From positions 25,194,534 through 25,258,533 of the forward strand of contig CM120644.1 of assembly GCA_051362555.1 (NCBI GenBank): DNA of 64,000 nt. The letters are read 5' to 3'. Shown in pieces: positions 1 to 64,000 of the stretch. Source of the stretch: Lingula anatina. Taxonomy: Eukaryota; Animalia; Brachiopoda. The stretch's first letter is position 1. Every line of letters begins with the position of its first letter. A program made the position numbers and the translations under genes. The notes beneath the pieces were generated by a model that ran no database searches, had not been told where the DNA came from, and was given only the letters and a program-made list of their open reading frames with translations.

Positions 1-530
1 TTATTGTTAGCACAGAGATCGATTTATTTGACAACAATATATATATTTGGTCATACTTGTTGCTATACAGAAAAGCGAAAATTATGATCAAATGATATCA
101 CAAAATTGGAATAAAAGTTATGAATAAATTATTGAAGAAGAAATGAGACAGCTTGCAAGGTGAGCATAAACTGAATTGACTACCCCCGCCCTCCCCCGCC
201 CGCTAAAGGGCCCTGAACATTTTTGGTATTTTAGATGGTGAATGGTGCCATTTGGTATGGTTTAGAACTATGATTCAACTAGTGAAAGTCTTATTTCAAG
301 AGGTGAGTTTAAAAAAAAAAAAAAAAACGGTGTAAAAGGGGGGCGTCAGGAGCCCCCTGACCCCCTCTAAATCCAACACTGACAAGGTATCATTCAGTAG
401 AAATTCCAAACAATTTTTAAATTTCCATGCATAAGGCACGATATTGCCCTTTCATTTCCAAATTACTCTCCCAAGAATGCATTCTAGACCCCCTCAGTAT
501 ACCTCTCTTAACTCTAGGTGTTATTGTAGC

Positions 531-910
531 TAGGGCAGGTAACTATATGGCCGGGCTGGTAACTTTTTAGAGTAATTTCCTTGAATTTCATACACTGGTG
601 TTCGTCTGCTCAGCGACCATCCGACCATGCCTCCGAAAAAGCAATTATTAATAGAAAGCTAACAGACAATAAAGAATATATTTAAGGTGAGACAGAGTCA
701 AGCCGAGTTAGAGAAAACTTCTGAGACAGTAAACGCTGTGACTGTCGTTGAGGCTGAGAGTGAGAGTGACGCGGATGAATGTTTGACGGAGGCAAAAACG
801 GAGTCAAAAAGGAAAATCTGTTCCTTCAAACAACACTGGACAAAGCTCTGCGCTTGGTTAAGGTATAAAAAATGAGGATGGGACTGATTTCATGTATTGT
901 GATGTATGAC
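531..910 (+). pseudogene. Decayed hAT-type transposase N-terminus (TTF-like zinc finger fragment)
   Basis: KRKICSFKQHWTKLCAWLRY followed out of frame by DFMYCDV*; TAGGGC start at ~531. Confidence 0.4.
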
Positions 911-1883
911 CATTGGCAAATAAACGTAATGGGATTGTGAAAGATCCGCGGATATAGGCCTATATGAACTGAAGTAAACTCGTCACTGTCAAATTGCTGA
1001 AATAAAGAAACTTGAAAAAATAAAAGTAACAAATTGTCAGTTTTGTGGTAATTAACCTTTATCGTTCAAAATGACGGGGACCCATCACAATTGGCAGGGA
1101 CCCATTGTTCAATATCATGTGCGTCCTGTTGGACTCATAATATTTAAAGGTAAAATGATCACTGTTATCCTGAAATCTGTGCTTGCCATCAAACCATATT
1201 ACCTAAAAAGATGGCTATGCTCTATAATGATCTCTTAAGTGATTATTTAAAAAAAACTTTTAAGAAAAAAAAAACAAAAAAAAAAACAGGGATTAACCTT
1301 GAATGTAGAAATGGATTCATTAACAACTGGTAAGTATGGGATAATTGTTTTCGTGTCCCAGGAAAATTCATTTTTGGCCAAAATTAACAGTTGTTATCCT
1401 TTTAAATTTCAGTGGTCCACATTAGAAATTCAATGGTACTACACATCAATGTCATTTATTACACATTTTGGTGTTTTGAAGAATGAGGTTTAATTTGTTT
1501 GTTATGAGGCAAGTGAGATGCACTCATAAATATTTTAAGAAAGCTTAAAGGAAAGGTTAGTTTGTTAAAGAAAAGAACCTACTAGCCATGTCAGACTATG
1601 AAATTCACAAATTCTGAAAACTTTACTGGTCTTTGAGAAATTTGACTGACCGTGGGCATTAGACAAGTGGTTAACATTGCAGACTGCATGTAAGTACCAA
1701 GGGTGTATCCAGGATTTTTTTCAGTATTCTAGTGGATGAACAGTGCCATTTGGTACGGTTTAGAACTTTGATTCAGCTAGTCAAAATTCTAATTTCAAGA
1801 GGGGGACCAGAAATCTAAGGTGTGGTCTGGACCCCCTGCCCCCCCCCCCCCCCCTTAAATCAGCCTCTGAGTACTACTATATG

Positions 1884-2895
1884 TCACCTTCCTGTTATTC
1901 TGTACTTCAGATGGTGTGTTCTCCTCTCCCTGCCCCAGTGGATGGACTCACTCCCCCTCAGTAGACCTATGATCACCTTCATGTTATATTCTATACTTCA
2001 GATGGTGTGTTCTCCTCTCCCTGCCCCAGTGGATGGACTCACACCCCCTCAGTAGACCTATGATCACCTTCATGTTATATTCTATACTTCAAATGGTGTG
2101 TTCTCCTCTCCCTGCCCCAGTGGATGGACTCACACCCCCTCAGTAGACCTATGATCACCTTCATGTTATATTCTATACTTCAAATGGTGTGTTCTCCTCT
2201 CCCTTCCCCAGTGGATGGACTCACTCCCCCTCAGTAGACCTATGATCACCTTCCTGTTATATTCTATACTTCAGATGGTGTGTTCTCCTCTCCCTGCCCC
2301 AGTGGATGGACTCACTCCCCCTCAGTAGACCTATGATCACCTTCATGTTATATTCTATACTTCAAATGGTGTGTTCTCCTCTCCCTGCCCTAGTGGATGG
2401 ACTCACTCCCCCTCAGTAGACCTATGATCACCTTCCTGTTATATTCTATACTTCAAATGGTGTGTTCTCCTCTCCCTGCCCCAGTGGATGGACTCACTCC
2501 CCCTCAGTAGACCTATGATCACCTTCATGTTATATTCTATACTTCAGATGGTGTGTTCTCCTCTCCCTGCCCCAGTGGATGGACTCACACCTATGATCAC
2601 CTTCATGTTATATTCTATACTTCAGATGGTGTGTTCTCCTCTCCCTGCCCCAGTGGATGGACTCACACCTATGATCACCTTCATGTTATATTCTATACTT
2701 CAGATGGTGTGTTCTCCTCTCCCTGCCCCAGTGGATGGACTATCACCCCCTCAGTAGACCTATGATCACCTTCATGTTATATTCTATACTTCAGATGGTG
2801 TGTTCTCCTCTCCCTGCCCCAGTGGATGGACTCACACCCCCTCAGTAGACCTATGATCACCTTCATGTTATATTCTATACTTCAAATGGTGTGTT
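1884..2895 (+). repeat. 91-bp (some 78-bp) minisatellite, 12 copies, containing a splice acceptor plus exon-like start
   Basis: Unit ..ttctatacttcag|ATGGTGTGTTCTCCTCTCCCTGCCCCAGTGGATGG..; period 91 measured at 1961/2052/2143. Confidence 0.95.
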
Positions 2896-4907
2896 ATGAC
2901 TAGCAACCCAAACTTGCCGCCATGTTTAATTACATGAAAGACACATTAAAATGACGAATTATGTATATGCAGAGGCCATTGCGACTAGTTTGTATAGCCG
3001 CAAATAATAGCCTCCAAACTAATGGTGATTTCGCTACTAGTGCATGGTCGGGATTTGCAAGGCTTTCGAGATATGGGAGTTGAAAAAGCAGTCTAATTGG
3101 CTTCTTTTTCTGGAAGTTATACATTTTAGTGAATAATTCATTATTATTGTTTTGGCATATTTATTGTGGGACTCAGAGCTCCCATGTACTCATGAAGCCG
3201 AATGGTAATCAAATTTTCTACATATCCAGGCTATTTATAGTCAATAATCAAAAATTGGTGATAATTATTCTGTAATTTATTTTGAAATGCTACATCAAAA
3301 TTGACATATCTTTTTGCACTGCTTCTACAAACATGAAAACTATGAAAAGAAAACTGTGCTACTTATTATTATTTTTAACTTACAAGTATGAATTTTTAAG
3401 ATTGGCATGCAGTTCAAATTAGAAAGCCAGCTCAATTGGGTTATCATTTATTATTGAATTTATGCAATTTTGTGTGAATTTTCATTTTTCTAATTCTGGC
3501 ATTTTCAAAGTGTGAACTTGAACCCCCATGGGCCTGAAGCCTTATGCTTGTTACACATTTTACTTACATTGGTATTACCTGTTGAGCATAATTAAAATTT
3601 GTTGTTGAATTTGCAGTTAAGCATAATGTACTTTTGCATCAGTACTGACAGTAGCCCATTTTGTGCATTGTTATTTTCTGCTTTTTGTCTGTACATTTGA
3701 CAGCTTTGCTGCCTTGTATTATGTTTCTGCCTTCTGTAATATTTCTCTTCAGACTTTCTTTGTCCTCGTGATCTTTGAGATGCATTGCTGAAATACCAAT
3801 AATGTGTCAAGAAATTGTTTGTCATTAGTAGTCATTTCAATATGCTTAACAGGTAAAAATACCAAAGACGATCAAATTATGTCTTCAAGGTAATTAAAAT
3901 AAGATGCTCCTTAACCAACATTATTGTTATGTTCAACTGTCTTGATGAATGGGATTCTTTCTGGTTAAAATACTGACATTTTATCAAACTAATTTTATCG
4001 TCAAAAAAGCACAATCTGGCTGTTATCTGGTGATGTTTCTCGATCAAAGAAATAAGGAGAATGATAGCCTTATTAAATCCATCTGTTATCCTGATCTCAT
4101 TTCTCCATTACCTAGTAGGGCCTATTGACTTGACTTCCATATCTTACGAAACAGAAAAAAATACTTGCGTTACGAAATGGAAAAAATACTCACATTATAA
4201 ATGATAAAAGATGCATTTTCACCTTAGAAGATCAACGATATGGACCAGATACCAAGATTGACATGACTTTGGATTTGCCTCATACAAAAAAAAAAGAACG
4301 CAGCAGTGCATCGAGATCAATATAATGACTTAACATAGTTGCCAAAGAGGGTGTCTGTTTCAAGCACATGAATCAGTTCAATGTGTCCCCCATTCTTTCC
4401 ATGTTTACTAAGTTTACTAAGTTACCTGTATGTTCTCATAATATGGTTTATGATGAAGGCATCATGGTCTGACATTGTTAGGATGACAGCTAACCATGTA
4501 CATTTGTATTAAACGGTTTCTGCAAGTACCAAATTGCAAACAGTTGCATGGATAGGGGTGAAAACTGACTTTGACAAATTTTTAAGGGACTTGTCATCTG
4601 TGAAGCTAGGCACTGAATTTACTCTAAAGCCAAATACGCAAAGAACATAGTGCAAATTAACATGTTGGAACACCGCCTTTATGAATATTTTAACAGGAAA
4701 CAAGAAAAGGGAGGGGGGGGGGGGGTTGACCTAGCTTAGAAAGCGGCCAACTTCCATAAGCATAACACTGACTCTCAGTTAATGTTTTTGTTATGATCAC
4801 ATTTAGTGATGTTATATATCTTCTACTATTCCAATAATCAGATATTTATATCTATTGCCTACTGTCGTGTTTTGATTTAGAATCTCAATACTCCTCTCTT
4901 GTTTTAG

Positions 4908-6283
4908 GTGTGTCGGGCATACCAGACAGCGCTGGGACTGATTTCATGGTGATGTTCACTGAAAACAGAGTGCATGATCAGCCCTTCCCATATAATACAC
5001 CCAATATGACATTATATATAACCCCAATCGATGGAACCAAGGCTGTAACATTCAGCGTCTATTACATACTTCAAAACGTTTTGATAAACGTCACACGGAC
5101 GATACCAGCAGGACCCAATACAGCAGCGTCTGTGTTGCTACCGTCAGACTTAGAGGTGAGGACTAGTGGAGTGATATCGAACCTCGGTATCCGCGTAGTG
5201 GCTTCTGAAAAGATTGGTCTTTCTGCTATCAACAGGGAAGGCCATTCTTCCGACGGTTTTACAGCAATTCCAGTTTCAAAACTAGGCAAGCGGCACTATT
5301 CTGTCTCTTACGCCCCACCCCTTGTCTCCACACAAATGGGTATGGTCGCTGTGGAGTATGACACAAACGTGACCATCACTGTTGCTAGAGATGCCAAATT
5401 GACTTTTAATAGCATCTTATATTCGGGCGGTCAGACGTTCAGTTTTACACTGAACGCCTTTCAAACCATCCTGTTCGATGATGAGGTTTACCCGATGTCT
5501 GATTTGTCTGGAACACTCATCGTTTCCTCCAAGCCAATTGGCATTTTTAGCGGAAATAAAAGGACTAACGTTGGCTATGGAACAGTTTCGCGCGACCATT
5601 TGGTAGAGCAACTACCTTCTGTAGAATACTGGGGGACTGAATTCATCACAGTAGCAACGCCCCTCCGCACCAGTGGAAATATCATTAAATTTGTTGTCAG
5701 TGAACCCAACACAAACATAACAATCTACGAACATTCAACTTCCAGAAGCATCATTTTAGAAAATGGTGGTGATGCAGAAGCAGTTTATCTCAGTTCTGGT
5801 ATAGATGCCGATACAATGATCATTTCGGACAAACCCATAATGGTTGCCCAGATTGTTCATAGCCACATTGGTAGCAACCCTATGTCCGAGCCAGGGGACC
5901 CGTCCCTTACCATTCTCCCTCCCCTTTCTCAATACACCAACGCCTACACCTACGTAGTCCCTCGAATGACAGACCCGGCAGATTTAAGCGAACCCAACAA
6001 GGGACCTTTCTTTTACTTTTTGACTGTCACCATCGAGGACCAATACAAAGATGGTCTGCGGTTGAATGGTAGTGTTATTCCCGGACTTTCGTGGCACGCT
6101 GTACCTGCCATCCCAGGGAAGCCCAGCATGGTGGCCGTGTCCTTTGAAATTCAACAGAACAACATGAGATGCACACTAACGAATGTCAACCCGACCGCGA
6201 TGTTCAGTGTCCTTCTGTACGGGGCTGGGGACAGGGAAAGTTACGAGTACCCTCTAGGATTTAACCTCAATGTGCTGAACCCG
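4908..6283 (+). CDS. Exon: IgGFc-binding (FCGBP N-terminal-like) domain 1
   Basis: ttttag acceptor, CCG|gtgagt donor; [81 protein letters not shown] motifs. Confidence 0.9.
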
Positions 6284-9200
6284 GTGAGTAAATCACACTG
6301 GATTTTTGTCCATGATATGTTTTAGTTGAGATTTTTTTTTCAAAAAATGTCAATTTTTTTCTAAATTGCTAAAAGACAAAGGGTGCTATAGTACTATTTA
6401 CGTTGAACTAAAGCCAGTTTTCTAACAGATGACTATTATTTATTATTCAAAAAGAAGTAAATTTCATAAATTATAAAGAAAGAAAAATCATAAGTCAAGA
6501 TGACGTCCCGAAATTTAAATATAAGCTTGAAATCACATTATATTTTACACCAACAGAACTGAATTGAGAAAAATATCTGGAAAACGCAAGACTGCAGTGT
6601 TTTTGAATAATTCTACATGTGACGTAGATATCTAGCAAAAAGATAAGGTGACGAAAATTTTATTAATAGGCCCTAACTGTGGAGCCTCACACCTACACAT
6701 GAAGTCCAGTAAAAAAGGATGCCAACATCGGCAGGCCCTATACCAAATCTAAAAAAATGGCAGAATGTTTCATGAAGACCAACAGCGTTAATTTTAGCAT
6801 TATTTCTATACTTATAGACTTATTTCTATAAATTTCCTTGATTTTATGTGAATATACTAAATATTATATTCATTCTGTCTTTTTAGCCTGCTCCAGAGGG
6901 TAAGTTTGCATTATGCCATTAATTAATCTTACTACTTTTTAATCAACTTATCTTTATAAAGACACATACTATATCAACATTCCTTAGCACGCATAGTTTT
7001 AAAAACATTTTTTTTTTTTTTGTTTTTTGTTTTTTTTGTTTTAAAGTTGAAAGACTAGAAGAGAGGCCTATTGTTGTATGGGCTGCTATCTTCACTTGCA
7101 TTTAAGAAAAAAAGTCCAGATAGAGAGTACAAAAAAAAACAACATTAATATATAAACTATATATATTTTTATATGAAAATTTTTATCTTAAAACATACTT
7201 TGAAACCAAGGTGCTCCTAATTGTATGAAACAGTGTTCATAAGTAAAACAGCAAACAAGGTTTGAGGGGATATGTGCATGCGTGTCTTGTGACCTCTTTC
7301 TCACGGTCGTCTCTCGCAGTATTCACAATACAATGTGTGGCTTGCAGTACTTAGAAAGTTGTAGGGTGTAGCGTTGAAGGTGAGATTTACACAGAAAGAG
7401 AGGTTTTCTATAGTTCTGAGTGTACATGTTGTATATGTTAGCCCAGTTGGCTGCCAAAGGGAAAATGTGGAAGAAGAAATGGCTCGTGCAGCGGCGGCTG
7501 GTAGTACTACCGGTAGTACTACTACTGACCACCACTACTACGAGTAGTTCTACTATTAATATTAACGTGGTATTACTGCTATTGGCGTTCACTTATGACA
7601 TAGTAACTATTGCGCAAAATAGTAGGTTAAAGATAATAGTATGTTTTTATAATATCTGCATTTTTAATATAATGTTGATTTATAATAATAATAATAATAA
7701 TAATAACAGGGGTTTTGTACCACACTGTCTTATCTTACTTTTATGAAATAAATTTAGGATATTTTTTGCAAGTTTAGATTTCAGCCCATTGTAATATATA
7801 ATACATTATGATTTGCCTCAGTTTTTGGTCTTACATGCTATAGTACCCTTACAGCAGGTGAGGGTGAACCCTGGCCCCCGTTTCACAAAAAAACTTAAGT
7901 CAGTTTCCCTGACTAAAAGCTTGGTTACCAACGTAATTAAGTCGTTACGTCACTAAGTCCCGTTTCACAAAGAATCTAAAAGGTCGCTTACGTCGTTTTT
8001 TCTTAGCTGTAAGTCGACGATGTCAAGCCTCCTCGGGAGGAGACTTAAGTCGGCAAGCTCAACTAAAAGTCGGTAAATGAGAGCATAAACAACAAAAATT
8101 TGGAAAGAACATACCTCCTTCAAGATATAGTGTTATAATATCCTTGAATAGCACTGACATTTATGGAATATTGAAATAAAAAATAAAATGCCACTTCACC
8201 CAGCCGATTGCGTGTTTGTTTACGTTTTTGACTGCTAGACGTCCGTCAGCAGTGTCCCACGACAAGCTAATGTTTAACTGTTACTTTGAAGTTGTATCGA
8301 AGTTAAACTAATCAATAAAGTTCAAAAATAAACTTTGTTTGCGTTTTTGCTGATTTTTATTGTTGATCAACGTTCGTTCTCGGCCGAAAGAGGCCATGAA
8401 AAGTCATGTCATGTGAAACTTTTGAAATTTTAAACCTCCTTTTCTTGAAGAGTTTCTCGTGCGCGTCGACTACGGTAAGCACACCAAGCTAAGACGTTAG
8501 ATTCTTTGTGAAACACTCCTAGTCGACTTCAGCTAAGTCGACCTAGCTAGGCCACCCATCCCGAGCTAGTCGACTACGGATTTAAGATTCTTTGTGAAAC
8601 GGGGGCCTGGTTAGTATTTCAAACTTAAGTGTCTTAAACTAAATATCCACATCCTGACAAAACTAGTGTTTATAAAGGACCATTCCCACAGATATTTGGA
8701 TCGATCTATCTCCCTGGGGAGTCTCACTAAATTGCTATCAAACTAACTGGCTTTAACGTCACACCTAGTAAAGCTGTTAGTGGGTAATTATCTTTACCTC
8801 TAGCTGATTTGTTAGGCTTGACAGACATGTAAGCCTCTTGAGTTGATAGCAATTTAGCGTGAACCCCCAGGGAATTAGGTCGATCCAGATGGATCGATCT
8901 AAGTATGGGAACCCAGTGTTACACTAGGCAGGGTAAGGTCTTACCAATGGTAGGGGTACTGAGTAAGCATGTAGGACCATAAACTGAGGCAAAATAAGAC
9001 AGAGGACCATAACCACCAATGATGTCAACATCTGGTTGATGACCCCTGTAAAATAAAGGTTATCATTTTATTCATGTTCAGTCTCCAAATATAGTAACAT
9101 TTTCATATTACCCTTGAACTAATAATAATTTTCAATTTCTTACTTTTTTTAGTGTGCAGTAGTCAAGCAGCTGATCGCCAATGCATTATCAGTGGCAATA

Positions 9201-12200
9201 ACTTTTGTCAAGGTATGATATCCAAATAATTTCAGAAAAATTGTCTTGCCAATTAATATACAAGTCTATATATAATAAAAAATAAGTAATTCCTTATGTT
9301 TAGTAGTACTTACCATCATTTACGTATGACAACCAATTTTTTAAATGACCGCCACCGCTTTTTAAAGTTAGTAGGTTTTTTTCACCCCATATGAAACGAT
9401 AATAATTATAAAATCAGGTGCACCTTCACCTGCTCTCAACTATTCTAGGCACACCCTTTGACAGTCAGGGTTATGGTTTTGTGCTGATGTTCAGTGAGCA
9501 CTACACTCAGGTGGGAAACCCATACAATCCCTTCCTGGTCATTACTAATGCTGAAACAGAAAATGTACAGGTAGGATGAAAAGTTATGGACAAAACATGG
9601 TATGCTTTTCTTTTTACTTATTAATTTAATATGCCCCATATCTACTTCCCATTTGAATTTTTTTCAAATTGCAAAAAAGGGAGGAAAACTAAAATATTTC
9701 CCTCTTGGCTCAAACAGTGGCCATTCTACACGTAAAAAGTTAATCAAATTGCATTTAGGTAATTGTCCAAATGATAGATCTTGGAACTTGAAACCTCTTT
9801 TTCCTTATTCCGGATGACACAGTTTCACTGTATAGTATTGAGCTATAAATGAGTGTATATACTCAACTAAGAAACCCCAGCCTAACCAATTTAAAAATTA
9901 CCTTTAGGTGAATGTGATAACTCCACGCTGGAGCAGCCCAAGTGTAAATGAGCAATTCACGTTGGCCACTGGTCAGTATCGTACCGTGAGTATTCCACAA
10001 GAGCTCCGCATGCAGCAGTCAACTCTCTCCACCAAGGCCATCTTGGTCCAGTCAAATGGGGAGGTAGTTGTCCAGGGTGTGAATTCTGAAGAACGCTCTA
10101 CAGGCATGTTTCTTGCTCTTCCAATTGATGCTGTTGGCAGTGAGTATTATGCAGTGTGTTACAGCCCTGCTTTCCTTCATTGCCAGTTTGGTATTGCTGC
10201 AATACAAGATGGAACAGAGGTCTCGATATCTTTACCTTCTCCACTGCCTTCTGGTCAAATTGTGCAGGTGACTTTTCAGGGCACAACATACTATAGTGGA
10301 CAAACAATCCACCTGACCCTCAGTGCCTATGACACTGTTCAAATACAGGCTGCTCAAGACCTGACTGGCTCTCATATCATAACCAGCAAACCAGTGAGCT
10401 TCTTCAGTGGGAACAGGCATACAAACATTGACCAAGGGTTAGGTGGACAAACAAAAGATCACACTGTAGAAATGCTCCCACCAGTATCTGCCTGGGGTAA
10501 AGAGTTCATCACTTTCCAAATTCCAGACGGGACAGTATCTAATCCTGGGAACAATTTCAGAGCTGTGGTTCCCAGATTCAGTCAAACACCACAACTCGAC
10601 CTGACAGTGGGCTCCAACAACATATACCCGACAGTGCCCAATGGGTTTTCTTATGCCCAGTTCCTGGTTGGCCAAGGAAGCCAAAACACTTATGCCTATC
10701 TGTCATCAAACACTCCAATAATGTTAGCTGAATTTATTGTCAGTATGATAGGTACCAGTGAGGTAGCTGATCCTTCTATGATTTATCTGCCACCTATTTC
10801 ATTGTACAGGAATGAATACACATTCACTGCCCTGGAAAGATCTCTCAGCACAAACAAGGTTTTTGTCAACACAATTTTTATTGTCAGTCCTTTGTCAGGT
10901 CGTGGTGACATCACATTGGATGGGAATGCCTTACCGGCAATTACCTGGACCAATGTGGATGCAGGGGGTGTCATGTACAGTGCCGGCTTCTTTACTGTCA
11001 GCGCTGGCTTTCACAAACTGAGTCATCCCAAAGCGAACCATTATTTTGGTGCAGTGCTGTATGGAATTGTTTTGAATGATACAGTAGCCTCAGAATCCTA
11101 TGCTACTGCTATTGGCATGAGGCTGTCCAGGATTAATGAAGTAAGTGTAAATCCTGAGAAGTACAAGTAATACCTGTTTCATTGTAAGGTACATGTGAAA
11201 CAACTTCCCAGGGTTTTTTTTAATATAATGACAATACAATTAGATATCCATAATTATAATTTGGATTATTTCTTCTATACATTGCCTTGTCCGATAGTAA
11301 GTGAAGTGGCACTTAAGTTATTCAATTTTATATTATTTGTAGCCTTGTGGATGCAATGTCACTACAACAGCCCAGTTCCAAGCAGATGGCATAGACAATG
11401 ATTGTGATGGGCGGGTTGATGAGGAAGACTGCAGTGATGCAAATACAGGTATATTGTTTCATTGATTTGTGTTCATGCATATTTTGGTATGTAACACTGA
11501 TTTTCTTAAATAGTTTGGAATTTTGATAGCCTCATGTGAGACTTGTGTAATTTTTACCAATTTAATAAATTATGTTTGGAATGTACTTCTTGTATCACTG
11601 TGGGTAAACTATACTTAAAGCATGTTACAGTATGATCGCCCTTTTCTTTGTCAGATGAAGATGGTGATGGAAAACAGAATGAGGATTGTGCAAAAGGTAT
11701 GAGAGTCTTTCTTTTTTAACCATGGGTGGATCTACTACATCTAGGGATCCGTTGGTGTGTGTATGTGTGTGTGTGTGTAGAGTGAGCATTTCATACCTCC
11801 CCACCTCCAAAAAATAAAAAAGGCAGAATGTCCTGCTGCACACTTTTATTTTGTCATTTTAAGGTTCACATTTAGCAAAAGTATAGCAACATAATGACCT
11901 AAAAGCAAATATAATCCAAAATGTGTTTTCAACAACCTAGAATTAATAGGTGTTTTGGTTGGATTACATAATTATTCATTTTCAAAAACAGCCTAGTTAA
12001 TGTTAACTTTATCACATTTTGCCCAAACAGGCAAAAAAAAAAAAAAAAAAAAAAAACAACAGTTGAACAACAGTTGAACAACAGTCACATATTTTGCCGT
12101 ATATATGAAGTAGATGGCCATTGGTCTCGTGTTTTGCTGTATATATATGAAGTGGATGGCCAGTGGTCTCATATTTTGCTGTATATATGAAGTGAATGGC

Positions 12201-15200
12201 CATCCACTTCATATATATAGCAAAATATGAGACCACTGAGACTGACCAGTGGTCTCACTGTATATATGAAGTGGATGGCCAGTGGTCACATATTTTGCTG
12301 TATATATGAAGTGGATGGCCAGTGGTCTCAGTGGTCTCATATTTTGCTGTATATATGAAGTGGATGGCCAGTGGTCTCAGTGGTCTCATATTTTGCTGTA
12401 TATATGAAGTGGATGGCCAGTGGTCTCAGTGGTCTCATATTTTGCTGTATATATGAAGTGGATGGCCAGTGGTCTCAGTGGTCTCATATTTTGCTGTATA
12501 TATGAAGTGGATGGCCAGTGGTCTCAGTGGTCTCATATTTTGCTGTATATATGAAGTGGATGGCCAGTGGTCTCAGTGGTCTCATATTTTGCTGTATATA
12601 TGAAGTGGATGGCCAGTGGTCTCATATTTTGCTATATATATGAAGTGGATGGCCAGTGGTCTCAGTGGTCTCATATTTTGCTATATATATGAAGTGGATG
12701 GCCAGTGGTCTCAGTGGTCTCATATTTTGCTGAATATATGAAGTGGATGGCCAGTGGTCTCAGTGGTCTCATATTTTGCTGTATATATGAAGTGGATGGC
12801 CAGTGGTCTCAGTGGTCTCATATTTTGCTGTATATATGAAGTGGATGGCCAGTGGTCTCAGTGGTCTCATATTTTGCTGTATATATGAAGTGGATGGCCA
12901 GTGGTCTCAGTGGTCTCATATTTTTCTGTATATATGAAGTGGATGGCCAGTGGTCTCAGTGGTCTCATATTTTTCTGTATATATGAAGTGGATGGCCAGT
13001 GGTCTCAGTGGTTTCATATTTTTCTGTATATATGAAGTGGATGGCCAGTGGTCACATATTTTGCTGTATATATGAAGTGGATGACCAGTGGTCTCAGTGG
13101 TCTCATATTTTGCTGTATATATGAAGTGGATGGCCAGTGGTCTCAGTGGTCAAACTGGGGCACCTGCTCAGTAAGCTGTGGGGGTGGCAGTAGGAGTAGG
13201 ACCAGGTCCTGTAGTGATCCAGCCCCAGCATTTGGTGGCAGCCCGTGCCCAGGATCACCTCCAGACACACAGACTGATACGGAGTCCTGCAATACTAATG
13301 GCTGTCCAGGTAATATATATATACTCATAGCCCAAGAGATATATGCTGAAAAAATGGATATTAACTTAATTCAATAAAGTTTTAAAAAAATATTATTAAT
13401 TGTGTATAAAGGAACTCTTGTAGTACGGTAATGTCCCAAGCATTTCGATGGGCCCAGTCAATCCGACCAGAAAAATTATATTAAAAAATTAATTTTTCTG
13501 GGCTCAAACATTTAGTCAACACATAAAAATCATTGGAATTTTTTTCTTGTTCCGATTGTTCGACCACATCGTCGGCAAGACTCGGTAAATTTTCAAGCCA
13601 GTGAAATAGATGCTGCATGCCTCGGCCCTTTGTCAATTGTTGTCCTTTCAATAGCTCTCGTCAATGAGGAAGAAGCAATTAATTGAAGATCTTTTCTGGA
13701 ACCGTGACATACCTGTCATTTCCTTTGTGCCCGATGACAATAACAGTGCTTATATATGGACATACAGTTTGTGCTAATTAAGCAGACTTTTGATTTTAGT
13801 TGTCATATTCAAATTCAAATAGAGCATACGTAGATCACATAACTTGTTTAAGTCTATTAAAACTATTCAAATATAAGTGACCGGGCATTGTTCACAACAC
13901 CTGTCTCCGGGGAAATACAGTACTAGTCCCACTTGTGAAGCGCGTCATGAAAATGATCGCAGGTGAGGGAAATAAATAGATAGAAGTTATAATTGTCGTC
14001 TGTTTGAATGTTTAGTGCTGTTAGCAAATATTATACACAGTAATATAAAATATCAAAAGGAGAATAAAACGTGCCTGAAACACGTGTTAGGCGAAAATTG
14101 CGGCTTATCTTGCGTGACACTTCTGGTAAAATGCAATACTTCCGGAAAGATGGACGTTTTGGCAGATACCCCTAACAATCCGACGATATCAAAGTTTTCC
14201 ATTGCTATATTTTAATCAATTCGACAAAACTGACATTTCCATGAAATTAATTAATTAATCTTGGTCGAATTGTTTGGCATATTACCGTACCAACCAGTAG
14301 CTGATTAACCTGATATATAGTAATTTATATTTGTATACTTTATTTTTATTCAGATAAGTTGGTGGACATTTGTTGTTATTGTTGTTTTACAGTCTGGATT
14401 AGAACTGAATGATATTTTTGTCTGTTGTCTCAAGTGAATGGGACCATCACTAGTGGGCTAGATTTGGTCTTAAAGTGCAATTTAAGTTCACAAGTGATCT
14501 TACACGATCTTAATCATTACAGCAGTAGTCTTAAAATAGACTGAATCTGCTTTTAAGATCAAAAATGATCTAACATCTACTTATGTGGTCAAGCAGTTTC
14601 CTCCCCTCACCATGGGGGATACCTCCCCTAACAATAGAGGACACCTTTGTTCACAATAGACCTTTTTCATCTTTTGCGGAAATACAAAGTGCGCATGACA
14701 GGAACCGTGCACCACAGGGGTCATGGTGGTCCTCTGCTGTTTCCAGCATGGCAATGCTAGGTGTAGCTAGAGGATACCTCTGCTCACAATATAGGAGAAT
14801 GTGTAAGGGGAGATAAATGGCTGTCAGAAATGGCCTTACTCACGGTTTAAAATCATGTAAGACTATTTGTGAACTTATATTGCACTTTAAGACCAAATCA
14901 AGCTCACTAGTGAAGGAAACTGCACCTCACCTTTCCTTCTCACCAACACTTTTCCTTGACATTTGTCTCGGACTTCTGAGTTAATCTTGGTCTACTCAAC
15001 TAACATGACAAACATTAAGATTTAAAAAAAAAATGGTGTATCACCAGTGAGTACACTCATCACCTGTGTATGCTCAGGTAAAAGCTGGGAAGGTTACTTG
15101 GGCACTGAAGTGTGCGGTGCAGTGTGTTTTTAAGTACATGGACAGGGAGAGTGGAGTTGGCTTAGGAGACAATGTATTGAAATGACTTCCTATGAATTTT

Positions 15201-18200
15201 TCCCAAATGTGTAGAAATATGTAGCAGTGATCAAGTGAAGTATAATAGCTTTAAATCCAATTCTGAGGGTTTAAAGCTGAAACACATAACGTGTACCAGT
15301 GTACCACATATTGTTCTTTTGATGGTTTTTAGTTGATGGAAACTGGGGAGGTTGGACATCATGGAGCAACTGTAGCAGGACATGTGGGGGAGGCGTAAGG
15401 TTTAAATCACGTGAGTGTAATAACCCAATGCCTTCCAATGGTGGGGTGTCCTGTCCTGGATCCAGTAATCTGACAGAGACGTGCAACTCACAAGGCTGCC
15501 CTAGTAAGTGACTGTATCTTTCTTGATTAAGATATTGGAATAGTAAATGGATATAAAATAGTTATACAGGCATGCGTACAAATGATATGATTTTATAGTC
15601 AAATTATCATATTACCTTGATTAAACTTTTAAGCATTGGAATGTGTCATTCTATTTCAAGACTGTATTAATTTTCTGCAACAAAAGTGCTAATTTTTGGG
15701 GGTAAATGAATTGATTTTTACTAAGATTATAATAACTAGCCAGGAACAGATGACTCAAACCTAGCTACACTGATTTTATAACTATAACTGGAAATAAACT
15801 ACCACAGAGGAGTAAGAATGCATGGTGACCATTTTCCCCCAATGATATAGATATATATTAAAATATTGCCCATTACTAAGCCCACTAATACTAAAGTTCA
15901 CTGACCTGTTATGATCAAGCTGGGGCAGATTTTTTTAGCCAGACAGCAGACAATGAGCAAACTGGATAAAACAAACTGTATATACATGTGTACCTTGTAT
16001 ACAGAACATATTGTAAGGAGTTGCCATGTGTTTGGCTTATATCCATCATATCCCTCTGGGGATGTTGCTCATTTCTTCCATATGTTTATCCATAGTCAAT
16101 GGTGGGTTCACAAATTGGAGTTCATGGGGCACCTGTAATGTCATCTGTGGTGTAGGAATCCAGTCAAGAACCAGGACATGTACCAATCCAGTACCACAAA
16201 ATGGAGGTGCTGATTGTGTGGGAATCACACTGGACTTCCAACAGTGTAATACTCAGGAGTGTCCAGGTAAATTATTTGTTCCTTTTGGTGAGATTTTATC
16301 CATATGCAGTACCATTTATATTGTTTTATTCATGATGTATTAATTAAAATAAAGTATATATGCCATCTTGTATATTTAAATGTAAAAAAGTCTGCATCTA
16401 TAACTGATGTTATGGTATCCAGCTGGTCAGTCTTCAAGAACTATTTTACAAAATACCTTATATTTCAGTGGATGGAGGATACAGTCAGTGGAGCACTTGG
16501 GGCACTTGTTCTTCTACTTGTGGAGGCGGCTCTCAAACAAGAACCAGAACTTGCACAAACCCTACTCCAGCTTTTAATGGCAATGACTGTTCTGGTCTTG
16601 GACCTAACTCAGAAACACAGCAATGCAACACACAGGGATGTCCAAGTGAGACAGCAACTTTACAAAAATTATTTTCAGGACAAGAATCAAATGCATTTTT
16701 TTCTTTTTTGTATTAAAAGGGAAAGTATATATAAAAAAATCTAGCATGTTAAATTCTTTTCATTAATAGAGCATCTCATTTGTAGTCAATGGTGGGTTCA
16801 CAAATTGGAGTTCATGGGGCACCTGTAATGTCACCTGTGGTGGAGGCTCCCAGTCAAGAACCAGGACATGTACCAATCCAGTGCCACAAAATGGAGGTGC
16901 TGATTGTGTGGGAATCAGACTGGAGTTACAACAGTGTAATACTCAGGGGTGTCCAGGTGAGATACTCCTAATTTTACTCTCATTGAATTCAGGAAAAATC
17001 TTCAATCCATTTCATTATCTGTAAGATGCTGATTCTATTTAGGGTCATTATACTACAAAATAAGTATTTATTCCTCGAGTCAAGTTATAGTCTTTTTCTA
17101 CTTTTTTTTTTTACTGAAGTTTTGAAATATAGGGTGTCCCATGGGCTATTCAAGACAGAAAAGACAACTGTGAATGAGAGAATGACAGACTTCAGTAACA
17201 GAACAAAAGAAGCAATATTAAGAGCTGTAATAAAGATTACCATTATTGCTTTGTCTTGCTCAGATCGTTCGTGATCTCCCGCTGACGATCTTCTGCTAAT
17301 GAAGTCCCTTAAAATGTACAAATGAAATGAAAGGATATTTTAAAAAAATAATACGTTTCAATGGGGAGGGAGGGTTAAAAACAATCGATTACGATCTTCC
17401 ACTGACGCTCTTTCACGAACTAACTCCCTTGAGTAAATATGAAAATTGCCTTCTCGTCTCCCTTAGATTGAGAACGATCTCTAGCTGACAATCTTCCGCA
17501 AACGAAAGTCATTGAACATTTATGAGCTTTCTCTTTTCGCTCGGATTGCGAATGATCTCCTGACGATACGAAAATTGCATTCTCGTATTGCCCTTTTGAT
17601 AACGAGGTCTTTTTAACAAATATGAAAATTGCCTCCTCGTCTATCTTGGATTGCGATCTCTTGCTGAAAATTTGAAAATTGCCTTTTTGTCAATCAGCTT
17701 TGTCAGTTGCCATACGTATGAAAGACCAGAATGTGTCCCCTTTCACAAATTGGCGGTTAGTTTATTTAGAGTGCACCGCATGAAGGTCACTCTTGTCACT
17801 GCTGCATACAGTGTGGAATGTGTATCTTAAAGTTAACAGAAACATTTTATTGCTTTTTGTAAGCTGTAGGAAGTATTTTAGTCTTGACTGAATATAAGCG
17901 TTCACCACAAAGTAGTACCATTCATCTGTGACGCATCATAAAATCTGGGTACGTCAAATTACTCTAAGAAAATTTCTTACAATGTCCACAGCTGCCCCGA
18001 CAAGCCAAGACGTCATTTTCCAAAAAATAAAAAAGTCATAAGCCGTCAAGCCCCCTTTGAAAATATAGGCCGTCCAGTGATGTTAGCAACCGTCCAAACG
18101 ATGGCTGGACCGGTCGCTGGGAAAAGCCTTGCTCATAACGGTATATATATTTATCAAGGGGCTTTCTGACATAAACTTTGGGCACTAAGAGCGCATTCTC

Positions 18201-20091
18201 AACGAATTAAGCCAGGCTTTACAAAGCCGGTGACCTAAAAATGGCGGACGTACATGAAAGAAAAACCGCCTAATCTTTTAATAGTCTCTCAGCCTCCCCA
18301 CACGTCGTCCCTGTGGGGTACAGTAATTAAATCTCGGCTCCGTTCGCCATGCGGAAGCTACCTGAGAAATATTAAGTGCGCATGCTCATCAGTTAAACTC
18401 GTGGTAAAGAAGGCATAGCGGCTGAAGGCGATCGAAAAAAAAAAGCTCTTCTGTTCTATTATCTTTGAAAACAGAGACGAAAAAGGAATAATTTGGCCCG
18501 TAGAGCAGCAATGAATCGACTATCTAAGGAGATAATATCACCAGAGATATTCACGGAAATATTAATGTTCGGAGCCGAGATTTAATTACTGTACCCCGCA
18601 GGCACGACGTGTGGGGAGGCGTGTGAGAGGCGGAGAGACTATTAAAAGATTAGGCGGTTTTTCTTTCATGTACGTCCGCCATTTTTAGGTCACCGGCTTT
18701 GTAAAGCCTGGCTTAATTCGTTGAGAATGCGCTCTTATAGATTGTGCCTGCTTGTATCGAGCTAAATTCTGAATAACAGTGTGGTAGGTACTGCTGTTCG
18801 ATGTGTTTTGGTGTACTTATCCTGAGTTCTCAAAAAAAAAAAAAAAAAAAATCTGAAAAACAGAACACTTGGATCATTGTACTATCATGGCCGGGGCCTT
18901 CTTGCTATCCACTTTGTGATATCCACTTCATCGTCGGCTTCTCTAGGTTAAACTTACAGATGACATTACCCACCTTATATGCAAGTGCATGGCTCCCAAA
19001 ATCAACCAATTATATTAAAGGATAAAATTCTAATATATCCAAGTTTAATTGTTTGTGCATTTTGTAGAAGTTGCCCATACCACCTTGTTAGTTTGGAGGG
19101 TTAAGCTGGATCAAGTCCGTGCAAAATTCTTTTAAGCTTTGCAGGCAAAATCAATCTTTCTTTATGTCTCTGGCTCCTGGTATAGCCCAATGATCAGATT
19201 TATCCAGTGCCTTAAGGTCTGCTGAAGCAGCTCTTTGAAAATAATGCACAGGTAGATTTTTACCTGAGATAAATATCGCCAGCAAGGGTGCATTCAATAC
19301 ACTCAAGACAAAGATTACCTGTGAACTGAAGGGCACTTTACCATTAAGAGGTAAAGGGATTTCCATCTAGATGGACGATTAAGATTGGACTTCTGATGGT
19401 AACTATAGTATTGTTTACCTCAGTTATGTGAAAGCTAACGAGAAAGGGTGTTAGAACAATGGTGCATATATGCAATTATACAGAGGATTTGTACATTCAG
19501 GTGACATTACCTGTTACTTACAATAGGAGGGGATTTTTGATAATATTTCTTGAAAAATACACTAAATTGATAGAGAATAATATCATGGTTGGCCAAAAAA
19601 TTGTATGCACAGTGAATCCGTATGAATGCCTGGTTATGCCCCTTGTCAAAGACATATATTAATATATATTCACAGGCAATTTCGGTAACTTCACGTAATA
19701 TCTTTTTACTGTAGGCTGTAGCTCCTAATAGTACATTAGGTAATGTCTAAAGAGGCAGCTAGAGTAGGCTTGTTTACTATTTTGATTAAGAAGCCATTGA
19801 TTAGGAAGTTCATGAAGCCATTGTCTTGGTTGGATACTAAACCCAGCAGGCAAAATATGTTGTTTTAACACTCACTGAAACAACATTGAACCATAACGTT
19901 GATAAGACGTTGGATAAACATTGGATTTGAAATTTGACTCAACCTCAGATAACAACGTTGTATCAATGTCAGATAACAACATTGTATCAACTCCAGTTGT
20001 TAGACAACATTCTTGCATGAAAAGACATTGAAATGACTTGAGGGTAGGGTATAAAAGTATGGCTTTTAAGTTAAAATTTCCAAGGTTTAGA

Positions 20092-20156
<65 letters not shown>

Positions 20157-22266
20157 CAAAGTCACAGTCAACTAAACCTGTCTATGTATAACAGGTTACC
20201 AAGAACTGTTAACTTTATTAATTCACTCAGTCACATTTACAGCAACTTATTCATCCTAGTGTTAGCTGACCTTGCAAGGAGTTCAGTTTATTGTAATGTA
20301 TTTCTGAATAACAAGTTAAGAAAATTCACTAGTTCACTAAAGACACTAAACAACTGTCACTTTTACTTTTAACACTTTTTTTCATTATTTTGATAAAGTT
20401 AGTTACAGTATTGATAAACAAAGTATCACGTTTTCAACAATTAATATTTTAAAATATAATCCATGTCTGCAAGGTTGTGTCAATGACCAAAATACAACGT
20501 TGAGTCAACGTCACATTATTACGGTGTTTTGACGTGGCTGGATCAAGGTTGATTTTACTTTGAATTAAGGTAGATCAACGGCAATTCAATGTATCAACCT
20601 GTTTTCAACGTTGATCCTAGGTGACTATGCCTTTTGGGAAGGGTGTAATAGTCAGCATATTGTCAGAATGAACCTGGGCAAGTGACAAGTGAACATTAAA
20701 TGATTGAAACTGGTTATTGTTGTCAGCATTGGATTTCCTCATAGCGATCTACACCTAACTATTTTGACCACGAACTTGTAAGGTAATATCAATGTGTTAT
20801 CCAAATTGAAAGCCTTCAATGGTGTCCGTATTTCAAGCCTTTTTCTAAATTGAATTCATTACTAAATTTTTCGCAGTTCCTGTTGCAAACCATTTCCTGA
20901 TGACTATATGAAAACTGCCTTCTAGCATGGACAAAAAGTCCAAGCTTCTAGGCTTGCTCGGATTGCTGACAATCTCTTGCTGACAAATGCAGTTACAAAG
21001 TCCCTTGAAGTAGTGTGGAAATTGCCTTATCGTCGTGCTCAGATCGCTCACGATCTCCCATTGACGCTCTTCCAGTCCCTTGAACAAATATGAAAATGGC
21101 CTTTCTGTCTTGCTCAAATTGCTAACGAATAGATGATAACTGCCTTTTCAGTTTAGTCTAGATTACCTATCACTCGTGTGTTTCTTTGAAGATGGTTTAA
21201 ATTACAAAATGTAAACACTTTTCAAATGTGTACATTAGCGCAACTATGTGCCAGCTAATCAGTTGCATTGTTGAAAAGCTGCTGGTCAAGATTGGGTTGC
21301 CTAAGCTAAAAAGTGGACATTGAGCCCTGCACCCCCCACAACCTAGTATATTTGATCGCATCTCGGTCATCTTGGTCGCAGCACACGGCAGAGAGAGACC
21401 ATAATACACAGTTGGGCTGCTGTGGTGAAGGATACCTGTGTGCCGCACATACCGATCTGTGGTCGTAGTGGCCTTCCTGCACGGCAGAGAGAAGTCGTAA
21501 TGCCGAGTTCGGCTTCTGCAGTGAAGGCTACATATGCGTCGAAGACACCAACCCGCGCATGGCGACATGAGAATACACTCGTGCATAAAGCTCCGCCCGA
21601 CTTCAACGGTAATCACAGATAAAGGCTACTTGTACGTTCGCCATAGACACTGATTGGCTGTTGTGTTGGTTTCAGTGCATAGAAAGGAGCAACGGTAACA
21701 CTAAGCTACCACAGTAAAGATTATCTGGCCATGGTAGACTATAATCCCCTGCTGTCTCTCCCTCCGTCCACATCCATTCTGAGTGCCTGGATCGTTTTTG
21801 AAAAACGACACTTGTTTCTGGCTGCCTGAATCGCTTTTGCAAAAGGACACTACTTATAATGATGCTGCTCTGCGTCCCTAGCCAACAGTACCGCTTGTTA
21901 TCTAGAAACTTGGGTTGTACACAGTGATCGGGTGAAAGTATGTGTATTACTGACACTCACCCAATTACCGACACTCACCCATCACACATTATGGTAACTC
22001 TAAATAGATCCTCGGGAGAAGATAACATAAGGCCTAGCAATGGACAGACAACTTCCAGTCAAAATTGACAGAATTCCATGAAATTTGAACGTTTGGAAGT
22101 TCTGAGCACCTCCATTTCTTGAATTTCGGCCAAAACGAACTTTTCCCAAATTTAATTGTTTTCAACTGTTCGAAATTCATGGCACATTACCATACACTGA
22201 TTTTATAACTGTAACTGGAAATAAACTACCACAGAGGAGTAAGAATGCATGGTGACCATTTTCCCC

Positions 22267-22317
<51 letters not shown>

Positions 22318-25300
22318 CCCATTACTAAGCCCACTAATACTAAAGTTCACTGACCTGTTATGATCAAGCTGGGGCAGATTTTTTAGCCAGACAGCAGACA
22401 ATGAGCAAACTGGATAAAAGAAACTGTATATACATGTGTACCTTGTATACAGAACATATTGTAAGGAGTTGCCATGTGTTTGGCTTATATCCATCATATC
22501 CCTCTGGGGATTTTGCTCATTTCTTCCATATGTTTATCCATAGTCAATGGTGGGTTCACAAATTGGAGTTCATGGGGTACCTGTAATGTCACCTGTGGTG
22601 GAGGCTCCCAGTCAAGAACCAGGACATGTACCAATCCAGTACCACAAAATGGAGGTGCTGATTGTGTGGGAATCACACTGGAGTTCCAACAGTGTAATAC
22701 TCAGGGGTGTCCAGGTAAATTATTTCTTCCTTTTGGTGAGATTTTATTCATATATATTGTTTTATTCATGATGTATTAATTAAAATAAAGTATATATGCC
22801 ATCTTGTATATTTAAATGTAAAAAAGTCTGCGGCTATAACTGATGTTATGGTATCCAGCTGGTCAGTCTTCAAGAACTATTTTACAAAATACCTTATATT
22901 TCAGTGGATGGAGGATACAGTCAGTGGAGCACTTGGGGCACTTGTTCTTCTACATGTGGAGGTGGCTCTCAAACAAGAACCAGAACTTGCACAAACCCTA
23001 CTCCAGCTTTTAATGGCAATGACTGTTCTGGTCTTGGACCTAACTCAGGAACACAGCAATGCAACACACAGGGATGTCCAAGTGAGACAGCAACTTTACA
23101 AAAATTATTTTCAGGACAAAAATCAAATACATTTTTTCTTATTTTCATGTATTAAAAGGGAAAGTGTATACAAAAAATCTAGAAGATCTGTATGTTAATT
23201 AACAAATTTTATTCATTAAGGCTCCGTTCACATGGAAAATCTATTTTCTAAAAATCTATTTTTGGTATCTTGTGATCACGGTCTGTGCTGTGGATACCCC
23301 ACGGTGTAATAACTGGCAAAGCGAGCGAGTTATTTTCAAAGCTGTTATTAATTCTCGGCTGATTTCGGAGGAGATTCTGAAACCTTGACGCATGCGCAGT
23401 AGGAAGTTAGAAAGTAAATGGTGGTCGCGGTTACTTTGAAAAATGTGTTTGTCAAATTTGTGCAACAACAAGATGAAGAAGATGAAGAAGCTATACACAC
23501 AACAGATATGAGTGCAACTATTACGATCCGATGGCAAGCGATGCATCAAGGTATCAGAATCTCTTCTGAGCGCAGCCGAGATTTAATTACAGCTTTGGAA
23601 TTAACTCGCTCGTGCTACCAGTAATTACGCTGCAGGGTATCCAGGGCAAAGACCTTGATCACAAGATACCAAAAATAGATTTTTAGAAAATAGATTTTCC
23701 ATTGGCAGAGCCTAATAGAGCATATCTCTACACTTTTCATTTGTAGTCAATGGTGGGTTCACAAATTGGAGTTCATGGGGTACCTGTAATGTCACCTGTG
23801 GTGGAGGCTCCCAGTCAAGAACCAGGACATGTACCAATCCAGTACCACAAAATGGAGGTGCTGATTGTGTGGGAATCAGACTGGAGTTACAACAGTGTAA
23901 TACTCAGGGGTGTCCAGGTAAATTATTTGTTCCTTTTGGTGAGATTTTATTCATATATATTGTTTTATTCATGATGTATTAATTAAAATAAAGTATATAT
24001 GCCATCTTGTATATTTAAATGTAAAAAAGTCTGCGGCTATAACTGATGTTATGGTATCCAGCTGGTCAGTCTTCAAGAACTATTTTACAAAGTACCTTAT
24101 ATTTCAGTGGATGGAGGATACAGTCAGTGGAGCACTTGGGGCACTTGTTCTTCTACTTGTGGAGGCGGCTCTCAAACAAGAACCAGAACTTGCACAAACC
24201 CTACTCCAGCTTTTAATGGCAATGACTGTTCTGGTCTTGGACCTAACTCAGAAACACAGCAATGCAACACACAGGGATGTCCAAGTGAGACAGCAACTTT
24301 ACAAAAATTATTTTCAGGACAAAAATCAAATACATTTTTTCTTATTTTCTTGTATTAAAAGGGAAAGTGTATACAAAAAATCTAGAAGATCTGTATGTTA
24401 ATTAACAAATTTTATTCATTAAGGCTCCGTTCACATGGAAAATCTATTTTCTAAAAATCTATTTTTGGTATCTTGTGATCACGGTCTGTGCTGTGGATAC
24501 CCCACGGTGTAATAACTGGCAAAGCGAGCGAGTTATTTTCAAAGCTGTTATTAATTCTCGGCTGATTTCGGAGGAGATTCTGAAACCTTGACGCATGCGC
24601 AGTAGGAAGTTAGAAAGTAAATGGTGGTCGCGGTTACTTTGAAAAATGTGTTTGTCAAATTTGTGCAACAACAAGATGAAGAAGATGAAGAAGCTATACA
24701 CACAACAGATATGAGTGCAACTATTACGATCCGATGGCAAGCGATGCATCAAGGTATCAGAATCTCTTCTGAGCGCAGCCGAGATTTAATTACAGCTTTG
24801 GAATTAACTCGCTCGTGCTACCAGTAATTACGCTGCAGGGTATCCAGGGCAAAGACCTTGATCACAAGATACCAAAAATAGATTTTTAGAAAATACATTT
24901 TCCATTGGCAGAGCCTAATAGAGCATATCTCTACACTTTTCATTTGTAGTCAATGGTGGGTTCACAAATTGGAGTTCATGGGGTACCTGTAATGTCACCT
25001 GTGGTGGAGGCTCCCAGTCAAGAACCAGGACATGTACCAATCCAGTACCACAAAATGGAGGTGCTGATTGTGTGGGAATCAGACTGGAGTTACAACAGTG
25101 TAATACTCAGGGGTGTCCAGGTAAATTATTTGTTCCTTTTGGTGAGATTTTATTCATATATATTGTTTTATTCATGATGTATTAATTAAAATAAAGTATA
25201 TATGCCATCTTGTATATTTAAATGTAAAAAAGTCTGCGGCTATAACTGATGTTATGGTATCCAGCTGGTCAGTCTTCAAGAACTATTTTACAAAGTACCT

Positions 25301-28300
25301 TATATTTCAGTGGATGGAGGATACAGTCAGTGGAGCACTTGGGGCACTTGTTCTTCTACTTGTGGAGGCGGCTCTCAAACAAGAACCAGAACTTGCACAA
25401 ACCCTACTCCAGCTTTTAATGGCAATGACTGTTCTGGTCTTGGACCTAACTCAGAAACACAGCAATGCAACACACAGGGATGTCCAAGTGAGACAGCAAT
25501 TTTACAAACATTATTTTCAGGACAAAAATCAAATACATTTTTTCTTATTTTCTTGTATTGAAAGGGAAAGTGTATACAAAAATTCTAGAAGATCTGTATG
25601 TTAACAAATTTTATTCATTAAGGCTCTGTTCAGATGGAAAATTTATTTTATAAAAATCTATTTTCGGTATCTTGTGATCACGGTCTTTGCTCTGGATACC
25701 CCGCGGCGTAATTACTGGCAAAGCGAGCGAGTTATTTTCAAGGCTGTTATTAATTCTCGGCTGTGCTCGGAGGAGATTCTGATACCTTGACGCATGCATA
25801 GTAGGAAGTTAGAAAGTAAATGGTGGTCGTGGTTGCTTTGAAATATGTTTTTGTCGAATTTGTGCAACAACAAGATGAAGAAGATGAAGAAGCTATACAC
25901 ACAACAGATATGAGTGCAACTGTTACGATCCAATGGCAAGCAATGCATCAAGGTATCAGAATCTCTTCGGAGCGCAGTCGAGATTTAATTACAGCTTTGG
26001 AATTAACTTGCTCGTGCTGCCAGTAATTACGCTGCAGGGTATCTAGGGCACAGACCGTGATCACAAGATACCAAAAATAGATTTTTAGAAAATAGATTTT
26101 CCATGTGAACAGAGCCTAATAGAGCATATCTCTACACTTCTCATTTGTAGTCAATGGTGGGTTCACAAATTGGAGTTCATGGGGCACCTGTAATGTCACC
26201 TGTGGTGGAGGCTCCCAGTCAAGAACCAGGACATGTACCAATCCAGTACCACAAAATGGAGGTGCTGATTGTGTGGGAATCAGACTGGAGTTACAACAGT
26301 GTAATACTCAGGGGTGTCCAGGTAAATTATATGGTTCTTTTAGTGAGATTTTATTCATATGCAGTACCATTAATGTTGTTTTATTCATGATGTATTAATT
26401 AAAATAAAGTATGCCATCTTGTATATTTAAATGTGAAAAAGTCTGCAGCTATAACTGATGTTATGGTATCCAGCTGGTCAGTCTTCAAGAACTATTGTAC
26501 AAAATACCTTATATTTCAGTGGATGGAGGATACAGTCAGTGGAGCACTTGGGGCACTTGTTCTTCTACATGTGGAGGTGGCTCTCAAACAAGAACCAGAA
26601 CTTGCACAAACCCTACTCCAGCTTTTAATGGCAATGACTGTTCTGGTCTTGGACCTAACTCAGAAACACAGCAATGCAACACACAGGGATGTCCAAGTGA
26701 GACAGCAACTTTACAAAAATTATTTTCAGGACAAAAATCAAATACATTTTTTTTCTTTTCTTGTATTAAAAGGGAAAGTGTATACAAAAAATCTAAAAGA
26801 TCTGTATGTTAACAAATTTTATTCATTAATAGAGCATATCTCTACACATCTCATTTGTAGTCAATGGTGGGTTAACAAATTGGAGTTCATGGGGCACCTG
26901 TAATGTCACCTGTGGTGGAGGCTCCCAGTCAAGAACCAGGACATGTACCAATCCAGTACCACAAAATGGAGGTGCTGATTGTGTGGGAATCAGACTGGAG
27001 TTACAACAGTGTAATACTCAGGGGTGTCCAGGTGAGATACTCCTAATTTTCCTCTAATTCAATTCAGGAAAAATCTTCAATCCATTTCAGTATCCGTAAG
27101 ATTCCATTTAGGGTCATTGTGCTACAAAATATATGTATTCCGCTAATGAAGTCCCTTGAAATGTACAAATGAAATGAAAAAAATATTTTAAAAAAAATTT
27201 CAATGGGGAGGGAGGGTTAAAAACAATCGATAACGATTTTCCACTGAAACTCTTTCGCGAACGAACCCCTTGAATGAATATGAAAATTGCCTCCTCGTCT
27301 CGCTTAGATCGAGAACGATCTCCAGCTGATGACCTTCCGCAAACGAAAGTCATTGAAAGAATATGAGCTTTCTCCTTTCACTTGGATTGCGAACGATTTC
27401 CCGCAGACAATACGAAAATTGCGTTCTTGTCTTGCCCTTTGGCTAACAAAGTCTTTTTAGCAAATATGAAAATTGCCTCCTCGTCTCTCTCTCGGATTGC
27501 GAACGATCTCTCGCTGAAAATTTGAAAATTGCCTTTTTGTCAATCAGCTTTGTCAGTTGCTGTATGTATGAAAGACCAGAATGTGTCCCCTTTCACAAAT
27601 TGGCGGTTAGTTTGCTTAGAGTGTACCACATAAAGGTCACTCTTGTCACTGCTGCATACAGTGTGGAATGTATATCTTAAAGTTAACAGAAACATTTTAT
27701 TGCATTTTGTAAGCTTAAGGAAGTAGTTTCATCTTGACTGAATATCAGCGTACACTACAAAGTAGTACCATTCATCTGTGACGCATCGTAAAAGCTGGGT
27801 ACGTCAAATTACTCTAAGAAAATTTCTTACAACGTCCACGGCTGCCCCGACAAGCCAACATGTCATTTTTCCAAAAAAAAAAAAAACAGTTCTAAGCCGT
27901 CTAGCCGTCTTTGAAAATATAGGCCGTCGGTGATGGCCGCGACCGTCCAAATGACGGCTGGACGGTTAGCTGGGAAAAGCCTTGCTCATAACGGAATATT
28001 TATTTAACAAGGGGCTTACTGACACAAACTTTGGGCACTTATATAGATTGTGCCTGCTTGTATCAAGCTAAATTCTAAATAACGGTGTGGTACTGTTGTT
28101 CGATGTGGCTTGCACAGTGCATCCGTGCGTATGCCTGGTTACGCCCCTGTTGCAAACTATTCCCGCTGACTATATGAAAACTGCCTTTTAGCATGGACAA
28201 AAAGTTCAAGCTTCTAGTCTTGCTTGGATCGCTGAAGATCTCTTGCTGACGAATACAGTAATGAAGTCGCTTGAACTAGTGTGGAAATTGCCTTATCATC

Positions 28301-31300
28301 ACGCTCATATCACTCATGATCTCCTATTGATGATCTTCCAGTCCTTTAAATGAATATGAAAATGGCGTTTCTGTCTCACTTGAATTGCTAACGAATAGAT
28401 GATAACTGCCTTTTCGGTTTAGTCTAGATTACCTATCACTCGCATGTTTGTTTGAAGATGGTTTAAATTACAAAATGTACACACTTTTCAAATGTGTACA
28501 TTGGCGCAACTATGTGCCAGCTAATCAGTTGCGTTGTTGAAAAGCTGCTGGTCAGGATTGGGTTGCCTGAGCAAAAAAAGTGGACATCGAGCCCTGCACC
28601 CCTCAACCTAGTATATTTAATTGCAGACAACAATCAGCGGTCATCTTGGTCGCAGCGCACGGCAGAGAGAGACCGTAATACACAGTTCGGCTGCCATGGT
28701 GAATGTAACCTGTGTGCCGCACATATCAATCTGCAGTCGTAGTGGCCTCCCTGCACGGCGGAGAGAGGCCATAATGCTGAGTCTGGCTTCCGCAGTGAAT
28801 GCTATATATGCGTCGAAGACACCAACCGGCGCACGGCAAGATGAGGACGCATTCGCGCATAAGGCTCCACCCGACTTCAACGGTAATCGCAGATAAAGGC
28901 TATTTGTACTCTCGCCATAGACACCGATCGGCTGTCGTGTTGGTTTCAGCACACGGAAAGGAGCAACGGTAACACTAAGCTTCCACAGTAAAGGTTATCT
29001 GGCCGTGGTAGATTATAATCGCCTACTGTCTCTCCCTCCGTCCACTCCCATTCTGAGCGCCAAGATCATTTTTGAAAAACGACACTTGTTTCTGGCTGCC
29101 AGAATCACTTTTGAAAAACGACACTACTGATAACGATGCAGCTTTGCGTCCCTAGCCAACAGTACCGCTCGTTATCTAGCACCTTCGGCCATACACAGTG
29201 ATCGGGTGAAAGCAAATGTATTACCGACACTCACCCAATTACTGACACTCACCCATCATACATTATGGTAACTCTAAATAGATCATCGGGAGAAGATAAC
29301 ATAAGGCCTAGTGACGAACAGACAACTTCCAGTCAAAATTGACAGAATTCCAAGAAATTTGAACGTTTGGAAGTTCTGAGCACCTCCATTTCATGAATTT
29401 CGGCCAAAACGATCTTTTCCCAAATTTAAATATTTTCTACTGTTCGAAATTCATGGCACATTACCGTACACTGATTTTATAACTGTAACTGGAAATAAAC
29501 TACCACAGAGGAGTAAGAATGCATATGGTGGCCATCTTTTATCCCAGTGATATAGAGATATCTTAAAAATATTGCACATTATTAAGCCTACTAGTACTAA
29601 AGTTCACTGATATGTTATGACTAAGCTGGGTCAGAGTTTTGGACTTTCTATGCCAGACAGCAGACAATGAGCAACCTGGGTAAAAGAAACTGTATACATT
29701 GTATACAGGACATATTGTCATTAGTTACCATGTGTTTGGCTTATATCCATCATATCCCTCTGGGGATTTTGCCCATTTCTTCCATATGTTTATCCATAGT
29801 CAATGGTGGGTTAACAAATTGGAGTTCATGGGGCACCTGTAATGTCATCTGTGGTCGAGGAATCCAGTCAAGAACCAGGACATGTACCAATCCAGTACCA
29901 CAAAATGGAGGTGCTGATTGTGTGGGAATCACACTGGAGTTCCAACAGTGTAATACTCAGGAGTGTCCAGGTAAATTATATGTTCTTTTTGTTGAGATTT
30001 TATTCATATGCAGTACCATTAATACTGTTTTATTCATGATGTATTAATTAAAATAAAGTATGCCATCTTGTATATTTAAATGTGAAAAGGTCTACAGCTA
30101 TATAACTGATGTTATGGTATCCAGCTGGTCAGTCTTCAAGAACTATTTTACAAAATACCTTATATTTCAGTGGATGGAGGATACAGTCAGTGGAGCACTT
30201 GGGGCACTTGTTCTTCTACTTGTGGAGGTGGCTCTCAAACAAGAACCAGAACTTGCACAAACCCTACTCCAGCTTTTAATGGCAATGACTGTTCTGGTCT
30301 TGGACCTAATTCAGAAACACAGCAATGCAACACACAGGGATGTCCAAGTGAGACAGCAACTTTACAAAAATTATTTTCAGGACAAAAATCAAATACATTT
30401 TTTTTTCTTTTCTTGTATTAAAAGGGAAAGTGTAAACAAAAAAATCTAGCAGATCTGTATGTTAACAAATTTTATTCATTAATAGAGCATATCTCTACAC
30501 ATCTCATTTGTAGTCAATGGTGGGTTAACAAATTGGAGTTCATGGGGCACCTGTAATGTCACCTGTGGTGGAGGCTCCCAGTCAAGAACCAGGACATGTA
30601 CCAATCCAGTACCACAAAATGGAGGTGCTGATTGTGTGGGAATCAGACTGGAGTTACAACAGTGTAATACTCAGGGGTGTCCAGGTAAATTATATGTTCT
30701 TTTTGTTGAGATTTTATTCATATGCAGTACCATTAATACTGTTTTATTCAGGATGTATTAATTAAAATAAAGTATGCCATCTTGTATATTTAAATGTAAA
30801 AAGGTCTACAGCTATATAACTGATGTTATGGTATCCAGCTGGTCAGTCTTCAAGAACTATTGTACAAAATACCTTATATTTCAGTGGATGGAGGATACAG
30901 TCAGTGGAGCACTTGGGGCACTTGTTCTTCTACATGTGGAGGTGGCTGTCAAACAAGAACCAGAACTTGCACAAACCCTACTCCAGCTTTTAATGGCAAT
31001 GACTGTTCTGGTCTTGGACCTAATTCAGAAACACAGCAATGCAACACACAGGGATGTCCAAGTGAGACAGCAACTTTACAAAAATTATTTGCAGGACAAG
31101 AATCAAACACTTTTTGTTTTTCTTTTCTTGTATTAAAAGGGAAAGTGTATACAAAAAATCTGGAAGATCTGTATGTTAACAAATTTTATTCATTAAGGCT
31201 CCGTTCACATGGAAAATCTATTTTCTAAATAATTAAAAATCTATTTTCGGTATCTTGTGATCACTGTCTGTGCCCTGGATACCCTGCGGCATAATTACTG

Positions 31301-34300
31301 GCAAAGCGAGCGAGTTACTTCCGAAACTGTAATTAATTCTCGGCTGCGCTCGGAGGAGATTGTGATACCTTTATTTCAGATATTTTAAGTTGGCCTGGTT
31401 GAGAATGTGCATTAAATCTGAATGGTTTGGAAGATGCATGGACCGGTTACTTTTGGAACTATATAGGCATTTGCAGTTGTGTTGATGTTTCTCTCCTCCC
31501 AGCACTGCTCTTTTATAATTAACAATGAACCAGAACGGATTGAATTTTGAGTGGGAGCTAAAAGACCTGTTGATATAATTTTTCATTCTATTTTCATTTG
31601 CAAGTGAGAAAAGCTGAAAGGCAACTCTATCAGACCCCCAAATATAACCATAAATTGAGCCTGACACAATGGTTATTATCAAAGTGCATCAAGAGATCAC
31701 TTCCACAGGAACTCTGCTTACACCAAAATACTTGTCTCTATCATATCTTGGTTTCAGAGTGTGAATTCCCATCTATTCCAAATGTTGTTGAAGAACGGGG
31801 CGGGAATGTGACAGGAGCCAATATCACCTACACCTGCCTGCCTGGGTACAAAGTGGTCTCTGGGGACACCACCAGGACCTGTCTAATCAACGGAACCTGG
31901 AGTGGCTCACCGCCTGTCTGTGGATGTAAGAATATGGTGGACAACTCCTAAAATTTAAACAATTAATGAGTACCAATATTAAAAGCTTGCAAGATTTATC
32001 ATAATTATCAAAAATTTTATCTTAAAATATTTCACTTTTAAGCAACCTATTCCATATCTGCTTAAGATGGAATATCTTAGAAATTATTTATTTGCCAGTT
32101 GTTTATTAACAATGCAACAGATGCCATGAACAAGACCTCCTCCCTTAATTAACATCAGAGTGCACAAACCACTGGGCCAGCTTTCATGTGGACCCTTCTG
32201 TCAATACCGGTTGTTTTTCTCAACCCAGGACTAATTTTTAATGATACAACCAATTAAAGCTCTCAAGATTCCTAGTCCTACAAGAGTGTCATTTTCTCCA
32301 GAGCTCAGTCTATGTGTTTGGCAAAAGAGAAAGGATTTTTGGCAACTTCATCAAGCCCCAATAGTTCTTTAATGACAGAATATGAGGAGTGTGATCATAC
32401 TTGTTTTGGTCACTTAGTCCCAATTTAACCTCAAAACAGTCTCAAAAGGTTTTTATCAAGCGATACTAAGGCCACACTTTTTTATTTTTATGGATGACAT
32501 CCTCTGGGGATCCCGAAATCGGTGTGAGAGGGAAAAAAAAAATACTGCTTACGTAAAGGAATGGTGTCAGTACACAGTACACAAACAAATCTACTACAGA
32601 AACACGTATCAAACCAACACTATGTCTTTATCCATGCTCTCAAAATATTAAAGCATTGTCAATGCTTCGTAGAAAGGTAAAAAAAAAGTCATGCATAGAT
32701 ATGCTGCATATTACCAAATCTATATTAAGGTTATTTTATGCATTTTGTTGATATACCAATAAATAAAACAAATAATAAACAAACAGTGTGTCTTTATTTG
32801 TGCTCTCAGAATATTAAAGCATTATGCACACTTCACAGAAATGTAAAAAATCATGCAAAGATATGCTTAATACTACCAAATCTATTAAAGGTCATTTCAG
32901 TCAATGCTGTTTTGTCTACTTTGACTCGCACGAAGCAGCCAAACTGTCGGGTGGCCTGTCTGACCTTCAGCCCACCAAATACCTCAATGCCCTTGTTGAC
33001 CCTGTTTTTGCTACAAAAAATTTTCTGCTTTGGACAGAATGTCACTGAAATTTTCCAGGCGATAATCGCTGGTTGCCGCCAGCCTTTCGTATAATTATAG
33101 ACAGGTGATATCTCCATGCCCAATAACAATGGCATATTTACCATTAATCCAAAATGACGGCCTCTGTCCTCTTTATGACTTTAATTGTTGTGTAACTTGA
33201 CAGTAATCGTAGAGATGAATTTGACGGCAAAGCCACCAATTTCCACGTGGCGATAATACACATGTGCAGAAAGCTCAGTTTCTGGCAAAATTCAATAAAG
33301 ACATTTGTGATAACCGACTTCTTTGGGGTGAGTTTTTTTTTTTTTTTTTTTTTTTTCGGAGAGCATAGGAAAATCTGTGCACGTGCAGGATGTCATCCAT
33401 AAAAATAAAAAAGAGGGGCCTAATGTATTCGTACACATATAATCCACTGTCCATACCAAGTACGTACGTATATGTCAGAATTTTGCTCTCGACAATCTCC
33501 AGTTCATATAGAGAACATACCAAATTGGTAGATGAGCAGATTTATGGTTCATGGACCAGACAGCGGTATGCTTGTGGCCATAAAAATATTACATTCAGGT
33601 TCTTAATTGATGTCTTGAGTCATAAATTTGAGCGTTCATGCTCACAAATCTTCAGTTCAAGTTTGCAAAAGCCTCTTCTGTTTATAAGGTCTGACATATA
33701 TTTCTATTTATTTCTATAAATACATACATTAATTAATTAGGCTTTAGCTTTAATTAATTTATATATTTGAAGTAATTTAGTTTATATATATATATATCCA
33801 GATGGCGGGAGCTGGTTGGCCTGGGGAGCCTGGGGTGATTGCTCTGTGCTGTGTGGGACAGGAACCACATCCAGAAACCGTACCTGTCACGACCCAAATG
33901 TGCCCAGTGAACAGGCCCTGTGTACAGGTGGCGCCACCAACTCAACCCAGACAGCAACCTGCTTGGATCAAATCTGCCCACGTATTTAGAAATATTGAAC
34001 ATATTTTTGAACAAAAATATCACATATTACCTTCAGTCATAGATTTATAGATAATGGTACTATTTTGATATATTATAATGTCAGCTGTTAATATCTGAAT
34101 ATGAACTCATGTTATTTTAATAATAATAATAATAATAATTTGTATTTTAAGATACTGTCTCCCTACTATTTTTATGTACAGACACAGATGTGTCTGTACA
34201 TATTGCCATCACCTGCGTCTGTCGTCGCCGTCGTCGCCATTGTCGCCGTCACCGGCGCCGTGCACTTCCCTTGTAAACACGATAAGTGGAAGGCAGTTTT

Positions 34301-37300
34301 ACTTTTTGGCTTTATATTTACAGAGCTGATGAATATTCATGAAACGCAGGTCAAGTTCGAAAATCAGCATGATCGGGCCATTATTGTAGAAGTTATGCTG
34401 TTTTTTTTCACTTTTCAGCATAAATGCAACACTGTAAACACATTTCAAGGAAAACCGATAGGCCTGTTGTCATGAAACTCACAGGAGTAATCGATCCTAG
34501 AAAAACGCAGGTCAAGTTCGAAAATCGGCATGATCGGGCCACTATTTTAGTAGTTATGCTGTTTTTTACACTTTTCAGCATATATGCAACACTGTAAACA
34601 CATTTCAAGGAAAACCGATAGGCCTGTTGTCATGAAACTCACAGGAGTAATCGATCTTACTATAACACAGGTCAAGTTCGAAAATCCACATGATGGGGCC
34701 ACTATTTTAGTAGTTATGCTGTTTTTTACACTTTTCAGCATATATGCAACACTGTAAACACAATATAAGAAAAACAGATAGGCCAATTGTCATTAAACTC
34801 ACAGGAGTGGTCATTCCTGCTAAAACGCAGGTTGAGTTCAAAAATCAGCATAATCGGACCATTATTTTAAAGAAATGCTGTTTTTTCACATTTCCTCAGA
34901 TTAAATTCTTAGGCATGTTAACAGTTTCAATTTTTAATTAATAAGATACGTAAAAGTGTTTGTTTGGCATTCCCTGCATCTTTGCAACATCATTACTTGG
35001 TTATGTAAAAATGATGGTAAACTTGTTATGGTGTATTGTGTAATAAAGTGTCAAAAATGGAAATAAACTCATATCATTGCAGTTTGTCAGATTCAATCAT
35101 TCACTATGTTCAGAATCTCAGAATGGAAGAAATTGGACATTTAACACTGCTCTATTAATATTTTTCCCATCTCATCAATTTTCTTAGTTGATCATATAAA
35201 AACGGTAGTAAACTGTTAATTTTGTTTTTATGTTAGAAATTGATAAAACTGGGGAAAAAAAAATAACGTTTCAGAACATTGCTGTCTTGTTTCCATTTTG
35301 GCATTTTCAAGTTGTGACTTTGAAGTTCCATGGACCTGAAGACCTTTGCTAGTCACATTTTCTGAATATCCATAATACTAATATTTTATTATTAAAATTG
35401 ATGGTCATTATGCTTTTAAACATTATGTAATATTGCATCAAAATTAAAAAAAAAAAACTATTTTGGGCACTGCTCCCATGATGACCATTTAAGAAAACCC
35501 ATGTCAGTTACTGTTCTCAAACTTACAGGAAAGAAACATGGGACTAAAATTCAGCTTCAGTAGGCAATGCAGTCTGTTTTGTAATTCTTACTGCCAGTTA
35601 AACGTTTTCACATATTGGCATTTTCAAGGTGTAACTTTGAAGTTCCATGGGCTTGTTTATTATTGCATCAAAATTGGCAAAATTACCTCTTTCGCATCCT
35701 TTTTTCTGTTATTTTGTCTGTACATTTGACAGCTTTGCTGCCTTGTTTCTCTAGTTCTCAAATAAATCAATTATTAATTTCTGTTTCATATCACAAGCAC
35801 ATATGTCAATGGTTATTTCAGATTGCAACACAATGAACTGCCTAGGGCTGTGTATAGTGAGAGATCTACACTCCTACTGTGTCTGCCCTCACAGTGTGGA
35901 AGACAAAGTTGGCACAGTTGAACACTCTGCGCTCTACATAAAACAGAGGTGATTCTTTCTGAGGAAAAGGATTTAACCACTGAAAATTTAATTGTCATAT
36001 ATTTCCCACTGTCCACAAATTATGAGTTGACATGTAAGATTGGTGTATAAAGTCTGACCCTGAAGCCAAATACTTCTCCAAACTTAATTTTCCAGTTGTT
36101 TCTCTTGGATTGGGTTCCCATACTTAGATCGATCTACCAAGATGGATCCATCTCCAAGGGGTTTCTCACTAAATTGCTTTCAGCGTAAGAGGTTTTGATG
36201 TCTGGTACCCCCACTGAGGCTGTTAATGATGATTAATTACCTGCTAGCAGCTTAAGTAGGCCTGACAGATATCTGTGCCGCTTAAGTTGATTGCAATTTA
36301 CCAAAAATCCCCAATTAGGATGATAGTGACTGGGAATGGTCTCTAGGTGTACTGGTCAGTATAAGCTGTCTTACCCTGGAGCCAAGGTGTCCATATTTAA
36401 TTGTCCATTTGTTTCTCTAGGTGTACTGGTCAGTGTAAGCTGTCTGACCCTGGAGCCAAGGTGTCCATACTTAATTGTCCATTTGTTTCTCTAGGTGTAC
36501 TGGTCAGTGTAAGCTGTCTGACCCTGGAGCCAAGGTGTCCATACTTAATTGTGCAGTTGTTTCTCTAGGTGTACTGGTCAGTGTAAGCTGTCTGACCCTG
36601 GAGCCAAAGTGTCCATACTTAATTGTCCAGTTGTTTCTCTAGGTGTACTGGTCAGTGTAAGCTGTCTGACCCTGGAGCCAAGGTGTCCATATTTAATTGT
36701 CCAGTTGTTTCTCTAGGTGTACTGGTCAGTGTAAACTGTCTGACCCTGGAGCCAATGTGTCCATACTTAATTGTCCAGTTGTTTCTCTAGGTGTACTGGT
36801 CAGTGTAAGCTGTCTATCCCTGGAGCCAAGGTGTCCATATTTAATTGTCCAGTTGTTTCTCTAGGTGTACTGGTCAGTGTAAGCTGTCTGACCCTGGAGC
36901 CAAGGTGTCCCTAGAAGCTGTATGTTATCACTGTGACTCCATGGACTACCTATGGGACCTCAACCCAGTGAACACCACAGTACAGGGACTGGACTGGAGC
37001 CAGGACACCACCACTGAGAGAACAGAGAGAGGACTGAGTATTAAACCAGGTGTTCTTATACCTGGGGAGCTCTACCAGGTCACAATACATGGTAAGTATT
37101 GTGACAACAGATGAATGGATTTTGCTAATTTGAAGATTTAAGATTTGTCCTTTGGACATACCCATATATTTAAGACTATCTTACACATTTTCTGCAGTGT
37201 CATGTCAATATCTTCAGTGCTGTCTACATCATGTCATGTGTGTCTGTAGGTACAAGTCAGTCTGCTGGTACAGTGCTGTCTACATCATGTCATGTGTGTC

Positions 37301-40300
37301 TGTAGGTACAAGTCAGTCTGCTGGTACAGTGCTGTCTACATCATGTGTCATACAAATGGGGACCAGCCCTAGTCCTGGAATATGCACAGTTTCTCCTTCC
37401 ACTGGCTTTGAGATTGTCACCAATTTCTCAGTGAATTGCTCTGGGTTCATTGATAGCACCAGTGAACTCCACTACAACTACCATTTTTGGGATGGAGATC
37501 CTGCTACCAAGAATCAGTCAGGTAACTGATCTGCAGTTTGTTGATGAATAGTAAAAGAAATGTAGGCAAAGAATTTCCTTGCTTATAAAAGTGTCTGATT
37601 TTAAGTGACAGCAATTTTCATTGTTAAAACAAGTGAGGCAAGTCAGTATTACAGAATCACAGTAACTGTTGACTTGTAAATCTTCAATCAAACTTTAGCT
37701 GAATATCTGAGTCTGATATGTATGCACATATGGACATGAAGAAGCTTTCATGTATTTCACCTGGGGCCGGTTTCACAAAGCAGTAGTTAGGTAGCGATCG
37801 GTAGTTAGCCTTTCGCTAGTTATAGTGCCGTTTCACGTAGCAATCGCTAGTTCTCTCGCTCGTTATTGTCTCGTTGTTACCTTGGATATTTAACGACTGG
37901 TCAGAGCAGTCGCTAACTCTAGAGTTTCATCGTACGCATGCGTAGTGAGTGAAAAAAAAAGGTTGCTTAGTTACCGTTGTCTGTCGTTTGTCTTTGTATC
38001 CAATATGGCGGCTACCTTTCTTGCTATCCGTACTGCCAGACGGCAACGTAGACTACAGTGTTTTCATGAAAGGCAGAATCTATTAGAATATACACACGAT
38101 GATGCAATTTACGAGAGGTTGTGCCTAGCTGTGACAAAAAGAGCGGCAAAAAGGTGGTGGAGATTCTTTACGACGACCTCAAAGCAGACATTCTTATGCA
38201 TTTCCAGCCACCAAAAATTGGAGAGTTAGTGCTTTCGTGACACTTTTACGCAAGAGTTCCACTTCCGGCAGACGGTTTCGAGACTACGGTGAGTAACGAG
38301 AGAACTAACGACCGAACTTTACGACTGAACTTAGCGATGAGTTAACTACTTCTTCGTGAAACACCCCTCGAAAATCGCTAAGTTTGCTTGTTAGCGAGGT
38401 AGTTCAGTAGTTAGTTGTTCTAACTAACTACTGCTTTGTGAAACCGGCCCCTGAAGCTCATAGTAATATTCCAACACTGAGGGTTGATCTGTTGGTATCC
38501 ACCAATATTTGTGTAAAAATGTTCATATTTTCCTCAGGTATCCTGTTAGGCAGCAGTTCTGGTGGTTATATCCACATCTCTGCTCTGTCTGTGTCCCAAG
38601 CCAGTGAGAACAGTCAGGGGGAGGTCCGTGTGCATGCTGTCAATGACAATGGTATGAGGACTGTGGTGACTTCCACTGTCCAGGTATGTTTATATTATCT
38701 TTGGGGGTTAGAGTGTGTACATGTTGTCAATGACAATGGTATGAAGACTGTGGTGACTTCCACTGTCCAGGTATGTTTATATTATCTGTGGGGGTTAGAG
38801 TGTGTACATGTTGTCAATGACAATGGTATGAGGACTGTGGTGACTTCCACTGTCCAGGTATGTAATTGACATTATCTGTGGGGGTTAGAGTGTGTACATG
38901 TTGTCAATGACAATGGTATGAAGACTGTGGTGACTTCCACTGTCCAGGTATGTTTACATTATCTGTGGGGGTTAGAGTGTGTACATGTTGTCAATGACAA
39001 TGGTATGAGGACTGTGGTGACTTCAACTGTCCAGGTATGTTTATATTATCTGTGGGGGTTAGAGTGTGTACATGTTGTCAATGACAATGGTATGAGGACT
39101 GTGGTGACTTCCACTGTCCAGGTATGTTTACATTAAATTTGCATTCTCTGCCAAACCTACTGGCCTTTTGGGACTTTTTTAAAGCAAGTATTTGCTAAAG
39201 GTGGAGGGGGGGGTGGAGTAAATAAGGCTGGAATATGGAACTGAGTAGGTATGGATGTAGCACTCTTTTCTTTTATGTATCATATTATTTTATGTATCAC
39301 CATTTATTTTATGTATCATATCATATCATATCATATCATATATACATTTTCTGTTTAAGGTCCGTCCATTAAGTGACAATCCTGATTTTGTAGACAGTGA
39401 TGTTGGTACCTTTCTAGAGGAGATAACAGGGGATAGGAACGGTTTCTTGTGGACTGCTGTGAGGGAGGGCGACCAGACAGGTGCTGTCTATTTATATAAC
39501 TGTAAACCTTTAACACTTGGGTTGTCATTTTTTATTGATTATTTATTGCTTTTATTATGATTTGTATTAAATTGTATTTTTAATTACATTCTTTCCTGTG
39601 CTATTCACTTTTAGCTGTTCTACAGCTGGTTAAAGCTGTCAGTCATGTAAAAATCTACATGTTATTAATATTTTGGTCTCACCCTTCTCTGTGATATTTG
39701 CTTTTAGTTGTTCTACAGCTGGTTGAAGCTGTCAGTCATGTAAAGATCTACATGTTATTAATTTTGGTCTCACCCTTCTCTGTGATATTTGCTTTTAGCT
39801 GTTCTACAGCTGGTTGAAGCCATCAGTTCCTTGCTGAATTCTGGGACAGAGAATTTACCTGACTCAAAAAGACGGGAACAGGTAAATAAATGTGTTGATA
39901 AATAAATTAATTAAAGTGAAAATAAATGATGATGAAGAAGTAGAGGGTTAGATAATAAATATAAGAAATGAATAGACAAAAAAAAATAAATTATATATAT
40001 ATTTTGAAAGACAGCTAGTAGTGAATGATGATTGGTGAATGATGATTGTGTTAGTTGAGACAAAGTTGGGACTGGCAAATTTGGCTTTGTTATTTTGGCT
40101 GATTTTAAATTAGATGAAATTAAAATGATTGTATTTCTCTGATAATTGTTAAAGATACCATAATATCAAAGTATGTTTATTTAGCACTCAATAAAACATA
40201 TGGCATCAGTAAATCTTTTCTTCCACAGATACGCAGTGATATGATGGAGGCAGTGGGTAATTTAACTATTGACAGCCTATCTACTGCCCATCAAGCAGCA

Positions 40301-40740
40301 GAGACGCTGGCCAAACTCACAGAACACACCACAGAGATTACTGCTCACTCACAGGTACTGAACACTGGATGTCTTTTTGCATTGTAGATAGTTGCCTCTA
40401 ATCTAGTATTTATATTCTTTAGGCTTCAGTTTTTTATGTTTAATCCTCAAAACTTGTTATATCAGATTAAAAATTGTACAAACTGGTTCTCATGAATGAA
40501 TTCCCTAATAGCAAAATATCAGACCTGCTGCAAACCCTCTCTAAAATTCAGTGCAAATTAGCTGCAAGTTTGCTTCTAATTTGCTGTGAATTTGCAAGAA
40601 CTTGAGTACTTTCTTGCAACCTTACTGCAAACTTCATATGTTCTTGCAAACCTGCTGTAAACTTAAGTTGTTATTGCAAATTTGTTGCAAATCAGCAGCA
40701 ATAAAATTTTTCCTTGCAAACTCCTGGAAACTAGTTGCTG

Positions 40741-40779
<39 letters not shown>

Positions 40780-43700
40780 GCTATGGGTTTTTTGGTTTTA
40801 GACTTGCCCTTCAAGAAATCGACGGAAAATAGCTCTTTTTCAAATTTGAATGGGCACTGTAGAAAACATATAACAGCTAAAGCTCTCAAATTAGGCACAT
40901 AGGTGTGATATCATGTGAAGAATAAGTTCCGTAAATTTCAATCCAAGCAGTTAAGTACATTTTGAGACAGAACGCTTTAAATGTGGAGCAAACCGTAACA
41001 CTTATCCCTTCAAGATCTCGACGAAAACCGGAAGTGCGTCATGACGTCACTCGCTTGTACTTGGAAGGGTGCTGGGTGATTTTCCGATGAGAAATATTTC
41101 ATGGCTTAGATCTAGATCTATACAAATGTTCGGAAAATGACCATGCTGATAAAAGAAAATTCACTAATCAAAACTGAAACTACGTAATTACATAGAAAAA
41201 CATTGTGCATTTCTGACCTCGACTTGTCAGTGTAAACAAAGTGTACTGAACGCATTGCAAGCAAGCACATGAATGCCGCGTTTGATACTTTGTATCAGAC
41301 GCTTGATTTTACTTGACAACACAGTGTTTACGATGGGCATGACAGGAAAAACAGTGCAAAAAACACGCACTTCCGGTTTTCGTCGATTTCTTGAAGGCGG
41401 CGATTTCTTGAAGGGCGAGTCTATATGCAGACACTGCAAGTGGAATAATTTCATACCGTTATCTGGAATGTGTTATGTACTTGTCATAATGAAGTTCTTT
41501 CTTGTTTCTGTATGTTTTCCAGCTTTTCCTGTTTCTGTCCGTTGTACTTTAATATGCAAAACAGTTGAACTGTTGAAATAGATTTTTTATAGCTTCTTGT
41601 ATCTGTATTGTAAAAAAGTTGTTTTTTTTTTAAGATGAAGCATGTTTTTAAAGTCATAATAACTCTTCGTTTTGGCCAAAAATTGGATTTTCCTGGAAAA
41701 AACGGCAATTTTCCCGTACTTACCAATGGCCAACGACCCCATTCCTGCATTCAAAGTTAATCCAGGGTTTTTTTCCTAAACGTACGTTTTTTTGTCGGAG
41801 CTCTCTCTGACATTGCAAAGTCACTGGTGACCTACTTAAAACCGCGGGAAAAGCAGACAACAACAACACTATATAAGATTCATGAGATATATTTGTCTTT
41901 TTGTTAAAAATGCATTTATATCTACAATGTGTGCCATTCTGGGCTTTTCGTTATCTGACGCACTGTACAAAAACTCGCAACTTACATCTGAGGGTTTCCC
42001 GACATGTTATTTTGGTCTCGAATGAACGCGAGAATCTGCGTGACACCATTACGTCATTAGCAACGAATGCACTTGTCGACCGGAAAAAAGGGATCGAAAG
42101 CCCTATTGACAAGCACAGATTTTAGTTTTCCTACAATAACGGCCGTTTTAGTGGTAAAATACAATAGAATATATTTCCATGCGTTGTTTACAATGTATTT
42201 CATGCGGATTTTTGAATCTCAAAGGAAGAGTTATTATTGCTTTAACCTATTGATGAACAGTGGGAACATCATGCCCCAAAGGTTAAAAACATGTCTTGTT
42301 TCTTTTGTGACAATTGACAATTTCCTGGAGCAGTCTTGGACTACTTCCATATTGATTAGATTATTCTTCAGACTTCAGGCATGGACACAGTGGAGAGGGT
42401 ATCCCAGGTGTTGAGCAGTGGACAGACAAATGCCACTTTTACTGAAGTAGAGGACACTGCAACGTAAGCCAGGAAAGAAACTCTTTAAAAGTACTTTGTA
42501 ACATACTAAGAATTGAAGAGACACCTTGCAGTCTTCCTAGCCCCCAGTTCACAAAGAATCTTAAATCCATAGTTGACTAGCTTGAGCTGAGTGACATAAC
42601 AAGGTCAACTACGCTGCAGTCGATTAAGATTGTTTCACAAAAATCCTAAGTCCTAGCTCACTGTTCTTACCATAGTCAATGTGCACGAGAAAATCTCTCA
42701 GAAAAAGAGGTGTAAAAATCATAAAGTTTTGGCGAGAACGGTTGTGTATCAACAATAAAAATCAGTCAAAACATAAAACAAAGTTTGTTTTTGAGCTGTA
42801 TTGATCAGTTTAACTTCAAAACAACTTCAAAGTAACAGTAAAACATTAGCTTGTCTTGGAACGCTGCTGTAGGACATCTAGCAGTCAAGAATATAAACAA
42901 CCCCGCGATAAATATCTTTATAAGCTGTTCATCGTTAAACTTCAAATATTGTTTCTTATTATTCAGTATGATTCTACAATCCACCTCTAACCTGTTGAAT
43001 GCAACCATGGAGGAGTCGAGAGAAGTGAATATCACCAACATGACACAACTTGAGGAGGTCAAAGTGCAAAAGGTGAGAAGACAGATCAGAAGCAAGACAG
43101 CTTTTTTTTTCTTTTTAATCTTAGCGTAAGGGACCATTCCCAGATACTATCATACTGACTGTGTTCAATCTATCTCAGAGGGGATTCTCACAAAATTGTA
43201 ATCAACTTTAGCAGCTTAGATGTCTGTCATGCCTACTGAAGCTACTAGGGGGTAATTAATTCTCGTTTAGCAGTTTTAGTAGGTGTGCCAGACATCTATG
43301 CAGCTTAAGCTAAAAACAATTTAATATGAAACCCCTTGGAGATGGATCGAACCTGTTAGATCAATCTAGGTATGGGAACCCAGTCTTAGTGACCTGACTG
43401 ATTAATTCTCATCCAGACAAGCTTGTAGTTAGGGATTTTAAAGGGAGAGGGGTCTTTTTCTGAAAAAGTGGATCTTTTACCATGAGTACCTACATAAAGA
43501 TTAATAATTCTTACCTTCGCAGACCTTTTTTCCGACAAAAAGGGCAAATATTTGAACTCCACTTACCTCCTTGGCTATGGGCCTGCAATTTAACAGGCAA
43601 GAAAGCTGCAACAAAACAACCAGCCAGATCAATCAAACAACCAGCAAGATCAACCAAACAACTAGAAACATCAATCGAACAACCAAACAGTCAGCAACAT

Positions 43701-45253
43701 CAACCAAACAATCAGCAACATCAATCAAATAAATCACTTACATTGTACCAAACACAAAAGAGGAAGAGAAAAAAGAAAAATTGGCACGCTCTTTGCTCAG
43801 ACTAAACAAAACAATTTCCTCTATGAAACATGCAAACAACCAACAACTAACAAACCAACCCTTTAATCAAAAGCAAAGAAAAAAGTTCCTGCACCAAATA
43901 GTCTAATCCCTAATTATGAACCTCTCCAAACAAGATGTTAAATGTGCATTTTCCTCTTGCAGACCAGATACATAGCAAATAAAGCACTTAGTATCATCAG
44001 CACTATCTCAGACACTGTGCTGGCAAAACAGGTGCCAGGAGAGGAGCCCACTGTTATAGCCACCAAGACTTTCAGTGTCAAGGTAAGTAAGCTTTGCCAA
44101 GAACAAGAATGAACCCACATGCTTAAGATTTAACATGTGGTATGTCTTAACTATTGTGATAAGGCTAACTGTCAGGTTTGCCCTTGAATTGGTTCAAATG
44201 GTTACAGAATATGTATCTTTCAGTATTGATGCCCCAGTTTCATAAAAAAGACCGCAGTAGAATGTTAATTAAACCCATACTTATCAAAATCTAAGAAGTG
44301 TTCAGCATCTTTAAGTTTAGAAATGACATGGTTAAACACAAACGTTCACTTTATTATTTAATCTAATGTTAATCATATTGACTATTACCTAAAAAAAATC
44401 ACCAATTTGTAAGTAATATGGTAGCAAAAATGTTTGTTGAAAAGAAATTAAACCCTTTTGTGCAGCTCTCTTATCATTTGATAGAGAGCCCCAAAAATAT
44501 TGTCCTATCTATTTTTATTTCAACTTGAATCAGTTTTGCACCTTTCTGTGGTTCACTCATTTTTAAAGTCAACCTTGGCATCATATACTTTATGCCACGA
44601 GTAATTGTGTTTTAGTGTCAAAAATTAGACCTGGACACAATGAGTAGTTCCCAGCAGCTGCAGGTGCCCCAGGTCAGCTCAGCAGAAAGGGGGAATGATG
44701 AGACACCACCATGTATGGTCGGCAGCTTTGTCTTACATTCTGTTCAGGATATGCACCGTTATGGAAATAAAAATATATCCTCTGCAGTAAATTTGCAGGT
44801 ACTATAGCTGTTTTTTATTTGATTTTATTCACTTATTTGTTTATTTAACTGCTCATTGCTCACATGCTTGCACAATCTGCAAGGTCATCCATTTGTCCTA
44901 AGCCTTCAGTAGGTAATACCTTGATTAGACCAGTAGATTTTTCAGAAAGTGTGGATTTATTGGTCTAACATTGGCATGAAATTTTTTCAAAAGAGCTTCT
45001 GATTTGATTTAAGGTTTTTTTATTTTCAAAAAAGTAACTGTTACATGAATGTTCTTATTAAAAAAACAAGGTTAATTATCTATATTATCACTGTAAGAGA
45101 GAGAAAATGTTGAGTCTTTTTGATGTATATTCAGACCCACGCATCACTTTGGACCAGTACATTTAAGGGAAGTGGTTGTCCAAATGGCCAGTAAGCAGAA
45201 AAAATTTATGGCACAGACTGTAACTGCTTTAACTAATATATCACATAGTGTGT

Positions 45254-45284
<31 letters not shown>

Positions 45285-48200
45285 GGGGGGGGATTGTAAT
45301 CAAAGACAGACACTTTGATGTTATTTTATTTTTTCATTTATTTAACATTGTAAATGCTTTAAGAGAGCTGTCCTTATATATGATTTCTTGAACATACGCA
45401 TATTTTAGTATCTAAGAGTAAAATGAGTGTTTATTTATTTATTTATTTATTTATCAGATGTTCTACATGCCAGAGAATCCATTCACCTGGGATGTTTCAG
45501 CTCAAGATGTCACCTCCGGCTGCTTTGGTCTTGAAATGACTGTAGATGGCGCTAGGTCCCAGCTCGAATGGCTGCCAGAACCAGTAGATATTTACATCCC
45601 TGTTGGAGGTAAGGAAATAAAAGAAGTCACATAGACTAGTGACTTGTTGCTACAACATATTCCATAAAAGGGAATTATTTTGATTATACTTTTGATACTT
45701 TGTCTTCAAATTTCTGCTTTACTTTCATATTCTTTCAAAACACTTTATATTCAAGCATTTTCCATATTACATGTATGTTAAGAAATCTGACATGCAGCTA
45801 TGTAATGGATTTTGAATTAACAAGTTTAAAACATAATTATAGAGATACTGCTAGCAAGCTGGAGCCGGTTTCACAAAGCAGTAGTTAGTTAGCGATCGGC
45901 AGTTAGCCTCTCGCTAGTTATGAGTGCCGTTTCATGAAGCAATCGCTAGTTCTCTCACTCATTATTGTCTCGTTGTTGCCTTGGATATTTAACGACTGGT
46001 CAGACCAGTCGCTAACTCTAGAGTTTCATCGTATGCATGCGTAATGAGTGAAATAAAAAGGTTGCTTAGTTACCGTTGTCTGTCGTTTGTCTTTGTATCC
46101 AATATGGCGGCTACCTTTCTTGCTATCCATACCGCCAGACGGCAACGTAGACTACGACATTTTCATAAAAGGCAGAATCTATTAGAATATACACACGATG
46201 ATGCAATTTACGAGAGGTTGCGCCTAGCTGTGACAAAAAGAGCGGCAAAAAGGTGGTGGAGATCCTTTACGACGACCTCAAAGCAGACGTTCTTATGCAT
46301 TTCCAGCCACCAAAAATTGGAGAGTTAGTGCTTTCGTGACACTTTTACACAAGAGTTCCACTTCCGGCAGACGGTTTCAAGACTACGGTGAGTAACGAGA
46401 GAACTAACGACCGAACTTTACGACTGAACTTAGCGATAAGTTAACTACTGCTTCGTGAAACACCCCTCGAAAATTGCTAAGTTTGCTCGTTAGCGAGGTA
46501 GTTCAGTAGTTAATTGTTCTAAATAACTACTGCTTTGTGAAACCGGCCCCTGGCTTACTGCTTCAGTTGGCAACAAGATTACATGAGATTTAAATAAATC
46601 CATGAAAAAGATTGTAAAAAATCTTAATCCTTTATACTAGAGGCTGACATGAACTGTGGTATCACCATGCTCCAACTTGAAGAAGGAACTAACGGGACCA
46701 TGGTGGACGTTATTTACTTCAAGTTTGATGCTGAGACCAACAAATCACATCAGATCACCATCTGGCCAGCAGACAATAATGCCACCCTGCAAGTTTACCT
46801 AAAAGCCAATGCCAGGCCTAGCAAGGAAGAGGTATGCTGCTAAATAGGTGCTTTTCTGTGTGACAAAATATAGTTCTGATAAATTTTTAATATTTTTTCA
46901 CAGAAAAGTTCTTTTTGAAGTAAGTTATGTGGTCAATTATTGTTGAAACATTAGTATTAAATAGCTAGTAGCTAAGTATTTTTTTTAAGTATGCAGAAAT
47001 TTAAAAGGATAACAACTGTTAATTTTGGTAAAAAAATGAATATTCCTGGGGTAAATGACAATTTTTCCATACTTTCCAATGGTTAATGAATCCATTTCTA
47101 CATTCAAAGTTAGTCCCTGTTTTTTTCTAAAAGGATTTTTTTTTCTTCTTTTTTTGTAATATAATCTCTTAACAGTTTATTACAGAGTATAGCTATCTAT
47201 GGAGGTCACGTGATCCAATGACAAGCACAAATTTCAGAATAATTACTATAACTGCCGTTTTTGTGGTAAAATAGAATAAATTAGATTTCTGAGTTATTTA
47301 CAATGTATTTATTGTGAAATATAGAGCTCACATGAAGAGTTATCCCTTTAATCACCTCAAAAGCATAGCACAAAAATGTAATAAATCAGTGAGTAATTAA
47401 TTACTGTTCAGTTACAATTAAATTATGTGAGGACTCATTTAATTTTTTCCTAATTGATTAATTTCCCAGATCTTAAACAGCACTACAGTTATCCCTGTTC
47501 CCGAGGAGATGCGTTATCGTCATGGCAACCAAAGTGCCAGTGGCTATGTTTTGTTTGTCCCAGAAAATGAAACCACTGAAGCAGACACTGTATATTACAT
47601 GGGAATCATTTTATTTAATACCAGTGATTCTGAGAACAGTGAGTAGGAACAGAACAGTGATTTAAAAAAAAAATTGATTTTCATTATTGTGGACTTTTAC
47701 TAATTCTTAATTTTACAAGTTCATTTAAAATATATATTGCATTTAATTATACATTGTATTATGTACAGATGTGTCTGTACATATAGCCATCACCTGCGTC
47801 TGTCATCACCATCGTCATTGTCAGCGTGCACTTTCACCGATAACTCAATAAGTGGAAACATGTATTATCTTTTGTCTTCAAACTTATGGAACTTATGAAT
47901 ATAAATAAAATACAGGTCAAGTTCGAAATCAGCTTGATCGGACAATTTTTAGAAAAGTTATGCAGTTTTTTTTTCCTTTTTTCAGGATATATGCAACACT
48001 GATAACACATTTCAAGGAAAACCCATAGGCCTCTTGCACAGAAATAATTAATATAACTAAAATACAGATTGAGTTTGAAAACCAGCTTGATCGGTTCAAT
48101 TTTGATGAAGTTATGCCTTTTTATGTATATGAGTGTTTTTTTTTTCCTCAGAGTCAATTCTTAGGCATGTTAACAGTCTCATTATTGAACTAATTAGATA

Positions 48201-51200
48201 CCTTAAAGTGTTCTTTTGACATTTTCTGCATCTTAGCAACATTGTTAGAAAATGTTATAAATTATAATGATGGTAAACCTGTTATTGTGTAATGAAGTGT
48301 CAAAAATGGATATAAATTCTCATCATTGCAGTTTGTCAGATTCAATCACTATGTTCAGAATCTCACAATGGAGCAAACTGGACATTTAAAATTGTTGTAT
48401 TGATATTTTACCTATTTCAGCAATTTTCTTAGTTGATTATATAAAAACGACATTTCTGTACAGTTATCTCTTGTTTATATTTTGGCATTTTCAAGGTGTG
48501 ACTTTAAACTTCCATGGGCTTGAAGAACTTTGCAAGTCACATTTTCTGAATGTCCATGACACTTCTATTTTATTGTTAAGGATTAGTGGTGATTATGCTG
48601 TTAAGCATTATGTAATATTACAACAAAATTGAAGAAAACCCTGTTTTGGGCACTGCCTCCTTTGTGACCATTAAGGGAAAACCATGTCACTTACACTTCT
48701 TGAACTTACAGGAAAGAAGCATAAGACTAAAATGCTGCCCGAGTTGGAAAAGCAGTCTTTTTGGCTTTGTTTTACATTTTGTGAATTTTTTATCTTTCAC
48801 ATATTGGCATTTTGAATGTGGTTTTTGAACTCCCACGGGCATGTATTAAGCCCAGTGGTAATCAAATTTTCTACATGTCCTTGTTGTTAATAGTATATAA
48901 TTAAAAATTGGTGGTAATTATACAGTTAATCCTTATGTAATATTGAATAAAAATTGACAAAAAAATCTACTTCGTTCACCAAAGAAAACTTTTTTTTTTT
49001 AACTTACAAGAATGATTCTTAGGATTGACATATAGGATTATTGAATTTTTATTGAATTTATGCAATTTTTTGTGAAATTTTTATTTTTCTCATTCTGGCA
49101 TTATATGAGTGTGAAAAATAAATGCTCAATGGACCTGGCCCCCGTTTCACAAAGAATCTTAAATCCGTAGTCGACTAGCTCGAGCTGGGTGGCCTAGCTA
49201 GGTCGACTTAGCTGCAGTCGACTAGGAGTGTTTCACAAAGAATCTAACGTCTTAGCTTGGCGGGCTTACCGTAGTCGACGCGCACAAGAAACTCTTCAAG
49301 AAAAGGAGGTGTAAAATTGCAAAAGTTTCACAAGACATGACGTTTCATGGCCTCTTTCGGCCGAGAACGAACGTTTATCAACAGTAAAAATCAGCCAAAA
49401 CAGAAACAAAGTTTGTTTTTGAACTTTACTGATTAGTTTAACTTCGATACAACTTCAAAGTAACAGTTAAACATTAGCTTGTCGTGGAACACTACTGAGG
49501 GACGTCTAGCGGTCAAAAACATAAACAAACACGCGATCGGCTGGGTAAAGTGGAATTTTATTTTTTATTTTAATATTCCATAAATGTCAGTGCTATTCAA
49601 GGATATTATAACACAATATCTTGAAGGAGGTATGTTCTTTCCAAATTTTTGTTGTTTATACTCTCATTTACCGAGTTTTAGTTGAGCTTGCCGACTTAAG
49701 TCTCCTCCCGAGGAGGCTTGACATCGTCGACTTACAGCTAAGAAAATAACGACGTAAGCGACCTTTTAGATTCTTTGTGAAACGGGACTTAGTGACGTAA
49801 CGACTTAATTACGTTGGTAACCAAGCCCTAAGTCAGGGAAACCGACTTAAGTTTTTTTGTGAAACGGGGGCCTGAAGCCTTATGCTTTTACTTTTGCCAG
49901 TATTACTTTAAGTTAATTTTACATATGGTCAAGTACAAATAAATTCATATAACTACAGGATGTTAAAGGGTAATTTATGGTACTGTAATGTATTAGGGAT
50001 TTTAAACTCTAATATATTCCAATAAAACAAGATAATCTTCAACATTTTAACTGATATCTTAGTTAATTATTGCACAAAGTTTCAGGCAGATGGTTTGCAG
50101 AATAAGGTGCTTGTTTGTTTTTATTTTCTTTAATATTGATATCTTGATAGAGATTGGCTCTAGTACAATGGTATTGGGAACTATACTCCATCACTGTCTT
50201 TGTACGCTGTAATATATTGGTACCAGTACATTAGTATTGAATACTATACTCCATCACTGTCTGTGTACACTGTAACATATTGGTACCAGTACATTAGTAT
50301 TGAATACTATACTCCATCACTGTCTGTGTACACTGTAACATATTGGTACCAGTACATTAGTATTGAATACTATACTCCATCACTGTCTGTGTACACTGTA
50401 ACATATTGGTACCAGTACATTAGTATTGAATACTATACTCCATCACTGTCTGTGTACACTGTAACATATTGGTACCAGTACATTAGTATTGAATACTATA
50501 CTCCATCACTGTCTGTGTACACTGTAACATATTGGTACCAGTACATTAGTATTGAATACTATACTCCATCACTGTCTGTGTACACTGTAACATATTGGTA
50601 CCAGTACATTAGTATTGAATACTATACTCCATCACTGTCTGTGTACACTGTAACATATTGGTACCAGTACATTAGTATTGAATACTATACTCCATCACTG
50701 TCTGTGTACACTGTAATATATTGGTACCAGTACATTAGTATTGAATACTATACTCCATCACTGTCTTTGTACACTGTAATATATTGGTACCAGTACATTA
50801 GTATTGAATACTATACTCCATCACTGTCTGTGTACACTGTAACATATTGGTACCAGTACATTAGTATTGAATACTATACTCCATCACTGTCTGTGTACAC
50901 TGTAACATATTGGTACCAGTACATTAGTATTGAATACTATACTCCATCACTGTCTGTGTACACTGTAACATATTGGTACCAGTACATTAGTATTGAATAC
51001 TATACTCCATCACTGTCTGTGTACACTGTAATATATTGGTACCAGTACATTAGTATTGAATACTATACTCCATCACTGTCTTTGTACACTGTAATATATT
51101 GGTACCAGTACATTAGCATTGAATACTATACTCCATCACTGTCTTTGTACACTGTAATATATTGGTACCAGTACATTAGTATTGAATACTATACTCCATC

Positions 51201-54200
51201 ACTGTCTGTGTATATTATTACATATTGGTACCAGTACATTAGTATTGAATACTATACTCCATCACTGTCTGTGTACACTGTAACATATTGGTACCAGTAC
51301 ATTAGTATTGAATACTATACTCCATCACTGTCTGTGTACACTGTAATATATTGGTACCAGTACATTAGTATTGAATACTATACTACATCACTGTCTGTGT
51401 ATATTATTACATATTGGTACCAGTACATTAGTATTGAATACTACGGTAATGTGCCATGAATTTCGAACAGTAGAAAATAATTAAATTTGGGAAAAGATCG
51501 TTCTGGCCGAAATTCATGAAATGGAGGTGCTCAGAACTTCCGAAAGTTCGAATTTCATGGAATTCTGTCAATTTTGACCGAAAGTTGTCTGTTCGTCGCT
51601 AGGCCTTCTGTTATCTTCTCCCGACGATCTATTTAGAGTTACCATAATGTATGATGTGTGAGTGTCGGTAATTGCGACCAAAGGTATACACGTACTTTCA
51701 CCCGATCACTGTGTATGGCCCATAGATAGAGCGGTACTGTTGTCTAGGGCCGCAAAACAGCATCGTTATCAGTAGTGTCGTTTTTCAAAAGCGATTCTGG
51801 CAGCCAGAAACTAGTGTCGTTTTTCAAAAACGATCCTGGCGCTCAGAACGGGAGTGGACGGAGGGAGAGACGGCCGACGATTAGCGTCTGCCACGACCAG
51901 ATAACCTTTACTATGGAAGCTTAGTGTTACCGTTGCTCCTTTCCGTGCACTGAAACCGAGACGACAGCCGATCAGTGTCTATGGCGCACGTGCAGGTAGC
52001 CTTCATCTGCGATAAGAGTCTTCCGCGACCAGGTTCGTTGCCTTTACCGTTAAAGTCGGGTGGAGCTTTACGCGCGAATGTGTCCTCATCTCGCCGTTCG
52101 CGGGTCGGTGTCTCCGACGCATACGTAGCCTTCCCTGCAGAAGCCGGCCTCGGCACTACGGCCTCTCCTCCGTGCGGGGAGGCCACTACGACCGCAGATC
52201 GGTATGTGCGGCGCACAGGTAGCCTTCGCCACGGCAGCCGAACTGTGTATTACGGTCTCTATCCGTCGTGCGCTGCGACCAAGATGACCGCTGATTGTTG
52301 TCTGCGATCAAATATACTAGGTTTGGGGGGGTGGGTGGGGGGGTGGGGTGGGGGGGGTGCAGGGCCGTTTTTTTTTTTTTTTTTTCGCTCAGGCAACCCA
52401 TTCTTAACCAGCAGCATCAACTGATTTCCTGGCGCATAGTTGCGTCAATGTACGCATTTGAAAAGCGTGTACGTTTTGTCATTGAAACCATCTTCAAACA
52501 AACGCGAGAGATAGGTAATCTAGAGTAAACCGAAAAGGCAGTTTTTATATGCGTTCAAGGGACTAGAAGATCGTCAATGGGAGATAGTGAGCGATCTGAG
52601 CGCGACAATAAGCCAATTTCCACACTAGTTCAAGGGATTTCGTTACTATATTCGTCAGCAAGAGATCGTCAGCGATCCGAGCAAGCATAGAAGCTTGGAA
52701 TTTTTGTCCATGCTAGAAGGCAATTTTCATGTAGTCAGCAGGATATGGTTTGCTGGTTTGCGACAGGGGCGTAACCAGGCATATGCACGGATACACTGTG
52801 CGTATATAATTTTTTAGCCAACCATGATATTATTCTCTATAAATCTAGTGTACTTTTCAAGGAATATTATCGAAAATCCCCTTCGATTATAAGTCAATGT
52901 CACCTGAATGTACAAATTCTCTGTATAATTTATATATGCACCATTGTTCTGACACCCTTTTCCGTTTGCTTTCGCAGAACTGAGGTAAACAATACAGTTA
53001 CCATCTGAAGTCCGATCTTAATCGTCCATCTAGCTGGAACTTGCTTTACCTCTTAATTAGAGGGTAGAGTGCCCTTCAGCTCACAGGTAGCTTTTGTCTT
53101 GAGTGTATCGAACGCGATATTTATCTCAGATAAAAATCTACCTGTGTGTTATTTTCAAAGAGCTGCTCCAGCAGACCTGGGGGCACTAGATAAATCTGAT
53201 CATCGGGCTAAACAAGGAGCCAGAGAAACAAAGGAAGATTGACTTTTCCAGAAAAGTGTCAAAGAATTTTGACACGGACTTGATCCAGCATAACCCTCCA
53301 AACTAACGGGGTGGCATGGGCCTTTTTTTACAAAATTTACAAACAATTAAACTTAGATATATTACAATTTTATCCTTTAATATAATTTTATGAGGCATGC
53401 ACCCGCATGTAAGCTGGGTGATGTAAGTAAGCCCCTAGTTAAATAAATATACCCTTATGATCAAGGCTTTTCCAAGCGAACCGTCCAGTCGTCATTTGGA
53501 CGGCCGCTGACATCACCGGACGGCCTGTATTTTCAAAGACGGCTAGACGGCCTGCGACTTTTTTTTTAATGACGTCTTGGCTTGTCGGGGCAGCCGTGGA
53601 TGTTGTAAGAAATTTTCTTAGAGTAATTTGACGTACCTAGCTTTTATGATGCGTCACAGATGAATGGTACTACTTTGTAGTGTACGCTGATATTCAGTTA
53701 CGATGAAACGACTTCCTAAAGCTTACAAAACACAATAAAATGTTGCTATGAACTTTAAGATACACATTCCACGCCGTATGCAGCAGTGACAAGAGTGACC
53801 TTCATGCGGTACAAAACACTAAGCAAACTACAGGCCAATTTGTGAAAGGGGACACCTTCCGGACCTTCATACGCACGGCAACTGACAAAGCTGATTGACA
53901 AAAAGGAAAATTTCAATTTTTCAGGGAGAGATCGTTCGCAATCCGAGAGAGACCAGGAGGCAATTTTCATATTTGTTAAAGAGACTTCGTAAGCCAAAGG
54001 GCGAGAAGAGAACGCAATTTTCGTATCGTCAGCGTCGCAATCCGAGTGAAACGAGAAAGCTCATACTCGTTCAGTGGCTTTCGTTTGCGGAAGATCGTCA
54101 GCCGGAGATCGTTCTCGATTGTTTTTAACCCTCCATCCCTCCCCATTTATAATTTTTAAAAATATTTTTCATTTCATTTGTACATTTCAAGGGACTTCAT

Positions 54201-57200
54201 TAGCGGAAGATCGTCAGCTGGAGATCGTGAACGATCTGAGCGAGACAAGAAAGCAATAATGGTTATCTTTGTTGCAGCTCTTAATATTGCTCTTTTGTTC
54301 TGTTACTGAAGTCTCTACTGTTAACAATGCTATTGTGCGCCTCAGCAAAACTACCGATCGCTATCTCACACCGAATATTGCGGTAAAGAAACAACAGCCC
54401 GACAGTACAACTCTTAATAGATTCTCCTGTTATCTGAATGAATGGATATGACGATGTTGTTTAGCGTCCTTAACTAACTGTACTGATCGTTATCTTGCAC
54501 CTTGGGCCGCACACGTAGTACTCAGGTAAAGGTACGCTAGGGCAACATTGCCGACTGTTAGATCTTCATAAGCGCGAGAATAGCCCGGTGGCCGATTTTA
54601 AGGTGTACGAAATTCACGAAATCAAGATCGCGCAAAATTGCTTACTGGCCGAAATTCATGGTCCAGAAAAAACTCCAGACGGCCGATTTTAAGATCGTTC
54701 GAAATTCAAGAGCCGTTCGAAATTCATGGCACTTTACCGTATACTCCATCACTGTCTGTGTACACTGTAATATATTGGTACCAGTACATTAGTATTGAAT
54801 ACTATACTCCATCACTGTCTGTGTACACTGTAACATATTGGTACCAGTACATTAGTATTGAATACTATACTCCATCACTGTCTGTGTACACTGTAACATA
54901 TTGGTACCAGTACATTAGTATTGAATACTATACTCCATCACTGTCTTTGTACACTGTAATATATTGGTACCAGTACATTAGTATTGAATACTATACTCCA
55001 TCACTGTCTTTGTACACTGTAACATATTGGTACCAGTACATTAGTATTGAATACTATACTCCATCACTGTCTGTGTACACTGTAACATATTGGTACCAGT
55101 ACATTAGTATTGAATACTATACTCCATCACTGTCTGTGTATATTATTACATATTGGTACCAGTACATTAGTATTGGGTGCTACAATGTATATCCCCTGGA
55201 CAACGCTATCCACTGATGATGAAATGCACTTTCCTCTGGGTACTACTATTTTTATCCATAGGATGATTAACAATTACTATGTTACAATACACAGGGCACC
55301 TAGATGTTAATGAGAGTGTCCAACTTCTGGTCACAGTCCACTCCAGTGTCTGTCTGTTCTGGGATGTTAATTAACAATTATTACTATGTTACAATACCAC
55401 AGGGCACCTAGATGTTAATGAGAGTGTCCAACTTCTGGTCACAGTCCATTCCAGTGTCTGTCTGTTCTGGGATGTTAATTAACAATTATTACTATGTTAC
55501 AATACACAGGGCACCTAGATGTTAATGAGAGTGTCCAACTTCTGGTCACAGTCCATTCCAGTGCCTGTCTGTTCTGGGGTGTTAATTAACAATTATTACT
55601 ATGTTACAATACACAGGGCACCTAGATGTTAATGAGAGTGTCCAACTTCTGGTCACAGTCCACTCCAGTCTGTCTGTTCTGGGGTGTTAATTAACAATTA
55701 TTACTATGTTACAATACACAGGGCACCTAGATGTTAATGAGAGTGTCCAACTTCTGGTCACAGTCCATTCCAGTGTCTGTCTGTTCTGGGATGTTAATTA
55801 ACAATTATTACTATGTTACAATACACAGGGCACCTAGATGTTAATGAGAGTGTCCAACTTCTGGTCACAGTCCATTCTAGTGCCTGTCTGTTCTGGGATG
55901 AGCAGAGAGAAATCTGGAGTAGTGAAGGATGTAAGGTAGTCAGCTTTTTTGTTTCAATATAGATGGATTGATAGAATAATAAATAGATAAATAAATATGA
56001 AAACATTGACCAGGGTTTTCACCTAATACATTTCCCACTTTCTGTATCCAAAACATTGACCAGGGTTTTCACCTAATACATTTCCCACTTTCTGTATCCA
56101 AGTCTCTCTTATAGCAGATGTCTACTCCAAACACAATCCAACTATTTCTCACCTAACACATTTCCAAATTTCTGTATCCAAGTCTCTCTAACAGCAGGTG
56201 TTTTCTCCAAACACAATCCAACTATTTCTCACCTAGCACATTTCCCACTTTCTGTTTCCAGGTTTCTCCTCTCAGCACAGCTGTTACTTTACACTGTATC
56301 TGTCATCACATGACTGTGTTTTCTGGCAGTTTCTTTATTCTGCCTAATGCCATTGATATTGTGGCAGACTCTGCTCTGTTCCTGACTTTACTGGAGAACC
56401 CATTGGTGGTGAGCATTGTGCTGTGTGTATGGGGCATCTACCTGGCAGTTGTTATCTGGGCACGCAAGAAGGACAGGGAAGACCTACTTAAGGTGAATGG
56501 ACCTCTAATTTTTATATACAAGATTGCTTGGGGAGTGTGAGGGGATTTTATTTCAGTTTACCATGACTTCAGTGGGTCTCAGAAGAATCCCTTTTTAACT
56601 CTTTCTCAGCCCTGTAATATGTGCTTGAAAAAGTAAATGCACTCCACAACAGCTGATGCTGAATACTTATTTTAGTTTTTATGCAACCAAATAAAACTCA
56701 GTATTGGGCATTATCTATATCAGTAATCATTAAATTAATGCAAAGCTCCCAGGTGCTCACATTTTGATGTTTTCAAACATTTACATGTAGATTAAGAATA
56801 TAGAATGAGCGTTTTGCACACTAGAAATTTTAGCTTAAATCCATTGAAATCTTTTGGCTTCACTGTTGCTTATGACATTGATAGTAACAATTCTTTTCAT
56901 CTCTCCAGGCTGGAGTGACAGTGTTAGAAGACAATGATCCAGAGAATAAGTATGGCTACCTTGTCACAGTTATCACTGGCTGGAGGACGGGGGCAGGGAC
57001 CACAGCTAATGTGGGTTGTTTTATTAAAGGTGAATTTCAAGGCTGTAATAAAAAAAAAGGCTGTGAAAATAAATTACAAGCCAATTCAATCTTTAATTGT
57101 ACAATCACAAACTTATCTCTTGTTTTCAATTTTTCTTTTCCATTTTAAAGGTGAAGATGGTGAAAGTGAGCGTCATGTCCTGAGTGACCCCAGGCGTCCA

Positions 57201-59120
57201 GTATTTGAGAGTGGTGGCGTGGACAGTTTCCTACTGACCTGTGCCCAGTGCCTGGGTGACCTCGTCTCTGTCACCATCTGGCACGACAACTCTGGAGCTG
57301 CTCCTGCCTGGTTTCTGGAGAAGTTGACAGTGAGTGACCTGCAGAGAAATGAGGTGTGTGAGTTCCTGTGTAACCGCTGGCTTGCTCTGGACCTGGATGA
57401 CTTCTGCATCCAGCGTACACTGCGCCCTGCCTCAGTGGAGGAGATGAAGGAGTTCTCGTACCTGTTCTCCAGTAACAGTGGCTTCAGCATGAGGGAAAAA
57501 CATCTGTGGGTCAGTGTGTTCTCTTGTCCACCAAATTGTCCCTTCACAAGAACCCAGAGACTGACCTGTGCTCTGACCCTTCTACTGACCACCATGCTGA
57601 CCAATATCATGTTTTATGGCATCCCAACTGATGACCCAGAAGATCAATACCAAGTAAACTTATTTGATTAATCTTTTTATCCAGAATATATCTACATGTA
57701 TTTATCTAGTTATTTATTTATTTATTTTTTGGTTTTAGGTGGTTTGCTTGTTTGTTTATGTTTTGTACCCCCCCCCCCCCCCCCAAAAAAAAAAAAAAGT
57801 AAAATAAATAAATAAAATGAAAAGATTCTGTCATTGTTGCAGTTGCTTTAGAAAATGTTTGCTTAAAATGTTTGATTAGTTGTGACATTTTATTAGGAGC
57901 GGTTTTGATTGGAAAGACTCTTATTATTGGTTTAGGAAATTCATTTCTTTCATCATTTCTTCCAGTATGATTTTAAGAATTTATATAAGGGAAATTCAAT
58001 TCCAGGTGGCAGATTTCCAATTTTCTCTGTCTGACATAATAATTGGTATTGAGAGTGGGCTGCTGATGTTCCCAGTGAACCTGGTCATAGTGCAGCTATT
58101 TAGAATGTGTGCTCCAAGACCTGTGAGTACACATAAGGAAGACATCATGCCCAGAACTTCCATGCAACAAAGAGATTCAGCTCAGATGTCAGTGCTAGGA
58201 GCAGATGTTAACCATTCACAGAGCAGAAATAGCAGTAGGGTCTTGGGGAATGTGATTGGTGGTAGTGATGTAGATAAAGTACCAAATGCAACCTCTAACA
58301 GTGTAATTAAAAGTAGTTTAAATACTGATGACCAGGCTGTAACAGATAGAAACATTGCACTCTTTAATGAAAATGAAAGTGAGAACAACTCCTGGTCTTG
58401 TACTTTGGGTGTGGCCATCCTTGCTGGAGGAGAAGTGATGGGTCAGGTGTCTACTGACCAGTCTCTGGACATGGGTGGACATTTTATTGGACGTAAGAAA
58501 GAAAGCCAGACTGTGGAGAAGGCCAGCATATGGTGTGGATCAGGTGCTGGTATCACGCCATCTGACCTTGATATCACCCTTGACCTTGACCTACTTCACG
58601 GAGAAAGCCCTGACATACCATTATTACATATGGTAGGTGCTTTGCTCAGAGTAAAAGAAAATTTCGAAAGTTTCAGAATTTTTTATGTAATTTTCCAAAA
58701 AGGGGGATATTTAAAGGTTTTCCCCCCTGTCACTTCCATCTGTTTCATCTGTCTTCTACTAATTTTCTGATTACACTGGTACTGTAGATATTTTAAGGTG
58801 CTATAAGTTTGTATACTTACTGTAGACTAAATAGAACATGGTTAAACCTTTTTTATTACATTTTGTTTTATTGCTATAAATGTATTATTATTATTATTAT
58901 TAGTATTAGTATTTTGTTTGTTTTTACTTTTTCTCATCTAGGACAATTCAAGTGAAGTTTCTGTGATTACATTGGAGGAAGAAAAGAATACACCTTTCAG
59001 GTGAATGAAATTTGTCTTGTTTTTGTTACTACTGAAAATGTAAGTGTAATTTAACTTTTATCCTTTCTCTCTCCCTCTCTCTCTTCTCTCTCTCCTTTTA
59101 CACACATGCACACACACACT

Positions 59121-59162
<42 letters not shown>

Positions 59163-60380
59163 TCTCATGCTGTATAGGTACAGTACTAAAACTGAATGCT
59201 AGTTATATGTAATGTTTGACTGTTTGACATCATCATCCACACACCCCCTGGCTGCTTCTTTATCTTAGAGCGCATTCTCAACGAATTAAGCCAGGCTTTA
59301 CAAAGCCGGTGACCTAAAAATGGCGGACGTACATGAAAGAAAAACCACCTAATCTTTTAATAGTCTCTCCGCCTCTCACACGCCTCCCCACACGTCGTCC
59401 CTGCGGGGTACAGTAATTAAATCTCGGCTCCGAACATTAATATTTCCGTGAATATCTCTGGTGATATTATCTCCGTAGATAGTCGATTCATTGCTGCTCT
59501 ACGGGCCAAATTATTCCTTTTTCGTCTCTGTTTTCAAAGATAATAAAACAGAAGAGCTTTTTTCCTTCGATCGCCTTCAGCTGCCATGCTTTCTTCACCA
59601 CGAGTTTAACTGATGAGCATGGTACTTAATATTTCTCAGGTAGCTTCCGCATGGCGAACGGAGACGCGATTTAATTACTGTACCCCGCAGGGACGACGTG
59701 TGGGGAGGCGGAGAGACTATTAAAAGATTAGGCGGTTTTTCTTTCATGTACGTCCGCCATTTTTAGGTCACCGGCTTTGTAAAGCCTGGCTTAATTCGTT
59801 GAGAATCCGCTATTAGATGACTCTGCTCTTTAGCTTTACTTTGTCTTCAGACTACCATGGTGGTATATCTACATAGCCTGGGTGGTGACAGTGTTAACTT
59901 GTAGCTTTACTTTGTCTTCAGACTACCATGGTGGTATATCTACATAGCCTGGGTGGTGACAGTGTTAACTTGTAGCTTTACTTTGTCTTCAGACTACCAT
60001 GGTGGTGTATCTACATAGCCTGGGTGGTGACAGTGTTAACTTATAGCTTTACTTTGTCTTCAGACTACCATGGTGGTGTATCTACATAGCCTGGGTGGTG
60101 ACAGTGTTAACTTATAGCTTTACTTTGTCTTCAGACTACCATGGTGGTGTATCTACATAGCCTGGGTGGTGACAGTGTTAACTTGTAGCTTTACTTTGTC
60201 TTCAGACTACCATGGTGGTGTATCTACATAGCCTGGGTGGTGGCAGTGTTAACCTGTCTGGTCTGCTCTTACTTCACCATGCTGTATGGACTGAAGTATG
60301 GACACAAGAAAAGTGTGCAGTGGGTGGTTGCCTTCTTTACAGGGTTCTTCCAAAGTGTGTGTATTACACAGCCAATTAAG
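4908..60380 (+). CDS. Multi-exon polycystin-1-like (PKD1L/REJ family) receptor gene, partial at both ends; IgGFc-binding x2, TSP1 x19, sushi, EGF-like, REJ, GAIN/GPS, PLAT, TM1-5
   Basis: 48 exons with canonical AG/GT ends and matching phases, total 10,313 nt (2 nt + 3437 codons). Diagnostic motifs: CLFWD..WSSEGC / CICHHMT (GPS), [30 protein letters not shown] (PLAT), [30 protein letters not shown]. Whether the 5' half (to 31061) and 3' half (from 31758) are one transcript is inferred from phase and the absence of a terminal or initial exon. Confidence 0.8.
6887..6899 (+). CDS. 13-nt microexon (PAPE)
   Basis: tctgtctttttag|CCTGCTCCAGAGG|gtaagt; converts phase 0 to phase 1, as needed by the downstream exons. 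Confidence 0.65.
7874..8606. mobile_element. PIF/Harbinger-like MITE family 1
   Basis: TIR GCCCCCGTTTCACAAA, CTG target duplication; inverted copy at 49138-49871. Confidence 0.85.
9153..9212 (+). CDS. Exon: Cys-containing linker ([20 protein letters not shown])
   Basis: ttttttag acceptor, AAG|gtatga donor, 60 nt, phase 1-1. Confidence 0.65.
9449..9570 (+). CDS. Exon: start of IgGFc-binding domain 2 ([17 protein letters not shown])
   Basis: Homologous to [15 protein letters not shown] of domain 1; ttctag / CAG|gtagga; phase 1-0. Confidence 0.85.
9908..11140 (+). CDS. Exon: IgGFc-binding domain 2 body
   Basis: [70 protein letters not shown]; GAA|gtaagt. Confidence 0.9.
11343..11448 (+). CDS. 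Exon: acidic putative metal-binding motif ([17 protein letters not shown])
   Basis: ttgtag / ACAG|gtatat; DGxDNDCDGxVDE motif; phase 0-1. Confidence 0.85.
11655..11696 (+). CDS. Exon: second acidic motif ([14 protein letters not shown])
   Basis: ctttgtcag / AAG|gtatga; 42 nt, phase 1-1. Confidence 0.8.
12086..13150 (+). repeat. 49-bp (some 40-bp) minisatellite spanning the acceptor of TSP1 exon 13127, about 22 copies
   Basis: Unit atattttgctgtatatatgaag|TGGATGGCCAGTGGTCTCAGTGGTC; one inverted unit at 12197-12242. Confidence 0.95.
13127..13309 (+). CDS. Exon: TSP1 repeat 1
   Basis: [29 protein letters not shown]...CNTNGCP; its acceptor is the last copy of the 49-bp array. Confidence 0.9.
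13426..14287. mobile_element. Related TA-TSD TIR element
   Basis: TA|CGGTAATGT...ATATTACCG|TA. Confidence 0.7.
14444..14916. mobile_element. MITE with ~70-bp TIRs
   Basis: cactagtgggctagatttggtcttaaagtgcaat.. / ..attgcactttaagaccaaatcaagctcactagtg. Confidence 0.75.
15333..15503 (+). CDS. Exon: TSP1 repeat 2
   Basis: [29 protein letters not shown]...CNSQGCP; ttttag / A|gtaagt. Confidence 0.9.
16096..16266 (+). CDS. Exon: TSP1 type A copy 1
   Basis: [28 protein letters not shown]; 171 nt, phase 1-1. Confidence 0.88.
16469..16645 (+). CDS. Exon: TSP1 type B copy 1
   Basis: [28 protein letters not shown]; 177 nt, phase 1-1. Confidence 0.88.
16786..16956 (+). CDS. Exon: TSP1 type A copy 2
   Basis: tttgtag / CCAG|gtgaga; near-identical to other A copies. 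Confidence 0.88.
18189..18734. mobile_element. MITE family 4 with long TIRs, nested in the TA-target element
   Basis: TIR GAGCGCATTCTCAACGAATTAAGCC; TAA/TTA flanks; empty site at ~28037. Confidence 0.85.
19842..20638. mobile_element. EnSpm/CACTA-like non-autonomous element
   Basis: CCCAG..TGGG ends, AA flanks, many AACGTTG subterminal motifs; internal (TA)n. Confidence 0.6.
20095..20154. repeat. (TA)n microsatellite; others at 22271-22314 (TA), 45248-45292 (TG + G run), 59100-59160 (CA)
   Basis: Seen directly. Confidence 0.95.
22544..22714 (+). CDS. Exon: TSP1 type A copy 3
   Basis: ccatag / CCAG|gtaaat. Confidence 0.88.
22905..23081 (+). CDS. Exon: TSP1 type B copy 2
   Basis: tttcag / CCAA|gtgaga. 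Confidence 0.88.
23220..23712. mobile_element. Tourist/Harbinger-like MITE family 3 (further copies 24423-24915, 25622-26116, truncated 31197-31370)
   Basis: Long TIRs starting GGCTC, TAA TSD; empty sites cattaatagagc at ~16762, ~26825, ~30478. Confidence 0.85.
23747..23917 (+). CDS. Exon: TSP1 type A copy 4
   Basis: tttgtag / CCAG|gtaaat. Confidence 0.85.
24108..24284 (+). CDS. Exon: TSP1 type B copy 3
   Basis: tttcag / CCAA|gtgaga. Confidence 0.85.
24950..25120 (+). CDS. Exon: TSP1 type A copy 5
   Basis: tttgtag / CCAG|gtaaat. Confidence 0.85.
25311..25487 (+). CDS. Exon: TSP1 type B copy 4
   Basis: tttcag / CCAA|gtgaga. Confidence 0.85.
26151..26321 (+). CDS. Exon: TSP1 type A copy 6
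   Basis: tttgtag / CCAG|gtaaat. Confidence 0.85.
26520..26696 (+). CDS. Exon: TSP1 type B copy 5
   Basis: tttcag / CCAA|gtgaga. Confidence 0.85.
26861..27031 (+). CDS. Exon: TSP1 type A copy 7
   Basis: tttgtag / CCAG|gtgaga. Confidence 0.85.
27138..29466. mobile_element. Inverted, internally deleted copy of the 51444 element
   Basis: Ends gaaattcatggcacattaccg|TA; same insertion point as the 22192 copy. Confidence 0.8.
29800..29970 (+). CDS. Exon: TSP1 type A copy 8
   Basis: [22 protein letters not shown]; ccatag / CCAG|gtaaat. Confidence 0.85.
30171..30347 (+). CDS. Exon: TSP1 type B copy 6
   Basis: tttcag / CCAA|gtgaga. Confidence 0.85.
30514..30684 (+). CDS. Exon: TSP1 type A copy 9
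   Basis: tttgtag / CCAG|gtaaat. Confidence 0.85.
30885..31061 (+). CDS. Exon: TSP1 type B copy 7 (extra Cys, GGGCQ)
   Basis: tttcag / CCAA|gtgaga. Confidence 0.85.
31758..31925 (+). CDS. Exon: sushi/CCP domain
   Basis: [40 protein letters not shown]; tttcag / T|gtaaga; phase 1-1. Confidence 0.9.
32470..33420. mobile_element. TIR element with TAA TSD (PIF/Harbinger-like)
   Basis: taa|ggccacac..tttttatggatgacatcct ... aggatgtcatccataaaaa..ggcc|taa. Confidence 0.75.
33802..33981 (+). CDS. Exon: TSP1 repeat 19
   Basis: [27 protein letters not shown]...CLDQICP; phase 1-1. Confidence 0.88.
34170..35760 (+). mobile_element. Dispersed element with GTC microsatellite and internal ~160-bp tandem repeats, possibly Helentron-associated (related segments 47760-49130 and ~3100-3800)
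   Basis: caggtcaagttcgaaaatc recurs about every 160 bp (34348-34830); shared flanks with 47760 onward. Confidence 0.55.
35822..35948 (+). CDS. Exon: Cys-rich EGF-like linker into REJ
   Basis: [28 protein letters not shown]; tttcag / AG|gtgatt; phase 1-2 matches next exon. Confidence 0.75.
36108..36342 (-). mobile_element. ~240-bp dispersed repeat (other copies 8678-8915, 43131-43385)
   Basis: Shared ends ggaccattccca.. and ..gatcgatctaagtatgggaaccca; here it interrupts the 74-bp array. Confidence 0.7.
36341..36910 (+). repeat. 74-bp minisatellite spanning the acceptor of exon 36865, 8 acceptors
   Basis: AG ends at 36346, 36420, 36494, 36568, 36642, 36716, 36790, 36864. Confidence 0.95.
36865..37091 (+). 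CDS. Exon: REJ domain start
   Basis: [49 protein letters not shown]; G|gtaagt. Confidence 0.85.
37215..37349 (+). repeat. 56-bp duplication spanning the acceptor of exon 37306
   Basis: tgtgtctgtag|GTACAAGTCAG at 37249 and 37305. Confidence 0.9.
37306..37521 (+). CDS. Exon: REJ core
   Basis: [29 protein letters not shown] matches the REJ CxVxPxxG...TxFxxxCxx(W/F)xD pattern. Confidence 0.88.
37764..38450 (+). mobile_element. Internally deleted Harbinger element, family 2
   Basis: TIR GGGCCGGTTTCACAAAGCAGTAGTT, CTG TSD; relic [23 protein letters not shown] resembles a Harbinger transposase N-terminus. Confidence 0.85.
38538..38683 (+). CDS. Exon: REJ
   Basis: tttcctcag / CAG|gtatgt; [16 protein letters not shown]; donor is the first copy of an 87-bp array. 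Confidence 0.82.
38627..39134 (+). repeat. 87-bp minisatellite spanning the donor of exon 38538-38683, 6 donors
   Basis: GTCCAG|gtatgt ends at 38683, 38770, 38857, 38947, 39034, 39121. Confidence 0.95.
39360..39480 (+). CDS. Exon: REJ/GAIN-A region
   Basis: [16 protein letters not shown]; phase 0-1. Confidence 0.75.
39608..39827 (+). repeat. 91-93-bp triplication spanning the acceptor of exon 39799
   Basis: cttttag|(C/T)TGTTCTACAGCTGGTT at 39614, 39707, 39798. Confidence 0.9.
39799..39881 (+). CDS. Exon: GAIN-A helical region
   Basis: [18 protein letters not shown]; CAG|gtaaat. Confidence 0.8.
40229..40354 (+). CDS. Exon: GAIN-A helical region
   Basis: [38 protein letters not shown]; ttccacag / CAG|gtactg. 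Confidence 0.82.
40503..40787. mobile_element. Short EnSpm-like element
   Basis: CCC..GGG ends, TT flanks, repeated TTGCAA/TGCAAA motifs. Confidence 0.5.
40801..41421. mobile_element. MITE with TA flanks
   Basis: TIR GACT(T/C)GCCCTTCAAGAAATCG. Confidence 0.7.
42372..42463 (+). CDS. Exon: GAIN-A region
   Basis: ttcttcag / AC|gtaagc; phase 0-2. Confidence 0.78.
42540..42900. mobile_element. Degenerate partial copy of MITE family 1
   Basis: gcccccagttcacaaagaatcttaaatcc.. similar to 49138 onward. Confidence 0.65.
42967..43072 (+). CDS. Exon: GAIN-A region
   Basis: [12 protein letters not shown]; phase 2-0; AAG|gtgaga. Confidence 0.78.
43610..43730 (+). repeat. 21-bp degenerate minisatellite (caaccagcaacatcaatcaaa)
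   Basis: About 5-6 imperfect copies. Confidence 0.7.
43963..44082 (+). CDS. Exon: GAIN ([15 protein letters not shown])
   Basis: ttcctcttgcag / AAG|gtaagt; VPGEEP motif typical of PKD1-like GAIN. Confidence 0.85.
44616..44798 (+). CDS. Exon: GAIN-B region
   Basis: ttttag / CAG|gtacta; open 183 nt, phase 0-0. Confidence 0.72.
45458..45608 (+). CDS. Exon: GAIN-B ([15 protein letters not shown])
   Basis: NPFxW and LxEPxxIxIP motifs; G|gtaagg. Confidence 0.85.
45862..46549 (+). mobile_element. Internally deleted Harbinger element, family 2, second copy
   Basis: Near-identical to 37764-38450; CTG TSD. Confidence 0.85.
46641..46831 (+). CDS. Exon: GAIN-B region
   Basis: [15 protein letters not shown]; phase 1-0. 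Confidence 0.8.
47470..47638 (+). CDS. Exon: GAIN-B region
   Basis: [14 protein letters not shown]; A|gtgagt; phase 0-1. Confidence 0.8.
49138..49871. mobile_element. PIF/Harbinger-like MITE family 1, second copy
   Basis: CTG TSD; the host repeat's empty site (gggcctgaagccttatgc) is visible at ~3530. Confidence 0.85.
50180..55175 (+). repeat. 63-bp intronic minisatellite (about 20 + 7 copies) split by a TIR element
   Basis: Unit atactccatcactgtctgtgtacactgtaacatattggtaccagtacattagtattgaatact at 50180-51443 and 54740-55175. Confidence 0.95.
51444..54739. mobile_element. 3.3-kb non-autonomous TIR element with TA TSD (Tc1/mariner-like)
   Basis: TIR CGGTAA(T/A)GTGCCATGAATTTCGAAC; gaatacTA..TAtactcc versus the empty satellite unit gaatacTAtactcc; no transposase ORF seen. 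Confidence 0.85.
55260..55900 (+). repeat. ~107-bp minisatellite spanning the acceptor of the GPS exon, 6 acceptors
   Basis: acag|GGCACCTAG at 55294, 55402, 55509, 55616, 55721, 55828. Confidence 0.95.
55829..55935 (+). CDS. Exon: GPS motif first half
   Basis: [22 protein letters not shown]; acceptor is the last copy of a ~107-bp array. Confidence 0.9.
56001..56297 (+). repeat. Degenerate tandem copies of the acceptor region of exon 56262
   Basis: cacctaatacatttcccactttctgtatccaa repeated, versus the real ..tttcccactttctgtttccag|G. Confidence 0.8.
56262..56492 (+). CDS. Exon: GPS cleavage site and TM1
   Basis: [49 protein letters not shown]. Confidence 0.92.
56909..57029 (+). CDS. Exon: PLAT/LH2 start
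   Basis: [27 protein letters not shown]. Confidence 0.92.
57151..57653 (+). CDS. Exon: PLAT/LH2 and TM2
   Basis: [52 protein letters not shown]. Confidence 0.92.
58006..58632 (+). CDS. Exon: TM3 and intracellular loop
   Basis: [23 protein letters not shown]; ATG|gtaggt. Confidence 0.82.
58942..59000 (+). CDS. Exon: loop before TM4
   Basis: ctcatctag / AG|gtgaat; phase 0-2. Confidence 0.78.
59268..59812. mobile_element. MITE family 4, second copy (opposite orientation)
   Basis: Same TIRs, TTA TSD. Confidence 0.85.
59831..60253 (+). repeat. 71-bp minisatellite spanning the acceptor of exon 60206, 6 acceptors
   Basis: tttgtcttcag|ACTACCATGG at 59850, 59921, 59992, 60063, 60134, 60205. Confidence 0.95.
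60206..60380 (+). CDS. Exon: TM4-TM5
   Basis: [33 protein letters not shown]; AAG|gtgagt; gene continues beyond the window. Confidence 0.92.
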
Positions 60381-61619
60381 GTGAGTAGCAGCAAATAGGA
60401 GGCTATTTCAGAAGGGTTGTACCTCAAAAGAAGCTTAGGCTAGTATTTTATCTCATACAAGATTTTTGTTCTTTTTGTATCATTACTATGCTTTTTTCAG
60501 TATTTTTAGTTTAAAAAATGTTTAGGCTGTTTTGATTTAGAATTAACTAGTAGCAGTAGGACTCTTCTTTATAAATTCATTTGAAATTCAAATTAACTTT
60601 TGGTATTGAGTTATGTTGTGAAAAGGTTACTTGTTTACATTGATTACCCTTGTATAAAGCTATAAATGTAGGCAGTTAAAATAGGATTTACAAATATATC
60701 TTTGTTATCTTGTTAACAGGCAACAAAGTTAGAAGTATAAAGAAAAAAAATGAAAAAATGGATTTAAACCAACACAATGACAATGTAAGCTGTAAAATAA
60801 AATGGTATAAAGAGTATGATATAAATTTAGAAGCTTGATTTGGGGAGCAATTAATTACAACTGTCAATACCTTATTAAACAACTTCTGCTAATATTGAGA
60901 TTAATGATTTACTGTTACTGTACATAATAATAAATAGAATAATAATTTAACAGTTTATTTACAGTTCTGTAACAGAAAACAATGTCCAGCTCACGAGAAG
61001 TTAGGAGAGAAAGACTTTATTTTTCATTAATTACAGGTTTCATTAGTTTATTAAATAAAACATTAAGTTAAACATTAAATTAATAAAAATAACTAAATAA
61101 TTAGAGTTAAATAATATATAACTTAATACTAAATAAAAAGATAAAAAGAAAACAATTTTACATGTCCAGCTACGTTTATTACATTGCGTTGTATGGGGAT
61201 TTTGCCAAAATGCCCTTAATTTTGCTGAAAAATGCAAAAATAAAAAATTCTGCCCTAGCAATTTTAATTTTATGTGGATATGTTATAGATCTTGGTAGAC
61301 CTCAAAGAAATTTACAAAAAAATATGTACCACACCATGCTTGTTTTTGAGCCAGGGCTGCTTGAACATCGATTTTTATCAAATTTACATAGGAATCAATG
61401 GAAATTTCCAAGCAAATTTAAATAAATGTGTTTTGTATCGTGGGTTTTTTAACTCATACATTTATTTTGCTTCCATGAAAATTATATTTATACTTCTCTG
61501 CATCAGCTAACCAAATTTCATAAAGTTTGCTTATCCCATTCATAATAAATAGATATTAAATTGTTGAAAGTATCAGTTGGATTTCAGTATGTCTCATGGA
61601 ATGCCGCCATATTGGATTT

Positions 61620-62920
61620 TTCATAGGCTGGACCTACAAGCACATGTATCAATCTCTTGTGACTTTTATCTTCCTATTCCTTTTTTCTTACTGTTTTATA
61701 CATTTTAACATTGAGATAGCTGGATAGATTGTTTGCTTTGTATATTTTAATATACATTGTTTAAACAACGTATCAATTTCTTACTACGGGTACGTTACAT
61801 GTAGCCATATTTCTTGACAAACGTGCTTTGGAAACTAGGTGGCAAAAAAGTTAGAATATTCGTCTAAAGACATCTTTTGGTTATCAGTTTATTTCGATTT
61901 CATATTATATTTACAACATGAAATCAAATAAATATATAAAATAAATAAACATACATTTTTAAAATTTAGGCATTAAAGACATCCTACATGCATTTTTCTT
62001 ATTACTTTATACATTTTGTTACTCTTTTTTTTGTGTTTAGATTAATTTTACATATAGAAGACAATAAAGACCATCTAGACCTCTTTGAAATGACATGTGC
62101 AAATGCTGATATATTAACCACGACATCTTGATTTTCCCCCTAAACATGAAGAAATTATTATTATAAACTAGGTCTTATGTAGAATTTGCTAAAGGTTGAA
62201 CACAGGATTTTGTTAGTTGAATGGGATGAAATAAAAAATCAAATAACAGGGATCTTCCTGGGTCAAAATCTGGCTGGGCCATTTTTAAAAAATGTGTGCC
62301 GTGAATATTTTGTGATAATTCATTATGTTTCAATATCATTTTTTATTTTAATTTTAATCATATTATTTTTCATAGGCTAGGCAGATTGACCAAAAGCATA
62401 TTATATCAATCTCATGTGACTTATTTTCTTATTCCTTTTTATTTTTATTTCTTTTGTTTCTTTATTTTTCTTACTCAGTACTAAAATATGCACTTTATGG
62501 TAAGATAGCTGGATAAATTGTTTCCTTTGTATATTAACAATGTATCAATTTCTTACTATGGTAAGTTAGTCATATTTCTTTTCTATAATGGAAGATGGTG
62601 ACAAAATACATATCAATAGCATATAAATATGCATATTAATTTTAATATTAAAAAATCATACAATTTTTTTATTACTTTTATGCATTTTGTTACTCGTGGT
62701 TTTTTGTGTTTGGATTGATTTCACTGAGAAGAAAATAAAGACCATCTAGACCTTCTCTTTGAAAAGCAATTACAAATTCTGATATGTTAACCCTGACAGC
62801 TTAATTTTTTTCCTACACATGGAGAAATTATTTTTTTACAAACAAGGTTTTCTACAGAATTTGGTAAAGGTTTCACACAGGATTTAGTCAATTGACTGGG
62901 ATAAAATAATAAATCAGAAA
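61620..62920 (+). repeat. Diverged ~750-bp tandem duplication in the last intron
   Basis: cataggct..tatcaatctc..gatagctggata..aaagaccatctagacc recur at ~61620-62250 and ~62370-62920. Confidence 0.65.
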
Positions 62921-64000
62921 AAAGGATTTTCTTCACTTTCATCATTGCAAAAATTAACTAAATTTTGTAACTCAAGACTATCTTTTAATGCATTATGGGC
63001 TGAATAATTTCTGTGAAGTAATAAATTTACAAACTAAAGTCTCTTGTTTATGATTGGGTAAATTAGGATAAAGTTGGAATAAAGTACACTTTATCTTCTG
63101 AAATATACTGTTTATTTTCCTAGCATCAAAAAAGTATTACATGTATCTGCATAAAAACCCTTGGTCCTCTGTTGTGTGTTTTATGGTTTTGTCCATTTGC
63201 ACTTTAACAAAACCATTACAAGAATGACGTCGCAACACGCCAGTGGGTGTACACTGGTTGCATCTTTTCTGGAGAGCTGAAAATCGCACTGTTTGCAGGT
63301 CATATTGTTCAATAACATTCTTAAATCAACAACAAAACGCCATGAGTCTAATTATTTTAACTTATTGTGAAAGAAGAGAATTGTTTTCAGCATACAAATC
63401 ACGGTAACTTGGCCCTGGGTGATCGGAAACCAATGCTGAAGAAGGCAATGTCTTGTTGCACACATCATAACCATGTGATAAATCACCACAATACACATTG
63501 TGGTCAAAATGCAAACAATTGTGATTATTTTCCGTGAGATAAGATCTTGTCACTGCTATACAAGCCTTACTAAAACGTTCTTTTCTATCCCTTCTTCACG
63601 TAATTTCTTACATTGCGGCATTTGTAACAAAGTCGCAAGTGGGTACTTTACGTCGTAAAAGACCAAGCGTTCACAGATACGCAACGCATTGTTGACATAT
63701 TCGTAGCGCTTCGACCAAAATAACATCAAAGATTTCATACTGATTTCTTAAAAGGGTGAATTACGTATTTTATTGCATGTTATATGTTTATCATTAGCCG
63801 CTATCGCAAAAAACTACTCATGCGCGAAATCTGCGCAGATCGCAAAAAAAGCTCGTATGAGAGAACTACCTTAAGAACACATTTGCATGGCATTAGATTG
63901 CTGTGATATTAATTCATTTGTTTCTTATTTATTCATTTTTTTTATTTCATTTTATTTATTTTCAATTTATTTATTTTGCCATGTCTTATCTAAAATTCTA

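What the first reader, a model, noticed from the sequence alone, without database searches (positions are those of the whole stretch)
1884..60253. Recurrent splice-site minisatellites: nine independent tandem arrays built from exon-intron junctions
Seen: arrays at 1884, 12086, 36341, 37215, 38627, 39608, 55260, 56001 and 59831 have unrelated units (91, 49, 74, 56, 87, 92, 107, ~50-80 and 71 bp). Every unit straddles a splice site (8 acceptors, 1 donor). Eight of the 48 exons are affected, while only a few sizeable arrays (63, 160 and 21 bp) are purely intronic, although junctions are a tiny fraction of the DNA. The intact exon is always the copy nearest its partner site (last acceptor, first donor), which fits exon definition. 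Inference: a mutational process targets splice junctions (splicing-coupled R-loop or Pol II pausing with slippage, or RNA-templated repair), or such arrays are retained as tunable splicing regulators.
Basis: partly seen in the sequence, partly recalled or inferred. Interest (0 to 1): 0.88.

Follow-up and report, generated by a model that had tools for sequence, protein, structure and literature searches.

The report
Seven 'mirage' splice-junction repeats, brachiopod polycystin
Seven exon borders of one large receptor gene, likely from the brachiopod Lingula, have each been copied head-to-tail into short repeats that the few RNA reads examined splice past normally; such "mirage" repeats are already known from lancelets and humans, and these are likely harmless by-products whose crowding at intron ends is still unexplained.

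Summary
All nine arrays exist with unrelated units. They lie in or just before a 48-exon polycystin-1-like gene, 96-97% identical over one exon to proteins named Lingula anatina. Seven clearly copy a working splice junction (6 acceptors, 1 donor). The 56000 array is mostly intron end. The 1884 array has no intact exon here: its last copy lacks AG and is cut by a multicopy element. Seven or 8 of 11 arrays span a junction against 1.6-1.8 expected (P 1e-5 to 5e-4), but in one hand-picked window, and only P 0.04-0.13 against DNA near exons. Three arrays recur in DNA of two other samples. Sparse RNA at three junctions uses only the canonical site. None of 43 spare acceptors gives an open frame. "Intact exon is the last acceptor" follows from the geometry of tandem duplication. 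The class is published: amphioxus mirages, human F7-type VNTRs. This scan also noted it before in other genomes. I found no brachiopod case and no genome-wide test of the bias. Known kind, new member; neutral by-product most likely.

The parts
4908..60380 (+). Host gene, 48 exons seen: polycystin-1-like (2 IgGFc-binding, 19 TSP1-type exons, sushi, REJ, GPS, PLAT, membrane part); first and last exons not identified
   Evidence: Open frame across exons; Pfam on 11 exons; 97% and 96% to proteins named Lingula anatina PKD1L2
1880..2895 (+). 91/78-bp array with an acceptor-like site and a 19-codon open stretch; no intact exon in the window; junction status unverified
12084..13151 (+). 49-bp acceptor array, 22 junction copies, last one opens exon 8 (13127); inverted piece at 12197-12242
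36041..36108 (+). Older, decayed copy of the exon-29 junction unit, cut off from the array by about 230 bp of unrelated inserted sequence
   Evidence: alignment score 74 against a shuffle maximum of 35 in 500 shuffles
36340..36910 (+). 74-bp acceptor array, 8 junction copies, last one opens exon 29 (36865)
   Evidence: no RNA depth on the penultimate copy, raised DNA depth in X2 and X4
37215..37346 (+). 56-bp acceptor array, 2 junction copies, last one opens exon 30 (37306)
   Evidence: 3 RNA reads join exon 29 to the last copy
38628..39135 (+). 87-bp donor array, 6 junction copies, first one closes exon 31 (38683); the next two spare donors are in frame and stop-free
   Evidence: no RNA depth at 38728-38790
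39596..39827 (+). 92-bp acceptor array, 3 junction copies, last one opens exon 33 (39799)
55273..55900 (+). 107-bp acceptor array, 6 junction copies, last one opens exon 42 (55829, GPS region)
   Evidence: exon matches P0050
56000..56268 (+). 50+80-bp array of the intron end before exon 43 (56262); only 7 nt of exon; upstream copies read AA (marginal case)
59831..60257 (+). 71-bp acceptor array, 6 junction copies, last one opens exon 48 (60206)
   Evidence: exon matches P0050
50162..55175 (.). Intronic 63-bp array (control), split by a 3.3-kb insertion with inverted ends at 51444-54739
34342..34894 (.). Intronic 160-bp array (control), part of a repeat that recurs near 47800-48400

Best explanation
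Seven arrays are head-to-tail copies of a working exon-intron border, likely seeded by short repair or replication duplications that would arise more often at intron ends than elsewhere, and likely expanded as ordinary, functionless minisatellites. Shown: each unit is genomic intron plus exon; one end copy stays joined to the rest of the exon; units have diverged, inverted and taken insertions; three arrays recur in other samples. Inferred: a 50-110-bp segment across the border was duplicated at 1-5 nt of shared letters, then grew by unequal exchange or slippage, with inner copies homogenised. The spliceosome would pair the exon's far site with the nearest copy, and rare use of a spare acceptor would shift the frame or meet a stop and be removed by nonsense-mediated decay, so the arrays cost little. 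The cause of the bias towards acceptors is inferred only: most likely exposed or paused DNA at the pyrimidine tract and 3' splice site during transcription.
For: Unit anatomy. Shared letters at the unit joints: 3 nt in the 49-bp array and 1 nt in the 71-bp array; 5 nt in the 107-bp and 3 nt in the 74-bp array (read by eye from the sequences printed). Enrichment of 7-8 of 11 against 1.6-1.8 expected, unchanged when the TSP1 cassette is collapsed. Strong echoes at 6 of 33 acceptors and 1 of 33 donors. 0 of 43 spare acceptors in frame and stop-free. RNA in X12: 3 reads join exon 29 to the last copy of the 56-bp array; zero depth on the penultimate 74-bp copy and beyond the first 87-bp donor. Signs of age and turnover: decayed relic copy, inverted piece, AG lost in the 1884 and 56000 arrays. 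Variant units and unequal normalised depth in X2 and X4. Amphioxus mirages are reported to splice normally and to vary in length (PMC3087553, passages).
Against: One window, chosen for the pattern; no genome held. Against DNA within 150 bp of a junction the excess is weak (P 0.04-0.13). The acceptor bias is weak: 7:1 P 0.07, 8:1 P 0.04; the clear cases alone are 6:1. RNA depth was only about 4-8, came from other individuals and perhaps other gene copies, and covered 3 of the 7 clear arrays. In 41 of 43 spare acceptors the AG is intact, mostly scoring like the used site. Nothing here tests the transcription-linked cause.
Confidence: 0.5

Rival explanations
1. Exon-anchored recombination. In a very polymorphic genome alleles pair mainly in exons; exchange or repair starting in an exon would stall where intron homology drops, so duplications would be born or would grow at exon edges, without any role for transcription.
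For: The best DNA holders share only 0.49-0.58 of the sampled words. Two mobile-element-like insertions of the window appear absent in contigs of X2 and X4: joints skipping about 700 bp near 37755-38455. End copies differ from inner copies, as reported for amphioxus (PMC3087553). The excess is mostly 'near exons'.
Against: It predicts donors and acceptors alike, but the clear cases are 6:1. The flanking intron 37092-37235 is contiguous and close to the window in both X2 and X4 (table 8).
Confidence: 0.25
2. No bias at all: the genome is rich in minisatellites and this window is a lucky extreme among very many scanned.
For: The window and the 40-bp cut-off were chosen after seeing the data; the scan covers some 250,000 windows (tool description); no genome was held for a test.
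Against: P of 1e-5 to 8e-4 under several nulls. Published clusters in several amphioxus genes (PMC3087553, PMC3902484).
Confidence: 0.12
3. The arrays are kept as tunable splicing regulators: copy number would set splicing efficiency or add in-frame segments.
For: The 87-bp donor array offers 2 in-frame, stop-free extensions of 29 and 58 residues out of 5 spare donors. Spare donors are used in the human 6-16 and CBS genes (PMC1557585, passages). Low RNA depth cannot exclude minor use.
Against: 0 of 43 spare acceptors give an open frame. No read-through seen at the 87-bp array. Unrelated units, decay and insertions fit drift.
Confidence: 0.08
4. RNA-templated duplication from spliced mRNA or from the lariat-exon intermediate.
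For: The intron part is 15-35 nt in about 6 of 8 acceptor-type units, near branch-point distance (expected 3.1, P 0.04, post hoc).
Against: Units contain unspliced intron, not the neighbouring exon. In the two cases with both a branch-like motif and a clear unit start (74- and 107-bp arrays) the unit begins a few nt upstream of the motif, not at it.
Confidence: 0.03
5. Assembly or polishing artefact.
Against: Contigs of X2 and X4 (two samples, two studies) show unit-to-unit joints or variant units and depth 4 to more than 100 times the flank at the 74-, 56- and 87-bp arrays. Internal variants, an inversion and insertions are not what polishing produces.
Confidence: 0.02

Closest known systems
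Amphioxus 'mirage' minisatellites (Adh3, globins BflGb6 and BflGb9, troponin C, PGBD5); PMC3087553 and PMC3902484, passages read; the original Adh paper was not held
   Same: Tandem copies of an exon-intron border, at 5' or 3' borders; units of tens to about 160 bp; many copies keep AG or GT; normal splicing; length differs between haplotypes; end copies escape homogenisation; mechanism stated as unclear.
   Different: Here a likely brachiopod, not a cephalochordate; seven unrelated arrays in one gene; mostly acceptors; a within-gene null test is added.
Human junction VNTRs: F7 intron 7 (37 bp), 6-16, CBS intron 13, lamin B2, PDGF intron 4 (PMC1557585, passages read)
   Same: First unit spans the border and leaves identical spare sites; the site nearest the exon is used (F7, lamin B2, PDGF). 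The 87-bp donor array here has the same layout.
   Different: Those are donor-side and one per gene; 6-16 and CBS use some spare sites. Here six of seven are acceptor-side.
Variable internal tandem repeats at exon-intron borders in human segmental duplications (PMC2812944, passages read)
   Same: Minisatellites at borders in recently duplicated genes; this gene also has a young internal TSP1 cassette and apparently more than one copy or divergent alleles.
   Different: There many such repeats create new introns or alternative transcripts; no such product was seen here.

Membership tests
mirage minisatellite | Tandem units that span an exon-intron border of a real gene | tested here: met
   7 of 9 arrays; 56000 marginal; 1884 unverified
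mirage minisatellite | Spare copies often keep AG or GT | tested here: met
   41 of 43 spare acceptors keep AG, 5 of 5 spare donors keep GT
mirage minisatellite | Regular splicing is undisturbed | tested here: inconclusive
   Only canonical use at 3 of 7 arrays, depth about 4-8, other individuals
mirage minisatellite | Copy number varies between haplotypes | tested here: inconclusive
   Variant units and different normalised depth in X2 and X4 (13.0 vs 4.3 at the 74-bp array; 13.8 vs 35.4 at the 56-bp array), but summed contig depth is not a copy number
mirage minisatellite | Concerted evolution with end copies excluded | tested here: met
   Inner units carry 13-43 nt that match neither flank in the 74-, 87-, 92- and 107-bp arrays; no tree was built
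mirage minisatellite | Somatic instability | not testable with these tools
   Needs single-molecule typing of tissues from one animal
tandem-duplication intron gain | A spare copy becomes an exon, or a new intron forms between copies | tested here: not met
   0 of 43 spare acceptors give an open frame; the annotated Lingula protein has no extra segments at the four arrays it covers
alternative-splicing regulator | Spare sites used in RNA, or copy number linked to isoform level | tested here: inconclusive
   No use seen at low depth; association not testable here

The most novel reading that the evidence does not exclude
A splice-acceptor-targeted mutational process operates in the germline of marine invertebrates: transcription or spliceosome assembly at the branch point and pyrimidine tract seeds 50-110-bp duplications so often that about one exon in five of a gene (7 of 34 distinct exons here) carries its own decoy-acceptor array, leaving a DNA record of co-transcriptional splicing.
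Probability: 0.25. Interest if true: 0.7.

Novelty: new member of a known kind. Interest (0 to 1): 0.33.

Why it matters
As a class it is known, so the single arrays are ordinary. What is left is the density and the lean towards acceptors. If a genome-wide test confirms them, minisatellite birth would be tied to exon structure, and the open question of how mirages form would become testable by simple counts (acceptor against donor, germline expression, intron divergence). The arrays are also natural tests of 3' splice-site choice among up to 21 near-identical decoys, and a practical hazard for gene annotation and short-read assembly.

Tried and rejected
Own genome: not held, so no genome-wide test. 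A tenth junction array: an open 69-nt candidate exon at 55171-55239 beside the 63-bp array fitted the frame but is absent from P0050 and leaves a 23-residue gap against P0049; rejected. Older echoes at other junctions: three more probes topped their null (43963, 47470, 58942) with scores of only 21-29; not counted. Exon status of the 1884 array: no close relative of the next exon among 150 listed hits, best identity 39%; its 19-residue peptide scores 44 against 215 fetched proteins, where shuffles reach 43; no spliced read seen in three RNA runs. Array-bearing acceptors (7) do not differ from the others (26) in intron length, exon length, GC or TG count. The intron-position control was uninformative, since its hits fall inside the arrays themselves. 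IgGFc homolog and atlas searches did not name the organism. No RNA holder was listed by index. Literature: no brachiopod or Lingula case in the listings; no genome-wide enrichment test recognised in the listings (titles and abstract starts only; subscription papers are not searched; supplements were not read). The scan's notes held nothing for this genome, for Lingula, for a genome-wide null, or for the 1884 unit.

Full report
Observation. Tandem Repeats Finder recovers all nine arrays at the stated coordinates, and their units are unrelated. No genome is held for this window, so all counts are from the window itself.

Host gene. Exons placed by coordinates and snapped to AG and GT give one open frame from 4908 to 60380. 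Pfam finds two IgGFc-binding domains, TSP1, sushi, REJ, a weak GPS and PLAT on the 11 exons scanned. The PLAT exon is 97% and 96% identical to two proteins named Lingula anatina polycystic kidney disease protein 1-like 2; the next hit, from Owenia, is 57%. The organism is therefore likely Lingula, a brachiopod. The model matches P0050 at 87% over 1006 aligned residues, except for a 69-nt candidate exon that I had added beside the 63-bp array; it is absent there and was dropped.

Which arrays copy a junction. Aligning 40 nt of each exon edge to the adjacent intron gives strong copies at 7 of 66 probes: six of 33 acceptors and one of 33 donors (14 duplicated TSP1 exons left out). These are the 49-, 74-, 56-, 92-, 107- and 71-bp acceptor arrays and the 87-bp donor array. 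The 56000 array copies the intron end with only 7 nt of exon, and its two upstream copies read AA. The 1884 array lies before the first modelled exon. Five of its 12 junction copies read AA, the last among them; the frame closes after 19 codons; and a multicopy element begins at about 2895. RNA laid on it is mostly from the opposite strand to the gene (about 38 against 7 in X12), runs from unit to unit and has an 89-bp period, so it probably comes from a related array elsewhere. Its status as a splice-junction array is unverified.

More than chance? With each array collapsed to one unit, 1.6-1.8 of 11 arrays of period 40 or more should span one of 95 junctions; 8 do if 56000 is counted (P 1.5e-5 to 4.7e-5), 7 if not (P 2e-4 to 5e-4). 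Collapsing the TSP1 cassette or lowering the period to 20 (16 arrays) keeps P at 2e-5 to 8e-4. Two limits apply. The window was chosen for this pattern. And when only DNA within 150 bp of a junction is allowed, P rises to 0.04-0.13, so 'near exons' is better shown than 'on the junction'. The acceptor lean is 7:1 (P 0.07) or 8:1 (P 0.04); the clear cases are 6:1.

Real, and variable. Contigs of two DNA runs from different samples and studies (X2, X4) show unit-to-unit joints or variant units at the 74-, 56- and 87-bp arrays, with summed depth 4 to more than 100 times the flanking intron. The ratios differ between the samples at two arrays (13.0 against 4.3; 13.8 against 35.4), which suggests copy-number variation; the tool warns that this depth is no copy number, and other gene copies may contribute. 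Signs of age are a decayed extra copy at 36041-36108 (score 74, shuffle maximum 35), an inverted piece at 12197-12242, and 13-43 nt in the inner units of four arrays that match neither flank.

Splicing. In RNA run X12, three reads join exon 29 to the last copy of the 56-bp array, with up to 58 nt on the shorter side; four reads join exons 30 and 31; depth is zero on the penultimate 74-bp copy and beyond the first 87-bp donor. Depth was only about 4-8, run X15 added little, and joints with fewer than three reads are not listed, so minor use is not excluded. Of 43 spare acceptors 41 keep AG, 11 are in frame and none is also stop-free; of 5 spare donors all are in frame and the first two are stop-free. 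That the intact exon is the last acceptor copy or the first donor copy is forced by the geometry of a tandem duplication and says nothing about exon definition. The RNA result is what bears on site choice.

How it most likely works. Each unit is genomic intron plus exon, so a spliced mRNA template is out. Unit joints share 1-5 letters (partly read by eye), as expected for slippage or template switching in repair (established knowledge, not tested). After the first duplication the array would grow by ordinary minisatellite turnover. It would be tolerated because the copy joined to the exon is chosen and stray products would be degraded (inferred). Why duplications crowd at intron ends is not shown. 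I favour exposed or paused DNA at the 3' splice site during transcription (0.5) over recombination anchored in conserved exons (0.25), a lucky window (0.12), adaptive regulation (0.08), a lariat template (0.03) and artefact (0.02).

Comparison with what is known. The globin paper PMC3087553 (passages) describes minisatellite-like duplications of intron-exon borders in amphioxus, named mirages after the Adh3 case, with normal splicing, haplotype length differences, end copies excluded from homogenisation and an unclear mechanism. PMC3902484 (passages) adds PGBD5, with two such arrays in one gene, and troponin C. PMC1557585 (passages) lists human donor-side cases (F7, 6-16, CBS, lamin B2, PDGF). 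PMC2812944 (passages) reports variable repeats at borders in duplicated human genes. The original Adh paper was not held. The seven clear arrays meet the sequence criteria of a mirage; normal splicing and length variation are consistent but thinly tested. Earlier notes of this scan report the same kind in annelid, octopod, sea urchin and chimaera DNA; they are unchecked leads, and one pointed me to the F7 paper.

Novelty and verdict. I found no brachiopod case and no genome-wide enrichment test, from listings only. The finding is a dense new example of a known kind. The possible targeted bias remains a good, cheap question. Interest 0.33.

Noticed in passing
window 16096-31061: Young internal cassette of 16 TSP1 exons in two alternating types (9 of 171 nt, at least 94% alike; 7 of 177 nt, at least 98% alike), with flanking introns copied too; none carries a junction array.
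   Followed up: partly
window 51444-54739: 3.3-kb element with inverted ends inserted into the 63-bp array; related pieces at 17467-22194 and 27308-29468 in the opposite orientation.
   Followed up: partly
window 37761-38453 and 45859-46552; 7873-8611 and 49133-49872; 18185-18735 and 59267-59816: Three families of 550-740-bp elements with inverted ends, each twice in the window at 95-97% identity. The 37761 copy appears absent from contigs of X2 and X4 and draws many RNA reads from other loci.
   Followed up: partly
window 1880-2895: The 91-bp array has a transcribed relative with an 89-bp period, read mainly on the opposite strand in three polyA runs; some copies also carry a donor-like site on the minus strand (score 8.1).
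   Followed up: partly
window 38684-39121: The 87-bp donor array reads as an open 29-residue repeat for two units before a stop; the only array here that could lengthen the protein.
   Followed up: partly
window 4908-60380: The model joins IgGFc-binding and TSP1 exons to the polycystin part in one frame of about 3440 residues; the annotated protein P0050 starts only at model residue 2462. One transcript was not shown.
   Followed up: no
window 6887-6899: 13-nt micro-exon needed for the frame between exons 1 and 3; no RNA check.
   Followed up: no
window 36881-37527: Exon contigs in X2 and X4 are 1.6-2.4 times deeper than the intron contig between them, suggesting further gene copies in the species.
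   Followed up: no
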